From Burkholderiales bacterium (lineage in GTDB: Bacteria; Pseudomonadota; Gammaproteobacteria; Burkholderiales; UBA11063), in NCBI GenBank assembly GCA_035438765.1, contig DAORIZ010000002.1:65249-129248 (forward strand): a stretch of 64,000 nt of DNA, written 5' to 3'. Numbering within the stretch: position 1 is the stretch's first letter; the number at the start of each line of letters is the position of its first letter. This document shows positions 1 through 64,000 of this stretch, in pieces. Made by a program: the position numbers and the translations under genes. The notes beneath the pieces were generated by a model. That model searched no databases. It saw only the letters and a program-made list of their open reading frames with translations, and was not told the origin of the DNA.

Positions 1-1
1 T

Positions 2-427
2 GTATTTGCTGACTTTGAACCAATTGTTAAGCAATATAATTTTAGAATATTAGGTGAGGATGACTATGGTAGATTAGCAATTAGAAAGTATCTTTTAGAT
101 GAAGTTTGGCATCGAGCTAACCCAAGTAGCGAGGACTTCATGAATGAATGTAGTCCGGTTATGAGAGAAGATTACATAGATTTAGATGAGTGGTACGGTG
201 GTACCATGAATGTTATTGCTTATGTGTTTTACGATATAGAACTAAGGATTTTAAATTATCTTATGAAACGGAAAGATGAAGGAGTAACGGTAGATCAAAT
301 TATGGAAATAAATCAAAAACCAATTAACGATTTAGATTATAACGATTGGAACTGTGCACTAAAACCTCTTACAAGAGAATTTGTTGAGGTTGTGTTTAAT
401 GGCTCTCAAAACTTTGTTGTTCATTAA
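2..427 (+). CDS. hypothetical protein, N-terminus lies left of the window
   Basis: The frame of ORF 140..427 stays open back to nt 2 with no stop (VFADFEPIVKQYNFRILGEDDYGRLAIRKYLLDEVWHRANPSSEDF then MNECS...). No motif recognised. Confidence 0.4.
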   Translation, partial: VFADFEPIVKQYNFRILGEDDYGRLAIRKYLLDEVWHRANPSSEDFMNECSPVMREDYIDLDEWYGGTMNVIAYVFYDIELRILNYLMKRKDEGVTVDQIMEINQKPINDLDYNDWNCALKPLTREFVEVVFNGSQNFVVH

Positions 428-654
428 TGTATGCACTCATTATAAATGCAGAAAGTAACAAAATGGATATTATAGATATAGCTTTTAATATATTATTTAT
501 TGGTTTATTTTGCATGGTTACTATCGTACCGTATTTAATACGTAAAAAAGCAAGAAAAATTCTTGTTGACAAATATTTAAAAAGTAACCAAATTGTAAAT
601 CTTCTTGAAAATTCAAAATACTCAGATTTTGTTGTCAACATCCATGGAGTTTAG
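427..654 (+). CDS. small hydrophobic protein (hypothetical)
   Basis: 75-aa ORF whose ATG overlaps the upstream stop (TAATG). Contains one clear hydrophobic helix (IIDIAFNILFIGLFCMVTIVPYLI). Confidence 0.35.
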   Translation: MYALIINAESNKMDIIDIAFNILFIGLFCMVTIVPYLIRKKARKILVDKYLKSNQIVNLLENSKYSDFVVNIHGV

Positions 655-812
655 CGATTAAATAATTCACATTATGTGAGATTACTTAATGAATACCTTG
701 GTGATAATCAAAAATATACATTGCGAATCTTGAGGATTTATTATTCAGAAGCTGCTTTCAATTCGAAGGAAGAAGACTATAAAATTTTTAAACAAAATAT
801 GGAAAATAAAAA

Positions 813-1346
813 ATGATACGTAAGATTATCTTAATTACATTAAGTTCAACTTGTATAACTGTTTTCGCATCTACGCCAATTAATCAAGGTGCAAGCTTCG
901 ATATAGGATTTAGCCCAAATCAAGGTAGCCTACCACTTGTTATCAAAAGTATCAGTAGTGCCAAAACTTCAATCCATGTAGCTGCATATAGCTTTACGTC
1001 AAAGCCTATTTCTGAAGCGCTTCTGTCAGCTAAGAAGCGTGGTGTAGATGTCAAAGTTATTGCGGATGATAAAAGTAATTCAGGAAAGTATAGTGCAGTA
1101 ACTTATTTGGCCAATAATGGTATACCAGTAAAGCTAGATGGTAATTATCCAATTTTTCACCATAAATTTATGGTGATTGATGGTGTTAACCTTGAGACTG
1201 GCTCATTTAATTATAGTGCTGCTGCCGCCGATAAAAATGCTGAAAATGTTCTTTTACTCTGGAATGTGCCGCAAATTGCACAGACTTATGACAAAGAGTG
1301 GAGCCAGCTTTGGAATGAAGCACAGCCATTAAAAGCTAATTATTAA
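813..1346 (+). CDS. nuc: secreted phospholipase-D-family endonuclease (Nuc-like)
   Basis: N-terminal signal peptide (MIRKIILITLSSTCITVFAS). Single HKD motif HHKFMVIDG followed by GSFNYS. The 177-aa size is typical of plasmid Nuc nucleases. Confidence 0.75.
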   Translation: MIRKIILITLSSTCITVFASTPINQGASFDIGFSPNQGSLPLVIKSISSAKTSIHVAAYSFTSKPISEALLSAKKRGVDVKVIADDKSNSGKYSAVTYLANNGIPVKLDGNYPIFHHKFMVIDGVNLETGSFNYSAAAADKNAENVLLLWNVPQIAQTYDKEWSQLWNEAQPLKANY

Positions 1347-1366
1347 AAATAAGGAAATGGATCCCG

Positions 1367-1615
1367 ATGAAAAACCGCCAAAACCAAGAAATTATTTGTG
1401 CTCAGTGCAGTTTTAGTCATTCTAATCTTGCAGTGATTGATAATACAATAAAAGTAGAATATGATTGTACCAGCCCCGCAAGGCGGGCTTCATTGATTAA
1501 TGGTACTAAAAATTATAATGGATTAACGGAAAATCAATTAAATGAGCTACCTTTATCATGTGGAAGTGTAAACAATTCATGTGAATTTTATCAAAAAAAG
1601 TTAGGACGTAAATAA
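1367..1615 (+). CDS. hypothetical Cys-containing small protein
   Basis: 82-aa ORF with several Cys (CAQC...C...C...C). No family recognised. Confidence 0.3.
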   Translation: MKNRQNQEIICAQCSFSHSNLAVIDNTIKVEYDCTSPARRASLINGTKNYNGLTENQLNELPLSCGSVNNSCEFYQKKLGRK

Positions 1616-1638
1616 TCATTTTAGTAGGAAACAGTTAG

Positions 1639-2041
1639 ATGTCGCAATACCACTATATGCTTGTCCATGAAGGTAAAAATACTGAAGTATTTATGGGGTG
1701 GGATCGACCGCTTCAAGGTTTTTTTCTTGTAATTGATCAAGGTGGTGATGAACCGCTTTGGAGTAATACTTGAACCATTTATTCGAGAGTTACAATTGCG
1801 AGGGATAGAGTTACCTCGATTAATGACTATAGAAATGGAACAAGACCGCTTTAATAATGTGGGAAACAAATGTGTAGTTTATTGGGGGAGTGATGGTGAT
1901 AAAAGGATTCAGGTAGAAAAGAATGAATCTTTTGATGAATTATGTTTGAAATATTTATCGACTCCAGATGATCTAACTTACCATGGCAATTATAACACCT
2001 CAGTTGTGGCAGATAGCGATGCCAGTAAAGGTGGGATGTAA
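1639..2041 (+). pseudogene. possible frameshifted gene (44-aa ORF 1639..1773 plus ORF 1733..2041 in the next frame)
   Basis: ATG at 1639 gives MSQYHYMLVHEGKNTEVFMGWDRPLQGFFLVIDQGGDEPLWSNT*. The overlapping +1 frame continues ...ILEPFIRELQLRGIELP... A TAA at 1730-1732 closes that second frame upstream. Confidence 0.3.
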
Positions 2042-2043
2042 GA

Positions 2044-2787
2044 ATGAAATTACCTAATTATGACTTTTGTTCACCCGTGATTTTAAAAAGTGAAACATTT
2101 ACTGAAAATCATAGATTTATTAATAGAAAAATTAAATGTTTAGACTTTGTCATTGTCGATTCTATACTATGTAATGATGAAATTTGTATTAAAACAAATC
2201 ATGTATTCCGTAAAATGGATTTAGATACTAGATATAAAAATGAATGGGATGCGGAAGAGTATTCTTCAATTAATATAACAATTCCTATTCAGATAAATCA
2301 TAGTGGCGATTGGCAAAATTGTCAATCAGCTTATCATGAGCTATTTACACCTGGCAAGCACTTTGTACTTAATAATGTATCAATGAGTGGCGATTGTATT
2401 TATGGTAGGGCATATTTATGCATGGAATTTGATGAAATAATATCAAACAAAATGCCATTCAACTCTTGCAGAATCAGGTTATATCAATATGGGATAGACA
2501 ACTATTCTCCAATAATTTCTGCATTAATATGGAGTATGGGAGCTGAAGTTATTAAATTAACAGACCAACAGATTGAAGCAGAAAATGAAGCATCTCGACT
2601 CAGATGGGTGGAAGAGTTGCGACAGCTTGAATTACGTAAAGCAAAACAGATAACTTCAGATAAAGCTCTTGAAATTATCAGGCTTCGTGATGTTGAGAAA
2701 TTATCATTTGCACAGATTGCCAAAATGTTTGGGGTGGCTCCATCTACAATTTCGCGTAGTTATAAGCTTACAAAAATTACTGAATAA
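2044..2787 (+). CDS. hypothetical protein with C-terminal helix-turn-helix
   Basis: 247-aa ORF. The C-terminus LSFAQIAKMFGVAPSTISRSYK looks like a resolvase/sigma-type HTH. Confidence 0.45.
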   Translation: MKLPNYDFCSPVILKSETFTENHRFINRKIKCLDFVIVDSILCNDEICIKTNHVFRKMDLDTRYKNEWDAEEYSSINITIPIQINHSGDWQNCQSAYHELFTPGKHFVLNNVSMSGDCIYGRAYLCMEFDEIISNKMPFNSCRIRLYQYGIDNYSPIISALIWSMGAEVIKLTDQQIEAENEASRLRWVEELRQLELRKAKQITSDKALEIIRLRDVEKLSFAQIAKMFGVAPSTISRSYKLTKITE

Positions 2788-2797
2788 GGAATAATAA

Positions 2798-3265
2798 GTG
2801 AAAAATGATGAATTAATTATCTGTTTAAAAATATTGATCAAAAAATTCAATAGTATTAGTAAATTAGAGTTTGAGCAAGATGAATATTTGCTGCATAGTT
2901 GCTTTAAAGTAATTAATCTATTAACTACAAAGACTAGCATAAATTATTGTCATTTGGGGCGCCGAGTGCGAAATGCGATTGAACAAGATTTTGGGAAATT
3001 AAGTGACTTAACCAGTGAGCAAATAACTAGAACTAAATTAGGGTATTTACGCGGATTTATGCATAAACTTGAACCTCTTTATTCTGAGGAGGAGTACAAA
3101 ATAAATATAGAAGATTTTGATCCAATTGTCATGATGATTGAGAATCAAACAAATTTGATACTTCAGGATTGGATTACCCCTAACAGCGTTGTAAGGTTTT
3201 TTTCTACAGAAGATATGCTGCAAGAAATGTTAAATATGAAAATGCTTGAAAAAATCAAAAATTAG
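2798..3265 (+). CDS. hypothetical protein
   Basis: 155-aa ORF with GTG start, on the same strand as its neighbours. No motif recognised. Confidence 0.35.
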   Translation: MKNDELIICLKILIKKFNSISKLEFEQDEYLLHSCFKVINLLTTKTSINYCHLGRRVRNAIEQDFGKLSDLTSEQITRTKLGYLRGFMHKLEPLYSEEEYKINIEDFDPIVMMIENQTNLILQDWITPNSVVRFFSTEDMLQEMLNMKMLEKIKN

Positions 3266-3806
3266 TTTTCTATTTTGATTGTTTTTAAATTAGGTTTAAT
3301 CCGTTATCAATGGACTAAAGAAATTGTTCATTTTAACAATTTATAGAATATTTGTAATTTTAACTTTGGAGGTATTATGAAAAATAGAATATTTGAAATA
3401 ATGGCAATCTTAGGAATTACCGCTTGTGGTAGTGGCGGAGGAAGTTCTGGGAGTGGTAGTGTTACACCTTCGCCGACACCAACACCTGTTATTATTCCTA
3501 ATTGTGTTGGTTTTCCAATTTCAGTTACTTCGTTTGTTTCTGGTTATAAAGGAATGGTTGAGGTCACCAAAGATGGTACAACTGCTACTTATCCATCATT
3601 CGTAGATATATCATCGTATGATCCAGCTTATTATTGGAGCTATAATCGCTATGTATTTAGGGCTAGCCAAATGTTCTTAGATGTACCACAGAATTTAATA
3701 GAGATACAAGGTGGTAATCTTAAAAATACATTTACTAATGGAGTTTTGGTAACTAGTTTTGGATCGTCAAATCCTAATGTAAATATAGGGGAAAGTGTAA
3801 CAATTT

Positions 3807-5133
3807 GAGGGTGTTAAAATAATTGTGTAAATTTTATTCACTGTTATAATAAATGTTTGTAGCAGGAGTAGAAATGAACAAACAGTTAACCCAAGAAGAA
3901 ATGCTTGCTAAGGCTATGGATTTAATCGTCGAGTCAGGTGCAGATCTTAAAACCTTATTTGACCAAGATGGATTACTTAAGAAGCTAACCAAGTCGTTGG
4001 TTGAGCGTGCTTTGCAAGCTGAGATGACTAATCTTCTTGGTTATGAGAAGTACGAACGTAGTACAGCATCCAACGGGCGCAATGGTAGCAGTAAAAAAGA
4101 GCTGTTAACTGATAATGGTGTGGTTGATTTATCAATACCTCGAGACCGAGATGGGAAATTTGAACCATTGTTGTTACCCAAAGGACAAACACGAATACCC
4201 GGTCTAAATGAGAAGATTATCTCGTTATACGCTAAAGGCATGAGCGTTAATGACATTAAAACCCAGTTGTCTGAGCTTTATGGCGGTGCAGAAATTAGCA
4301 CCGCACTCATTAGCAAGATTACTGATGAGGTTATGGACGAAGTTGAAATCTGGCGCAAACGAGCATTAGAATCAGTGTATCCGATTGTATTCTTCGATTG
4401 TCTGGTAGTTAAAGTAAAACAAGATAAGCATATTATTAATAAAGCTGTATATGTTGCATTGGGCATTGATACAGAAGGCAAAAAAGATGTACTTGGAATC
4501 TGGCTCAGTGAAAACGAGGGGGCTAAGTTTTGGTTGTCAAACCTGACCGAGCTAAAAAATCGAGGCGTACAAGACATGCTGATTGCATGTACTGATAATT
4601 TGACAGGCATGACTGAAGCAATATCTGCAGTTTATCCCAAAACAGAACACCAGTTATGCATTGTTCACCAGATTCGTAACAGCTTGAAGTTTGTATCGTA
4701 CAAAGACCGCAAAGCTCTAGTAGCTGATTTAAAGCCAATTTATAAGGCATCAACCGAAGAAGTAGCTCTAGAAGCACTTGAAGATTTTGCTAAAAAATGG
4801 GATTCCCAATACCCATATATAACCAAATCTTGGTATAATAATTGGGATAATTTAGCGATATTTTTTCAGTATCCAGCGGAAATTCGTAGGGTGATTTATA
4901 CGACCAATGCTATCGAATCATTAAACAGCCAGCTCAGAAAAGTAACCAAAAACAAGCGTTCTTTTCCGAGCGATGATGCGGTGTTTAAAACACTATACCT
5001 AGCGATTGAATATATCACCAAAAAGTGGACAATGCCGATTCAAAACTGGAATCAAGCAATGGCATATTTTCTAATAAAATTTGAAGGTAGAATTTGAGGC
5101 GTGAAAAATTTACACAAAATAGTTAACACTCCC
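3807..5133 (+). mobile_element. IS256-family insertion sequence (1,327 bp)
   Basis: Imperfect terminal IRs: GAGGGTGTTAAAATAATTGTGTAAATTT at the left end, and GGGAGTGTTAACTATTTTGTGTAAATTT as the reverse complement of the right end. Flanked by an 8-bp direct repeat AACAATTT at 3799-3806 and 5134-5141. Confidence 0.85.
3874..5097 (+). CDS. IS256-family (mutator-type) transposase
   Basis: AGGAG sits 5 nt before the ATG at 3874; the ORF track starts at 3853. About 407 aa, with family-typical stretches (...ACTDNLTGMTEAI..., ...QLCIVHQIRNS..., ...YTTNAIESLN...). Confidence 0.9.
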   Translation: MNKQLTQEEMLAKAMDLIVESGADLKTLFDQDGLLKKLTKSLVERALQAEMTNLLGYEKYERSTASNGRNGSSKKELLTDNGVVDLSIPRDRDGKFEPLLLPKGQTRIPGLNEKIISLYAKGMSVNDIKTQLSELYGGAEISTALISKITDEVMDEVEIWRKRALESVYPIVFFDCLVVKVKQDKHIINKAVYVALGIDTEGKKDVLGIWLSENEGAKFWLSNLTELKNRGVQDMLIACTDNLTGMTEAISAVYPKTEHQLCIVHQIRNSLKFVSYKDRKALVADLKPIYKASTEEVALEALEDFAKKWDSQYPYITKSWYNNWDNLAIFFQYPAEIRRVIYTTNAIESLNSQLRKVTKNKRSFPSDDAVFKTLYLAIEYITKKWTMPIQNWNQAMAYFLIKFEGRI

Positions 5134-5247
5134 AACAATTTCAATTAATTATACAATAGCGTCAAATGTAACCTTTCCTGCTATTCCAGGTAATTATACC
5201 GCTCAATTTACATGCATTAGAAATGGGCTATAATTTGACTTTAAAGG

Positions 5248-5655
5248 ATGAATATTTTGAATAAACACCTAATAGTTACAATGATTTCATTGGCTGGTTT
5301 TTGCTTAGCTGATGATCAGGTAATTTCTCAGTATTTAGTTAATAATCTAAATGTTAATGTTCAATCCAGTGCTATTTTACAAGGTGTTCAACAAAATTCT
5401 CCGTCAAAAATTGTAATTAACTATGCTGGCGCTATGTACTTCCTCGCCAATGAAGTACGAGCTGACATTGCAGAACAATCATCTGTAGCAATTGAAATGA
5501 ATGCACTAAATCCTTATTACACATACTCAACTGGTCAAATAATAGTTACATTGATTGGTGATACACCTCAAAGTCAACCAGCGACTCCAGAAGCTTCTGT
5601 GAGTGGTAGTTTTTTTGATTACTCTAATCATGAACATAGCTTCTTTAACCAATAA
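5248..5655 (+). CDS. secreted hypothetical protein
   Basis: 135-aa ORF with a signal-peptide-like N-terminus (LIVTMISLAGFCLA). Confidence 0.4.
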   Translation: MNILNKHLIVTMISLAGFCLADDQVISQYLVNNLNVNVQSSAILQGVQQNSPSKIVINYAGAMYFLANEVRADIAEQSSVAIEMNALNPYYTYSTGQIIVTLIGDTPQSQPATPEASVSGSFFDYSNHEHSFFNQ

Positions 5656-5747
5656 GTAAATTTACATTGGAATTTTAAATCAGTTATGGAACTTGTTTTA
5701 TTATCAATTTAGGTATAAAAACAAACTCTCGAAATCATAATGCAGAA

Positions 5748-5769
5748 AAAGCACCAGTTAAGGTGCTTT
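5748..5769. terminator. bidirectional hairpin between convergent units
   Basis: AAAGCACC-agttaa-GGTGCTTT with A/T runs on both sides. Confidence 0.45.
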
Positions 5770-5813
5770 AAATTTTGTTTAAATGAAGAGTAGACAACTC
5801 CGCAGATTTACTT

Positions 5814-5927
5814 CTAATGTTTAGAATCAGAAGTCTTTTCATCTATTTCACGGTGAGTGCCAGCCCAATAAGCGACCATGCATACAAAGACCAAGAATAG
5901 AGTAAAGATTATTGCTTCACCACTCAT
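5814..5927 (-). CDS. 37-aa hydrophobic peptide (hypothetical)
   Basis: MSGEAIIFTLFLVFVCMVAYWAGTHREIDEKTSDSKH. Its ATG overlaps the stop of the upstream 65-aa ORF (ATGA). Below the length cutoff of the ORF track. Confidence 0.3.
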   Translation of the reverse strand: MSGEAIIFTLFLVFVCMVAYWAGTHREIDEKTSDSKH

Positions 5928-6121
5928 GATTGATTCCTTTCAAGAAACAAAGCAAAACTCTGAATAACACACCAAAACATTACTGTTAAGGCAATTTTAG
6001 CATAGATTGATTCAACATGCAACTGAGTAAAAATTGCACTCTGTGCCCAAGAAAGTAGCCTAAGTTGATCTGCCATTTTATCAAGTTGTTTTTGATTTAA
6101 CTTGATTTTCTTAAATTTCAT
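5924..6121 (-). CDS. 65-aa membrane protein (hypothetical)
   Basis: ORF downstream of the ArdC-like gene on the same strand, with a hydrophobic C-terminal half. Confidence 0.35.
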   Translation of the reverse strand: MKFKKIKLNQKQLDKMADQLRLLSWAQSAIFTQLHVESIYAKIALTVMFWCVIQSFALFLERNQS

Positions 6122-6188
6122 GATTACCTCATAAAAATGGGTAGCGCATGTTCACCAAAGGCGAACAATAGCCACCTTTGGTTTAAAA

Positions 6189-7010
6189 TTATGCTGCAAC
6201 TTGGTTAGTTTCAGCCGATTTAGATAGAGCCTTTATAATCTTGTCTACCGCACCAAAAATGCGCTGTACAGACCTTTCAGGAATTTCTGAGGTTAAAATA
6301 CAATTTTGGATATATCCTCGAGAATAGTATTTGCACTGTTCATCAAAAAGGCCTAAAAAACAACCGACCAGATATGCAGTCGACTCTGCCTCAACTTCGC
6401 GTAAGTCACGAGGGATCTCAATACCATGTATTGTTAAACCACCTTCGTCACGTTTATGAAGTAAGCAATGTGCAATCTCATGGAGAATTGTCTTTGTTGG
6501 ATATTTTGCGATAGGATTAATCGCAATCTCATTGCGGTTAGGATTAGCATAACCTTGAGAATTTAATGATTTTTGCTTTGAAAACAAAATTTCAGATATT
6601 CCAAGACCCGTAAGTAATTTGGCTTTATCAAACTCAGGAAATAATACTTCTGGAGTATAGAACTCATCTCCATTGGTATCATTAAGTTCAAATATGCATT
6701 TTTTAAGAAAGAATCTAGTAAACGTAAACTCTTCCATTTCTTCGCTATCTGGTGTGTCTCTGTAAGATTTAAAGCTTACCGGGACTAGGATATACTTAGC
6801 TTCTGCACCTTTGTTTACTCGTCGATTGACTTTTCCCCATTGTTTAAAAGTCGCAACTGGTGAATTCACACCTTGGGACTTTAGTAAAGCCATATTTCCA
6901 AAACTATAAGCATGAAAGTAGTAATAGTAATCCGCCAGTTGTCCTGGATTACTCAACACGTCTTTGAATAGATTTTGAAATAATTGTTTGTTTTCTTGAA
7001 TGTTTTTCAT
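6189..7010 (-). CDS. ArdC-like antirestriction protein (ssDNA-binding N-domain plus zinc metallopeptidase)
   Basis: HExxH motif ILHEIAHCLLH. The N-terminal segment ...VATFKQWGKVNRRVNKGAEAKYILVP... resembles the ArdC/DUF1738 domain. ATG at 7010 is preceded by AAGGA; the track's TTG start is at 7025. Confidence 0.6.
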   Translation of the reverse strand: MKNIQENKQLFQNLFKDVLSNPGQLADYYYYFHAYSFGNMALLKSQGVNSPVATFKQWGKVNRRVNKGAEAKYILVPVSFKSYRDTPDSEEMEEFTFTRFFLKKCIFELNDTNGDEFYTPEVLFPEFDKAKLLTGLGISEILFSKQKSLNSQGYANPNRNEIAINPIAKYPTKTILHEIAHCLLHKRDEGGLTIHGIEIPRDLREVEAESTAYLVGCFLGLFDEQCKYYSRGYIQNCILTSEIPERSVQRIFGAVDKIIKALSKSAETNQVAA

Positions 7011-7136
7011 GACAAAGTCCTTCAAAATGAAGGAACTGCATAGAGATCCCTAAGGACCACTAATGCAGTCCTTGGGATTAAATATTACATAACACTTAGT
7101 ATATGTATTTTATTTTTTGCAAATAAAGAAATATTT

Positions 7137-7160
7137 AAAATATATGCAATTGCGCATACG
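7137..7160 (+). promoter_or_regulatory. 24-bp box AAAATATATGCAATTGCGCATACG, repeated at 62051-62074
   Basis: 23/24 identity with 62051-62074. Contains TATGC-N6-GCATA dyad symmetry. Lies 64 nt upstream of the 7224 start codon. Confidence 0.5.
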
Positions 7161-7223
7161 AATTTATTTATTGAATAACCTAGAATACATCTATCGTTAA
7201 TAGAATTAAAATGAGGGTTAATT

Positions 7224-8009
7224 ATGTTAAATAAAGAAGATGCAGGAAATAAAAGATTTAGATTTTTGAATAACTTAAAAAACTGTTGTTGGCTAACTGG
7301 ATATATATTTAATTTAAGTGAAGATCGTAAAAGCTTTTACATTCGGCAATCAAATTATGCAACACATTTATTTTTAATTGAGCTTGATGCAAATGATTAT
7401 TTATCCGCGACTTTTAAAGAGGGTAGCGGTATCAAGCTTTATGCACGGATTGCATCTAAAGAGGTTTGCGGTTTAAATTCAGTAGTATTGAAACCTCTTT
7501 TTGTTGAAAAACCATCATTAGACGAATTACCTAGTATTGACAATTACACTAAAAATAAAACGCAAAGTACAGAGTTATTTAACCCATATACTGAGTTTGG
7601 TTTAGACAAGCCTAGCGGTAAAGCCTTGAATACTGTAATTATTGCTGGATTTATGGAGTCATTGGTATTTGCTACCAACCCTAAAGGTGAAATTAAACCT
7701 GATTGTTTATTGTTAGGATTGCGTGTTGGTAAAGATATGCTTATTCCAGTACGTATTTATGGTCAACGTTGTACAGTGCAATACCAACAAGTTAAGAAGA
7801 TGCGTAATCATGGTAAATATTCACCATTAGCCTTTCACAGTCAACTTAAATCAAAGCATGTTGTTGATGAAGATGGAAAAAATCATATTGTAACTTACAT
7901 TTTTGCTGATAAAATCAGATTCATGGATCAATCAAGTATTAATGAGTATTTCTTAGGTAAACCATTGTGGTTACATGACTTAATTAAGACCGAAGATCCT
8001 GCGGAATAA
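7224..8009 (+). CDS. hypothetical protein, first gene of a plus-strand transfer-associated block
   Basis: 261-aa ORF with RBS-like GAGGG upstream. No confident family; I only faintly recall a resemblance to ICE OB-fold replication proteins. Confidence 0.4.
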   Translation: MLNKEDAGNKRFRFLNNLKNCCWLTGYIFNLSEDRKSFYIRQSNYATHLFLIELDANDYLSATFKEGSGIKLYARIASKEVCGLNSVVLKPLFVEKPSLDELPSIDNYTKNKTQSTELFNPYTEFGLDKPSGKALNTVIIAGFMESLVFATNPKGEIKPDCLLLGLRVGKDMLIPVRIYGQRCTVQYQQVKKMRNHGKYSPLAFHSQLKSKHVVDEDGKNHIVTYIFADKIRFMDQSSINEYFLGKPLWLHDLIKTEDPAE

Positions 8010-8013
8010 ATGA

Positions 8014-8559
8014 ATGCCATTTAATATGGAAGCTCATCTTCAGTGCATTGGCGTAGTTCATGACGACAATGATTTTTCTAGTAGTGAGTATCAAATAATT
8101 TCAATCATCCGCCAAAAATTAAGAGCATCTTTATCCAATAATAAAAAACAATATGCTGGATTAAAGTGGTTTTTTGAGGAATGTAGTAGTACTGGGGGTG
8201 TTTCAATTAAAGAGTGTTGCAGTGTTCTAGGAATCCATCATCATTTGATTCAGATTCGACTGCAATATGAGCTGTACTTACATTGCCTGAGTGCAATAAC
8301 TCCGCTAAGAGGACACATTCCTCCAGCACTTGAGGATGAAATTTTGCTAACTTGTGGTCGCGATGAGCTACTACAGGCTCGGATAATTTGGAATAGCCCA
8401 GGTATTTCACAATTGGTAATTCAAAATAAATCTCTAATAGATAGTTTAAGTGAGCGCAGATTTATTGTTTGTAATAGTGATAAGCTGTATTTAACTGGAC
8501 GTAACCCAATACTTAATCAAAATATTAACTGGAGTAAATGCTGGAGCTTTTATGATTAA
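8014..8559 (+). CDS. hypothetical protein
   Basis: 181-aa ORF tightly packed with its neighbours. Confidence 0.4.
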   Translation: MPFNMEAHLQCIGVVHDDNDFSSSEYQIISIIRQKLRASLSNNKKQYAGLKWFFEECSSTGGVSIKECCSVLGIHHHLIQIRLQYELYLHCLSAITPLRGHIPPALEDEILLTCGRDELLQARIIWNSPGISQLVIQNKSLIDSLSERRFIVCNSDKLYLTGRNPILNQNINWSKCWSFYD

Positions 8560-9778
8560 ACGTAATTCAATTATTAGTTCAACGTTGACACTCTATTTAT
8601 GTGGCTATTTATGTGTACTTGGCTGGGCATTTTTAGGTAAGTACCAGATTAGTTCTTTTTTACCTGCAGCCGAAAGTGCTGGATTATTAATTTTAGGTAA
8701 TTTAGGACTAGGATTTTTTTTAACAGTGTCAATAATAACTTACTTCCGAAAAGTTAAAACAGATCGTCTATATACAAAAAAAAGTAACGGGCGCTATAAA
8801 ACTACTCAAGGTATATTACCTGAAGGCATTCAACATAAATCAGAAACAGTCTGGAAATCAAGTGATTTACCTCCTAATTTGTCAACTTGGATTGAGATCA
8901 ACAAAGACAAATACCCTGAATATGTAGGACTTTTTCGTAAAATTGCCGGAGTACTCAAATATAACTTAAATTTGCCAGCCTCTCAGAATAATTGCGTGAG
9001 TTTGTATGCGCATAGTATTAAAGTCAGTGAGGAATTATGCAAGTTAATTAATCTACCAAGTAACGAGATAATTAAAGCCTTGTTTGGAACTAGTGCTCCA
9101 TCAAGTGTTAATACGTATTTAGAGATGATTGATACTCTCAAAAATGTGCCATTATTACCAGTCCTCGGAGTATCTCACGATATTGGCAAGCTTGAATCTA
9201 TTGAGTATGATGGTGATCAAATAAAATATGCTGACTTATTTTGTAAACAATCAAAAAATATTGTATCTCGCATGAAAATAGGCTGGACTATACCTGAAGA
9301 TTATCAATACGTATTATTATTTGCACTAAATTATTTTGATGGCAGCTCATTACTACCAAAGCAAATAGTTGGAGACAAGCTGCAAAGTAAATCAATCCTT
9401 GGAGAATTCCTTATTGATCTCTTGATTTTGGCACATAACACTGTTGACTCAAGCGAGTATTACCAGTCTAGATTTACCAACAGAAAAATTGATACTAACG
9501 TAATAATTGAAGAATCATCTAATGAATTAACGGTCGAAGATCCTGCTGTTGTTGCCATTGAGCCAGAGGTTGGAGCAAAATTAATAAGTGAAATTCCAAT
9601 AGAACGTCCAAAACGTCAAACTCGTGCTAACCATAAACCCGTACCCAAAGTTAGCTCTGGGCAACTAACAGATAAATTTAGTAAAAATGGCACCCAACGA
9701 GAACAAGTTAATAAGCATTGGAGTAAGCAAGCAATTATTGAAGATTGGCATAGTGGTGATTATCGTGAACCTAAGTAA
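8552..9778 (+). CDS. membrane-anchored HD-domain protein (possible MOBH-like relaxase relative)
   Basis: Two N-terminal hydrophobic helices. H...HD signature (LYAHSIKVSEE ... LGVSHDIGKLE). The HDxGK motif is characteristic of HD phosphohydrolases and of MOBH relaxases. Confidence 0.4.
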   Translation: MIKRNSIISSTLTLYLCGYLCVLGWAFLGKYQISSFLPAAESAGLLILGNLGLGFFLTVSIITYFRKVKTDRLYTKKSNGRYKTTQGILPEGIQHKSETVWKSSDLPPNLSTWIEINKDKYPEYVGLFRKIAGVLKYNLNLPASQNNCVSLYAHSIKVSEELCKLINLPSNEIIKALFGTSAPSSVNTYLEMIDTLKNVPLLPVLGVSHDIGKLESIEYDGDQIKYADLFCKQSKNIVSRMKIGWTIPEDYQYVLLFALNYFDGSSLLPKQIVGDKLQSKSILGEFLIDLLILAHNTVDSSEYYQSRFTNRKIDTNVIIEESSNELTVEDPAVVAIEPEVGAKLISEIPIERPKRQTRANHKPVPKVSSGQLTDKFSKNGTQREQVNKHWSKQAIIEDWHSGDYREPK

Positions 9779-10571
9779 TTATCATAAATTTGTATTAGAG
9801 CTTCAGAGCTATATTTGTCAAGAACCTGACTATTCCAAGATTAGCGAGTTTATTTATAATAACGAATACTGCCTCCATATGTGCAAAATGGTATCGCGTA
9901 AATTCAATGTAAATGATCAGGACTTACATTCTGAGTTGATCTTATTTATATTCGAGAATGATTCATTTAGAAAAGTATTAATTGGTGATAACGCGTTCAA
10001 TGGCAGAGTTTTCACCTTTCAAATTATGCAATTAGCAAAAAAAATGCAGTCAAAATTTAGTAGTGATGAAATTAATATTGATCATATTGTAGATAAGATT
10101 ATTGATGTTGAAGAATCAGCGGTAGAGGCAAAACACCAACGTTCGCAAGTTACGCAGTTGGGATTCATAAAGACACAAAAACTTAGAGAACTTAATGACT
10201 ATCGGCAAAAAATACTACTTGGTGATTTCACGATTGATGAACTTGTTGAAGTTATAGGTCTAAATACTGCCGAGTTAATGGCTAAAGCAGGTATTGCTAA
10301 TCGGTATAGCTTGATTACATCACCGGAGTTGTATCGAGAAAAAATAGTTTCATTGTTTGATACATATTGTGAACTGTATTCCCGCTGGTACTTCAGTAAA
10401 GATGTGTATCTTAAACAATTAATCATTCAATATGGCTCATTAAAAGCCTTATATCGGTTTTTAACTCCTCGATATTCTTATATGTCTTTTATGAATAAAT
10501 TTAGCTCGCCAAGTATTTGGGATATAGAAGAGTTGATGTTATTAGTAAGAAAGCAGCAATGTTATGCATGA
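9687..10571 (+). CDS. hypothetical protein (start uncertain)
   Basis: The ORF overlaps the previous gene by 92 nt. The first in-frame ATG after the upstream stop is at 9879. Confidence 0.35.
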   Translation: MAPNENKLISIGVSKQLLKIGIVVIIVNLSNYHKFVLELQSYICQEPDYSKISEFIYNNEYCLHMCKMVSRKFNVNDQDLHSELILFIFENDSFRKVLIGDNAFNGRVFTFQIMQLAKKMQSKFSSDEINIDHIVDKIIDVEESAVEAKHQRSQVTQLGFIKTQKLRELNDYRQKILLGDFTIDELVEVIGLNTAELMAKAGIANRYSLITSPELYREKIVSLFDTYCELYSRWYFSKDVYLKQLIIQYGSLKALYRFLTPRYSYMSFMNKFSSPSIWDIEELMLLVRKQQCYA

Positions 10572-10896
10572 TTTATTTCCTGGCATTGATATTAACTTTA
10601 ATACAGCAATTATTACTGTAATAATAATTATTTTGGTATATTTAATAGCGTTAATTATTCCTGGCGTTGGTAGCGTAGTAAAACACATTACTCATACAAT
10701 TACCAAATATGTTATTCATCCATTTTTTAAGTACGTAATTGAAGCGATTGCCTTGCTATTGCTTAAAATGATTTGGTGGCTATTTAAATACGTAATATAC
10801 GCCTTTCGTATTTATCTGTATAACTTAACTCGTACTCACGAAAAAATCTACCCTAAACTCGAGCAAAAGAAAATTGGAGTTATTGATGAAAATTAA
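10564..10896 (+). CDS. small integral membrane protein
   Basis: 110 aa with two or three hydrophobic helices. Confidence 0.4.
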   Translation: MHDLFPGIDINFNTAIITVIIIILVYLIALIIPGVGSVVKHITHTITKYVIHPFFKYVIEAIALLLLKMIWWLFKYVIYAFRIYLYNLTRTHEKIYPKLEQKKIGVIDEN

Positions 10897-11515
10897 AAGG
10901 TTATTATTGGTATTAATTATTCCAATCTGCATTCAAGCTGAGGATCTTGGTGCAATAGGTAAAACCTATCCAATTGGTGAGCAGAGTTTGCTTGAATACA
11001 TAAAACAAAAAGCAAGTTCAATGGTAGCTGATGGTTCTTGGGAGAAACTAAGACAACAAGCTGTCGCTCGTACCGAGCAGCAAATAGACCATCCACCGGC
11101 AATTGCGGGTATTGGTCCAACTATTGAAAGTAATGTACGATATTATGATCCTTCAATAAGAATAAATCAAGATATCGTAGATCCATATACTAAGAAAACG
11201 CTCGCTAAAAAGGGGCAAATCATTAATCCAACAACTTATCTGCCATTTAATAATGAGTTAATTTTTATTGATGGACGAGATCCTGAGCAGGTTAGCTACG
11301 CTCTAGCTGAAAGTAAGCGTTCTACATTTAGAACCAGCATTGTGCTTACTGCGACCAATAACTTCAGGGCACTATTAAAACAAGAGCATAAACTGTTCTT
11401 TTATGATCAAGGTGCTACCTTAACCAAGAAGTTTGGAATTCGCCATGTTCCAACTATTATCTATCAAGATAATATACAACCAACTAAATTGAGGATTGAG
11501 GAGGTAAAGATTTGA
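10886..11515 (+). CDS. traW: F-type conjugal transfer protein TraW
   Basis: Signal peptide, then collinear similarity to F TraW as I recall it (...PPAIAGIGPT...YYDPSIRINQDI...INPTTYLPFNNELIFIDGRDPEQV...FYDQGATLTKKFGIRHVP...). TGGAG lies before the ATG at 10886. Confidence 0.8.
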   Translation: MKIKRLLLVLIIPICIQAEDLGAIGKTYPIGEQSLLEYIKQKASSMVADGSWEKLRQQAVARTEQQIDHPPAIAGIGPTIESNVRYYDPSIRINQDIVDPYTKKTLAKKGQIINPTTYLPFNNELIFIDGRDPEQVSYALAESKRSTFRTSIVLTATNNFRALLKQEHKLFFYDQGATLTKKFGIRHVPTIIYQDNIQPTKLRIEEVKI

Positions 11516-11898
11516 ATAAGCTCTTAATTTGTATTCTTTTAAGTTTAGTGGTTGGCTGTTCTAAAATAGATCCGGCCAATGAAGTGAAATGTAAGATGGA
11601 AAGAGATCAACTTATCCTTGAGAATAAACAACTAACTAGTCAACTTACTCAATTAAAACTGAATGTTGCAACGGAAGTAAAAAATAAGACCAGCGCTAAA
11701 GAAAGTGAACTTAGCGCTCAGATTGCCAGCTATAATAAGCAAACTTTTCAAATGGAGATCGATGACCAAAAATTCAGGTCACGGATAAGAATGCTAGTTG
11801 GAATTTCAATGGCTGGTATAGTTAGTTTGTTAATAGTCATCAATATCATCTTATTTAAACGCTTTAATCCCTCAAGAAAGAAAATTTATGAAGAATAA
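11512..11898 (+). CDS. lipoprotein with coiled coil and C-terminal TM helix
   Basis: Lipobox LVVGC, a heptad-like middle region and the hydrophobic segment MLVGISMAGIVSLLIVINIILF. Located between traW and traU. Confidence 0.4.
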   Translation: MNKLLICILLSLVVGCSKIDPANEVKCKMERDQLILENKQLTSQLTQLKLNVATEVKNKTSAKESELSAQIASYNKQTFQMEIDDQKFRSRIRMLVGISMAGIVSLLIVINIILFKRFNPSRKKIYEE

Positions 11899-12928
11899 AT
11901 TATGTAAGACAATAATTGCAATGTTAGGCTTTGGTTTTATGTCCGGACAGGTAAATGCAGCGTGTGTCGGTAAATTTGCCAACCCTATAACAGATGTTTG
12001 CTGGTCATGTATGTTTCCATTTTATATCATGGGTATGAAAATTGATAATCTTAGAGGTGAGCAACCAGCTGGAGCATTCACAGCACCTGCAGTATGCGCT
12101 GGACAAACTGTCATGGGTTTTAAAATTGGTGTAGGGATGGACTTCTATGATCCAAATAAAATCGTTGATGTAACTAGAACCCCTTACTGCATGGTTGGAT
12201 TGGGTGGAGTCGATTTAAGCGCGGGTGTAGCATCTCTGTATAAACGTCAGGGTGAAACTATGCCTGAAGGCGTTAAATTAAATAACTTCTATCAAGCACA
12301 TACTTATATTAATCCACTATTGTTTATATTAGAAGTACCTATTGATATGGCGTGTACGCAAGCAGCAAATTTTGATATTGCTTATTTGACTGAATTGGAT
12401 CCACTTTGGAATAATGATAATTTAACCTTTTTCTTAAACCCAGACGCCATTTTATACGCTAACCCTGCAACTGCAATTACGACCGCATTAGATTGTGTTA
12501 ATAATTTACCTGGTGCTTGGAATATATCTAGTGGTTATGTCTATTGGAGTGCTGGATGTCAAGGTTCAATGTTCCCTCTCGATGGAAACTTACCCGGAAG
12601 TAATCCTATTGATGATAGCGTATTAACTATGCAGCGATTGTTGCATAAAAATCATCGTGAACTTCTAGAGTATTCAACTGCTGGCCCGCTGGCTGTCTTT
12701 GCACCAATAATCCCACAACCAATTATGAATAAGACTGAATACAAGTACAGTATGATATATCCAGTTAATTTTGTAGATCCGCTCTCTGGAGGTAAATGTT
12801 GCTCGCCATTTGGTAGAACAACTGCAGGTTGGGCACCAGGTCACTCATTTCCCACTATGGGCGAAGATTTTAGTTATCAAATATATCAACGTCGTGATTG
12901 CTGCAGTGGAATAACGATACCAAACTAG
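11888..12928 (+). CDS. traU: F-type conjugal transfer protein TraU
   Basis: Hallmark N-terminal motif CVGKFANPITDVCWSCMFPF and conserved Cys pattern. 346 aa. Confidence 0.85.
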   Translation: MKNKLCKTIIAMLGFGFMSGQVNAACVGKFANPITDVCWSCMFPFYIMGMKIDNLRGEQPAGAFTAPAVCAGQTVMGFKIGVGMDFYDPNKIVDVTRTPYCMVGLGGVDLSAGVASLYKRQGETMPEGVKLNNFYQAHTYINPLLFILEVPIDMACTQAANFDIAYLTELDPLWNNDNLTFFLNPDAILYANPATAITTALDCVNNLPGAWNISSGYVYWSAGCQGSMFPLDGNLPGSNPIDDSVLTMQRLLHKNHRELLEYSTAGPLAVFAPIIPQPIMNKTEYKYSMIYPVNFVDPLSGGKCCSPFGRTTAGWAPGHSFPTMGEDFSYQIYQRRDCCSGITIPN

Positions 12929-12955
12929 TTATATATTTTAGAAGAAAGTTGTATA

Positions 12956-13726
12956 ATGCCAAATAAAACCATATTGTTAGCTTTTGTATTTGCTGGTGCT
13001 CAATGCTATGCAGCAAATACAAGTACTAGTTTATCAGCTGTTCAAGCAAAAAACGAAAGTCAGATTAGCTTAATTAGTAATAACTTTGGCAATTTAGCTA
13101 CTAAAAACAAGGCGAGTATAGCTCAAATTAATATGGAATCAGCACAAAAGATTAACGTAAGTAATTTAGCTAAAACTAAGGTCACAGCTAGTAATATGCC
13201 AAATATTTCGAGCGGTGATTTAGTACCTAATCAAATCAATATCAATGACTTATTAAAACAAAGTCAACAGCAAATTAGCCAAAACCCAAACAATACAGAC
13301 GTATCGCTTTATTTAAGCTTTACTAGTCTTGATAAGGATGTTGTTATTTCATATGCAAAGCAAGCTGTAAAATATGGAGTGCCGATTGTACTTCGTGGGT
13401 TTATTAATAACTCGTACAAGGATACATCGGCGTATATTCGTAAACTTAGAGAGGTGTTTCCTGATTTGACTATTTTGATAGACCCACCAGCATATGAAAA
13501 GTATGATGTCAAACATGTTCCTGCATTGGTAGTCTCAAAATTGCCTACAAATCCAGTCAAGGATGGATGTAACTCGCCAGGGGATTTTAGCAAAATATCA
13601 GGTGAGGTTTCAATTATTGCCATGCTAGATTACATTCGATTACACAGCAAGAATCCAGCAATTGCTTCAATTGCGGCGAATAGAATAAATGATGTACGAG
13701 AAAAAAGGTATTTCAAAGTTGATTAA
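12956..13726 (+). CDS. trbC: F-type TrbC-like periplasmic protein
   Basis: Signal peptide. C-terminal thioredoxin-like region (...VPIVLRGF...IDPPAYEKYDVKHVPALVV...). Sits directly after traU, as in F-like systems. Confidence 0.65.
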   Translation: MPNKTILLAFVFAGAQCYAANTSTSLSAVQAKNESQISLISNNFGNLATKNKASIAQINMESAQKINVSNLAKTKVTASNMPNISSGDLVPNQININDLLKQSQQQISQNPNNTDVSLYLSFTSLDKDVVISYAKQAVKYGVPIVLRGFINNSYKDTSAYIRKLREVFPDLTILIDPPAYEKYDVKHVPALVVSKLPTNPVKDGCNSPGDFSKISGEVSIIAMLDYIRLHSKNPAIASIAANRINDVREKRYFKVD

Positions 13727-14084
13727 AGGTAGTTTCTTGCTTGTATTGCTGAGTTATAGCATCTCGTGTAATGCAGATGATATTAGTATTAAGCAACAGT
13801 CCATTGCACAACAAGCACTAGCTAATGCGACTAGCAAAATTGACTTAAATAAAATTCAACAACAGCAAGCACAACAAAATAAAGATAATGTATTATCGGC
13901 CAGAATTTATGAGATAACTACGATACCGACTTGGCGTAATCTTATATTTATTCGTCAATCACGAGTAGGTAATAGCGTAAATCCGGAGCTATTAATTAAG
14001 CAAATTAATGACTACCTAATCCAATATAATCACCCACAACTGACGTCTCATCAGCAATCATTATTAACCCATGCAATAAATTAG
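13689..14084 (+). CDS. secreted hypothetical protein
   Basis: 131 aa with a signal peptide and Q-rich region. Overlaps the end of trbC. Confidence 0.35.
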   Translation: MMYEKKGISKLIKGSFLLVLLSYSISCNADDISIKQQSIAQQALANATSKIDLNKIQQQQAQQNKDNVLSARIYEITTIPTWRNLIFIRQSRVGNSVNPELLIKQINDYLIQYNHPQLTSHQQSLLTHAIN

Positions 14085-14128
14085 TAGTAGTAACCAAGTA
14101 AGGTAATTAGATGCAGGACTATAGTATT

Positions 14129-14722
14129 TTAATCAATATATTCCCAAGTCAACGGTTCTTTAGTAACTGGATGTTTGCCAGCAGATTTATATAGGTACTT
14201 ACCTCGAACAAAGTTTTTATTTAGATGCCGCATAATGACTGTATGAGCTGTTAAACCACACCAGATTGCAGCATCTCTCATGCAATTAAACGATTCTCCA
14301 GTTGAAGCCTGAATTCTTTTTGGTCGCTGCCCATGAGTTTTACTATGATTATAAATATCATCTTTAATTTGAGCAGATTTAGTGGTCCATTTTAGATTAC
14401 TAATATGATTATTTAATTGGTTTTTATCAATATGAGCAACTATTTTCAAATTATCAGCGTTTGGTATATATGTTAATGCTACCAATTTTGCCAAGCTATA
14501 ATACTTTGTTTGAGCGTTAATTGCAAGGCTTACCACTAAAGCTCCATATTTTGAAAGGCTTGGCACTAACCATTTTCCGTTGTGTCCTTTTACCCCTCTA
14601 CATGTTTCCCACGTTTTAGGATAGCTCCAAACTCGACCAGAAGAGGTAATAGCGTAAATCCCTTCATATCCAGGAATATCTTTAATAATTTCATCATTTT
14701 CGAGAGCTGGAATATTTTGCAT
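14129..14722 (-). CDS. free-standing HNH homing-type endonuclease with NUMOD4 motif
   Basis: NUMOD4-like IKDIPGYEGIYAITSSGRVWS. HNH_3-like ...LVALTYIPN...VAHIDKNQLNNHISNLKWTT. Confidence 0.7.
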   Translation of the reverse strand: MQNIPALENDEIIKDIPGYEGIYAITSSGRVWSYPKTWETCRGVKGHNGKWLVPSLSKYGALVVSLAINAQTKYYSLAKLVALTYIPNADNLKIVAHIDKNQLNNHISNLKWTTKSAQIKDDIYNHSKTHGQRPKRIQASTGESFNCMRDAAIWCGLTAHTVIMRHLNKNFVRGKYLYKSAGKHPVTKEPLTWEYID

Positions 14723-14809
14723 CTGTTAACTCTAATATAATCATGAAGAAAATATCATAAATCAAATTAAAGTTTAACGTATTATTATTAAACCAGTTAC
14801 TGTAAAAAT

Positions 14810-16639
14810 TTACTTTATTAATAAGTCTAAGAATCTTGTAAACCTTGATTTAATTAAAGCTTTCTCTTTCGCTTTTTGTTCTTTTTCTTCCTCTGTATCA
14901 AGTAGCGCTAAGCCATTATTTTCATCAGTAATGGAAATTTCTTTCTTAAGTTCAACAATATCAATATATTTTTTATAATTGAGTTTAAGGCTTATGCCCG
15001 TTTCGGGTGTATCAAGGCAAAAACGGTTGATGGTATACTCAGTCTGAGATTCGGCTTCAATCATAGCCATTTGTAAGTGATAAATTTCTCTGCCTCCAAT
15101 GGTCAGAATACATTCTCCAATTCCGATAGCTTCAAGTTGAGGAGCAGTGATTATATCTTCGTCAATTTGTTGATAACCATATGATTGACCAGCACCATCA
15201 CCGATATTAGCATTTGGTGCTACTTGGAGATTTTGTTTACTTTCGCTTGAGTTTTCAGTTCGTGTTAGAGTATATTTGATAGCTTTTGTTTTACCGAGGT
15301 TTTTGACCACCCGTTCTGCAGTATCAAGATCGCCAACTTTCAAATAAATTTTACTCCAGGTATTACCTTCAACTATAGACAGTAGTTCTGGACTTATTTT
15401 TTTGTAATTAGAGTCTGTTTGAACTGCAGGCATCATTACTATTCTGGCAGAGCGAGCTTGTTCAAACAATCGCCCCCAATTATCATTGACGTAGGATCCT
15501 GCCTCATCCATTGATGCGAGAAATAATGGGTTTGGTTTTTTATTCTCAGGAAGTTTTAGAACCCAGGAAACTGCAGTACGTAGATCAGATACTAAAATCT
15601 TACCAAACGCATTGGCCGCTTCAGTTTTACCTAATGTTGGTAGCATGATCCATAGGATTTTATTTTGTGTAATTACATCAAATAGCTTAATTTCGGGGTT
15701 ATAGCTATTAGTGATTTGTCCAAAGTTATTCGTTCCAAGCATAAAAATACGACCTCCAACACCTCCAAACATCTGTTTTAATGCCAACGTATCAATTTTA
15801 CCTTTACGGACAAATTTGCTAATTAAAGTTTTAAAGTTAATAGTTTCTTCTGCATAATCATCAAGATTAGTAAGTCTTGTGTCTAATTCAATAATAGCCT
15901 TATCTGACATTAGTAATAATGCAAGATCAATCATCGAGTATGCTAGACCAGCTTTTTGTAACGCGGCTACAAAAATTGTCAATGCAACTGTTGCTTCAGA
16001 ACGATAGTGGTCTGAGCCTGGACTATTTTCTGAAAATGGAATTAGTGAAATAATTCTAGTGGCAACCTCATCCGGATCTCCATAAAGAATTGGATTATAC
16101 GTATTTGATAATTGTGGATCGTCAACGTTAACAACCAATACATCATCGCCGCGACCAATACTACGCATTAAACTTAAAAACTTGATAAAATCGTCTTTGG
16201 CATTTTTACCGTCAATATGCATTAATCCTCCACCAGTTAAAGCATGCTGAAAGAGTAAGTTTCTAATCAGAACTGATTTACCGGTACCAGACTGACCAAC
16301 TATCATAATATGGCGCATCATAATTTCGCGATAGAGACCAATTGGAAGTGCTAAATCAGATGTATATCCAACCAAATATGCTTTGTTTAGTTCAAACTCA
16401 TTAGTTACTTCTGATGATTTAAATTTTGTGCTGGTATCTAATAAATGCTCTTTTCGATATGCATCCAGTATCCTTGTGGATAAGCCAATTACTCCAAAAA
16501 TAGACAAAAGCGCAGACGAAATATGTAGCCAAGTACTATAAAATATCGGCATTAATGTAATAAGAGGCAAGAATATCAATGTGATGCATATTGTGTCTTT
16601 ATTGCCGCCGATTTGAATATTATTTAATTGTTTTAACAT
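14810..16639 (-). CDS. traD: type IV coupling protein TraD
   Basis: Two N-terminal TM helices, Walker A GQSGTGKS and Walker B-like LASMDEAGSY. GGAG lies 6 nt before the ATG at 16639; the track's TTG start is at 16654. Confidence 0.8.
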   Translation of the reverse strand: MLKQLNNIQIGGNKDTICITLIFLPLITLMPIFYSTWLHISSALLSIFGVIGLSTRILDAYRKEHLLDTSTKFKSSEVTNEFELNKAYLVGYTSDLALPIGLYREIMMRHIMIVGQSGTGKSVLIRNLLFQHALTGGGLMHIDGKNAKDDFIKFLSLMRSIGRGDDVLVVNVDDPQLSNTYNPILYGDPDEVATRIISLIPFSENSPGSDHYRSEATVALTIFVAALQKAGLAYSMIDLALLLMSDKAIIELDTRLTNLDDYAEETINFKTLISKFVRKGKIDTLALKQMFGGVGGRIFMLGTNNFGQITNSYNPEIKLFDVITQNKILWIMLPTLGKTEAANAFGKILVSDLRTAVSWVLKLPENKKPNPLFLASMDEAGSYVNDNWGRLFEQARSARIVMMPAVQTDSNYKKISPELLSIVEGNTWSKIYLKVGDLDTAERVVKNLGKTKAIKYTLTRTENSSESKQNLQVAPNANIGDGAGQSYGYQQIDEDIITAPQLEAIGIGECILTIGGREIYHLQMAMIEAESQTEYTINRFCLDTPETGISLKLNYKKYIDIVELKKEISITDENNGLALLDTEEEKEQKAKEKALIKSRFTRFLDLLIK

Positions 16640-16653
16640 AAGGAACTCCAACA

Positions 16654-16944
16654 ATGAAATGGTTTATACCGTTAGGCATATTAGGTTTATGGGCTTTTTA
16701 TATTTATTTAGGCGATACGCCTTCTACCAAGGTGTACCGTGCTTGTCATCCAACTTATACAAGCTTTGCATTAGTAAGCGATGTTGCGGCACGATGGGAT
16801 TACAGCGCAGCTCAGCACGTTTTAAATTGGGGTGAAAAAACTACAGCCTGGTGCGAATATTCAATTTATCGTTCTGTTTATGGCCAGCGCCAGGAATATG
16901 TACCATCAAATCTAAATGAAAGCAGCAATACTATTAGTAGATAA
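16654..16944 (+). CDS. hypothetical small membrane or secreted protein
   Basis: 96-aa ORF with AAGGA upstream and a hydrophobic N-terminus. Confidence 0.35.
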   Translation: MKWFIPLGILGLWAFYIYLGDTPSTKVYRACHPTYTSFALVSDVAARWDYSAAQHVLNWGEKTTAWCEYSIYRSVYGQRQEYVPSNLNESSNTISR

Positions 16945-17968
16945 CTTTCCATGCTCGCCATCCTTTCTGAATCTGATAGATTTGTAAGCATGGTGAAATA
17001 GTCGTTAAACTTCTTTCCACAAGAAATTCGAAATGATATTTCTTTAATTCAGTACAAGAAACGCTACCTTCAACCTCAATAGATTTCATAATTTGTTGCA
17101 CGCCTTGTTCATTAGCTCCAATTTCCATAGCTGGAGCTATCTTCAGATTGGGGCTATAAAATGGAACATAATAATTTGATTGTGATGTACCTAATACAAT
17201 AGAGTTTTTAGGTAGAACAAATTTTGGAATAAGCTTATAGTTTTCTACTCCGAGAGGTAGATAGATGCATAAACATAGTACAATGTATTTATGAATTGGC
17301 GATATCCTTAATCTAACCTTAGCAATTGAGTATGAAATAATAATCACAAACAACGCACTCAGAATTGCGGCATAACGAATCATATTGAATAAGATGAAAT
17401 ATCCAAATAATACGCTTGTAGTTGTCAATAATGAGTTGCTGGTAAGGATAGCGTATAGTGATTTGATTATTGGTATAAGCTTAGCTCTGTGGATCACATT
17501 AACATTCAGATTATGCATATAGCCAATTACATCTTTAAGTTTGTTGTTATGTAAAAAAAGATAGATAATTGCTGCAATACTAGTTACAGGAGATAATAGC
17601 ATTATCAGGATTGTTTTATTTTCACCAATTGTTGCCAGGCGATTATGATTTAAAACAGGTAAATCTAAAACACTACTAAGCCATAAGCCATGAGAGTATG
17701 ATTGCCAAAAGCAAACAGAGATAATAAAATAGGAAAGACTAAGTAATATTTTAGCTTTTGGACGATTGAATATCGCAAATACTGCAGGTATATAAAAAAA
17801 GCTTAGCCAATAACATGGTATTAATAACATTCCTAAGGAAAACCATAATATTTTGAACTGCGTACTTGATTTAAAAGCTAACCCCCAAAGCACCCAACAA
17901 GTAAATATCATTTCTGGCCGAGCTAGAATTAAGCGTAACATCGCAAAATTATTTAATAATAGCATCAT
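16934..17968 (-). pseudogene. C-terminal ~344 codons of a polytopic membrane protein split by the transposon (N-terminal part at 47573-47937)
   Basis: The first 8 codons of ORF 16934..17992 (MRGWVKTP) are encoded by the transposon IR. The frame joins ...KYILTTLLMM from 47573-47937 across the ATCAT duplication. Confidence 0.8.
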
Positions 17969-18008
17969 GGGTGTTTTGACCCAACCCCTCAAAAGTGTAA
18001 AATTTTGA
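17969..18008. repeat. terminal IR of Tn3-family element (tnpA end)
   Basis: GGGTGTTTTGACCCAACCCCTCAAAAGTGTAAAATTTTGA, compared with the reverse complement of 23843-23882, GGGTATTTTTGCCCATCCCCTCAAAAGTGTAAAATCTTGA. Confidence 0.85.
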
Positions 18009-18010
18009 AA

Positions 18011-21000
18011 CTAATTCTCTTCAACCTCAATATTATCAAGGCTCATCAACTTGATAAGTTCATTAAACTCCATATTTAAAAATTCTTTGTTAAACTCATA
18101 ACGTCCATAAATATTAATATGTGCCCAAGCAATTGGTGAGATACGCTTGAGTTGTTCTACTTCATTAGTTTTGCCAGCCTTTTCCAATTTTATCAATAAA
18201 CTTGATAACAATCTTGCATTGTATAAAATAATATTGTTGGCTATAAATCTAGTACATTCATTGTAAATTTGTTGAGACATTTCAGAATGCACATTTAGTT
18301 TACCCTCATTCGCATAGGATATTGCTCGACGAAGTTTGTTATATGACTCACCACGGTTTAGAGCTTTTTGAATGTTTTGACGATAAGTAATGTCATCAAT
18401 ATAACGTAAAATATGAATACTGCGAATAATATTGTCTAATTCACATAATGCAGCTTTCGTTCGATTTCTACGTTTATGTGAACTTAACTTACTAATTATT
18501 ACGCCTTGAGTGGTTCCTTTGGTGGCTAACGACACCATAATTTTTTTGATGTTATCTTCTTCATCCAAAATAAGCTGTTTATTTACTTTCTTGGTTGGCT
18601 TTATCTTATATTTGCTGTATTCTTCTTTTGATTTAAAGCCATAAATATGCCCATCAATTTTACCAGCAGTATCCTTATATCTTGGTGCAAAAATATAATC
18701 AAAAAAGTATAAAATAATGAAATTTACAGCATTAGTTCCATGTGTATCAGTGGATAGAATATCTGGATCAATGTCTGAGGTGTTGTTAAACAGTAGGTCA
18801 AATATGAAGTTACCTTCATACTCATGAGCACCAAGTAATTTAACATTTGCCGCAATATGATTTACTACCAGTGTCAATGCTGACACTCCTTTATTAACGC
18901 CAAAGTATTTTGGTGAACATCTTGAATTAAAAGTGTCGAGGATAGTTTCAATTTTTGTTCCATCAGCACTGGCATGTATAAATTCTTCAAGAATATTATG
19001 ATGCTTACTAATCGGGAGCTTCGCAATCTCATTACTAACTTTATCATTAGCAGCCCGCAATGTTTCTAGTCTTATTCTACTATGTGTGGTAGATGCTAGC
19101 GAATTATAGCTTATATCAGATATTTTACCCATTTCCCCAAGACCGATGAACGTACCCATTGCAATTATGCTGGCTAAAAGACTGCTTGTTTGTAACTCTG
19201 ATTTATTATAACGATTAACCAGCGGTGTAAAACATTCCAAAAGAGAACAATGTTTATTATTCTCAATAATGATATCAGCAATAGCAATCCTCGGCAAATC
19301 GTTAAAAACATAATGATTGTCGGGCTCATCAAGCTTAGCATATGGCAAACTCCACGTATTTCCTAACTTTTTACCTGATAGTTTTATATGTGGGTTTTCA
19401 CCAGCATCAAAACGAGTATTCACTCGCTCAATCCAGTATTCAAGCTCTTTTTCTAATTCATCTAATGTTTCAGACAGTGGCGCAATGAGTTTTTTATAGC
19501 CAAGATTCTTGATAATATTTTCTTTATCTTGCCAACAAGCATCATCAACAAGGTCGTCATCAAAGTTTCTATATTTGTTGCTATCATTAACAAATATATG
19601 TCCAGCACCACAATTGTTGCTTAATTGTTGATACAACCAGAACTCATACTTATCGCAATTTATAACTTTTGTGTTGCTGACCTCATCACATAAATATGAA
19701 TATATTGATTTTGCGATAGCTGTTACTGGGAATTCGCTAGGTTTTACTTTCATTAATGTTCTATAAGTTGTTAGCTTTTGTTTTACAAAATCATAAGATT
19801 GCATGAGATTAGCCGAATTATTATTACCTTTAAAATCTAGACTTAGCAACAATGGTCGTAAGTTTTTCTTGATTCTGCCTGCTATCTGTACATAATAGCT
19901 CCATTCTAAGGCTGTAAGGTCAAATTTCTGATCATTTAAATATTCAGTAAACGCTTTAAATTCATCAAATGGTAATATTTTATAAGCAATATCCTTGATT
20001 TTACTAAATGCAAATTCATCATATTGATTATTATAGAACATTTCAAATATCGATGCTGCTTTCTTAAATTGAGCAGTTTGGATGATTTGTTGTTGTGCAA
20101 CAAATGTTTTAGCATACTTATCAGCTTCATGCAAATACCAATCAACATAATGAATAAAACAGTCAATTAGGTTGTCATTCATTTTTTTAAATCGATAGTG
20201 AATAAAACATATCAAATAAATTAATGCTTTACTCTTATTCATTCGTTTAAGCTTATAAACATTGTAGTAATCAACCAATGATGCATAATATTTAATGCTG
20301 GAATTAGAGATGTTCAGCTGTGGTAAAAATTCTTTGGATACATAATATAAATCTTGGATTTGTCTAAGTTTTACTATTTCAGCTTGCATTTCCTTATAAC
20401 CAAATGACTTCAACTCACGTTTCAAATAGGTAATTTCATGTAAACTATTATTAGCTTCAAGCAATTTCTCTAGCTTTTTATGTATATCTTGGTTGACCAG
20501 TTTATTTAAGAGCAGTGTTAATCTTTTTTCTTCAGCAGTAATTGCCCTACCAATAATATCCTGCAAAACCGTATAACCAGGGAGGATAACTCTATTTTTA
20601 TGTAAATATCGAACCACTTCTTTAAAAATGAATACTGGGTCATTATCAATACTGACCATCTCAGCCACAAATGCTTCAATTTGTTTCTTAATGCTTAAAT
20701 CACATGCTTTATAATCAAATAGCTTTAAGATTTTATATTCTAATTCAAGTCTGGTTGGGCGGCTAATGTTTAATTTGATTTTTTTCTTATATGATGGAAA
20801 ATACTTAGACTTTACAAACTGAAAATTAGCACTGATATTTTTGATTGTTTCTAAATTAAATAACTGTCTACTGGCTTTGAAATAACCAAGAAGTAAAATG
20901 AAGTATACTTTGCTCGCTGTTGAGCCGATACCATTAACTATATTTTCCTCATGGTTATCCAACGTGAGGTAATGTTGTTGCTCATCCGAGTCAAAGTTTT

Positions 21001-21061
21001 TCGGTTCGTAATAAAATTTAATTTCCGCATTATTTAGAATTGTTAAACGTTTTGTAGTCAT
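18011..21061 (-). CDS. tnpA: Tn3-family DDE transposase (1016 aa)
   Basis: Size, position next to the IR, and C-terminal motifs typical of the family (...LSTDTHGTNAVNF..., ...ALNRGESYNKLRRAI...). Confidence 0.9.
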   Translation of the reverse strand: MTTKRLTILNNAEIKFYYEPKNFDSDEQQHYLTLDNHEENIVNGIGSTASKVYFILLLGYFKASRQLFNLETIKNISANFQFVKSKYFPSYKKKIKLNISRPTRLELEYKILKLFDYKACDLSIKKQIEAFVAEMVSIDNDPVFIFKEVVRYLHKNRVILPGYTVLQDIIGRAITAEEKRLTLLLNKLVNQDIHKKLEKLLEANNSLHEITYLKRELKSFGYKEMQAEIVKLRQIQDLYYVSKEFLPQLNISNSSIKYYASLVDYYNVYKLKRMNKSKALIYLICFIHYRFKKMNDNLIDCFIHYVDWYLHEADKYAKTFVAQQQIIQTAQFKKAASIFEMFYNNQYDEFAFSKIKDIAYKILPFDEFKAFTEYLNDQKFDLTALEWSYYVQIAGRIKKNLRPLLLSLDFKGNNNSANLMQSYDFVKQKLTTYRTLMKVKPSEFPVTAIAKSIYSYLCDEVSNTKVINCDKYEFWLYQQLSNNCGAGHIFVNDSNKYRNFDDDLVDDACWQDKENIIKNLGYKKLIAPLSETLDELEKELEYWIERVNTRFDAGENPHIKLSGKKLGNTWSLPYAKLDEPDNHYVFNDLPRIAIADIIIENNKHCSLLECFTPLVNRYNKSELQTSSLLASIIAMGTFIGLGEMGKISDISYNSLASTTHSRIRLETLRAANDKVSNEIAKLPISKHHNILEEFIHASADGTKIETILDTFNSRCSPKYFGVNKGVSALTLVVNHIAANVKLLGAHEYEGNFIFDLLFNNTSDIDPDILSTDTHGTNAVNFIILYFFDYIFAPRYKDTAGKIDGHIYGFKSKEEYSKYKIKPTKKVNKQLILDEEDNIKKIMVSLATKGTTQGVIISKLSSHKRRNRTKAALCELDNIIRSIHILRYIDDITYRQNIQKALNRGESYNKLRRAISYANEGKLNVHSEMSQQIYNECTRFIANNIILYNARLLSSLLIKLEKAGKTNEVEQLKRISPIAWAHINIYGRYEFNKEFLNMEFNELIKLMSLDNIEVEEN

Positions 21062-21652
21062 TTATTTTTTTATGTATGATCCAATAATAACATTACGGTG
21101 ACGAAGATAGTTATAAAATGTGGATCTGGCAATTCCCAATTGGCTAATAATCTGACTAACTGTTAATTTGCCTTCTTTGTACAGGGTTTCAGCAGCACAT
21201 GCAATAGATTCATTTTTCTGTGACAATCCTTTTGGTTTGCCACCCAGCCTACCCCTAGCACGTGCAGCAGCCAATCCAGCAGTAGTTCTTTCCTGAATTA
21301 AATCACGCTCAAATTCAGCTAATGATGCAAAAATGTTAAATATTAATCTACCTTGTGGTGTGGTGGTATCAATGTGGTCATGTAAGCTCCTGAGTCCAAC
21401 GTCTTGTTGAATAAACTTGTTGACTAATTCTACCAAATGTTTTAAAGACCTACCAAGACGGTCTAGTTTCCAAATCACAACAATATCTCCAGGTCGCAAA
21501 TTATTAACTAATTCCTGTAATTTTGGTCTGTCGGCTTTAGTACCACTCATTACCTCAGCATAAATTTTTTCGCAACCATCTTGTTTTAGGGCATCGGTTT
21601 GTAAATCTAAATTCTGGTCTTTAGTTGATATTCTTGCATAGCCAATTTTCAT
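21062..21652 (-). CDS. tnpR: serine recombinase (resolvase)
   Basis: MKIGYARISTKDQNLDLQ catalytic-Ser motif, C-terminal HTH (LTVSQIISQLGIARSTFYNY). Lies directly upstream of tnpA and co-directional with it. Confidence 0.9.
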   Translation of the reverse strand: MKIGYARISTKDQNLDLQTDALKQDGCEKIYAEVMSGTKADRPKLQELVNNLRPGDIVVIWKLDRLGRSLKHLVELVNKFIQQDVGLRSLHDHIDTTTPQGRLIFNIFASLAEFERDLIQERTTAGLAAARARGRLGGKPKGLSQKNESIACAAETLYKEGKLTVSQIISQLGIARSTFYNYLRHRNVIIGSYIKK

Positions 21653-21780
21653 AGATACACCTTGTAAATGTTCGTTTTAATCAGTAAAAATATTATTACA
21701 GAACTTTGAAATAGAATACTAGTATTATAAACTGATTTTGAGGTATAATACACAATATTTTCAGTTTTAAAAATAGTCTT

Positions 21781-21798
21781 TAATAACGGACGTTATTA
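21781..21798. promoter_or_regulatory. res-like palindrome TAATAACG-GA-CGTTATTA (candidate crossover subsite)
   Basis: 18-bp dyad about 130 bp upstream of tnpR, at the distal end of the tnpR-cargo intergenic region. Confidence 0.5.
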
Positions 21799-21831
21799 CG
21801 AACTTTGTTTTTTCTGTCTAAGGTAAAAGAT

Positions 21832-22653
21832 ATGACTCCGTACAATGATATCAATGAAATTCTATCTTTCATGGCAAATAGCATTCAAGGCATTTTAGGT
21901 AATAATTTGATTGGCTTATATTTATGTGGTTCTTTATCTTATGGTGATTTTAACCCGAATAGTAGTGATATTGATTTAATCACAGTCTTAGCTCAACCAC
22001 TCAATAATTCTGAAACTAAATTAATAAAACAACTACATTTACAGATTGAGGATTTATCTAAAAAATGGAAAGATAGATTAGAATGCTCATATACACCAAT
22101 TAATATGTTTAAAAATATTTTACCACCTAAAGAACCTCGGCCATATTATGGCGGTGCAATTTTTTATGAAGAAGCTCCATATGGAAATGAATGGATTATA
22201 AATAATTATTTGTTATATCAACATGGTATTTCTCTTATAGGACCAGAATTCAAGAAATTAATTAAACCTATTGATCTCATCGAAGTGCAAAGAGCGTGTA
22301 TACAAGATTTATTTCAGGAGTGGGAACCAAAAATAAAAGACACAGAATGGCTAGACAATAGTCATTATCAATCCTATATTGTTATGAACCTATGCAGAAT
22401 TCTATATACTGTCTTACATGGAGTTACTGGCACAAAAAAGACTTCTGCTGAGTGGGTTAAAAAGGAATTTGGTTTGCCATGGAGTAATCTAATTGAACAT
22501 GCTGCACATTGGGAGTACGGTAAAAAATTACTCTTAAAAAGTGAAACTATTAATTTCATTAAATTTTGTGTGAACGAAATTAAACAAACAGAAACATATA
22601 AGCAGATGTTATCTAAAAACTCTGTGAGATCGTTGTGTACAGGAATTGAATAA
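21832..22653 (+). CDS. nucleotidyltransferase, aminoglycoside adenylyltransferase (ANT/AadA)-like
   Basis: LIGLYLCGSLSYGDFNPNSSDIDLITVL matches the GS-X10-DxD polymerase-beta-type NTase motif as found in AadA. About 273 aa from the ATG at 21832, which is preceded by AAGG. Confidence 0.55.
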   Translation: MTPYNDINEILSFMANSIQGILGNNLIGLYLCGSLSYGDFNPNSSDIDLITVLAQPLNNSETKLIKQLHLQIEDLSKKWKDRLECSYTPINMFKNILPPKEPRPYYGGAIFYEEAPYGNEWIINNYLLYQHGISLIGPEFKKLIKPIDLIEVQRACIQDLFQEWEPKIKDTEWLDNSHYQSYIVMNLCRILYTVLHGVTGTKKTSAEWVKKEFGLPWSNLIEHAAHWEYGKKLLLKSETINFIKFCVNEIKQTETYKQMLSKNSVRSLCTGIE

Positions 22654-22684
22654 AATTTAACTAATTACAAAAGATGACTTTAAT

Positions 22685-23839
22685 ATGAAAAAAATATTGG
22701 TAGTTGGTGCAGGTGTTGCTGGTTTAACTGTTTGCTACTGGTTAAAGAAGTTTGGATTCTTACCAGTTCTGATTGAAAAAAGTGATTTCTTAAGAACAGG
22801 TGGTCATGCTGTAGATATTCGCAGTCCAGCCGTAGATATAATTAAAAAGATGGATATCTATGAAAGCATATTTGAGATGCGTACTCAGCTAGAGAATAGC
22901 TACCATGTGGGTGCAGATAATAAAATTATAAAAGAATCACACGGAGAAGAATCTGGCTTTAATCATGGTGATGATGTCGAAATTGTTCGCGGTGATTTAT
23001 TATGGATATTGATGGACTCTATTAAAGATATTCCATGTCATTTTGGTCAAACTATTACTCAAATTAAACAACATGAAAAATATGTTGAAATTACCTTAAA
23101 GAGTGGTAAAACTGAATATTATGATTTAGTTATTGGTGCTGATGGGCTGTATTCATCTACTAGAGAAATGGCTTTTACCACAGAACAATTTGCTTCAGTT
23201 GACCTCAACACTTATATAGGAGTTTTTAGTATTCCAAATTATCTTAATTTAAGTAGATCTGAAATAGATTTTGAGTCAGATAACAAACTAATTTCTGTTA
23301 CATCATTTAATGATAGGTATATTGATAAAGCAATTGTCGCATTCTCATTTAGTTGTGACGAAAAAATGAACGATGTACGAGATCAAATGGAGCAAAAAAC
23401 CTTGTTGAGAAGCAAATTCATGAATATGGGTTGGGAAGTCAATAACTTACTTAAATTAATGGATGATAGCGATGACTTTTATTTTGACAGTGCCAAACAA
23501 ATACATATGACATCATGGACAGAAGGTAGAGTAGCTCTTATTGGTGATGCAGGATATTGCGCCGCACCGCTGGCTGGGCAGGGTACAAGTCAAGCAATTA
23601 TTGGGGCATATCTCTTAGCCGTGGAATTAAAACGTTTAGGAGGCAATCATTCTATTGCATTTGACCATTATAATAAATTATTACGACCTTATGTTGAAGC
23701 TAATCATGATCTTGCATTATGGGTAAGTGAAATGTATTTTTTGCTAGATGAGGTATCAGATACGGAAATAGAATTAAGAAATGATATGATTAAAGAAAAA
23801 TTACAAATAGCATCAAATGCAATCAAACTACCAGAATAA
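22685..23839 (+). CDS. class A FAD-dependent monooxygenase
   Basis: KILVVGAGVAGL (GxGxxG), DLVIGADGLYSSTR (DG motif) and ALIGDAGYCAAPLAGQGTSQAI (GD motif). 384 aa. Confidence 0.75.
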   Translation: MKKILVVGAGVAGLTVCYWLKKFGFLPVLIEKSDFLRTGGHAVDIRSPAVDIIKKMDIYESIFEMRTQLENSYHVGADNKIIKESHGEESGFNHGDDVEIVRGDLLWILMDSIKDIPCHFGQTITQIKQHEKYVEITLKSGKTEYYDLVIGADGLYSSTREMAFTTEQFASVDLNTYIGVFSIPNYLNLSRSEIDFESDNKLISVTSFNDRYIDKAIVAFSFSCDEKMNDVRDQMEQKTLLRSKFMNMGWEVNNLLKLMDDSDDFYFDSAKQIHMTSWTEGRVALIGDAGYCAAPLAGQGTSQAIIGAYLLAVELKRLGGNHSIAFDHYNKLLRPYVEANHDLALWVSEMYFLLDEVSDTEIELRNDMIKEKLQIASNAIKLPE

Positions 23840-23842
23840 GCC

Positions 23843-23882
23843 TCAAGATTTTACACTTTTGAGGGGATGGGCAAAAATACCC
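23843..23882. repeat. terminal IR of Tn3-family element (cargo end)
   Basis: Inverted copy of 17969-18008 (35/40 matches). Confidence 0.85.
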
Positions 23883-23978
23883 TACAGCTGGTTTGTTGAT
23901 GTGATACAATTCTTATCTATATGTGAGATTGTATAATTTTATATCAAATTATAGGTTAATACTTAACAGTGACTAAAA

Positions 23979-24593
23979 ATGGCTAAAATTATCGCTTATC
24001 TGCGTGCTTCTACAGATAAACAAGATTTAAATAATCAAAAACTAGAAATTCTGGAGTATGCACGCAAAAATCATCTTGAGATTAATGATTTTATTGAAAT
24101 TACTATTTCGAGCAGGAAAACCAGCAAGGATAGGCGTATTGATGAGATGGTATCAACTTTAAGTGATGCAGATACTCTTATTGTTACTGAATTAAGCCGG
24201 CTAGGTCGAAGCACAGCTGAAATCATTGGTCTAGTTAATGCGTTAATTAAGAAACAAGTTCGGGTTATAGCGATTAAACAAAGCCTCGACCTGAAGCAGC
24301 ACGACATGAATTCGAAAATCATTACCGCTCTATTCTCTTTATTTGCTGAACTTGAAAGGGATTTAATTAGTTTAAGAACAAAAGAAGCTTTGGCAAATAA
24401 AAAGTCTCAAGGTATTCAGCTAGGCAAACCTAAAGGTACGATTCAAAAAAGTAAATTTGATAAAGATCTTCCAAAAATCAAGGAGCTATTAACCCTAGGA
24501 TTATCCGTCAGAAAAATAGCTAATTTTTTAGGTTACTCAAATCACATAGGGTTAAATGAGTATATTAGAAAACGAAACATAATAATACGTTAA
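23979..24593 (+). CDS. tnpR: serine recombinase (resolvase of the second transposon)
   Basis: MAKIIAYLRASTDKQDLNNQ catalytic-Ser motif and C-terminal HTH. After the first transposon is deleted in silico, this gene is divergent from the 999-aa transposase. Confidence 0.8.
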   Translation: MAKIIAYLRASTDKQDLNNQKLEILEYARKNHLEINDFIEITISSRKTSKDRRIDEMVSTLSDADTLIVTELSRLGRSTAEIIGLVNALIKKQVRVIAIKQSLDLKQHDMNSKIITALFSLFAELERDLISLRTKEALANKKSQGIQLGKPKGTIQKSKFDKDLPKIKELLTLGLSVRKIANFLGYSNHIGLNEYIRKRNIIIR

Positions 24594-25061
24594 ACAGATT
24601 AGAAAAATAGGCACTACTTACTTTACCATATGAGTTGCAGTGAAAATTCAAATAAAATCATTTACTTTAAGTAAGAAATAAATACCATGAGCTCATCTTT
24701 AAATGTTATTCTTGTTATTGTCGGATCTTTAGTCCTAGGTATTTTTAGTTTTCCTGCGATAATTAATCGAGGCTTTAAAGGAGTACTGTTGTTTTGTACT
24801 GCCTGTTAAGTTGCTTATTATATTTGGGAGTGGCTGGGTCATCCTTTGATATCTATTTGTATATTATTTAGCATTTTGTGGATTGGATTTATTTTTATTA
24901 AGGGTTAACTAGTATTAATCAAGTGTTGTAATATGAAACAGTCAGTGTCTGATTATAGGTTAAATAATGTATAATATGTTTAAAATACAGTTAGCTGCTA
25001 AACAGATAAGTTATAATTAAACGGTGATTTATGTCTGTAATTTTATAATGGGGTAGTAATT

Positions 25062-27713
25062 GTGAAAAAATTTAAATATATATTTCTTTCTATTATTTCT
25101 TCAGGGATTATTTCCTGTGGCGGAAGCAGTGGAGGCTCTTCCGGAGGAGGGGCAAACCCACCTGTTCCAAGTACATATGCTACTTCTATAAATATGGGAA
25201 ATATTTCTACTATTCCACTAGGTCAGGGATCATCTGGCAAATCAACAATTACTGTTACCAATAATTTGAGTGATAAGGTGGTTTTAACTAAAGCAACTTA
25301 TACAGTTACGGCAAATGGCGTTACAAATTCACCGCAAACTGCTAATACAGCAGGAAGTCCTGTTGATGTTAGCCAATGTGGAAGTATTTCTCCCCGTGGC
25401 GCTTGTAGTATAAATGTAAGCCCTCCTGATAATGTTGGTCAAGCCCAATACGTTGTAAGCATGGAGTATTTGGATGCTTCTTCTGGTAAAACATATTTAG
25501 CAACTAATATAGTAAGCTTTTCTGATACTGTTCCAGTTACTGATACAGGCGTAAGATATTCAACGTTAAACAATAATGTTTATAACGAGCCAGGTGGCAG
25601 TACAACAATAACTATTCCGTTTCAATTGACTAAAAACTTTGCAAACTTAAGTGCAAGTAGTAACAATTCAAATCCAGCTTTTGCGCCAACAATAAGTTGT
25701 CCAGGCAATAGCTATACTATAGGAGCACTTTGTAATCTTTATGTTAAGATTTCCAATACCGGAACTAATCCTGTAGTTGCCGGAGGAGTAACAGTTAGCG
25801 GTGAACCATTAGTTGTTTCACAATCGACGGCTAATAAATCTCAGTTAAAATCATTAAATGCATCACTAAAAGGTGCTACTTCATATCTTTTTGGTGTTCC
25901 AATTACGGTATCACAGAATTTAACTGGTAATCTAGTTACTTCTGCAATAAATGTTGTAGTTAATCCATCAAACGGGAGCTCTCCACAAACGGTTACCTTA
26001 TTAAATAATGGAACTGCAACCATTACAGGCATTTCAGTTAATGGTGTTACTCCTGTAACAATTGCTAGCAATGGATGTTCAAGTCTAGCCGTTGGTGCAT
26101 CTTGTACATTTAATGTAAATGTTAATTCAAGTACTAGTGGGCAATCGACAGTAAATATTTCTTACAACAATGGCGCAACCAGTGGAAATACAACTGGGTT
26201 ATTAGTATTTAACGTTGTTTATATATCTTCAACTTCTAGTCCAGGACTTAGTCTAACTTCTGGGCAGGGTAATTTAAATAATGTACCAATAAATACCACA
26301 CAATTTTATAATATTGTCGTTAATAATACAGGTAGTGTAACTTTAAATAATATTAGATTCACTAATCCAAACTTACAAAACGCATTCTTTAGTTGGACAG
26401 GCGGGTCGTGCAATACATCAGGAACTCAGTCTTTAGGTGCTGGTGAATCATGTACCCTAGTATTACAGTATTCACCTACATCTGTGGGAAGCGGAACACT
26501 AAATATTAATGCGGCTGGTACGTGGCAAGATCAAAGTGGTAACCCGAAAACATATGCCGCTACTACGCTTGGTTTGGCATATAGTTCAATTACTGGCGAT
26601 GCATTTTTATATGTAACTCCTAATTATGTTTCATTTGCAATTCGTGCAGATGGACAAGATACAGCAACCCAAACATTCAATGTTGTTAATGCAGGTCTTC
26701 AATCAACTACATTAAATGTGATTTCAGTAGCTCCAGGGGTAACTGCATTTACTAATCTTGGTACTGGCACATGTACTTTAAGCCAAACACTAAATGTAAA
26801 TGAATCATGTACAATTAATACTCGATATGGTACAACCACAACTACTATGACCAATGTTGAGAGTCAAATTAATATTGGCTATAAACCAAATGGTAATTAT
26901 ACAAATGACGTATTTGCTTTTGCCAATTTGGTATTTAATAGTTCTCCAGCAGCATATGTAACAATTTCCAATATAGCAGTAACTGGTACAGGTAGCGGTA
27001 GTGGGACTTCTGGTAGTCCATACCTATATACTAACACTTCTGCTACTGGAGGTCAATTAGGCGTGGTAGTAACCTATAGTAATAGTGGCACAGCTAATGC
27101 TGAAAGCTTTAATGTTGCTCTTAATAATTTACCGGTAGGCTATGCTGAGTCATCCACGGGTAATACTTGTGGAACTGGTGCAACTACGACTACTCTTAAT
27201 ACAAGTAGCACATGTGCTGTTACCTTCTATGCTGTAAACCCAAATGGTTTATATAACCCATATGCTTTATCTGGAACTGGGCTTGGATTTAATATTCCTG
27301 GGTTTAGTTATAAAGATACAAATACCGGACTAAATACCAACCAATTTCCAACCTGGTCTGGGCACTATGGAAATAGTAATAGTATTTACGTAACCACTAG
27401 TCTATTTGCAACAGTTACTACTTCAACCCCTAGCTGGACTACAGCGAGTGCAGGTGGAACTAATAACTTTACCTTTACCGGCACACCAAACGGAACTGTT
27501 ATTACTATACCTAGTGGTCAATTAAATGGATTTACAATTGGTAATAGTGGGACTTGTACTATTGCAAGTGGAACTTGTACGATATCAATTACTAATCCGG
27601 CAAACTTTCCTACAGGAACTAATTATTTTAGTTACTATGTGACACCTGCTGGGGTAGCATCACCTAGTTCAACTAATAGCATAGTGCAACAAGCTAGCTT
27701 TACTTTAAATTAA
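25062..27713 (+). CDS. giant surface lipoprotein with repeated Cys-pair beta-sandwich modules (choice-of-anchor-D/ASH-like)
   Basis: Lipobox GIISC plus GGSSGGSSGG linker. 883 aa, rich in T/S/N/G. Recurrent C...L..G.SC...V module (GCSSLAVGASCTFNVNV; GSCNTSGTQSLGAGESCTLVLQYSP; GTCTLSQTLNVNESCTINT). Confidence 0.65.
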   Translation: MKKFKYIFLSIISSGIISCGGSSGGSSGGGANPPVPSTYATSINMGNISTIPLGQGSSGKSTITVTNNLSDKVVLTKATYTVTANGVTNSPQTANTAGSPVDVSQCGSISPRGACSINVSPPDNVGQAQYVVSMEYLDASSGKTYLATNIVSFSDTVPVTDTGVRYSTLNNNVYNEPGGSTTITIPFQLTKNFANLSASSNNSNPAFAPTISCPGNSYTIGALCNLYVKISNTGTNPVVAGGVTVSGEPLVVSQSTANKSQLKSLNASLKGATSYLFGVPITVSQNLTGNLVTSAINVVVNPSNGSSPQTVTLLNNGTATITGISVNGVTPVTIASNGCSSLAVGASCTFNVNVNSSTSGQSTVNISYNNGATSGNTTGLLVFNVVYISSTSSPGLSLTSGQGNLNNVPINTTQFYNIVVNNTGSVTLNNIRFTNPNLQNAFFSWTGGSCNTSGTQSLGAGESCTLVLQYSPTSVGSGTLNINAAGTWQDQSGNPKTYAATTLGLAYSSITGDAFLYVTPNYVSFAIRADGQDTATQTFNVVNAGLQSTTLNVISVAPGVTAFTNLGTGTCTLSQTLNVNESCTINTRYGTTTTTMTNVESQINIGYKPNGNYTNDVFAFANLVFNSSPAAYVTISNIAVTGTGSGSGTSGSPYLYTNTSATGGQLGVVVTYSNSGTANAESFNVALNNLPVGYAESSTGNTCGTGATTTTLNTSSTCAVTFYAVNPNGLYNPYALSGTGLGFNIPGFSYKDTNTGLNTNQFPTWSGHYGNSNSIYVTTSLFATVTTSTPSWTTASAGGTNNFTFTGTPNGTVITIPSGQLNGFTIGNSGTCTIASGTCTISITNPANFPTGTNYFSYYVTPAGVASPSSTNSIVQQASFTLN

Positions 27714-27725
27714 AGTGTAGTAAGT

Positions 27726-27758
27726 GGAGATAGTTTTTAGACATCTAAAACTATCTCC
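27726..27758 (+). other. perfect 12-bp-stem hairpin abutting the start-codon repeat
   Basis: GGAGATAGTTTT-tagacatct-AAAACTATCTCC. There is no U-tract after it, so it is not a canonical terminator. Confidence 0.5.
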
Positions 27759-27780
27759 ATGAATGAATGAATGAATGAAT
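27759..27780 (+). repeat. tetranucleotide repeat (ATGA)5 containing the start codon
   Basis: ATGAATGAATGAATGAATGAAT. Of the five ATGs, only the one at 27771 opens the 1066-aa frame. Confidence 0.9.
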
Positions 27781-30700
27781 TAAAAAACTTACTTGTAATA
27801 ATATGTGTTTTTATCTTATCTTCATGTAACATAGGACAAACAAGTAATCAGAATCAGAAACCATTTGTTGGGTCAGTAACTATTGGACATATAAGTATAA
27901 TTCCATATTCTTCATATTCGAATGATTATGCACTACTACCAATTCAAAACAATAGTAATCAAACAGTATTTTTTTCTTCAGTTAGTGTTACTCAAAATGC
28001 TATAGCTTTAACTACTAGTAAATATTTGGATATAACCTCTTGTAATGTTATATTACCAAATCAGATATGTTATATTAAAATATTTGCGAACCAACAAACT
28101 GGTTATCAAATTGATGTCATTTATGAGATATCAAACCATCATAAAATAAATCTTAGGCAAATTGTCAATTTTAGTAATAACTTACCCCAAAATGATGGAA
28201 TGATTATTTCAAACCAAAATAATTGGGTAAGCACAGTATCAGCATTAAGCATTCCTGTTTTATTAAGTAAGTCTTATTCCAAGATAGAAGCAAAACTTGG
28301 CAATTCAGACCTAGCAGTAATTTGTTCTCAACCAAACACAAGTTCACATAATATATGTACAATAGTAATACCTGCTATGAGTGTTTCTGATGAGAATAGG
28401 CTAGTTACTATAAATGCATACAATAATCATGAACTAAAATCAATAATTTCTTATACGAGTACTGTAACATTAACTAACAACACCAGTGCCAATATTATCT
28501 CATCCGCAATAAATCCGGTAATTAATCCAGCAAATGGCAGTAATCCAGTTTCTATAACTCTTTTAAATAATGGTAATGCACCAGCTACGTCTCTTAAAAT
28601 TTCAGGGGTAACACCCATCCAAATTCAAAATAATACTTGCGGTAGCAATTTAAATGTTTCACAATCCTGTACTTTTCAGGTTAATAGCTCAAACTCTACT
28701 AGTGGTCAGTCCTCAACAATTATTAGCTACACTAATTCGAGCGGTACTCAATTATTACCACTAAATGTTTCTTATATTGGTACAGCTCCATCGCCATTAC
28801 TTACTTTAACTCCCAATGGTGGCTTTACCAACGTTGCAATTAATCAGGGAAATGTCTATTTGACGGTAAATGTACAAAATACAGGAAATGCCACTCTTCA
28901 AAATTTACAATTCAATAATATAAATGCAGTAAATTCAGCAATGAGCTCTTTTGTTAATGGTAGTACATGTAGTAATGGGCAAAGCATAGCAAGCGGCGGC
29001 AGTTGTAATATGGTGTTAAGTTATAATCCAACCAGTGCACAAAGTGGAACTGTTACATTTATTGTAAAAGGAGATTATTACAATCAGTCTGGTCAACTGC
29101 AAACTTACTCTAACTCAAGTCTAATAATATCTTATTCAGCAGTAAGCGGAGCTATTTTTAAAGCTGTAGGAGATTTTGGGATGGTTATTACCTCCCCTGC
29201 TGGAGCAGCAGGAACCTGGACGGCTGATATAAATAGTCCGTTTACAACAACAGCAATTAGCGGGAATAGTCTATTAGTTAATAATGGCACTTACGTAATG
29301 AGTATGAGTAATGGTCCTATTAAATATAGTACTTTAAATGGATTATTTTGGCAAACTAGCCCATTAGGTGGTACTGCTGCGTTAAATGCTAGCACATGCT
29401 CCATTGCCTATGATGGAACATATTATTATACCTGTGGTACCGTTAGCACTGCGTTTGCTTCAACCTGCACTACAACTGGTAGAGGTTGTGTTATGCGAAC
29501 AAATAATCTAAATAGTAGTTGGACAGCTTTATTTACTCCAGCTCAAGCAGTGGCAGTTAATGATTTATTTTATTTTAATAATGGGGCTAATGCCGCATAT
29601 GTTGCTGCAATTGCAAATACTACCGCCAATAATACAGGGCTAGCCACTTCAACGAATGGTTCAACCTGGGCAGCAACTTCATCAGGTCAGGCTAAAGCAG
29701 CAAACAATAATTTTACCCCTGTAGTCCTTAATGCCGCTACTAATAATTTGACAACTTGGAATTCTGTAGGATGGAGCAGTACTGAGCCTATTTCTACAGT
29801 AGGTACAGCGTGGGTGGCTAATACCACAACTAGACCAGCAAATAGTAAAGTTACCAGCGCATTATTTCAAGGAAGCACCTATGTTTTAACCTTAGCTAAT
29901 GGAAACATATATACAACAACTACCCCAACTGGAACATATACGCAACGCTCAACCAATGCAACTCAACTTAATCGTATTATCTATGCTAATAATATTAGTA
30001 GTGGAACTTATTTATCAGTTGGTAATAGCGGAGTAAATTTAACGACGACGACCCCAACTGGAACCTGGACAGCGCAAACAGTACTAACAACTGGACAAGC
30101 CACAGTACCAAATTTAACTGGTGCATATTATGATGGTAGCAATATTTGGGTGACAGGTGTAAGCACTATTCTGAAATCAAATAATGCTACAAGCTGGACC
30201 ACTCCTGGATTACAAAGTATCACAAAAAATGGCTCAACTTATCTTGCGGTAGACAATCAGGGAAACATTTACTCTTCAAGTAATGGTACTAGTTGGATAC
30301 AGCAAACTAATCCAACTTCCAATATATTAAATCATATTTATTGTGCGGCACAGAATTTGTGTTTCGCGGTAGGAAATAGTGGGACGATTTTAAAATCAAC
30401 TGATGGGACTAATTGGTCACAATTATCATCTGGAACAAGTAATAATTTACAGGAAATAACCTGTAATAATGAAACATGTATTATAGTAGGTGGGAATGGA
30501 GCAGCAAGTAGTGGAACCATACTTTCTAGCAGTGATTATACAACTTGGTCAATCGTAACCACTTCTTTAGCAACCACAAGCCTAAATAGTATAGCTTATT
30601 ATAATGGCAGTTATATAGCCGTAGGTAATACGGGAACAATTTTTAGTTCTACCAATGGAATTAATTGGCAATCAATTACTTCTGGTACTACTCAAAATCT

Positions 30701-30971
30701 AAATTCAATTGACTGTGGCAATAATGTTGGATGTGCTATAGTTGGTAATGCGGGAACTATTCTATTTTCTGCATTTGGTATATCTTGGAGTGCTGCTACT
30801 TCATCAACAACAAATGATCTACTCTCTGTTGCGTATAATGGTGTTTTTGCTGCAGTTGGGAAAGGCGGAATACTAAGGTATTCTTCCACAGGAAGCGGAA
30901 CCTGGAGTAGTGCTACATTTCCTACTACAAGCAGTGCAACAAATAATATAAATGCAATCATTAGTAATTAA
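27771..30971 (+). CDS. giant surface lipoprotein: N-terminal paralog of the upstream gene plus C-terminal beta-propeller-like repeats
   Basis: Lipobox ILSSC. About 230 aa collinear with 25062..27713 (SSAINPVINPANGSNPVSITLLNNG... compared with TSAINVVVNPSNGSSPQTVTLLNNG...). C-terminal repeats GNSGTILKSTDGTNWSQL, GNTGTIFSSTNGINWQSI, GNAGTILFSAFGISWSAA. Confidence 0.65.
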   Translation: MNELKNLLVIICVFILSSCNIGQTSNQNQKPFVGSVTIGHISIIPYSSYSNDYALLPIQNNSNQTVFFSSVSVTQNAIALTTSKYLDITSCNVILPNQICYIKIFANQQTGYQIDVIYEISNHHKINLRQIVNFSNNLPQNDGMIISNQNNWVSTVSALSIPVLLSKSYSKIEAKLGNSDLAVICSQPNTSSHNICTIVIPAMSVSDENRLVTINAYNNHELKSIISYTSTVTLTNNTSANIISSAINPVINPANGSNPVSITLLNNGNAPATSLKISGVTPIQIQNNTCGSNLNVSQSCTFQVNSSNSTSGQSSTIISYTNSSGTQLLPLNVSYIGTAPSPLLTLTPNGGFTNVAINQGNVYLTVNVQNTGNATLQNLQFNNINAVNSAMSSFVNGSTCSNGQSIASGGSCNMVLSYNPTSAQSGTVTFIVKGDYYNQSGQLQTYSNSSLIISYSAVSGAIFKAVGDFGMVITSPAGAAGTWTADINSPFTTTAISGNSLLVNNGTYVMSMSNGPIKYSTLNGLFWQTSPLGGTAALNASTCSIAYDGTYYYTCGTVSTAFASTCTTTGRGCVMRTNNLNSSWTALFTPAQAVAVNDLFYFNNGANAAYVAAIANTTANNTGLATSTNGSTWAATSSGQAKAANNNFTPVVLNAATNNLTTWNSVGWSSTEPISTVGTAWVANTTTRPANSKVTSALFQGSTYVLTLANGNIYTTTTPTGTYTQRSTNATQLNRIIYANNISSGTYLSVGNSGVNLTTTTPTGTWTAQTVLTTGQATVPNLTGAYYDGSNIWVTGVSTILKSNNATSWTTPGLQSITKNGSTYLAVDNQGNIYSSSNGTSWIQQTNPTSNILNHIYCAAQNLCFAVGNSGTILKSTDGTNWSQLSSGTSNNLQEITCNNETCIIVGGNGAASSGTILSSSDYTTWSIVTTSLATTSLNSIAYYNGSYIAVGNTGTIFSSTNGINWQSITSGTTQNLNSIDCGNNVGCAIVGNAGTILFSAFGISWSAATSSTTNDLLSVAYNGVFAAVGKGGILRYSSTGSGTWSSATFPTTSSATNNINAIISN

Positions 30972-31041
30972 TGGCGATTATATTTTGAATCAAATTTAAC
31001 ACATGACTTGCTTAATAAGTCTATTAATAGCAATGGATAGC

Positions 31042-31082
31042 TGCAAATTTCAAAAAAATCTGCGGTTTGGGAATGGCACCCC
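31042..31082. repeat. 41-bp terminal IR of the second Tn3-family transposon
   Basis: Its reverse complement, GGGGTGCCATTCCCAAACCGCAGATTTTTTTGAAATTTGCA, is identical to 38558-38598. Followed by CTATA at 31083-31087. Confidence 0.85.
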
Positions 31083-31377
31083 CTATAGCTCTGGTTTGGG
31101 TTTTAACTTCATCCGTGAGGCTAGATAAGCTCGCCGAGCTTATTGCGCTAGTTACGGCTTGTTTGATAGTTTGGTCTATCGTTGAGGTGTCTAGTTTGGG
31201 TTTTATGCTTGCTGCACCATAAACCGCCGTTTTGTATTCATCAACCAGTCTTTTTAGTTCTGTCGTGTCAACTGGTGCTTTGTACTGATTTAACTTTGCT
31301 AAAAAATCGTCTTGGATTTCTTTTTGCTTTTTTAGAAATGCTTTGATTAAGGTTTGATCATCCATTAGAGCGCTCAT
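31083..31377 (-). pseudogene. N-terminal ~98 codons of a mob-operon gene split by the second transposon
   Basis: ORF 31024..31377 reads ...TQTRAI and then runs into IR-encoded residues. It joins in frame to ...EHNNSLLSNGTGWQLKFWVILL... at 38557 across the CTATA duplication. Confidence 0.7.
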
Positions 31378-31771
31378 CTAAAAATTTCTTGCCTTGGTTT
31401 TTGTAGAACTCTAGCCAATTTTGCTTATTATCAGTAGTTAAACCAAAGCCATTAGTAGTTAATTCTTGTTTAGCTTTAATCAGTAAACCAATAAGCGCAT
31501 TTTTAAGTTCATTGTTATCTGCAATTTTATCAAACTCATCTGCGCCAAAAACCAAAGGTACTAGACCACCCCAATCATAGATTTTTTTATTACGAAGTTT
31601 ACGAGCTTGGCTTTTTTGCTCCTTTTCTTTTTCTCGTTCAATTTGTTTAGCTAATTTTTCTTTAGCTTTCAATTGTTGTTGTTCTAAACGTTTAAGTTGC
31701 AATTCTAGTTGTTTAACGGTTAGCTTCTTTGTTTCTATTTTCTGATTAATGTCTTGGCTATTATCAATCAT
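31358..31771 (-). CDS. mobilization accessory protein (coiled-coil, Ti TraD/MobC-like)
   Basis: Divergent from mobA across the candidate oriT. K/E/Q-rich coiled coil, then ...KIYDWGGLVPLVFGADEF... Confidence 0.45.
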   Translation of the reverse strand: MIDNSQDINQKIETKKLTVKQLELQLKRLEQQQLKAKEKLAKQIEREKEKEQKSQARKLRNKKIYDWGGLVPLVFGADEFDKIADNNELKNALIGLLIKAKQELTTNGFGLTTDNKQNWLEFYKNQGKKFLDERSNG

Positions 31772-31897
31772 GTTGCTTACTCCACATTATGTTATTGATT
31801 CAAAGAGTAATTATACAATATCGCGCCATATATTCTGGTATAATTGTGCTTAGATTTAAGATGGCGCTAGTAGTACTCTTAATCGAAGTATGAGATA

Positions 31898-31935
31898 AGA
31901 GCGCACTTTACGCCTTGCTACGCAAAGCAGTGCGT
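31898..31935 (-). promoter_or_regulatory. candidate oriT (MOBQ-type nic region plus hairpin)
   Basis: The minus strand reads ACGCA-ctgctt-TGCGT agcaagg CGTAAAGTGCGCTCT. The last block resembles the RSF1010-type nic core TAAGTGCGCCCT as I recall it. Confidence 0.45.
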
Positions 31936-31973
31936 TACTCTTTGCAAAATTAACAAATTAGGAAAACAACAAA

Positions 31974-33473
31974 ATGGCAATTTATACAATGCAAATAAAA
32001 ACAGTTAGCCGAAATAGTGGACATAGTGCTACGGCTAAAATTGCATATAATTGCCGCGATAAAATCACAGACTTGCGGACTGGTGAAATTCACAAATATA
32101 ACAGTGCTAAAATGTCCAAAGACTTGGTTCACTCAGAAATCACCTATAAGGATTTAACGCTAGATAAAAAAGAGCGTTCCGAGATTTGGAACAATGCTGA
32201 ACTTGCTGAAAACCGCAAGGATAGCCGAACGGCAAGAGAGTATGTTATTGCATTGCCAAAAGAACTAAGTACTGAGCAAAATATAGAACTGGTGCGAGAA
32301 TTTGCCACAGAATTGACAACCAAATTTAACAATATTGCTGATTGGGCTATTCACAATGAGAAAGATGGAAACGGTAATATTCACGCTCATATTTTAACGA
32401 CTACCAGAGAGTTTAACCCTGAGACTAAACAACTGGGCGAACGCACCGCTATAGAGTGGAACAATACTAAATGCCAGAAAAATAACGTGCCAGTAACGCA
32501 GGAACAGATTAAGGAGATCCGCAAAGATTGGGAAATTCTCCAGAATAAACACCTCGCAATGGCAGGGCTTGATTTATCTGTTAGTTGTGCTCGCAAAGAA
32601 GATAGGGAAACAGTAAAAAAACACTTGGGAAAAGAAGCGGTAGCCCTCGAACGGCAAGGCATAGAAACAGAGTTAGGCAATCATAATCGAACCATTGATA
32701 ATGTCGTACAGTTAGAACGGCAGATTTATAGTGATGGCAATAACCTGGCCCGAGAACGGGCAGAGTTGGAACGGTTAGAGCTACAAAAACAAGATATTGA
32801 ACGACAGCAGCGGATTGATGAACAGCTAAAACAACAACTAGAATTGGCTAGACAACAGGAATTAATGCGCCTAGAATTATTGCGACAAGAGCAGGCAAAG
32901 CAAGCCGAGGAAAAGCGACAAGCAGAACTAAAAGCTAATGAACAGGAAGAAATTGCACGGTTAAAAATACCATCAGACAACTTTATAACCGCGCAAAGTA
33001 GGTATAAATTATTTGATATTGCCAGAGAACACAAAGAGTTTTTTACTAAACAGACAGTTGGTGATTATGAGTATTGGACTAGTCGCAATGGTGATATAGA
33101 CGTACATAAAACCCATATCAACATTAATAAACAAAGCGATGAGAACATAAAATTAGCCTTAGATGTTGCGGTTAGCCAGTTTGGCAATAAGCTAAATATT
33201 AACGGGAATGATGAGTTTATTAAGGCTACTATTGATATTATAGCGAATGATCCACGCTATGCTAAGATTAGCTTGGACAAACCAGAACATCAAGAAATGT
33301 TAGACAGTAAACGATTAGACATTGAAATTGAAAAAGCGGTAGATTTAGACCTAGACAATATTCCTGATTTAGATATTTCAAATGCACCAGACCTTAATTT
33401 AGATGAGCCAAAGCAGCAGAAAAAACATGAAATTGAGCACGAAATTGATAGAGGCTGGGGGATAAGTAGATAG
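31974..33473 (+). CDS. mobA: MobA/MobL-family (MOBQ) relaxase
   Basis: N-terminus MAIYTMQIKTVSRNSGHSATAKIAYNCRDKITDLRTGEIHKY and the histidine motif NGNIHAHILTTTRE. Q/E-rich coiled-coil middle region. Confidence 0.85.
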   Translation: MAIYTMQIKTVSRNSGHSATAKIAYNCRDKITDLRTGEIHKYNSAKMSKDLVHSEITYKDLTLDKKERSEIWNNAELAENRKDSRTAREYVIALPKELSTEQNIELVREFATELTTKFNNIADWAIHNEKDGNGNIHAHILTTTREFNPETKQLGERTAIEWNNTKCQKNNVPVTQEQIKEIRKDWEILQNKHLAMAGLDLSVSCARKEDRETVKKHLGKEAVALERQGIETELGNHNRTIDNVVQLERQIYSDGNNLARERAELERLELQKQDIERQQRIDEQLKQQLELARQQELMRLELLRQEQAKQAEEKRQAELKANEQEEIARLKIPSDNFITAQSRYKLFDIAREHKEFFTKQTVGDYEYWTSRNGDIDVHKTHININKQSDENIKLALDVAVSQFGNKLNINGNDEFIKATIDIIANDPRYAKISLDKPEHQEMLDSKRLDIEIEKAVDLDLDNIPDLDISNAPDLNLDEPKQQKKHEIEHEIDRGWGISR

Positions 33474-33563
33474 AGTATAGCCACAAAAAGTTAAGATTCA
33501 GTAATTAAAATGATAAAATTCAAAGTATAAACAAATTGAAAACAATTAAGAACAGGTGAATAC

Positions 33564-33962
33564 ATGGCTAAAGTATCAATCTCAGAAGCTATCCGCATGG
33601 CTGGTGTTAGTCGTTCTCACTTTTATAACAAGTATATAAATAAAGGCTTAATTAGTGTACAAGTTGAAGATGATAAAAAATTAATAGAAATTTCTGAATT
33701 AATAAGAGTGTTTGGTAATATACAGGTAGAGAATAGTACTAAAGAACAAATAAGAACAGTTGAAGACATTAAAAATATACCAGATAGTACAAAGATTATT
33801 GAATTATTAGAACAGCAACTACTAGAATATAAACAGAGGGAAATTGAAGCTAAAAGTAGGGAAGAATGGCTTCAGAAACAAATTGATGAATTAAGGCAAC
33901 AACAGAATAATTTACTAGAAAACAAAGCCATTAAGCGAAAAAAATTTTTAGGATTATTTTAA
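33564..33962 (+). CDS. HTH DNA-binding protein with coiled-coil tail
   Basis: MAKVSISEAIRMAGVSRSHFYNKYINKGLI looks like an excisionase/MerR-type HTH. Confidence 0.45.
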   Translation: MAKVSISEAIRMAGVSRSHFYNKYINKGLISVQVEDDKKLIEISELIRVFGNIQVENSTKEQIRTVEDIKNIPDSTKIIELLEQQLLEYKQREIEAKSREEWLQKQIDELRQQQNNLLENKAIKRKKFLGLF

Positions 33963-33982
33963 TAACTCCAAAAGGAATAGTT

Positions 33983-35860
33983 GTGAGTAAAATAGAACAA
34001 TACACAGAAGAATTAACCAAAGCACTGATGGGGTTTAATCTTGGAGAAAATGACTTTGGTCATGTTTATCCTCAAGGAAGTGTTACGGGTATTTCAAAGA
34101 TAGAAACTGCTTTAAAAAAAGCTGGTGGAAAGCCAGTGAGCTGCGAATTAAATGATTACTCATTGGGTGGGAATGGTAATGCAAAACCTGAATTTATTAT
34201 TACATTTAAAGAAGATATAAACACAACCTTAATTATTGAATGCAAGAATAAGACTGCGCAACATGAAACTAAAGAGGTCTATAACAAGCCAAGGAAATGT
34301 GCAGTTGATGGTGCTCTATATTACGCTAAGTTTTTAAAAGATGATTATAATGTTATAGCCATTGGTATAAGTGGAACAGATGAAAAGAAAACCCAGCTAG
34401 ATGTTTTTTACTGGACTAGAGGTCAAGAAAAGCCACAACTCCAACAAAAGTTACATAACATCTTCTTGACCCCAATTAATTACCTAAGAGCCATAAAAGG
34501 TGAAAAGATAACTAAAGCATATTCATTAGATGAAATTAGGGCAACTGCGTTAGACTTTCACGATAAATTAAGAGAAATTAAATTAACAGAAAAACAGAAA
34601 CCTATTTTTATTGCGGGCATACTGATAGCATTAGAAAATCATGACTTTGTAAACAGTTATATTAATTTACCTACTTTTAAAGCCATTATTACACAACTAA
34701 ATTCTGCAATAGTAGATGTGCTTGATAATAGTGATGTTAAAAAGGTGAATTTAGAAAATATTAAAAAGTCATTTACACAAATAGGAAATAATCCTAAACT
34801 ACGAGATATGCCATTAGACAGAGATGGCTCTATTCGTTGGTATATTGAACAATTAGAAATGAAAATCAAACCAATGATGAATAATGCTGACTATTCACTT
34901 GATGCATTAGGTGTTTTCTATCATGAATTTGTGAAGTATAGTGGTGGTGATGGTAGTGGTTTAGGAATTGTCCTAACACCGCAACATTTAACGGAGTTTA
35001 TGAGTGAGTTGGCAGAGGTTAATCAAAATAGCAGAGTTGTAGATATATGTTGTGGTAGCGGCTCATTTCTAGTTACTGCTATGAATAAAATGTTCAAAGA
35101 AGCACAGACGCCAGAGAAGAAAAAAGAGATTAGACAGCACCATTTGTATGGAATTGAACTAGATCAAGATTTATATGTTCTAGCTATTGCAAACATGATT
35201 GTTAGGAAAGATGGAAAGTCAAACATCATACATGGTGACTGTTTTAATAAGAATGTTATAGAAGAATTAAAAACCTTAAGTAATAAAAAATTAGATATTG
35301 GACTGTTAAATCCTCCATATTCACAAAGAGATAAAAGCGAACTAGAGTTTGTTGAGCAATTATTATCTGTTATTAATAAAGGTGGTAAAGCTGTAGTAGT
35401 TGTACCTATGTCCTGCGCTATTGGTACAAAATTCAAAGAAGAACGAAGAAGATTATTCGAAAATCACACTTTAAAAGCAGTTTTTTCTATGCCTGATGAT
35501 GTATTCTATCCGACAGGTACAAATGTTTGTGTTATGGTTTGGGAAGCTCATAAGCCACACAATAGTGCAATAAAAACATTCTTTGGCTACTATAAAGATG
35601 ATGGGTTCGTGAAACGTAAAAAGCTTGGAAGGGTAGATGCTTTTAGTAAGTGGGAATCCATTAAAGCAGAGTGGCTATCTCTGTATTTAAATTCGGAAGA
35701 AAAAGTTGGTATAACAGCTAAACAAGCTGTTAAGCATAATGATGAATGGCTATGTGAAGCATATATGCAAACCGATTACAATAAGTTGACACAAGAAGAT
35801 TTTGAGAAAACAATAAAAGATTATTTTGCTTATTTAGTAAAAAATGGAATCTCATCATGA
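33983..35860 (+). CDS. fused PD-(D/E)xK nuclease / N6-adenine methyltransferase (BcgI-A-like Type IIB R-M subunit, or unusual HsdM)
   Basis: Motif I VVDICCGSGSFL and motif IV LLNPPYS. The N-terminal ~100 aa carry PEFIITFKEDINTTLIIECKNK (PE-X14-ECK). 625 aa. Confidence 0.55.
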   Translation: MSKIEQYTEELTKALMGFNLGENDFGHVYPQGSVTGISKIETALKKAGGKPVSCELNDYSLGGNGNAKPEFIITFKEDINTTLIIECKNKTAQHETKEVYNKPRKCAVDGALYYAKFLKDDYNVIAIGISGTDEKKTQLDVFYWTRGQEKPQLQQKLHNIFLTPINYLRAIKGEKITKAYSLDEIRATALDFHDKLREIKLTEKQKPIFIAGILIALENHDFVNSYINLPTFKAIITQLNSAIVDVLDNSDVKKVNLENIKKSFTQIGNNPKLRDMPLDRDGSIRWYIEQLEMKIKPMMNNADYSLDALGVFYHEFVKYSGGDGSGLGIVLTPQHLTEFMSELAEVNQNSRVVDICCGSGSFLVTAMNKMFKEAQTPEKKKEIRQHHLYGIELDQDLYVLAIANMIVRKDGKSNIIHGDCFNKNVIEELKTLSNKKLDIGLLNPPYSQRDKSELEFVEQLLSVINKGGKAVVVVPMSCAIGTKFKEERRRLFENHTLKAVFSMPDDVFYPTGTNVCVMVWEAHKPHNSAIKTFFGYYKDDGFVKRKKLGRVDAFSKWESIKAEWLSLYLNSEEKVGITAKQAVKHNDEWLCEAYMQTDYNKLTQEDFEKTIKDYFAYLVKNGISS

Positions 35861-36792
35861 AAGTAATAGATATTTTTGATGTTGTTTACGGTGTAAACTT
35901 AGAATTAGTCAATTGTAACGAAACGTCATCAGTTAGTAATAGTGTTAATTTTGTATCGAGAACTAGCGAAAATAATGGAGTTGTAGCAAGAGTATCATTA
36001 ATTGATGGCATAATTCCTCATGCAGCAGGTACTATATCTTGTGCCGCTAGTGGCAGTGTTCTTTCTACTTTTGTGCAACATGAACCTTATTATAGTGGTC
36101 GAGATTTATATGTTTTAACTCCAAAATTAGAACTAAATTTAGTTGAAAAGTTATTTTATTGCTATGTTATAAATGCTAACAACTATCGTTATAGTTATGG
36201 AAGAGCTGCAAATAAAACTCTAAAAGATATTGAGTTACCAGATGAGATACCTGAATGGGTTTATAAGGTAGATTTTGAGAATTATTATAAAGCCATAAAA
36301 ACAAATGTACTACATAGGAATTTGGAACTAGATACTTTTAATTGGCAAGAGTTTGAACTAATAGATTTCTTTGAAATGTTTGCTGGGAAATACATAAACA
36401 AATTAGACTATGAATCAGGTTCTGTTCCTTATATTTCAACTAGTGATACAAATAATGGTGTAATGAATTTCATAAACCAAGAACCAGAGTTTCCAGAAAA
36501 TTGTATAACAATTGGAAAGGTTGGGGTTACTACATATTATCAAGGAAGTAAGTTTTTAGCTACTTCAGATGTAACTGTACTTAAGCCTAAAGGAAACTTC
36601 CTAAATAAGTATACTGGTATTTTCATAACAACGTTAATTAAGTTAGAATCAAAAAAATGGACTTATGGACGCCAGATAAGACTAGGAGATTGTAAAGAGT
36701 TAATTATAAAATTCCCTGTAAAAGATGGTGCACCTGACTGGGGATTTATGGAGAATTTTATAAAACAGCTTCCTTATTCAGATAAAATTTAG
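35857..36792 (+). CDS. restriction-modification specificity subunit (two target-recognition halves)
   Basis: Overlaps the upstream stop (ATGA). Two internal repeats, each with ...VSRTSENNGVV... or ...ISTSDTNNGVM... 311 aa. Confidence 0.6.
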   Translation: MKVIDIFDVVYGVNLELVNCNETSSVSNSVNFVSRTSENNGVVARVSLIDGIIPHAAGTISCAASGSVLSTFVQHEPYYSGRDLYVLTPKLELNLVEKLFYCYVINANNYRYSYGRAANKTLKDIELPDEIPEWVYKVDFENYYKAIKTNVLHRNLELDTFNWQEFELIDFFEMFAGKYINKLDYESGSVPYISTSDTNNGVMNFINQEPEFPENCITIGKVGVTTYYQGSKFLATSDVTVLKPKGNFLNKYTGIFITTLIKLESKKWTYGRQIRLGDCKELIIKFPVKDGAPDWGFMENFIKQLPYSDKI

Positions 36793-36823
36793 TGGTAGTA
36801 TTATTTTTCTAGGTATAGTCTTA

Positions 36824-37726
36824 ATGACACAGAAAACAGTTATAAATAAAGAATATTTTGAAAAAGCTAAGCAACATCTTATAACAAAAGAAAAGCTTCA
36901 GAAAGCAGAAGAAGAAGCAAAGCTGCTTGGTACAGCTATGCAGCAACTTTTACCTGAAATTTTTGAAGATAGGCGTGCAATTCCAAATTGCTTTTTGCGT
37001 GGTGCTTTATTTGGCATGGTTCGTAAAGGACGTAGGAGTTTAGTAGAGAATCAACCTATTTTCACCATGTCGCAATACAAAGTTTCATTTAGTGGTTCTG
37101 AAATGGATCAAAATGATTTAGAGCTGTGGGATACGCTTATGTATCTAGCTAAAAATAGGCAGGTTGATACAGAATTAAGAATTACTCTTTATGATCTATG
37201 TCAACAGATGAGATTAACAGATGCCAAAAGTAATTATGAGCGTTTAACAACTAGGGCAAAAAGATTGGCATTTGGTAAGGTAAGCATTAAAGCCGATAAC
37301 AAAGAATATTTTGGTAGCTTATTAGATGATGTATATATTGATAACGATGGAGATGGTAAGCTTGTTATAAGATATAATAAAAAGCTAGCTCCTTTATTTA
37401 CCGATGGAGACTATACTTTAATAAGCGCAGACATTCGGCACTTGTTAGGAGATAATCAGTTAGCTAGATGGTTGTATAATTTTTATGAAACACACAATCA
37501 ACCTTTACCATTTACCATTGATTTTCTACAAAAGCTTTGCAGAAGTGATAATTCGCCAAAAGACTTCAAATATAAGTTAAAAATAGCTTTAGCTCAAGTA
37601 AAAAAAGCTCACTTGGCTGTTGATATAAAGTCAAAATGGGAATGTGAAATAACTAAAAACAATTATCTTCTAGTATATCCAAATGGGAAGACTAAAAAAC
37701 AATTAGAATTGTTTAGTAGATTTTAG
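36824..37726 (+). CDS. trfA: TrfA-family plasmid replication initiator
   Basis: ...DRRAIPNCFLRGALFGMVRKGRRSL... matches the TrfA signature (PN..LRSALFG). Iterons follow immediately. Confidence 0.7.
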   Translation: MTQKTVINKEYFEKAKQHLITKEKLQKAEEEAKLLGTAMQQLLPEIFEDRRAIPNCFLRGALFGMVRKGRRSLVENQPIFTMSQYKVSFSGSEMDQNDLELWDTLMYLAKNRQVDTELRITLYDLCQQMRLTDAKSNYERLTTRAKRLAFGKVSIKADNKEYFGSLLDDVYIDNDGDGKLVIRYNKKLAPLFTDGDYTLISADIRHLLGDNQLARWLYNFYETHNQPLPFTIDFLQKLCRSDNSPKDFKYKLKIALAQVKKAHLAVDIKSKWECEITKNNYLLVYPNGKTKKQLELFSRF

Positions 37727-37828
37727 CGACCAACTACCGTACTATCAGCGACCAACTACCGTACTATCAGCGACCAACTACCGTACTATCAGCGACCATA
37801 CTACCGTACTATCAGCGACCAAAAAACC
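37725..37828 (+). repeat. iteron array (origin of vegetative replication)
   Basis: AGCGACCAACTACCGTACTATC occurs three times (37725, 37747, 37769). A 23-bp variant AGCGACCATACTACCGTACTATC is at 37791, then a partial AGCGACC. An AT-rich stretch follows. Confidence 0.85.
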
Positions 37829-38274
37829 TATAAACGCCATATTTGCAGTGTTTACAGCTAACCCTAATCCTTTATTTAATCCTTTAAATAATCAGTAAAA
37901 ATCAACACTATTTTTTTACAACAGTGGTTTTATTGATTTTTACAATTAATCAAACCTTAATCCAATATGTTGATTTTTCGGGTGCATTGAGCACCACTCA
38001 GATCGATGCGCTTTGCGCAACTAAAAATAGCTCGCTACGCTCACAAAATCTTAATTTGCTATCTTTGTATGTAACGGTGCTAAAAAATGCAGCTATCGGC
38101 TTAAAAATGCGATTAGGTCGGTAATTAGGGCGCGAATAGCAGTTGTTTTTCTAAAACTATCCCGCGTATCAAGATTTTTCTTATCTAAAGGTTGGTTGAT
38201 AGGGGGTTGCACCCCCTCCCCATTCCGCTATCGCTTCATTACGTCGCCTATCGGCTCCTGCCCCGCTTATATCG

Positions 38275-38557
38275 CTACTCTAAAGACCAAATTTGAGTAT
38301 CGCAGTCTATTGATTGATTACTCCATTTAGCATAGGCTTGTTTGGTTTTGCAGCTAGAATTAATATATTTCAAGTACCCTGTAGCTTTGTTTGCCTGATA
38401 TTGCAGTTTGTAATTGTCCGTTAATTGTGCAGGAATTTTAAAATACCAATTTACACCCCAACCTGTCATAAATCCAAAAACTAAAGTTAGCAAGATAACC
38501 CAGAATTTTAGTTGCCAGCCAGTCCCATTTGAAAGTAGGCTATTGTTGTGTTCTATA
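38275..38557 (-). pseudogene. C-terminal ~93 codons of the split mob-operon gene (TM-containing)
   Basis: The first ~19 codons of ORF 38275..38616 are transposon/IR-encoded. The remainder, IEHNNSLLSNGTGWQLKFWVILLTLVFGFMTGWGV..., continues the 31377-31083 frame. Confidence 0.7.
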
Positions 38558-38598
38558 GGGGTGCCATTCCCAAACCGCAGATTTTTTTGAAATTTGCA
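38558..38598. repeat. 41-bp terminal IR of the second Tn3-family transposon (tnpA end)
   Basis: GGGGTGCCATTCCCAAACCGCAGATTTTTTTGAAATTTGCA, preceded by CTATA at 38553-38557. Confidence 0.85.
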
Positions 38599-38615
38599 TG
38601 AAAGCATTGCCATCA

Positions 38616-41615
38616 CTACCTTATATCCAATTCAATACTTTTAACAATCTCATCCAAATTAATTACCGTACTATCAGAAAACACTAATCTTCCCTGAAAA
38701 TGAATATGCTGCCAGGCTATTGGGGATATCTTTTTAAGCATTTTTAAAGCTTTCTGATTATTTTCTGCTTTGTACCTGTCATATAACTTGGATAAAATCA
38801 TTGAGTTGTAATGGATTATTACATTGGCTATTAATCGGCCACATTGATTGCTTATTTCTAATGCCCAATCAGTTTTGCCAATCAAATGCTTTTTGCCGTA
38901 AGCTTGAGCTATACCTGACCTCAATTGATGATAAGATTCCAACCGATTTTGTGAACGATGCGTGGTACTTATAATGTTTGGATCCAGCAGATATTGTAAT
39001 ATTTGGTTACTCCGAACCAGCTTGTCCAATTCGTATAGTGCTTCCCGGGTTTTGTGTTCCTGCTTGTAGGTACAGAGTTTTTTGATTAGAGAAGCCTGGC
39101 TAACTTCTCCGCTACCTAAGGTTGCGATTATTCGTTCCAGGTTTTCAGACTCAGATAAAATTAACTCACGATTGATTTCCCCACGTGGTTTAATATCGTA
39201 ATTATCGTATTTATCAAGCCACTTCTCACAATATACGTGCTGAAGCTGGTTATCAATATTGGTGAATCGTGGATATAATTCACCATCAAACCAATACATT
39301 ATAACTGAGTTTGCTTTATTCAGAATATGCATGTCCCCAGTTAAAATTTGTGGATTAATTTCACTGGAGTTGTTATACCAAATATCAAAAGCAAAATAGC
39401 TTTCATGGTCATTTGAGCCTAACAAATATGTTTGTAGCGGGACGTGGTTACATAACATTGAATATGCTACTACACCTTTACCTTTGCCAAAATATTTCTT
39501 GCCGTGTCGGGCTTTAATAGTTGGAGTGGCCATGTTAAACTTCTGCCCATCAACTGCTCCATGTAGCATTCCAAACTCGAATGAATAATGTGGAAAAATT
39601 GACATTTGAGCAATACTATTACTAATCATATCATTAGCTGCAATTAATGTTGCTAACCTAAGGCGGGCAAGGTAAGTGTCCTGCAAAGTATTATACGGGA
39701 TATTAGCGATATTTGCCATATTCGCGTTGCCGCTATTCATTCCCTGAGCCAGGATAGACGCTATCAAATGATCAAGATTAGCTTCTGACTTTACATAGCG
39801 AGGCTGGATATGACTAAAACTGTCGAGAAATCTGCATTCTTTATGCACCGTCTTTATGACATTTACAATATCCTGAAAGGGGAAATGCTCATAGAGTGAG
39901 TGTTCAATTTGGTCTTGTTTGGGTAAGGCTGAGCGTTTTAGATGCAGTTTTTTGGTTTTTTCGTCATAATATAGGTGTTTTAGCTTGCCCTGACGATATA
40001 GCCTATGAAATTTCTTCCATAGTTGGTTAGATTTAGCTAGCAGTTCATCAAGTTGTTTAGATATGGGCTTTTTAGCTGTTTCAGCTGTGAGTTTTTGCCA
40101 AATAGCATCCTTCTTATCTTTTGTTACCAGTTCGTCGCTTAAATTGCGATATAGCAAAGAATCTCTAAAATAAGTGTTCCCAGAGATTATTGAATCCTGT
40201 ATTTTACGGTATACCCAATATTCGTAACGGTTCAGGATAAGGACTGTCTGGTCATTGACTTTCTTGGTTAAATAAGGTAGTAATCGCGATGGCAAATTTG
40301 GAAAATCAGTAATATTATGTTTGATCTTTAGGTACTTAAGCCAGTTAATTGCTTCTAACAGTTCACCTTTGGCGCTGGAGAAATCGAGGTTTTGAATCAA
40401 ACAGCGAAGGTTGGATTTTAGATAGGTTGCTACTTTATCTACACTTTCCCAATAAACTATAGCCTCCACGGCGGATGAGCTCTCAGTGATGTATTTGAGA
40501 ATTGCCTGCTTATCTAAAATGTCAAACGCCTTTTGACGCACATCTCCAAAACTCAACTCATCCGAAAGGCTTTCATCCACATAAAATTTAACCAATTGCT
40601 TCATATAGTTCATACTTGCATTTTGTTCAATTGCATTAGCCGCAATTGCCTGCTTATTTATTTCACCTACTTTACCCTGAGCATGGCGCTGATGATAACC
40701 AAAAGCAATGATTAAATTATCAATTATCTGTTGGAAGCGGTGATGTATATAGCATAAGATATATAGATAGCTTTGCTCGACTTTTATATGTTGACGCAAG
40801 TCATAGGCTGAATAATAATGGATGAATGTGCCATAATTATTGATATTGTTTTTTGAAATAGATAACTGTGGTAGTATTCTTTTAGCAATCAGGTAAATCG
40901 GGTGCATTATATTTAACTTCCTGCATTCCTGCAGCATCATGCGTGGTTTAAAATCTTTAGCATCCTGCTTTATTGCAGCTAATTCACTAAGTGTGCTCTC
41001 ATTGCTTACTAGTGCCAGAATTAACTTACTTTCCTCTGAAGTAATTTGATGAATAAGTAAATTACTAATTCTGAATTTCTCGGAGTTAATTGCTGTAATT
41101 ACAACTTCTTGAAGCGTTGTATATTGTGGGCGAATAATTTTTTGCTGTTTGAGGTATGTTAATAGCTCCAAAGCAATAAATTGCTGATTAACGTTAAGCT
41201 TTACCAATTCATTAGCTTTATTCAGCAAAGGGTCACTAAACTGAGATTCCCACATTCGAAAACCATATAATTCAGCTATGGCTGTACATTGAGTGTAATA
41301 TTCGTAATCTGTGATTTTACTTAGCTTAATTTTTTGGTCATAAAAGTATTGCTCCAAAATAAATGAAACAGTTTTATTGCTCACATCATTCCAGGCAACC
41401 TTAAAGAATAGGGTTACTGCTTTAAAATACGCCAGTTGCAAACAGCAATAAACCCGGGCACTCCATGAGCCACGGCTCATTACTATATCCAGCTCCTTTT
41501 GAGTTAAGGTAAGATACTCGTAATGCTGTTCTTCATTGAAATCTGGGGTTTCATAATAAGCAGCGCGTTCAGCTTGAGTTAATATTTCTAAATGCTCATT
41601 AGGTTTATGCTTCAT
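38616..41615 (-). CDS. tnpA: Tn3-family DDE transposase (999 aa)
   Basis: Collinear with the 1016-aa TnpA, with the same N-terminal ...ETPDFNEEQHYEYLTL... pattern. C-terminal ...NRLESYHQLRSGI... motif. Confidence 0.85.
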   Translation of the reverse strand: MKHKPNEHLEILTQAERAAYYETPDFNEEQHYEYLTLTQKELDIVMSRGSWSARVYCCLQLAYFKAVTLFFKVAWNDVSNKTVSFILEQYFYDQKIKLSKITDYEYYTQCTAIAELYGFRMWESQFSDPLLNKANELVKLNVNQQFIALELLTYLKQQKIIRPQYTTLQEVVITAINSEKFRISNLLIHQITSEESKLILALVSNESTLSELAAIKQDAKDFKPRMMLQECRKLNIMHPIYLIAKRILPQLSISKNNINNYGTFIHYYSAYDLRQHIKVEQSYLYILCYIHHRFQQIIDNLIIAFGYHQRHAQGKVGEINKQAIAANAIEQNASMNYMKQLVKFYVDESLSDELSFGDVRQKAFDILDKQAILKYITESSSAVEAIVYWESVDKVATYLKSNLRCLIQNLDFSSAKGELLEAINWLKYLKIKHNITDFPNLPSRLLPYLTKKVNDQTVLILNRYEYWVYRKIQDSIISGNTYFRDSLLYRNLSDELVTKDKKDAIWQKLTAETAKKPISKQLDELLAKSNQLWKKFHRLYRQGKLKHLYYDEKTKKLHLKRSALPKQDQIEHSLYEHFPFQDIVNVIKTVHKECRFLDSFSHIQPRYVKSEANLDHLIASILAQGMNSGNANMANIANIPYNTLQDTYLARLRLATLIAANDMISNSIAQMSIFPHYSFEFGMLHGAVDGQKFNMATPTIKARHGKKYFGKGKGVVAYSMLCNHVPLQTYLLGSNDHESYFAFDIWYNNSSEINPQILTGDMHILNKANSVIMYWFDGELYPRFTNIDNQLQHVYCEKWLDKYDNYDIKPRGEINRELILSESENLERIIATLGSGEVSQASLIKKLCTYKQEHKTREALYELDKLVRSNQILQYLLDPNIISTTHRSQNRLESYHQLRSGIAQAYGKKHLIGKTDWALEISNQCGRLIANVIIHYNSMILSKLYDRYKAENNQKALKMLKKISPIAWQHIHFQGRLVFSDSTVINLDEIVKSIELDIR

Positions 41616-41635
41616 ATCATCTGTTAATGTATAAT

Positions 41636-41653
41636 TAATAACGATCGTTATTA
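41636..41653. promoter_or_regulatory. res-like palindrome TAATAACG-AT-CGTTATTA of the second transposon
   Basis: Perfect 18-bp dyad directly abutting the TACAG duplication. The half-sites are identical to those at 21781-21798. Confidence 0.5.
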
Positions 41654-41700
41654 TACAGGGGTGTTTTGACCCAACCCCTCAAAAGTGTAAAATTTTGAAA

Positions 41701-44700
41701 CTAATTCTCTTCAACCTCAATATTATCAAGGCTCATCAACTTGATAAGTTCATTAAACTCCATATTTAAAAATTCTTTGTTAAACTCATAACGTCCATAA
41801 ATATTAATATGTGCCCAAGCAATTGGTGAGATACGCTTGAGTTGTTCTACTTCATTAGTTTTGCCAGCCTTTTCCAATTTTATCAATAAACTTGATAACA
41901 ATCTTGCATTGTATAAAATAATATTGTTGGCTATAAATCTAGTACATTCATTGTAAATTTGTTGAGACATTTCAGAATGCACATTTAGTTTACCCTCATT
42001 CGCATAGGATATTGCTCGACGAAGTTTGTTATATGACTCACCACGGTTTAGAGCTTTTTGAATGTTTTGACGATAAGTAATGTCATCAATATAACGTAAA
42101 ATATGAATACTGCGAATAATATTGTCTAATTCACATAATGCAGCTTTCGTTCGATTTCTACGTTTATGTGAACTTAACTTACTAATTATTACGCCTTGAG
42201 TGGTTCCTTTGGTGGCTAACGACACCATAATTTTTTTGATGTTATCTTCTTCATCCAAAATAAGCTGTTTATTTACTTTCTTGGTTGGCTTTATCTTATA
42301 TTTGCTGTATTCTTCTTTTGATTTAAAGCCATAAATATGCCCATCAATTTTACCAGCAGTATCCTTATATCTTGGTGCAAAAATATAATCAAAAAAGTAT
42401 AAAATAATGAAATTTACAGCATTAGTTCCATGTGTATCAGTGGATAGAATATCTGGATCAATGTCTGAGGTGTTGTTAAACAGTAGGTCAAATATGAAGT
42501 TACCTTCATACTCATGAGCACCAAGTAATTTAACATTTGCCGCAATATGATTTACTACCAGTGTCAATGCTGACACTCCTTTATTAACGCCAAAGTATTT
42601 TGGTGAACATCTTGAATTAAAAGTGTCGAGGATAGTTTCAATTTTTGTTCCATCAGCACTGGCATGTATAAATTCTTCAAGAATATTATGATGCTTACTA
42701 ATCGGGAGCTTCGCAATCTCATTACTAACTTTATCATTAGCAGCCCGCAATGTTTCTAGTCTTATTCTACTATGTGTGGTAGATGCTAGCGAATTATAGC
42801 TTATATCAGATATTTTACCCATTTCCCCAAGACCGATGAACGTACCCATTGCAATTATGCTGGCTAAAAGACTGCTTGTTTGTAACTCTGATTTATTATA
42901 ACGATTAACCAGCGGTGTAAAACATTCCAAAAGAGAACAATGTTTATTATTCTCAATAATGATATCAGCAATAGCAATCCTCGGCAAATCGTTAAAAACA
43001 TAATGATTGTCGGGCTCATCAAGCTTAGCATATGGCAAACTCCACGTATTTCCTAACTTTTTACCTGATAGTTTTATATGTGGGTTTTCACCAGCATCAA
43101 AACGAGTATTCACTCGCTCAATCCAGTATTCAAGCTCTTTTTCTAATTCATCTAATGTTTCAGACAGTGGCGCAATGAGTTTTTTATAGCCAAGATTCTT
43201 GATAATATTTTCTTTATCTTGCCAACAAGCATCATCAACAAGGTCGTCATCAAAGTTTCTATATTTGTTGCTATCATTAACAAATATATGTCCAGCACCA
43301 CAATTGTTGCTTAATTGTTGATACAACCAGAACTCATACTTATCGCAATTTATAACTTTTGTGTTGCTGACCTCATCACATAAATATGAATATATTGATT
43401 TTGCGATAGCTGTTACTGGGAATTCGCTAGGTTTTACTTTCATTAATGTTCTATAAGTTGTTAGCTTTTGTTTTACAAAATCATAAGATTGCATGAGATT
43501 AGCCGAATTATTATTACCTTTAAAATCTAGACTTAGCAACAATGGTCGTAAGTTTTTCTTGATTCTGCCTGCTATCTGTACATAATAGCTCCATTCTAAG
43601 GCTGTAAGGTCAAATTTCTGATCATTTAAATATTCAGTAAACGCTTTAAATTCATCAAATGGTAATATTTTATAAGCAATATCCTTGATTTTACTAAATG
43701 CAAATTCATCATATTGATTATTATAGAACATTTCAAATATCGATGCTGCTTTCTTAAATTGAGCAGTTTGGATGATTTGTTGTTGTGCAACAAATGTTTT
43801 AGCATACTTATCAGCTTCATGCAAATACCAATCAACATAATGAATAAAACAGTCAATTAGGTTGTCATTCATTTTTTTAAATCGATAGTGAATAAAACAT
43901 ATCAAATAAATTAATGCTTTACTCTTATTCATTCGTTTAAGCTTATAAACATTGTAGTAATCAACCAATGATGCATAATATTTAATGCTGGAATTAGAGA
44001 TGTTCAGCTGTGGTAAAAATTCTTTGGATACATAATATAAATCTTGGATTTGTCTAAGTTTTACTATTTCAGCTTGCATTTCCTTATAACCAAATGACTT
44101 CAACTCACGTTTCAAATAGGTAATTTCATGTAAACTATTATTAGCTTCAAGCAATTTCTCTAGCTTTTTATGTATATCTTGGTTGACCAGTTTATTTAAG
44201 AGCAGTGTTAATCTTTTTTCTTCAGCAGTAATTGCCCTACCAATAATATCCTGCAAAACCGTATAACCAGGGAGGATAACTCTATTTTTATGTAAATATC
44301 GAACCACTTCTTTAAAAATGAATACTGGGTCATTATCAATACTGACCATCTCAGCCACAAATGCTTCAATTTGTTTCTTAATGCTTAAATCACATGCTTT
44401 ATAATCAAATAGCTTTAAGATTTTATATTCTAATTCAAGTCTGGTTGGGCGGCTAATGTTTAATTTGATTTTTTTCTTATATGATGGAAAATACTTAGAC
44501 TTTACAAACTGAAAATTAGCACTGATATTTTTGATTGTTTCTAAATTAAATAACTGTCTACTGGCTTTGAAATAACCAAGAAGTAAAATGAAGTATACTT
44601 TGCTCGCTGTTGAGCCGATACCATTAACTATATTTTCCTCATGGTTATCCAACGTGAGGTAATGTTGTTGCTCATCCGAGTCAAAGTTTTTCGGTTCGTA

Positions 44701-44751
44701 ATAAAATTTAATTTCCGCATTATTTAGAATTGTTAAACGTTTTGTAGTCAT
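41701..44751 (-). CDS. tnpA: Tn3-family DDE transposase (copy 2)
   Basis: Translation identical to 18011..21061. Confidence 0.9.
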   Translation of the reverse strand: MTTKRLTILNNAEIKFYYEPKNFDSDEQQHYLTLDNHEENIVNGIGSTASKVYFILLLGYFKASRQLFNLETIKNISANFQFVKSKYFPSYKKKIKLNISRPTRLELEYKILKLFDYKACDLSIKKQIEAFVAEMVSIDNDPVFIFKEVVRYLHKNRVILPGYTVLQDIIGRAITAEEKRLTLLLNKLVNQDIHKKLEKLLEANNSLHEITYLKRELKSFGYKEMQAEIVKLRQIQDLYYVSKEFLPQLNISNSSIKYYASLVDYYNVYKLKRMNKSKALIYLICFIHYRFKKMNDNLIDCFIHYVDWYLHEADKYAKTFVAQQQIIQTAQFKKAASIFEMFYNNQYDEFAFSKIKDIAYKILPFDEFKAFTEYLNDQKFDLTALEWSYYVQIAGRIKKNLRPLLLSLDFKGNNNSANLMQSYDFVKQKLTTYRTLMKVKPSEFPVTAIAKSIYSYLCDEVSNTKVINCDKYEFWLYQQLSNNCGAGHIFVNDSNKYRNFDDDLVDDACWQDKENIIKNLGYKKLIAPLSETLDELEKELEYWIERVNTRFDAGENPHIKLSGKKLGNTWSLPYAKLDEPDNHYVFNDLPRIAIADIIIENNKHCSLLECFTPLVNRYNKSELQTSSLLASIIAMGTFIGLGEMGKISDISYNSLASTTHSRIRLETLRAANDKVSNEIAKLPISKHHNILEEFIHASADGTKIETILDTFNSRCSPKYFGVNKGVSALTLVVNHIAANVKLLGAHEYEGNFIFDLLFNNTSDIDPDILSTDTHGTNAVNFIILYFFDYIFAPRYKDTAGKIDGHIYGFKSKEEYSKYKIKPTKKVNKQLILDEEDNIKKIMVSLATKGTTQGVIISKLSSHKRRNRTKAALCELDNIIRSIHILRYIDDITYRQNIQKALNRGESYNKLRRAISYANEGKLNVHSEMSQQIYNECTRFIANNIILYNARLLSSLLIKLEKAGKTNEVEQLKRISPIAWAHINIYGRYEFNKEFLNMEFNELIKLMSLDNIEVEEN

Positions 44752-45342
44752 TTATTTTTTTATGTATGATCCAATAATAACATTACGGTGACGAAGATAG
44801 TTATAAAATGTGGATCTGGCAATTCCCAATTGGCTAATAATCTGACTAACTGTTAATTTGCCTTCTTTGTACAGGGTTTCAGCAGCACATGCAATAGATT
44901 CATTTTTCTGTGACAATCCTTTTGGTTTGCCACCCAGCCTACCCCTAGCACGTGCAGCAGCCAATCCAGCAGTAGTTCTTTCCTGAATTAAATCACGCTC
45001 AAATTCAGCTAATGATGCAAAAATGTTAAATATTAATCTACCTTGTGGTGTGGTGGTATCAATGTGGTCATGTAAGCTCCTGAGTCCAACGTCTTGTTGA
45101 ATAAACTTGTTGACTAATTCTACCAAATGTTTTAAAGACCTACCAAGACGGTCTAGTTTCCAAATCACAACAATATCTCCAGGTCGCAAATTATTAACTA
45201 ATTCCTGTAATTTTGGTCTGTCGGCTTTAGTACCACTCATTACCTCAGCATAAATTTTTTCGCAACCATCTTGTTTTAGGGCATCGGTTTGTAAATCTAA
45301 ATTCTGGTCTTTAGTTGATATTCTTGCATAGCCAATTTTCAT
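44752..45342 (-). CDS. tnpR: serine recombinase / resolvase (copy 2)
   Basis: Translation identical to 21062..21652. Confidence 0.9.
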   Translation of the reverse strand: MKIGYARISTKDQNLDLQTDALKQDGCEKIYAEVMSGTKADRPKLQELVNNLRPGDIVVIWKLDRLGRSLKHLVELVNKFIQQDVGLRSLHDHIDTTTPQGRLIFNIFASLAEFERDLIQERTTAGLAAARARGRLGGKPKGLSQKNESIACAAETLYKEGKLTVSQIISQLGIARSTFYNYLRHRNVIIGSYIKK

Positions 45343-45521
45343 AGATACACCTTGTAAATGTTCGTTTTAATCAGTAAAAATATTATTACAGAACTTTGAA
45401 ATAGAATACTAGTATTATAAACTGATTTTGAGGTATAATACACAATATTTTCAGTTTTAAAAATAGTCTTTAATAACGGACGTTATTACGAACTTTGTTT
45501 TTTCTGTCTAAGGTAAAAGAT

Positions 45522-46343
45522 ATGACTCCGTACAATGATATCAATGAAATTCTATCTTTCATGGCAAATAGCATTCAAGGCATTTTAGGTAATAATTTGA
45601 TTGGCTTATATTTATGTGGTTCTTTATCTTATGGTGATTTTAACCCGAATAGTAGTGATATTGATTTAATCACAGTCTTAGCTCAACCACTCAATAATTC
45701 TGAAACTAAATTAATAAAACAACTACATTTACAGATTGAGGATTTATCTAAAAAATGGAAAGATAGATTAGAATGCTCATATACACCAATTAATATGTTT
45801 AAAAATATTTTACCACCTAAAGAACCTCGGCCATATTATGGCGGTGCAATTTTTTATGAAGAAGCTCCATATGGAAATGAATGGATTATAAATAATTATT
45901 TGTTATATCAACATGGTATTTCTCTTATAGGACCAGAATTCAAGAAATTAATTAAACCTATTGATCTCATCGAAGTGCAAAGAGCGTGTATACAAGATTT
46001 ATTTCAGGAGTGGGAACCAAAAATAAAAGACACAGAATGGCTAGACAATAGTCATTATCAATCCTATATTGTTATGAACCTATGCAGAATTCTATATACT
46101 GTCTTACATGGAGTTACTGGCACAAAAAAGACTTCTGCTGAGTGGGTTAAAAAGGAATTTGGTTTGCCATGGAGTAATCTAATTGAACATGCTGCACATT
46201 GGGAGTACGGTAAAAAATTACTCTTAAAAAGTGAAACTATTAATTTCATTAAATTTTGTGTGAACGAAATTAAACAAACAGAAACATATAAGCAGATGTT
46301 ATCTAAAAACTCTGTGAGATCGTTGTGTACAGGAATTGAATAA
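45522..46343 (+). CDS. ANT/AadA-like nucleotidyltransferase (copy 2)
   Basis: Translation identical to 21832..22653. Confidence 0.55.
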   Translation: MTPYNDINEILSFMANSIQGILGNNLIGLYLCGSLSYGDFNPNSSDIDLITVLAQPLNNSETKLIKQLHLQIEDLSKKWKDRLECSYTPINMFKNILPPKEPRPYYGGAIFYEEAPYGNEWIINNYLLYQHGISLIGPEFKKLIKPIDLIEVQRACIQDLFQEWEPKIKDTEWLDNSHYQSYIVMNLCRILYTVLHGVTGTKKTSAEWVKKEFGLPWSNLIEHAAHWEYGKKLLLKSETINFIKFCVNEIKQTETYKQMLSKNSVRSLCTGIE

Positions 46344-46374
46344 AATTTAACTAATTACAAAAGATGACTTTAAT

Positions 46375-47529
46375 ATGAAAAAAATATTGGTAGTTGGTGC
46401 AGGTGTTGCTGGTTTAACTGTTTGCTACTGGTTAAAGAAGTTTGGATTCTTACCAGTTCTGATTGAAAAAAGTGATTTCTTAAGAACAGGTGGTCATGCT
46501 GTAGATATTCGCAGTCCAGCCGTAGATATAATTAAAAAGATGGATATCTATGAAAGCATATTTGAGATGCGTACTCAGCTAGAGAATAGCTACCATGTGG
46601 GTGCAGATAATAAAATTATAAAAGAATCACACGGAGAAGAATCTGGCTTTAATCATGGTGATGATGTCGAAATTGTTCGCGGTGATTTATTATGGATATT
46701 GATGGACTCTATTAAAGATATTCCATGTCATTTTGGTCAAACTATTACTCAAATTAAACAACATGAAAAATATGTTGAAATTACCTTAAAGAGTGGTAAA
46801 ACTGAATATTATGATTTAGTTATTGGTGCTGATGGGCTGTATTCATCTACTAGAGAAATGGCTTTTACCACAGAACAATTTGCTTCAGTTGACCTCAACA
46901 CTTATATAGGAGTTTTTAGTATTCCAAATTATCTTAATTTAAGTAGATCTGAAATAGATTTTGAGTCAGATAACAAACTAATTTCTGTTACATCATTTAA
47001 TGATAGGTATATTGATAAAGCAATTGTCGCATTCTCATTTAGTTGTGACGAAAAAATGAACGATGTACGAGATCAAATGGAGCAAAAAACCTTGTTGAGA
47101 AGCAAATTCATGAATATGGGTTGGGAAGTCAATAACTTACTTAAATTAATGGATGATAGCGATGACTTTTATTTTGACAGTGCCAAACAAATACATATGA
47201 CATCATGGACAGAAGGTAGAGTAGCTCTTATTGGTGATGCAGGATATTGCGCCGCACCGCTGGCTGGGCAGGGTACAAGTCAAGCAATTATTGGGGCATA
47301 TCTCTTAGCCGTGGAATTAAAACGTTTAGGAGGCAATCATTCTATTGCATTTGACCATTATAATAAATTATTACGACCTTATGTTGAAGCTAATCATGAT
47401 CTTGCATTATGGGTAAGTGAAATGTATTTTTTGCTAGATGAGGTATCAGATACGGAAATAGAATTAAGAAATGATATGATTAAAGAAAAATTACAAATAG
47501 CATCAAATGCAATCAAACTACCAGAATAA
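46375..47529 (+). CDS. class A FAD-dependent monooxygenase (copy 2)
   Basis: Translation identical to 22685..23839. Confidence 0.75.
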   Translation: MKKILVVGAGVAGLTVCYWLKKFGFLPVLIEKSDFLRTGGHAVDIRSPAVDIIKKMDIYESIFEMRTQLENSYHVGADNKIIKESHGEESGFNHGDDVEIVRGDLLWILMDSIKDIPCHFGQTITQIKQHEKYVEITLKSGKTEYYDLVIGADGLYSSTREMAFTTEQFASVDLNTYIGVFSIPNYLNLSRSEIDFESDNKLISVTSFNDRYIDKAIVAFSFSCDEKMNDVRDQMEQKTLLRSKFMNMGWEVNNLLKLMDDSDDFYFDSAKQIHMTSWTEGRVALIGDAGYCAAPLAGQGTSQAIIGAYLLAVELKRLGGNHSIAFDHYNKLLRPYVEANHDLALWVSEMYFLLDEVSDTEIELRNDMIKEKLQIASNAIKLPE

Positions 47530-47572
47530 GCCTCAAGATTTTACACTTTTGAGGGGATGGGCAAAAATACCC

Positions 47573-47937
47573 ATCATGAGTAATGTAGTAAGTATATATT
47601 TGTGCTTGTGAGTATCTAATATCTTCAAGACAATCATTAATACAGGTATAACAAATCCTATCATGCAGATAAACTGTACAAAGTGAGCAGTTATCACTCT
47701 GGAACCAATAACGTTTAGCCAATGCAATATAATGTCAAACAATATGTATTGATTGTACTTGGCCATTAGAGGAGCATGAATATATAAATTAGCATAGTTA
47801 TAGCGATAATCACCAGCAACAATGTCTCGAAGTAAATCATCCTGTGGTAATGGTAAATTTAGGAAAAATACTAGAAATACCATTACTAAGTATAGAACCA
47901 AAAGCCAAAATGTATCATCTTTGATAGTTTTATTCAT
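47573..47937 (-). pseudogene. N-terminal ~122 codons of the split polytopic membrane protein
   Basis: ORF 47533..47937 ends with 12 IR-encoded residues (GIFAHPLKSVKS). Its start overlaps the stop of the GT2 gene (ATGA). Confidence 0.8.
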
Positions 47938-48560
47938 GATAAAGCCATTCCTATTAGTTTTAACATATCACGTGGTTTAATTTTTTTACCAATTATTCGT
48001 GGGGTATATCTAACAGAAATAGAATGGATATCTAGTTCGTGTTTAAGGCAAAGCTTATTGAGCTCAGTTTCAAGTTCAAATCCGTGAGAAGTTGACATGC
48101 GGAGAATTTCAGTTGGAACAATTCGTAATCCACTCAGGCAGTCATTAACATTTTGCTTAAATCGTACCCAAAGGATTAATCTGATGATAGAGTTTGCCAA
48201 TCTTGAGCTCCAAAGCATAAGTTTTTTAGGGCGTACTCCAACGTACATTCCATACACAACTACATTAGACATAAGGACTGAAATATATTCAGCATCATAT
48301 TCGAGATCCGCATCCAACAATATTACATATGGAGTCTGAACAACCGTAAGTCCAGCACGTACTGCGCGAGCTTTGCCCAAAGTTATTTCTTGAACAACTG
48401 CAACCTTAAAACTTTGAATAATGCTTAGTGAGCTATCCGTAGAATTATTATCAATGACGACCACTGGAATTTCGGGGTAAAGCTTGATAAGTTGATTTAA
48501 TAGTGTACCTATTGTCCTTGCTTCGTTATAGCAAGGAATTAATATAGTAAAGTTATTCAT
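47934..48560 (-). CDS. family 2 glycosyltransferase
   Basis: MNNFTILIPCYNEARTIGTLLNQL...VVIDNNSTDSS...LLDADLEYD (GT2 DxD). The 68-codon N-terminal extension in the ORF track is probably not translated. Confidence 0.7.
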   Translation of the reverse strand: MNNFTILIPCYNEARTIGTLLNQLIKLYPEIPVVVIDNNSTDSSLSIIQSFKVAVVQEITLGKARAVRAGLTVVQTPYVILLDADLEYDAEYISVLMSNVVVYGMYVGVRPKKLMLWSSRLANSIIRLILWVRFKQNVNDCLSGLRIVPTEILRMSTSHGFELETELNKLCLKHELDIHSISVRYTPRIIGKKIKPRDMLKLIGMALS

Positions 48561-48911
48561 AAAGTTATGACCAATCAAATAAAATGATTGTATCGAAGAG
48601 TGTACAATTTTTAATGTGCGCAATTGCACATATTTACGCTCAAGTAAAGTATAGACTTGGTATGCTCTGCCCATTATTTGTGGATTTTTGCTCACGCAAA
48701 CCGTATTAATAAACTGTGGGCAGCCTGCTGGACAAGCCCGTGGATAACTCCCTGAGTTACCCACCGCCTATGCCCACAAGCTGACGCACAAGTTTATTAA
48801 CACTACTCCACAAGCATGGACAGATTCCGGCGCGCCGGTAACAATAATTTTTTGGATGGTTTTGGATAGCTTAATATTTTTGTTAAAATAGCTCAAAGAG
48901 GTTTTGTGATG

Positions 48912-49200
48912 TATATAATGTTTATAAACATTATATAATACAATATTACACTTAATGATTAATGTTTAATAATGCTACATAATGTTTTAATTACTTTAGT
49001 TATACCAAGAGTCTAACTATTTATTGCAGCGGTAGTATACTGTAATATATTGGTAAATCTATAAAATTAGCCTGAAAAATAAAAACACTATAAAATGCTT
49101 ATAAATATTATAAAACATTATGTACTGTAGTAAATGATTTGTGGTATAATGTATTATTACATAACACAACGCTTATATACATTTTAATACATTATTAGGA
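48912..49200. repeat. centromere-like array of ATAATGT/ACATTAT heptamers upstream of parM
   Basis: 26-bp perfect palindrome TATATAATGTTTATAAACATTATATA at 48912-48937. Further copies lie near 48978, 49124, 49146 and 49188. Confidence 0.5.
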
Positions 49201-49208
49201 GTTTAACT

Positions 49209-50165
49209 ATGAATAATCAAAATACTTTAATTCAAGACATGAATGACATACAGATAATTTCTATTGATCCAGGTTTTGGAGATTGTAAGTGGTTTACTGA
49301 AAATCGCTTCGGGAAATTTTCTACGGCAATTAAGCGAGCTGACGCATCTGCACTAAAATTTGATGTTAAGGGTGGCGATATTAGCTTAAATAAAGATGAA
49401 TACTTATTTAATGGTAGTAAGTGGTACGTTGGTAATACAATTGCTGAAATGGGGGCACTAGCAACTCGCGATTATTCGTTTATTGAGAAATTTGCGCCAC
49501 TAATCGCATTTAAAGCAATTAATGATGCTCAACTCGATCTAACTAAACCAATCAAGATTAAAACCTGCTTATCTATCATGAATTATGAGCATAAAGATGA
49601 GTTTGCTAGGGCACTCTCAACTATTAACGTGAATAATCAAGTGCTTAAATGTGAGGTTGAGGTTATTGCCCAAGGGTTTGCATCTTTTATTGATTACTTA
49701 GCCAATAATAACGCAGATGTAAATGATATTTATACTGTAACTAATATTGGGTTTAATACTATTGACTTTTGTGCAATCTCTGGCGGTCAAGTTGTATATT
49801 CAACAGCGAACCCCAATGGTGTAAATGAAATGGTAAAATCACTCCGGCAAAATTTAGAACATAAATTTAAAATCCACTTTAACGAGCAAGAAGTAAAGCA
49901 AATTTTCTTGGAAAAAAGTATTACAATTTCAGGTAAAACTATTCCTTTAGTTGATGAAATTAACGAAATTAAGGTAAACTACTTTGATACATTCTTTTAT
50001 AGTTTACCTGATGTTCAGGATTATCTGAGAAAAGCGAATAAGAATATTTTTGCTGGCGGTGGAGCATATTTCCTTGAAGATGCTCAAATGAATGCCAACA
50101 TGACATTTGTGAATAAACCATATGAATATAGTGATGTAAGGGGTGTTAACTCATATGAACAATAA
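49209..50165 (+). CDS. parM: ParM/StbA-like actin-type partition ATPase
   Basis: N-terminal phosphate-1-like ISIDPGFGDCKW, 318 aa, followed by a small RHH-like gene. Confidence 0.6.
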   Translation: MNNQNTLIQDMNDIQIISIDPGFGDCKWFTENRFGKFSTAIKRADASALKFDVKGGDISLNKDEYLFNGSKWYVGNTIAEMGALATRDYSFIEKFAPLIAFKAINDAQLDLTKPIKIKTCLSIMNYEHKDEFARALSTINVNNQVLKCEVEVIAQGFASFIDYLANNNADVNDIYTVTNIGFNTIDFCAISGGQVVYSTANPNGVNEMVKSLRQNLEHKFKIHFNEQEVKQIFLEKSITISGKTIPLVDEINEIKVNYFDTFFYSLPDVQDYLRKANKNIFAGGGAYFLEDAQMNANMTFVNKPYEYSDVRGVNSYEQ

Positions 50166-50436
50166 TAACCGGATGCAGATATATCCTAGTGATGCAATGC
50201 AAATTATAATTGACAAGCTTCCAAAAGGGACTAAGTCCAAATTCATTAATTTATGCGTTGAAAAAGTCATTTCAGATGTGAACCTTAGAAATCAGGTGTT
50301 GGCACAATTAATTGGTTTTGACTCCATTGAATCAACACCTGCACATAGTTCACAAACTCAACCGGAAGAGCAAGATACAACAAGTAGTCCAGAACCTAAG
50401 AAAATTAGCGCTGCTACTATCACTTTTAATAAGTAA
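50155..50436 (+). CDS. ParR-like ribbon-helix-helix adaptor (tentative)
   Basis: RMQIYPSDAMQIIIDKLPKGTKSKFINLCVEKVI fits an RHH fold. Acidic, disordered tail. Overlaps the end of parM. Confidence 0.45.
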   Translation: MNNNNRMQIYPSDAMQIIIDKLPKGTKSKFINLCVEKVISDVNLRNQVLAQLIGFDSIESTPAHSSQTQPEEQDTTSSPEPKKISAATITFNK

Positions 50437-50451
50437 CATGGAGTTCGTAGA

Positions 50452-50790
50452 ATGTTAGATCAAACAATTTTTAATCAAGATAACCAAATCCAAAGTTTTG
50501 ATAGCAATGGGAATCTTATTCTCACTGGAGTTTATGATTACACAGTAAATAGAGTAGTAATCAATGAATTTGTAATGAGCACAGAACAACATGGTATTAA
50601 TGTTGGAGCTAGTAGCTTATTGCAATTTGTTGATATCTGTAAAACTAAAAAAATTGATAGCATAAGTTTTTGTGTTCCAAATAGCCCAATGGAAAAACAA
50701 GAACAAGAAGCACTGGCTGAGGTATTACAGAAATCTGGATTTACAATAAGTGAATCTGAAGCAATATTAACTGGTGAGCGTCAATTATAG
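50452..50790 (+). CDS. hypothetical protein
   Basis: 112-aa ORF with GGAG upstream. Confidence 0.4.
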   Translation: MLDQTIFNQDNQIQSFDSNGNLILTGVYDYTVNRVVINEFVMSTEQHGINVGASSLLQFVDICKTKKIDSISFCVPNSPMEKQEQEALAEVLQKSGFTISESEAILTGERQL

Positions 50791-51319
50791 TATTATCTTA
50801 CAAGTAATGGCAAGAACTAAACAAAACCAAGTACCTACTGAATTTCAAGCCTTATATGGACCAATACTTCAGCTAAAAAGGTTACTGCAATCAAATTCTC
50901 TTGAACTATGCGCTGAGCAAATTTTAGAGGGTTTTATTATGCTACACTACGCGACCTTTATCATGACACAGTTTCATAGGCAGCTTGGAAGTAGTACGGC
51001 TAAAGCCTTAATTATTCGTGAATTAATTGAGTTGATCATGTCTCGTGACTCTTATAAGATTCAGCCTGATCAATTAGCTAAGTTATTTAGTTTCATTGAT
51101 GCCTTAGGCAAAGAGTTGAATACTAGTCATAAAGCTTACGTTTATATTGCCATGTACCAGGCTTATCTTGATGCTGAGATATACCGTAATTTCCATCCTA
51201 GCTTAGGGATTTATGATTTTGTAGCATTTCAATATGTCAAACCTGAAACAGTGGCTGGGATGAAGCAATACCATGATGCATCAATTAAAATCCTTGAAGA
51301 GTTAAAAATCATCACCTAA
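50774..51319 (+). CDS. hypothetical protein (start may be the internal MARTKQ)
   Basis: 181-aa ORF, predicted helical. Confidence 0.35.
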   Translation: MSVNYSIILQVMARTKQNQVPTEFQALYGPILQLKRLLQSNSLELCAEQILEGFIMLHYATFIMTQFHRQLGSSTAKALIIRELIELIMSRDSYKIQPDQLAKLFSFIDALGKELNTSHKAYVYIAMYQAYLDAEIYRNFHPSLGIYDFVAFQYVKPETVAGMKQYHDASIKILEELKIIT

Positions 51320-51371
51320 AATTAATCTACGATTAATAAATTAACTAAACTTAGATCCAAATGAGGTTTAT

Positions 51372-51656
51372 ATGAACAAATCAGATATCATTCAAGCATT
51401 AGCACAAACCAATCAAAAATTAGCCTATAGTCAGGTTAAAAAACTCACAGATAAACTATTCCTAAGCATGGCACAAGCCTTAAGCTCTGGTCGCAGAATA
51501 GAAATACGTGGATTTGGTGCTTTCTCGTTAAAAGCTCGAAGTGGCAAGGTCCGAAATCCACGTCACGGTGTAACCTTTGATGCTGGCGAACGCCATGTTG
51601 TTTATTTTCGTGCTGGCAAATTGCTATCTGAACGTATTGATTTTAAAAATGAATAG
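51372..51656 (+). CDS. HU/IHF-family DNA-bending protein (IHF-beta-like)
   Basis: MNKSDIIQALA...GRRIEIRGFGAFSLKARSGKVRNPRHG...VVYFRAGKLL matches the IHF-beta/HU signature. Confidence 0.85.
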   Translation: MNKSDIIQALAQTNQKLAYSQVKKLTDKLFLSMAQALSSGRRIEIRGFGAFSLKARSGKVRNPRHGVTFDAGERHVVYFRAGKLLSERIDFKNE

Positions 51657-51673
51657 TAAATGAGAAATTACAC

Positions 51674-52054
51674 ATGATTTATATGGAAAACAGTCAAAAA
51701 CACCGCTACTATTTATTGTACGCAACTCAGGATCTGCTTGAGTCTTGGTGCTTAGTCACTTCTTTTGGCAGTACAATTACCCATCATGGCCGGACTATTA
51801 CTAAAGTTCATCCAAGTAAAGAAAGCGCTCTACTTGCGTTATTTGATATTGAGACAAAAAAACGTCAACGTGGCTATACTTACAGTGATTTAATCCACCC
51901 TGATTTATTTCATTTACGACCACAAACAATTAAGGAAGTACTTTCTCGTAAGCCCACAACTAATACAACATTAGATAATCATCTTACTGCTTTAATAGAC
52001 ATTGAAGTACACAGTCTTGCATGTCACCCAAATCAACAAGAGCTATTTGCTTAA
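51674..52054 (+). CDS. WGR-domain protein
   Basis: ...RYYLLYATQDLLESWCLVTSFGSTITHHGRTITKV...ALLALFDIETKKRQRGYTY has the WGR-domain pattern. Confidence 0.55.
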   Translation: MIYMENSQKHRYYLLYATQDLLESWCLVTSFGSTITHHGRTITKVHPSKESALLALFDIETKKRQRGYTYSDLIHPDLFHLRPQTIKEVLSRKPTTNTTLDNHLTALIDIEVHSLACHPNQQELFA

Positions 52055-52210
52055 TAAATATATTCCAACAATTAATCAACGCTATTAATAACAGAAAATA
52101 CACCATCATTTTGCTGCCCCCGCTGCGCCGCCACGCCCGAAGCCAGCAGCAAAATGAGGCAATTTCACCCCCATCGAGGCGGCTCATTGCCAGCTAACGC
52201 CAACTCTCAA

Positions 52211-52610
52211 CCCCATGCCAATATTCTGCCACCACTTTCACCCTAAGCAATCCTAAACCTGCAGATACTTTGTTTAGCTTACCGACATTGAAGTGTTTAG
52301 CCAGTCGCCTGGCTATAAATTATGCTTGCTTTTTTGTCATTGATAAAAACCACGGTCTTTAAATTTACCGTGGTTTTTCTTTAACCATGCTAAAAATGCG
52401 CACAATTTAACACACTAATCAATCTCGGAACATTCGACAAGCGGTCATTTGATTGTACCGCCTGGCTCATTATTTTTTGAGTGTATCTGCAGCTTAAGGA
52501 TTGCTAATCCGCAAATTTTTTTTGAATTTTTTTTGCTGAGCAAAATAAATATCAAAATAAATTGGCAGACTCTGGGGGTTCAAGTGGTGGCGTCGTATTG
52601 GCATGGGGGG
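52211..52610. repeat. large imperfect inverted repeat in an ORF-free gap
   Basis: Arm 52211-52243 pairs with 52574-52610 (27/33). Arm 52244-52268 pairs with 52483-52506 (22/25). Internal 11-bp hairpin AAAAACCACGG...CCGTGGTTTTT at 52346-52377. Confidence 0.7.
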
Positions 52611-52799
52611 TAAAAAAGACCTCTGCAAACCAAAGCACCAGATATTTAACAAGCAGGATTTACAAGTAACAAGCAAATTAATAGCTGACTACTTACGGCG
52701 GACGTGGAGAACCACTAATTGTACCGTGAGTTAGTTAAGGGCTTGTGAACGAAGTATTTAACAGAGATTAATAATATTTTTTTTGGGGGGTAATAAATC

Positions 52800-53201
52800 A
52801 TGTATCAAGATTTACTTTTATACTTTCCACGTCTTAATGGAGGCGTGAAATCAATGAGGACAGATTGGCAAGTATTTAGTCGTCAGTTTTCGATTGTTCA
52901 TGAGTTGGCTAATACGGCTGAGGACTGGGAGATTTTTTTAACACAAGCTGGGTTGCCGTTAGATTTTAAGCCAGATTATTCTAGCAGTGGCTTTTGTAGC
53001 GAAGCTTTTAATGAATTGTGTGAGCTGGGCTATATTGAAAATACTGAGTTTGATTTTATGGAATGCTTTGCATATAACGGTAAGGTATTTGCTAGTCCAA
53101 TTAATACCAATTTGCAAAGTGGTAAGCATATATCTAAGGCTTGGGACTTATTCATTGAATATTTTGAACAAACTAATAACTGTAAACTTTATTTTAAATA
53201 G
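52800..53201 (+). CDS. hypothetical protein
   Basis: 133-aa ORF, the first after the structured gap. Confidence 0.4.
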   Translation: MYQDLLLYFPRLNGGVKSMRTDWQVFSRQFSIVHELANTAEDWEIFLTQAGLPLDFKPDYSSSGFCSEAFNELCELGYIENTEFDFMECFAYNGKVFASPINTNLQSGKHISKAWDLFIEYFEQTNNCKLYFK

Positions 53202-53204
53202 GCG

Positions 53205-53534
53205 GTGTTTATCATGACAGTAATTTTACAAGAAATCAGCAAAGGTAGGCAAAATGTATTTGTTCAAAAAATCATTCAAGGAACAAATCATTTAATCAGG
53301 TTAGTGCTTAATAGTGATAGTTATGAGGCACAATGTTATTCGAGAGTCTATGTTTTTGATAAAGCTACGAATAACTGGAATATTTTATATAAAAACTTTA
53401 ATCACTCAATCCCAAGTGGGCTTGTATATCGGATTAATAACAATCAAAGCCCTGACTGCTTACTGCGTTATTTTACCGATGAAATAAAGCACTTGCAAAA
53501 GATTGCCAGCAAACTATTACAGGATAAATTCTAA
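53205..53534 (+). CDS. hypothetical protein
   Basis: 109-aa ORF, 3 nt after the upstream stop. Confidence 0.4.
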   Translation: MFIMTVILQEISKGRQNVFVQKIIQGTNHLIRLVLNSDSYEAQCYSRVYVFDKATNNWNILYKNFNHSIPSGLVYRINNNQSPDCLLRYFTDEIKHLQKIASKLLQDKF

Positions 53535-53553
53535 ATTTTACTAAATACATTAG

Positions 53554-53576
53554 CCACTCATTGAGTGGTTTTTTTT
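53554..53576 (+). terminator. intrinsic terminator
   Basis: CCACTC-att-GAGTGG followed by T8. Confidence 0.6.
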
Positions 53577-53592
53577 ACTAGGATAGCAAAAC

Positions 53593-54834
53593 ATGGAACA
53601 TAAAAATAACTCAAATAACAATCAAACCTTACCACTTCACAAATTAGAGCAATTTATTGCTAATGTTAAGGTACTCGAAGAACTAGCAAAGTCAAACCCT
53701 AAGCCAGAAATTTTAAAGAAATATAAAGGCTTTGGCGGCTTACGTAACTGCTTTTGGGATAAACAACTGTACGGACAAATAATGCGAGCTATTCGCGCCA
53801 ACTTTGGTACTGAAAGAGAAAAAGACGTTTTGGAGAATTTACGTCAAAGTACCAAAAGCGCATACTATACACCAAAGGAAGTGATTAGCTTTATGTACCG
53901 TTATTTAGAGCAAGTTTGTAACTTTACCGGAGGCGAGATATTAGAGCCATCATGTGGCAATGGTGCATTTTTTGAATATATGCCAGAATCAATCAGGCAA
54001 AATAGCCAGATTACTGGTGTTGAGTACGACATCTTAACCAGCAAGCTAGTAAAAAACATCTACCCAGACATTGAAGTTATAAATGATGGCTTACAAAATA
54101 TTGACTTTGGCGCTAAAAAATACGACTTGATTATCGGCAATCCGCCCTATAGCGATGAAAAAATGACTGATGATTTTATGCCGGACTTAAACGGCTATAC
54201 AATCCACCATTATTTTACGGCTAAATGTATGCGATTACTGAAAGATGATGGTATCTTGGCGTTTGTACTACCATCGTTTTATATGGACATACCACGCAGC
54301 AACACCAGGCACATAATAGATAATGAAAGCGTTGTTATTGATGTTTTACGCTTACCAGAAAACTTATTCGACCAAGCGACGATAACGGTTGATATTTTAT
54401 TTATTCGTAAGACAGGAAATAAAATCCATGACATCACCCAAACAACAACGTATAACCAAGGCGATGCAAGCGAGCAGGTAAATGCTTACTGGCTCAATAA
54501 TCCAAAACGCATCATTGGCAAACTCAAGCTAAAATGGGTTAAGGCTTATAACCGATATGTACCAACCTGTGAAGTTCAAGATAAGTTTAAAACCTTAAAC
54601 TACCTCAAATGTTGTGAGTTTACCGAGGCAACTATCAGCAATTATCAAAATATTATTGCAACTGAGGCAACAAGCAAACCCGTAAATCAAGATGCACCAC
54701 AAGTTGTTAGGGATATAAACCTATTGCTAACTGAAGTAGTTTGCATTAGTAATGAGCTAGGGCAGTGGGCTACACGGTTTAATAACCTATTTCAACGGCT
54801 TGATTCAATTAAAACAATTTTACAAATTAACTAA
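53593..54834 (+). CDS. orphan N6-adenine DNA methyltransferase
   Basis: Motif I ILEPSCGNGAFF and motif IV IIGNPPYS. No adjacent nuclease or specificity gene. Confidence 0.75.
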   Translation: MEHKNNSNNNQTLPLHKLEQFIANVKVLEELAKSNPKPEILKKYKGFGGLRNCFWDKQLYGQIMRAIRANFGTEREKDVLENLRQSTKSAYYTPKEVISFMYRYLEQVCNFTGGEILEPSCGNGAFFEYMPESIRQNSQITGVEYDILTSKLVKNIYPDIEVINDGLQNIDFGAKKYDLIIGNPPYSDEKMTDDFMPDLNGYTIHHYFTAKCMRLLKDDGILAFVLPSFYMDIPRSNTRHIIDNESVVIDVLRLPENLFDQATITVDILFIRKTGNKIHDITQTTTYNQGDASEQVNAYWLNNPKRIIGKLKLKWVKAYNRYVPTCEVQDKFKTLNYLKCCEFTEATISNYQNIIATEATSKPVNQDAPQVVRDINLLLTEVVCISNELGQWATRFNNLFQRLDSIKTILQIN

Positions 54835-54853
54835 CCAAGCAATTTTGCTATCC

Positions 54854-54887
54854 AGCCGCAGAGATTATATCAATGCGGCTATTTTTT
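54854..54887 (+). terminator. hairpin plus T-run module (paralog of 55605-55637)
   Basis: AGCCGCA-gagattatatcaa-TGCGGCT followed by ATTTTTT. Confidence 0.55.
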
Positions 54888-54900
54888 ATGAGGTATCAAG

Positions 54901-55260
54901 ATGTTAATAAATGATATTACTACTTATTTAGCTGAGTTAACTAGTACAGGCTTGAAAATATATAAAACACCAAACATTTTATATATTTTATGTGATGTTG
55001 AGGTGAAAATTCCTTTTTATGATGGAAGTGACCCTAGAAGTCGGAGAGGACAAAATGGCATAGTCAAATATTTTAAATTTGATTGTGACTATGGGAGTTG
55101 TACTCTAAATGTTGTGTTTTCAACCCCAGATAAGGACTTTAAATATCATGCAGAATTTGATTATTCAATTTTTACAGAACATTTAAGTTTAACTAAGCGA
55201 AACAAACTTGAGGATTTTATTGAGGCATTAATAAATGAGGTTAAATCAGGAAAGTACTAA
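54901..55260 (+). CDS. hypothetical protein
   Basis: 119-aa ORF with GAGG upstream. Confidence 0.4.
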   Translation: MLINDITTYLAELTSTGLKIYKTPNILYILCDVEVKIPFYDGSDPRSRRGQNGIVKYFKFDCDYGSCTLNVVFSTPDKDFKYHAEFDYSIFTEHLSLTKRNKLEDFIEALINEVKSGKY

Positions 55261-55311
55261 TTACTACTGTAATAAATATCTAACAGAAAAATTTTTAGGA
55301 GTCTTATAAAC

Positions 55312-55569
55312 ATGGTAAATATAGAAAATCATGAAATGGCAACAGTCTTGCAGTATGATGTTACCGTTGAAGTTGCATTTAATAACTGCAACAAGACAAT
55401 AACATTTTTAAATACCGCCGTATTTTGTGGTGGTAGACCAGAATGGCAAAGATTTTTAGTAGAGTTGGGTTCTGGCGCTGAAAAATCCGTTATGTCACTC
55501 AAATTTATTGATGAAGCGCAAGCTATTAATTTTTATAACAAATTATTACAAATATTTAATAATTGGTAA
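55312..55569 (+). CDS. hypothetical protein
   Basis: 85-aa ORF with AGGAG upstream. Confidence 0.4.
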   Translation: MVNIENHEMATVLQYDVTVEVAFNNCNKTITFLNTAVFCGGRPEWQRFLVELGSGAEKSVMSLKFIDEAQAINFYNKLLQIFNNW

Positions 55570-55604
55570 TCATTAATCATCAAATAATTTATTTTTTACT
55601 GTCT

Positions 55605-63908: not shown

Positions 63909-64000
63909 ATGGGAATTCTATCTCGTTTAACTCGTTTATTAACTGGTAAAGCTAACTCTGTAATGGATAGACTTGAAGGTGGGAATATTGAAGTAGTCAC
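63909..64000 (+). CDS. PspA/IM30-family protein, 3'-truncated by window edge (tentative)
   Basis: MGILSRLTRLLTGKANSVMDRLEGGNIEVV aligns with the PspA N-terminus [29 protein letters not shown], recalled from memory. Confidence 0.45.
   Translation, partial: MGILSRLTRLLTGKANSVMDRLEGGNIEVV

Follow-up and report, generated by a model that had tools for sequence, protein, structure and literature searches.

The question raised by the window (the whole 64,000-nucleotide stretch of DNA that was analysed) is whether two plasmids, joined in it through two copies of one transposon, are physically a single molecule. The first-pass annotation took the arrangement for a persistent cointegrate formed by replicative transposition. 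The evidence base consists of contigs from metagenome assemblies, and on this evidence the join between the two plasmids, here called X and Y, is with a probability of roughly 0.55 unsupported, X and Y being separate plasmids connected by an assembly walk; the existence of the fused molecule is given somewhat less than an even chance.

The two copies of the transposon lie in direct orientation (minus strand, 17969-23882 and 41659-47572) at an offset of 23,690 bp. Nucleotide comparison within the window finds 0 mismatches over 5,914 bp (100% identity), and the identity ceases precisely at 17969/23882 and 41659/47572; an exact repeat of 5.9 kb cannot arise by chance. The flanks read ATCAT, copy 1, TACAG and then TACAG, copy 2, ATCAT, so both the identity of the copies and the swapped 5-bp flanks are as first described. 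The outer pair, belonging to X, is ATCAT at 17964-17968 (left member) and 47573-47577 (right member), and the inner pair is TACAG at 23883-23887, on the Y side of copy 1, and at 41654-41658, on the Y side of copy 2. The proposal that each pair is a true target-site duplication is borne out, because both empty sites exist in other metagenome assemblies: an exact 80-mer with a single ATCAT occurs in L027 (NCBI JACCDG011515840.1), and one with a single TACAG in L024 (SRR13225480). Together with AACCA, a 5-bp duplication is found at three independent sites, and two exact empty sites have been recovered.

The 5.9-kb element is, as judged from its sequence, a previously undescribed Tn3-family transposon. 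In copy 1 it comprises a left inverted repeat (17969-18006), tnpA (18011-21061, minus strand), tnpR (21062-21652, minus strand), a candidate res (21653-21804), an ANT-like gene (21805-22653, plus strand), a tetracycline-destructase-like gene (22685-23839, plus strand) and a right inverted repeat (23845-23882). The terminal repeats match at 33 of 38 positions and begin GGGTGTTTTGACCC... and GGGTATTTTTGCCC..., in keeping with the repeats of about 38 bp and the GGGG or GGGT start expected of Tn3-family ends. The transposase matches NF033527 with 623.8 bits (cut-off 500) and Pfam DDE_Tnp_Tn3 with 1.9e-108, with DUF4158 in addition, and these matches, the 38-bp repeats and the 5-bp duplications agree with the family assignment made at first pass. 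Its identity to any protein in PLSDB is at most 42%, and a megablast search of PLSDB with the transposon, XL and Y as queries gave no match; the exact pattern of the left inverted repeat occurs in none of the GTDB genomes and in one 4.4-kb contig of the metagenome collection. Tetracycline destructases are clearly the closest family for the predicted 384-aa FAD monooxygenase, which aligns over its full length to Tet(51), Tet(55), Tet(50) and Tet(56) with E values of 1e-119 to 1e-131, is 51-53% identical to Tet(48) and Tet(51), and scores 532.7 bits against the NCBIfam model tet_destruct (NF033476), slightly below the cut-off of 550.

The capacity of the element to resolve a cointegrate bears directly on whether a fused form would last. 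On sequence inspection TnpR is an intact small serine recombinase with the catalytic Ser9 and the DRLGR motif, and it is nearer to the Gin invertase (1e-48) than to the gamma-delta or Tn3 resolvases (about 1e-27 to 1e-29). The res is assigned from position, palindrome and conservation: the palindrome TAATAACGGACGTTATTA at 21781-21798, the candidate crossover core, is repeated at 45471-45488 in copy 2, has 3 matches in the window against 0.05 expected, and falls in the sole long stretch without variation, within a region whose identity in relatives is about 75%. The first-pass description of both as intact is upheld for TnpR and applies to the res as a candidate. No visible resolution defect was found in the sequence of TnpR and the candidate res, and single copies with matched flanks at the ATCAT, TACAG and AACCA sites are counted as a sign of working resolution; resolution by TnpR at the candidate res appears to work in this element.

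Plasmid X is an F-type conjugative plasmid of about 110 kb with transfer genes and a coupling protein, and the outer insertion splits a gene in it for a 464-aa polytopic membrane protein. The C-terminal part lies at 16934-17968 and the N-terminal part, of 121 codons, at 47573-47937 (both minus strand), and a 134-aa open reading frame at 47533-47937 runs on into the transposon end. The splitting of this gene had been proposed from the window, and it is confirmed in two ways: excision in silico of the two transposon copies, Y and one ATCAT restores a single 464-aa open frame with at least 6 hydrophobic segments, and the intact gene is called at the empty X site in L027. The plasmid with one insertion, X::Tn (about 116.2 kb), is seen with an ATCAT at each end of the transposon, within single contigs, in at least three samples, ERZ27248707 (a 116-kb contig with a MEGAHIT-style name, k141), SRR14234081 and ERZ926034, and the samples with this insertion were sequenced in several unrelated projects.

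Plasmid Y without the transposon (23883-41658; 17,776 bp) consists of a 7,475-bp backbone (31083-38557) and a second Tn3-family transposon of 10,301 bp, element 2. The backbone encodes a MobA/MobL relaxase (31974-33473; 3e-41), an N6 DNA methyltransferase (33983-35860), a specificity subunit (35857-36792) and TrfA (36824-37726; Pfam 7.6e-12) with four 22-bp iterons (37725-37821); a brief look at the candidate oriT region found a single weak inverted repeat at 31795-31859. Element 2 is present in two parts. The right part (23883-31082, plus strand) carries a serine recombinase (23979-24593), two large choice-of-anchor-D proteins (25062-27713 and 27771-30971) and a terminal repeat (31042-31082) next to the duplication CTATA (31083-31087), and the left part (38558-41658, minus strand) carries a terminal repeat (38558-38598) next to CTATA (38553-38557), tnpA2 (38616-41615, minus strand; NF033527, 533.3 bits) and a res-like palindrome TAATAACGATCGTTATTA (41636-41653). 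The two TnpA proteins are 31% identical, and the first transposon sits within the res region of element 2 as a nested insertion. Y is a self-sufficient replicon, as the first-pass annotation had held of the enclosed segment: TrfA, the iterons and the relaxase are all found, and Y with one transposon copy forms a closed circular contig of 23,729 bp in JGI 3300012020, a length made up of 23,690 bp, one extra 22-bp iteron and a 17-bp end overlap.

The transposon is also found outside these two plasmids. Sequences 100% identical to it at the nucleotide level are present on three or more different plasmids; the samples belong to several unrelated projects and include activated sludge at least once. 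Its common state in other samples, seen on X, Y and Z, is a single copy with matched flanks. A paper search with the JGI sample identifiers matched only a report of a Patescibacteria MAG from activated sludge (PMC11809585). A 97%-identical variant at the same X site (L015) was considered as a product of res exchange, an interpretation that was rejected; its block of divergence stops within tnpR, in the 3' portion of the gene (44875), and ordinary homologous recombination therefore accounts for it. A general targeting of res cores was also rejected, since the palindrome is absent near the insertions in X, Z, W, L016 and L051 and only one of at least six insertion sites lies at a res core.

The case against the join is that all four transposon junctions also occur in the separate plasmids and none is peculiar to the fused form; with metagenome data, it was therefore the assembler that decided how to connect the sequence across an exact repeat of 5.9 kb. 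X::Tn (ATCAT/ATCAT) and Y::Tn (TACAG/TACAG) each exist as their own molecule, so that both predicted resolution products, the circular Y::Tn and X::Tn at the ATCAT site, have been found independently. In JGI 3300014059 one contig (contig_25) runs from 77 bp of transposon through Y and a full copy into XL, ending 77 bp into copy 2, while XR with 80 bp of transposon forms a separate contig (contig_285); as read from these contig ends, the assembly graph is branched at both transposon ends and left partly open. Path-extending de Bruijn assemblers such as SPAdes walk a simple loop once if the coverages of loop and flank are similar. As the sequence shows, the transposon has entered several plasmids in independent events, each marked by a 5-bp duplication, and its targets include X (at ATCAT, in the membrane-protein gene) and Y (at TACAG, in the element 2 res region). 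As is general in the family, each insertion would have passed through a cointegrate, with TnpR resolving it at res. Under the separate-plasmid reading, X::Tn and Y::Tn would be two plasmids in one population whose hosts, in sewage or activated sludge, are probably related to Aquella (Neisseriales/Burkholderiales); the contig X-Tn-Y-Tn-X would be one of the permitted paths through a graph in which the common repeat turns Y into a loop on X, and a fused form would be at most a minor, transient species. Two arguments of the first-pass annotation lose their force at this point. The persistence of a cointegrate is unexpected only if the fused form is presumed dominant, and single-copy insertions with matched flanks are the common state elsewhere; target immunity is irrelevant, because the second copy of a cointegrate is made by replication and not by insertion into an immune target.

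Several observations count against separate plasmids. The window differs from the JGI 3300014059 assembly by private alleles at 48720 and 48773, so that two separate assemblies yielded the linkage XL-Tn-Y. A single loop, if it came from a resolver that works on coverage, implies a Y:X coverage ratio of about 1:1, which a true cointegrate predicts and a small iteron plasmid beside a large plasmid does not obviously predict; accurate long reads as source data would make the join real. A Logan contig (L001) carries a single-copy transposon with hybrid flanks, and such contigs are taken as built without repeat resolution; these flanks show, as read from the contig, that the transposon does generate rearranged replicons. 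The two-assembly linkage and the hybrid flanks favour a fused replicon of some 140 kb that is real but secondary in origin, the product of one crossover within the 5.9-kb copies of X::Tn and Y::Tn in one cell, catalysed either by RecA or by TnpR acting between molecules at res; the fused and the separate forms would be in equilibrium, and the fusion would allow the mobilizable plasmid to ride the conjugative one. This route yields exactly the flank pattern seen, and fresh transposition into ATCAT is less parsimonious than recombination with a resident copy because X::Tn is already present at that site in samples of several unrelated projects. However, an intact TnpR and candidate res should split such a fusion fast, which would make the fused form a minority species not favoured by an assembly consensus, and the secondary route is judged unlikely.

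Equally doubtful is a primary cointegrate, in which replicative transposition from Y::Tn into empty X was caught before resolution or is incapable of it. The order X-Tn-Y-Tn-X and both target duplications are as this process predicts, empty X exists (L027), and to our knowledge every Tn3-family insertion passes through a cointegrate intermediate; a block to resolution is speculative, the transposon lying 5 bp from the element 2 copy of its own res-core palindrome, which may disturb synapsis. The first-pass interpretation is thus correct as to topology and flanks, but the arrangement is not diagnostic of transposition, because the identical sequence results if X::Tn and Y::Tn recombine once, whether through RecA or at res. 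With a primary origin, moreover, the widespread X::Tn would have to descend from the window molecule, or these 5 bp would have to have been hit twice, and the identical transposon is resolved in X, Y and Z, with no sign of a resolution defect. Tn3-family elements with a working resolvase generally form cointegrates that do not last long. It is very improbable that the 140-kb fusion is both real and long-lived, with resolution impaired by nesting in an element 2 res with the same palindrome, where TAATAACGNNCGTTATTA would act as a decoy or competing site beside one copy and a mobilizable plasmid would be stably joined to a conjugative one in a sewage bacterium not yet in culture.

Two results are independent of the join: an undescribed Tn3-family transposon with tetracycline-destructase-like and ANT-like genes, and a fully reconstructed insertion history that covers empty sites, single-copy insertions and one transposon nested in another. 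Should the fusion prove physical, it would be a case of a mobilizable resistance plasmid carried along by a conjugative one, with a Tn3-family cointegrate as the link, in an uncultured host from wastewater; resistance is already known to spread by this route, and the lineage would be new. The locus also carries the caution that a repeat common to two plasmids can give a contig that looks exactly like a cointegrate.

Comparison with known systems places these results. In its co-directional order of res, tnpR and tnpA the transposon resembles the Tn21/Tn501 type, with tnpR and tnpA adjacent on one strand, tnpR upstream, the candidate res preceding tnpR, and the palindromic core in the part of the candidate res farthest from tnpR, but its passenger genes are different, its TnpA reaches no more than 42% identity to PLSDB proteins and its TnpR is nearer to Gin invertase. 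The destructase-like gene differs from Tet(47)-Tet(56) in riding on a plasmid-borne transposon. Insertion inside the res of another transposon, 5 bp from the palindromic core, recalls the Tn5053/Tn402 "res hunters", although these use other transposition machinery and here one insertion site of at least six lies at a res core. The window has the features of a cointegrate of Tn3 or gamma-delta under the Shapiro model, namely two identical direct copies joining donor and target replicons, a serine recombinase gene with an adjacent candidate res, and reciprocal flanks (equally predicted by crossover) with the new 5-bp duplication outermost and the old duplication of the donor inside; the difference is that it is seen here in metagenome contigs only, where it is indistinguishable from recombination between resident copies or from an assembly walk. 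Fusions in clinical isolates by Tn3-like elements such as Tn6952, as in pS13F (PMC8193513), and by IS26 (PMC4471558) likewise join a conjugative and a second plasmid by two direct copies, with a target duplication split across the junctions, and Tn6952-type fusions were confirmed by junction PCR or closed isolate genomes (PMC8193513). The Tn6952 unit is without an intact resolution system, whereas the tnpR and candidate res of the present transposon look intact.

The two copies of the 5.9-kb Tn3-family transposon (17969-23882 and 41659-47572, each 5,914 bp) are spaced 23,690 bp apart and align at 100% identity, with no base differing between them and with the identity stopping precisely at the element coordinates. 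The left and right flanks read ATCAT and TACAG for copy 1, and TACAG and ATCAT for copy 2; base-by-base comparison of both copies and a reading of their flanks bear out the first-pass annotation in its description of the copies, their offset and the swapped 5-bp flanks. Three histories would yield this exact sequence, and sequence alone cannot separate them, because the fused form has no junction unique to itself. The history favoured here, at a probability of about 0.55, is that the join is unsupported, an assembler having walked XL-Tn-Y-Tn-XR (XL and XR being the large F-type conjugative plasmid X to the left and right of the insertion, Tn the transposon, and Y the small plasmid enclosed between the copies) through a graph of two separate plasmids that have the 5.9-kb repeat in common.

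Every state of the system is found among the related sequences taken together, all of which are metagenome contigs. The empty X site, with one ATCAT and an intact gene for a 464-aa polytopic membrane protein, is present in JACCDG011515840.1, and the empty Y site, with one TACAG, in SRR13225480. Both resolved products predicted by the first-pass annotation are also seen: X with one copy and ATCAT at both ends, on single contigs in three samples (one of 116 kb with a MEGAHIT-style name, k141), and the 23,690-bp circle of Y with one copy and TACAG at both ends, as a 23,729-bp contig of JGI 3300012020 whose ends overlap by 17 bp and close it, the rest of the excess over 23,690 bp being one additional iteron. 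In several DRR samples from Japan the identical element, here flanked by the duplication AACCA, is also found on a third plasmid, Z, which like Y is small and of the TrfA/MobA kind and which has a chaperone-usher operon. The identical transposon is thus on at least three plasmids, in metagenomes of several unrelated sequencing projects, and its insertions are normally seen as resolved single copies; the empty sites and the single insertions on X, Y and Z indicate that the element is active. Two other configurations were observed. At the same X site, ERZ650238 NODE_178 has a variant transposon that differs by ~7% in tnpA and in the 3' part of tnpR (equivalent to 42663-44875) and is identical elsewhere. 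It is a mosaic produced by homologous recombination with a related element; its breakpoint falls inside tnpR, not at res. Logan DRR379928_129 has one copy with unmatched flanks, on its left ATTTA beside a different F-type tra region (TraG_N, TraH, TraF), on its right ATCAT and XR; it looks as though the transposon had mediated a deletion or two of its copies had recombined.

The exact transposase (HRG61650.1/HRG61666.1) and monooxygenase (HRG61653.1/HRG61669.1) have two accessions each, all in one NCBI record whose longest contig, of 139,583 bp, is roughly as long as X and Y together with one copy in each. The source of the window is thus a third-party metagenome assembly, and its contig takes in the whole of X and Y with both transposon copies. 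This data type favours an assembler walk, as does the sister assembly JGI 3300014059, which has the same parts partly unjoined and so leaves the graph open: its contig_25, 100% identical to 8011-41735, runs from 77 bp of the transposon left end through Y, Tn and XL, and its XR is a separate contig ending 80 bp into the transposon right end. Path-extending assemblers, moreover, traverse a simple loop once if coverages are similar. The window is an assembly independent of JGI 3300014059, because its XR alleles differ at 48720 and 48773 from those of that assembly's XR contig and of nearly all others (C and G in the window, T and T in almost all other XR contigs, with one sample, L038, intermediate). 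These positions are at the 5' end of, and just upstream of, a GT2 glycosyltransferase gene whose called start varies among assemblies, giving 246 to 276 aa.

A real fused molecule is somewhat less probable than the walk. XL is linked to Y in two assemblies, and a loop traversed only once suggests about 1:1 coverage of X and Y, both of which speak for such a molecule; against its being the dominant one, there is no sign of a resolution defect, and in the Tn3 family a proficient resolvase quickly removes such fusions. Target immunity, which the first-pass annotation had invoked as normally preventing two copies on one replicon, has no bearing on a cointegrate. The likelihood of a real fusion is shared evenly between two histories, each unlikely taken singly. 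In one, X and Y plasmids already resident with one copy each were joined by a single crossover, made by RecA or at res. The other, a primary cointegrate formed by replicative transposition from Y with one copy into empty X, encounters the difficulty that X carries the transposon at the same 5 bp across samples of several unrelated sequencing projects, so that either all of these must descend from the molecule in the window or the same site must have been hit twice.

The 5.9-kb element has imperfect terminal inverted repeats (33/38 positions agree) and a 1,016-aa Tn3-family transposase (NF033527, 623.8 bits against a cut-off of 500; Pfam DDE_Tnp_Tn3, 1.9e-108), with a 196-aa small serine recombinase, TnpR, encoded directly upstream on the same strand. 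TnpR retains the catalytic serine and the DRLGR motif, and is nearer Gin invertase (1e-48) than gamma-delta or Tn3 resolvase (about 1e-27 to 1e-29). Upstream of tnpR is a 152-bp non-coding stretch (21653-21804) containing the perfect palindrome TAATAACGGACGTTATTA at 21781-21798 (45471-45488 in copy 2), which is a promising candidate for the crossover site of res because related transposons have only ~75% identity across the stretch, yet a 23-bp block around the palindrome is invariant. A divergently oriented gene for a 282-aa ANT-like nucleotidyltransferase (21805-22653 and 45495-46343) adjoins one for a 384-aa tetracycline-destructase-like FAD monooxygenase (22685-23839 and 46375-47529). Over its full length the latter aligns with the structurally solved destructases Tet(51), Tet(55), Tet(50) and Tet(56) (E 1e-119 to 1e-131) and is closest to Tet(51), with 51-53% identity to the named Tet(48)/Tet(51), and scores slightly below the NCBI tetracycline-destructase family cut-off (532.7 against 550). 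The transposase has at most 42% identity to any PLSDB entry, and a nucleotide search of PLSDB gave no match for the transposon DNA; the element is a new Tn3-family member.

Of the 17.8 kb of Y enclosed between the copies, 7,475 bp are backbone, encoding a MobA/MobL relaxase, an N6 methyltransferase with a specificity subunit, and TrfA, with 22-bp iterons downstream of trfA at 37725-37821 (four units in the window and JGI 3300014059, five in the closed JGI 3300012020 circle). The remainder is element 2, a complete 10,301-bp Tn3-family transposon with its own 5-bp duplication, CTATA, and perfect 41-bp terminal repeats (31042-31082 and 38558-38598), interrupted by the 5.9-kb element (38558-41658 plus 23883-31082). 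It encodes a 999-aa transposase (tnpA2, 38616-41615) 31% identical to that of the 5.9-kb element, a divergent 204-aa serine recombinase, and as cargo a pair of very large choice-of-anchor-D surface proteins. When Y is circular, the 5.9-kb element occupies the 134-bp gap between tnpA2 and the recombinase gene, the res region, and splits the palindromic core off from the remainder; the insertion point is 5 bp past the palindrome TAATAACGATCGTTATTA (41636-41653), which has the same 16 specified bases as that of the first element. This core, TAATAACGNNCGTTATTA, is common to the res regions of two unrelated transposons whose recombinases are only 32% identical, and the motif occurs in the window only at these three positions, against 0.05 expected. 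It was not found near the other insertion sites of the 5.9-kb element examined; the landing 5 bp from the element 2 core may reflect targeting or coincidence. Another insertion of this transposon, in ERZ650243 NODE_1122, truncates a different serine-resolvase gene at its 3' end; of about seven known insertion sites it is the second to fall no more than about 0.5 kb from a resolvase locus.

Clues to the host come from the element 2 transposase, whose cluster includes Aquella oligotrophica, with at least 90% identity to a transposase in that chromosome, and from MAGs with the label Neisseria or Neisseriales that contain related elements; in one Neisseriales MAG contig (SSGX01000043.1, 80 kb, 34% GC), a 92%-identical transposon end adjoins clpX, clpP and polysaccharide genes. 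New here are the transposon with its tetracycline-destructase-like cargo, the fact that it is nested in the res of another transposon, and the host lineage. The module order of the element is similar to that of the Tn21 group, the arrangement is identical in layout to the textbook Tn3 cointegrate, and it matches the plasmid fusions by Tn3-like elements or IS26 that have been reported in isolates (PMC8193513, PMC4471558).

Follow-up and report, generated by a model that had tools for sequence, protein, structure and literature searches.

The window analysed here, a stretch of DNA of 64,000 nucleotides, contains two unrelated Tn3-family transposons, TnA and TnB, together with a small plasmid, Y, and sequences of an F-type conjugative plasmid, X, in the order X-TnA-Y-TnA-X (Table 1). 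The two halves of TnB lie apart, with two identical 5,914-bp copies of TnA between them, and TACAG is duplicated at the join. Because Y is fused to X through two direct TnA copies, the ends of TnB seem to point away from each other, and an earlier, sequence-only reading had held that such outward-pointing repeats make sense only on a circular Y. The free circle is indeed found as a JGI contig (Ga0119869_1000644), which is a circular permutation of Y with one TnA (Y::TnB::TnA) and has no mismatches against the predicted form, bar one extra 22-bp iteron. Counting one TACAG, coordinate arithmetic gives 17,771 bp for circular Y, 10,296 bp for TnB and 7,470 bp for the core, the last two being the figures proposed before. 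Around the circle the order is IR (inverted repeat), tnpA (999 aa), TnA site, tnpR (204 aa), 883-aa gene, 1066-aa gene and IR. The sequence observations behind the nested Tn3-family transposon are confirmed, and its reconstruction across the window very probably holds.

Table 1. Positions of the features of TnA, TnB and the core of plasmid Y in the window
Feature	Position	Strand	Remarks
TnA copy 1	17969..23882		5,914 bp; tnpA (1016 aa), tnpR (196 aa), ANT-like gene, tetracycline-destructase-like gene
TACAG, TnA target duplication inside TnB	23883..23887		beside TnA copy 1
TnB res, tnpR-proximal part	23888..23978		putative sites II and III, tnpR promoter; conserved alignment blocks
TnB tnpR	23979..24593	+	serine resolvase, 204 aa; PF00239 E 1e-32; divergent from tnpA
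TnB passenger 1	25062..27713	+	883-aa predicted lipoprotein; Ig-like (choice-of-anchor D / ASH-type) repeats
TnB passenger 2	27771..30971	+	1066-aa predicted lipoprotein; Ig-like repeats, then tandem beta-propellers
TnB IR, cargo end	31042..31082	-	GGGG tip at 31082
CTATA, TnB target duplication	31083..31087		single CTATG here in relatives
Split 190-aa gene, 5' part	31083..31377	-	codons 1-98
Plasmid Y core	31088..38552		collinear at 80-87% with L006-L011
137-aa gene, Y core	31358..31771	-	
MobA/MobL relaxase, Y core	31974..33473		PF03389 E 3e-41
132-aa gene, Y core			
N6-methylase, Y core	33983..35860		
S subunit of N6-methylase, Y core	35857..36792		
TrfA-like Rep, Y core	36824..37726		PF07042 (45 bits, cutoff 22)
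Iterons, Y core	37725..37821		four, 22 bp each
Split 190-aa gene, 3' part	38275..38552	-	TM segment, C-terminal domain
CTATA, TnB target duplication	38553..38557		
TnB IR, tnpA end	38558..38598	+	GGGG tip at 38558
TnB tnpA	38616..41615	-	Tn3-family DDE transposase, 999 aa; PF01526 and DUF4158, NF033527
TnB res, tnpA-proximal part	41616..41653		contains the palindrome TGTATAATTAATAACGATCGTTATTATACA of putative site I; final five bases extend into TACAG 41654-41658
TACAG, TnA target duplication inside TnB	41654..41658		beside TnA copy 2
TnA copy 2	41659..47572		100% identical to copy 1, direct orientation

TnB is bounded by a 41-bp IR, GGGGTGCCATTCCCAAACCGCAGATTTTTTTGAAATTTGCA, which starts with GGGGTG and is present in exactly two copies of opposite orientation with 0 mismatches, their GGGG tips both facing the segment 31083-38557. 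Such a match arose in 0 of 100 shuffles, and the likeness of the two ends extends to 61 nt at 87%. The perfect repeats with CTATA on both outer flanks are thus as first described, and within the 64-kb window there is no further partner to which either IR could belong instead. In the relatives L012-L019, homology with TnB ends exactly at the IR tip 38558.

Outside these ends, the flanks read on the minus strand (31377 to 31083, then 38552 to 38275) join into a single 190-aa ORF, ...TQTRAI|EHNNSLL..., with a hydrophobic segment at residues 115-133, which bears out the prediction that joining the CTATA copies restores a frame of about 190 aa with a TM helix. The frame needed at the join is open for 91 codons, versus 14 and 3 for the other two, a result matched by 16 of 20,000 shuffles. 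More than 50 full-length contiguous homologues of the restored ORF were found, the best of which, P0001 (186 aa), shares 90% identity over 98% of the query. The plasmids of these homologues measure ~7.7 kb and are built like the core of Y, with MobA and the 132-aa gene, then a slot of variable cargo, TrfA and a pair of 137-aa and 186-aa genes; one relative, L007, is demonstrably circular (7,649 bp), and in six related plasmid contigs the flanks abut around one CTATG, the empty TnB site. These TrfA/MobA plasmids carry the gene uninterrupted, and the checks proposed by the sequence-only reading all came out in its favour. The core of Y tests as a MobQ-type mobilisable TrfA plasmid, with a MobA/MobL relaxase (158 bits against the MobQ model NF041496, under its cutoff of 200), an iteron Rep and a circular form all present. 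For the overlapping genes of 137 and 190 aa, which are conserved beside mobA, the domain search gave no Mob family match; of the earlier claim that CTATA splits a mob-operon gene, the split stands and the mob-operon label is positional. TnB very probably inserted into this conserved gene for a membrane protein, on a mobilisable plasmid of the TrfA/MobQ type (7.47 kb); CTATA was duplicated, and the gene was cut short at codon 98.

The transposase of TnB (TnpA_B) matches PF01526 at E 3.3e-84 in the domain search, with DUF4158 also present, and passes the NCBIfam Tn3 equivalog NF033527 (533.3 bits, cutoff 500). Its coding stretch is 100% identical to that of L099, a Logan contig, and its identity to any TnpA in PLSDB is at most 45%. 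In the N-terminal AYLRASTDKQ of TnpR_B the serine is where it should be, and metagenomes commonly contain homologues of tnpR_B at 70-91% identity. With a ~1000-aa DDE TnpA, IRs starting with GGGG, a 5-bp duplication and a resolvase with an adjacent putative res, TnB has the characters of the Tn3 family. Judged by its sequence, it can with great confidence be taken as a complete replicative transposon of this family, composed over 10,296 bp of IR, tnpA, res, tnpR, two predicted lipoprotein genes and IR. It represents a new, previously unnamed Tn3-family lineage of freshwater Neisseriales/Burkholderiales-like bacteria. Variants at other loci (L100 and L019) show that the module has moved, and nothing beyond that; the intact tnpA and IRs suggest that TnB may still be able to transpose.

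Both passengers of TnB have a putative N-terminal signal peptide and lipobox cysteine, VKKFKYIFLSIISSGIIS-C (...GIISC) and MNELKNLLVIICVFILSS-C (...ILSSC), in agreement with the initial description of two giant lipoprotein genes. The lipoboxes are non-canonical, and a lipoprotein localisation is predicted for both proteins. Passenger 1 gives a match to the NF012200 domain that falls under its cutoff, and 185 cluster representatives match it at E<1e-3; its first ~480 aa share 34% identity with passenger 2. For the AF2 model of passenger 2 (pLDDT 78.9), the Foldseek matches are arrays of the ASH/HYDIN type as well as the GH74 and 2ymu propellers. Passenger 2 also shares 48% identity with a chromosomal protein of Aquella oligotrophica, the neighbour of which (866 aa, with a faint HYDIN/VesB-type Ig Pfam match) corresponds in size and position to passenger 1. 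No transposon genes lie near this pair on the chromosome. An Aquella-like member of the Neisseriales may be the source of the TnB cargo, captured as a pair from its chromosome.

TnA likewise has the characters of the family, namely a TnpA (1016 aa, 623.8 bits against NF033527), IRs (imperfect, ~50 bp), a 5-bp duplication and a resolvase (196 aa, with HTH_7) with res. Several insertion sites of TnA are found, spread over at least three plasmid backbones. Its duplications are seen at three independent sites (ATCAT, TACAG and AACCA), TACAG being the inner and ATCAT the outer duplication of the copies in the window. Empty TnA sites are provided by L126 and by L019, an 89.5% relative of which the alignment runs unbroken past the point of TnA insertion; TACAG is single-copy in L019, as it is in L099. 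TnA inserted in the tnpA-tnpR intergenic region of TnB, duplicating TACAG; this region is 134 bp long (41616-41658 plus 23888-23978), as it is in the intact TnB of L099.

Within this region, the core AATAACGNNCGTTATT is conserved ~113 bp upstream of tnpR_B homologues at 13 loci (L019-L021, L028, L029, L039, L044, L050, L053, L056, L069, L075 and L080). An alignment of 66 distinct upstream regions with the TnB reference shows conserved blocks in the tnpR-proximal part. The palindrome of TnB, with a central AT and distal to tnpR, is read as the putative res site I, the subsites of res being assigned by analogy only. Homology of L016 with TnB breaks at the palindrome centre, which fits module exchange at site I and thereby favours this assignment; both this exchange and the order of res sites have been described (PMC7157771). 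Since TnA sits at the outer edge of the putative site I, with its duplication starting 1 bp past AATAACGNNCGTTATT, site I is left on the tnpA side, and sites II and III, the presumed accessory ones, are left on the tnpR side. Such a split would disable the res of TnB, and a TnB::TnA composite would then depend on the res and TnpR of TnA.

Fusion of Y with X would have occurred through the two identical, directly repeated TnA copies. A Tn3-type cointegrate is expected to have this X-TnA-Y-TnA-X structure, as is the product of a recombination of X::TnA with Y::TnA. The cointegrate would let the conjugative plasmid carry the small one along (conduction). In public data, X occurs both with one TnA and without it, and X::TnA is widespread by itself. 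It is conceivable, if on balance unlikely, that the fused structure is an assembly artefact in which two separate replicons, X::TnA and a free 23.7-kb Y::TnB::TnA, were threaded via the 5.9-kb repeat. Public assemblies contain each of the two forms by itself at ~100% identity, every junction of the window fits two molecules equally well, and an intact TnA resolvase acting on two identical res copies should resolve a true cointegrate. Against the artefact, contig Ga0119868_1000025 (107 kb, of a different metagenome) follows the same path, tnpA_B-core-cargo-tnpR_B-TnA-X-left, although this could also be repeat traversal. In addition, homologous recombination between the 5.9-kb repeats should re-form cointegrates at some frequency. 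If the artefact were real, TnB would still be so, but would not be 'split' in vivo. The cointegrate is the preferred reading. It may be added that, with an apparently intact TnA resolvase and two full direct-repeat copies of res, the cointegrate should resolve fast, and that it stands in the assembly might come from the way the assembler passed through the repeat.

As to the order of events, TnB likely entered the core first and TnA entered TnB later, the reverse being possible. The intact TnB of L099, which is without TnA, is 99.95% identical to that of the window (1 SNP and one 4-bp repeat unit differ), and because of this near identity the insertion of TnA is considered very recent relative to TnB. 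A rather improbable alternative is that TnA entered TnB elsewhere, that the 16.2-kb TnB::TnA then moved as a unit into the small plasmid, and that X joined later by homologous recombination with a TnA resident on X; in that case the nesting would not mirror the succession of insertions. The tnpA and both IRs of TnB are intact, so the composite could move, X::TnA is widespread alone, and each recovered copy of the core with TnB either has TnA as well or breaks at repeats, as do L117 and L118, which both carry TnB. Among the recovered public copies, none has this exact core with TnB and without TnA. The near-identical intact TnB speaks for a very recent TnA insertion, but leaves its order relative to the core unfixed. 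Of the three dated layers announced by the sequence-only reading, the nesting is thus retained, and the succession of TnB into the core and TnA into TnB is likely, not proven.

Whether chance or targeting brought TnA beside site I of TnB can also be asked. Attraction of the TnA transposition complex by a resolvase bound on site I, in the manner of Tn5053/Tn402, is highly improbable. The 64 kb contain the core AATAACGNNCGTTATT just three times, once in each TnA res copy and once in the TnB res (~0.01 expected by chance), the TnA duplication begins directly beside it, and another TnA copy (L112) ends within a resolvase gene. Yet five other TnA flanks (X ATCAT, L108/L110 AACCA, L105, L100 and L112) are devoid of the motif within 100-150 bp, even with up to 4 mismatches allowed, and the case is one event only, noticed post hoc. 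Tn3-family elements favour AT-rich DNA, and at 28% GC the res region is richer in AT than any other target tested. The stronger version, in which the shared core and resolvase occupancy steered TnA, disabled TnB resolution and welded a 16.2-kb composite using the TnA res and TnpR, is more improbable still; if true, it would amount to 'res hunting' by a Tn3-family element.

Public data show every stage of Tn3-type transposition, from the empty target through simple and nested insertions to the free product and the cointegrate, which makes the case useful for annotation and teaching. The biology is textbook, and the understanding of Tn3-family elements is unchanged. Two giant, predicted surface lipoproteins, and not resistance genes, are the passengers of the TnB lineage. 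The practical point lies in TnA, a transposon of the drug-resistance type: besides carrying a tetracycline-destructase-like gene, it here joins an F-type conjugative plasmid to a small mobilisable one.

Compared with known systems, TnB resembles Tn3 and gamma-delta (Tn1000) by its ~1000-aa TnpA with DDE_Tnp_Tn3, ~38-41-bp IRs starting with GGGG, a 5-bp AT-rich duplication and a cointegrate with a conjugative plasmid. Gamma-delta mediates the conduction of small plasmids by F. The likeness extends to divergent tnpA and tnpR genes with res in a gap of ~130 bp and a putative site I distal to tnpR (PMC7157771). In contrast to Tn3, TnB has another IR sequence and site I core (AATAACGATCGTTATT), two predicted lipoprotein genes instead of bla, and environmental Neisseriales/Burkholderiales-like hosts. 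The nearest named TnpA among the PLSDB hits listed is that of the Tn4401 family (43.6% identity, 100% coverage), and both elements have a serine resolvase. The cargo of Tn4401 is blaKPC. With identity below 45% and other cargo and IRs, TnB does not belong to the Tn4401 subfamily at a useful level. With the 'res-site hunters' Tn5053/Tn402, TnA shares the outcome alone, a transposon inserted at the res of another element; these elements use TniABQ and target res systematically, whereas TnA is a Tn3-family element with other insertion sites not at res. Finally, TnXax1 of Xanthomonas, a Tn3-family element with the non-resistance passengers xopE and mlt, resembles TnB as a module that moves genes for host interaction or the cell surface and not for resistance (PMC7157771), but it belongs to the Tn4651 subgroup with TnpS/TnpT resolution, while TnB combines a serine resolvase with its pair of predicted lipoprotein genes.

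The ends of TnB, a Tn3-family transposon carrying two putative lipoprotein genes, are formed by a 41-nt inverted repeat (IR; GGGGTGCCATTCCCAAACCGCAGATTTTTTTGAAATTTGCA) that is present exactly twice in the window, in opposite orientations; no further copy was found there even with three mismatches allowed, and none of 100 shuffled sequences gave a match. The arms remain alike beyond the 41 nt, out to 61 nt at 87%. Their GGGG tips point at each other over 31083-38557, and CTATA lies directly outside both tips, so that the perfect repeat pair with CTATA at both flanks, as claimed in the sequence-only reading, is confirmed by exact sequence match. The arithmetic of that reading was also correct on recomputation: the circle Y, the small plasmid carrying TnB, measures 17,771 bp (with one TACAG), TnB 10,296 bp and the core (Y without TnB) 7,470 bp. 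On Y, the transposase and resolvase genes of TnB (tnpA_B and tnpR_B) are divergent, with a spacing of 38 + 5 + 91 = 134 bp.

Coordinates of the features in the window
Feature	Position	Strand	Remark
IS256-type transposase gene on X	3853-5097		
Halves of the TnA-split 464-aa gene on X	16934-17968 and 47578-47937	minus	
ATCAT outer TnA flanks	17964-17968 and 47573-47577		
TnA copy 1	17969-23882		5,914 bp
ANT-like gene, TnA copy 1	21805-22653		
Destructase-like gene, TnA copy 1	22685-23839		
TACAG inner TnA flanks	23883-23887 and 41654-41658		
tnpR_B	23979-24593	plus	
(ATGA)5 repeat	27763-27782		
TnB IR	31042-31082	minus	
TnB IR	38558-38598	plus	
Variable slot of the core	33564-36792		
22-bp iterons	37725-37821		
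tnpA_B	38616-41615	minus	
TnA copy 2	41659-47572		direct orientation, 0 mismatches vs copy 1

The reconstruction of a TnB nested across the cointegrate, interrupted by a second Tn3-family transposon (TnA), is borne out by relatives that are continuous over the TnA site. Contig L019 (WBZO01002227.1) matches reconstructed TnB 1-3764 at 89.5% in one block with one TACAG, and a 10,278-bp Logan contig (L099) corresponds to TnB 12-10285 at 99.95%, lacks TnA and shows the order tnpA, 134-bp spacer, tnpR, 883-aa gene and 1066-aa gene; it differs from TnB in two points only, a single SNP and an additional ATGA unit where the 1066-aa gene begins. An 88% variant of TnB (tnpA-tnpR-886-1064) lies in another plasmid context, with TATAA flanks, in L100/L101. 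Relatives L012-L018, recovered via TnpA_B, were unusable for this comparison since they share only tnpA and the IR; L019 and L099 served instead.

In L100 (9208-9402 and 15107-15208), the variant is followed by TATAA and then by a second GGGG-type IR with a 132-bp tnpA 3′ remnant that runs the other way. A TnA-like IR (93% identity) terminates the contig, and both transposon lineages therefore co-occur repeatedly. The MAG contigs with the TnB IR (L001-L005) contain no more than solo IR-like ends or remnants of the IR and tnpA; those in L001 (3167-3650) and L004, from MAGs labelled Neisseriales/Burkholderiales, retain the IR and a 3′ stretch of tnpA just 260-480 bp long (91-94%) and are decayed members of the TnB lineage. 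An 8-bp flank likeness in L001 was dismissed as chance, since by eye the flank resembles a piece of a different transposase gene.

The circle deduced from the outward-pointing IRs exists as a free plasmid: Ga0119869_1000644, a JGI contig of 23,729 bp whose ends overlap by 17 bp, is Y plus one TnA in circularly permuted form and has 0 mismatches to the window, from which it differs only by a fifth 22-bp iteron (23,712 bp versus 23,690 bp predicted). In a sister metagenome, the 107-kb Ga0119868_1000025 runs tnpA_B-core-cargo-tnpR_B-TnA-X-left, i.e. it contains the cointegrate junction of the window, X being the large conjugative plasmid fused to Y via the TnA copies. The cointegrate may be an assembly path rather than a real molecule, a reading favoured by the existence of both resolved products in public data and by a TnA resolution system that looks intact. 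Concerning the three dated layers of insertion proposed earlier, the nesting stands; the order is most simply read as TnB into the core followed by TnA into TnB, and is not proven. The exact core without TnB, or with TnB and without TnA, was not recovered in the public data searched.

X, whose genes encode TraU, TrbC, a TraD/TraG-like coupling protein, a ParM-like protein, ArdC and UmuC, is an F-type conjugative plasmid. Joining the outer TnA flanks restores a 464-aa multi-pass membrane protein beside a GT2 glycosyltransferase. An assembly with X devoid of TnA (L126, GCA_013558375.1) has this gene whole, with the exact joined site, and X with one TnA (ATCAT/ATCAT) occurs in several assemblies, e.g. 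in a 116-kb contig. The IS256-type transposase gene on X belongs to the Mutator family (PF00872, E 9e-120).

TnA encodes a 1016-aa Tn3-family TnpA, a 196-aa resolvase, a nucleotidyltransferase resembling ANT(9)/ANT(3'') and an FAD enzyme of 384 aa. On NF033476, the tetracycline-destructase model of NCBIfam, this enzyme reaches 532.7 bits, below the cutoff of 550; its PDB match is Tet(51) (5tuk, E 2e-131). The element is of possible relevance to antimicrobial resistance. It is actively spreading, with identical copies in X (at ATCAT), TnB (at TACAG) and another TrfA/MobA plasmid, L108/L110 (at AACCA), as well as in L112, where one end lies within a truncated resolvase gene. The copy in L105 (Logan DRR379928_129, 3285-9198) has X-right on one side and an unrelated CN-hydrolase gene flank (...ACCATTTA) on the other; its 5-bp flanks are unequal, a mismatch that is the signature of further TnA-mediated or inter-copy recombination.

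Deletion of TnB and one CTATA in silico brings 31377-31083 to 38552-38275, both read downwards, and gives on the minus strand a 190-aa ORF (...TQTRAI-EHNNSLL...). The frame needed is open for 91 codons, versus 14 and 3 in the other frames, a length equalled in just 16 of 20,000 shuffles. The restored protein contains a hydrophobic segment (residues 115-133) and has at least 50 homologues at E<=0.01, all unbroken over the junction, the top one (P0001, 186 aa) being 90% identical over 98% of the query. Contiguous homologues in relatives, the main test of the restored ~190-aa frame claimed earlier, show that it is not due to chance. By its position and conserved synteny beside mobA, it is a putative mob-operon gene.

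Near and distant PLSDB searches, for which core, TnA and X-flank sequences served as queries, gave no match or a 101-bp methylase match; uninterrupted relatives of the core were located via protein homologues and metagenome contigs. The P0001 gene lies on short contigs laid out like the core: a 499-aa MobA/MobL relaxase, the 132-aa gene, a slot whose cargo varies, a 300-aa TrfA-like Rep and, divergent from mobA, a 137-aa gene that overlaps the 186-aa gene. One of the relatives (L007) has a 55-bp terminal overlap and is therefore a 7,649-bp circle. Both core halves match adjoining positions of related small plasmids at 80-87%, and the TnB target, ...GTTACGTT CTATG GCTCTGG..., is present once in these plasmids. 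Between the 132-aa gene and rep, each plasmid compared (the window, L006, L007 and L008) has a restriction-modification/defence cargo of its own: an N6-methylase and S subunit without R gene in the window, a fused MTase-S protein in L006, and in L007 a methylase together with an ApaLI-type endonuclease and a ThsB-like TIR protein. Near Rep, the 22-bp iterons number four in the window versus five in Ga0119869_1000644. Neither the Rfam nor the tRNA scan gave a hit in the window.

The intergenic region of TnB contains a palindrome (TGTATAATTAATAACGATCGTTATTATACA) adjoining tnpA and more conserved blocks nearer tnpR. In 13 of the loci fetched with tnpR_B, the palindrome core is conserved ~113 bp upstream of the tnpR_B homologue. 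In Tn3-type res, site III is tnpR-proximal, and both recombination and module exchange occur at site I (PMC7157771). Homology between L016 and TnB ends at the centre of the palindrome, and L012-L018 have only the tnpA and IR module in common at the DNA level, with unrelated resolvases and different cargo. Because this pattern fits exchange at site I, we read the palindrome as putative res site I. The tnpR-side arm of the palindrome ends with the TACAG that TnA duplicated, so that site I remains with tnpA and the other blocks with tnpR, from which we infer that TnA disabled TnB's own resolution site. The TnB::TnA composite could still resolve via the res of TnA.

The 16-nt palindrome core, AATAACGNNCGTTATT, occurs in the TnA res (21782-21797 and 45472-45487), in TnB (41637-41652) and nowhere else in the window, for a chance expectation of ~0.01 occurrences. 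The resolvases of TnA and TnB are just ~32-34% identical, yet both elements have this core at the expected position of res site I, and targeted insertion was therefore considered. Targeting of the TnB res by TnA is unlikely and was largely rejected, the motif being absent near five other TnA flanks (X, L108/L110, L105, L100 and L112).

Both cargo proteins of TnB (883 and 1066 aa) have an N-terminal signal peptide and a cysteine in a lipobox-like setting and are putative lipoproteins; their N-terminal ~480 residues are paralogous (34% identity), with sub-threshold matches to choice-of-anchor D domains. The AlphaFold model of the 1066-aa protein is all-beta (pLDDT 78.9), and Foldseek relates it to ASH/HYDIN-type Ig arrays and tandem beta-propellers, e.g. 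GH74. These matches are generic and of low TM-score, and therefore no specific function can be assigned; from such folds, a role in surface adhesion or carbohydrate binding would be a guess. Sequence searches of the PDB gave no relative for either protein. The family is small (16 matches for the 1066-aa protein, 185 cluster representatives for the 883-aa protein). Aquella oligotrophica is a member of the Neisseriaceae from tap water, with 36.4% G+C (PMC6612550). On its chromosome, genes for 866-aa and 1082-aa proteins adjoin, without transposon genes nearby; the latter protein is 48% identical to the 1066-aa protein, while the former, with a faint HYDIN/VesB-type Ig match, corresponds in size and position to the 883-aa protein. 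The comparison suggests that the cargo may have been captured from a chromosomal gene pair of this type. Cargo homologues and MAG labels point to a probable kinship of the source organism with Aquella/Neisseriales. The (ATGA)5 repeat follows immediately on a hairpin and takes in part of the 1066-aa gene's start region, overlapping the start codon; with 6 units in L099 versus 5, the ORF is the same and its distance from upstream signals changes by 4 nt. The repeat may be a slipped-strand expression switch, of a kind common in Neisseriaceae.

TnpA_B scores above the NCBIfam Tn3 equivalog cutoff and is just 31% identical to the TnA transposase and at most 45% to PLSDB TnpAs, the nearest named relative among the PLSDB matches listed being the Tn4401 family (43.6%). 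TnB belongs to a well-known kind of element, has unusual, uncharacterised cargo and, like Tn3, has divergent tnpA and tnpR genes around res.
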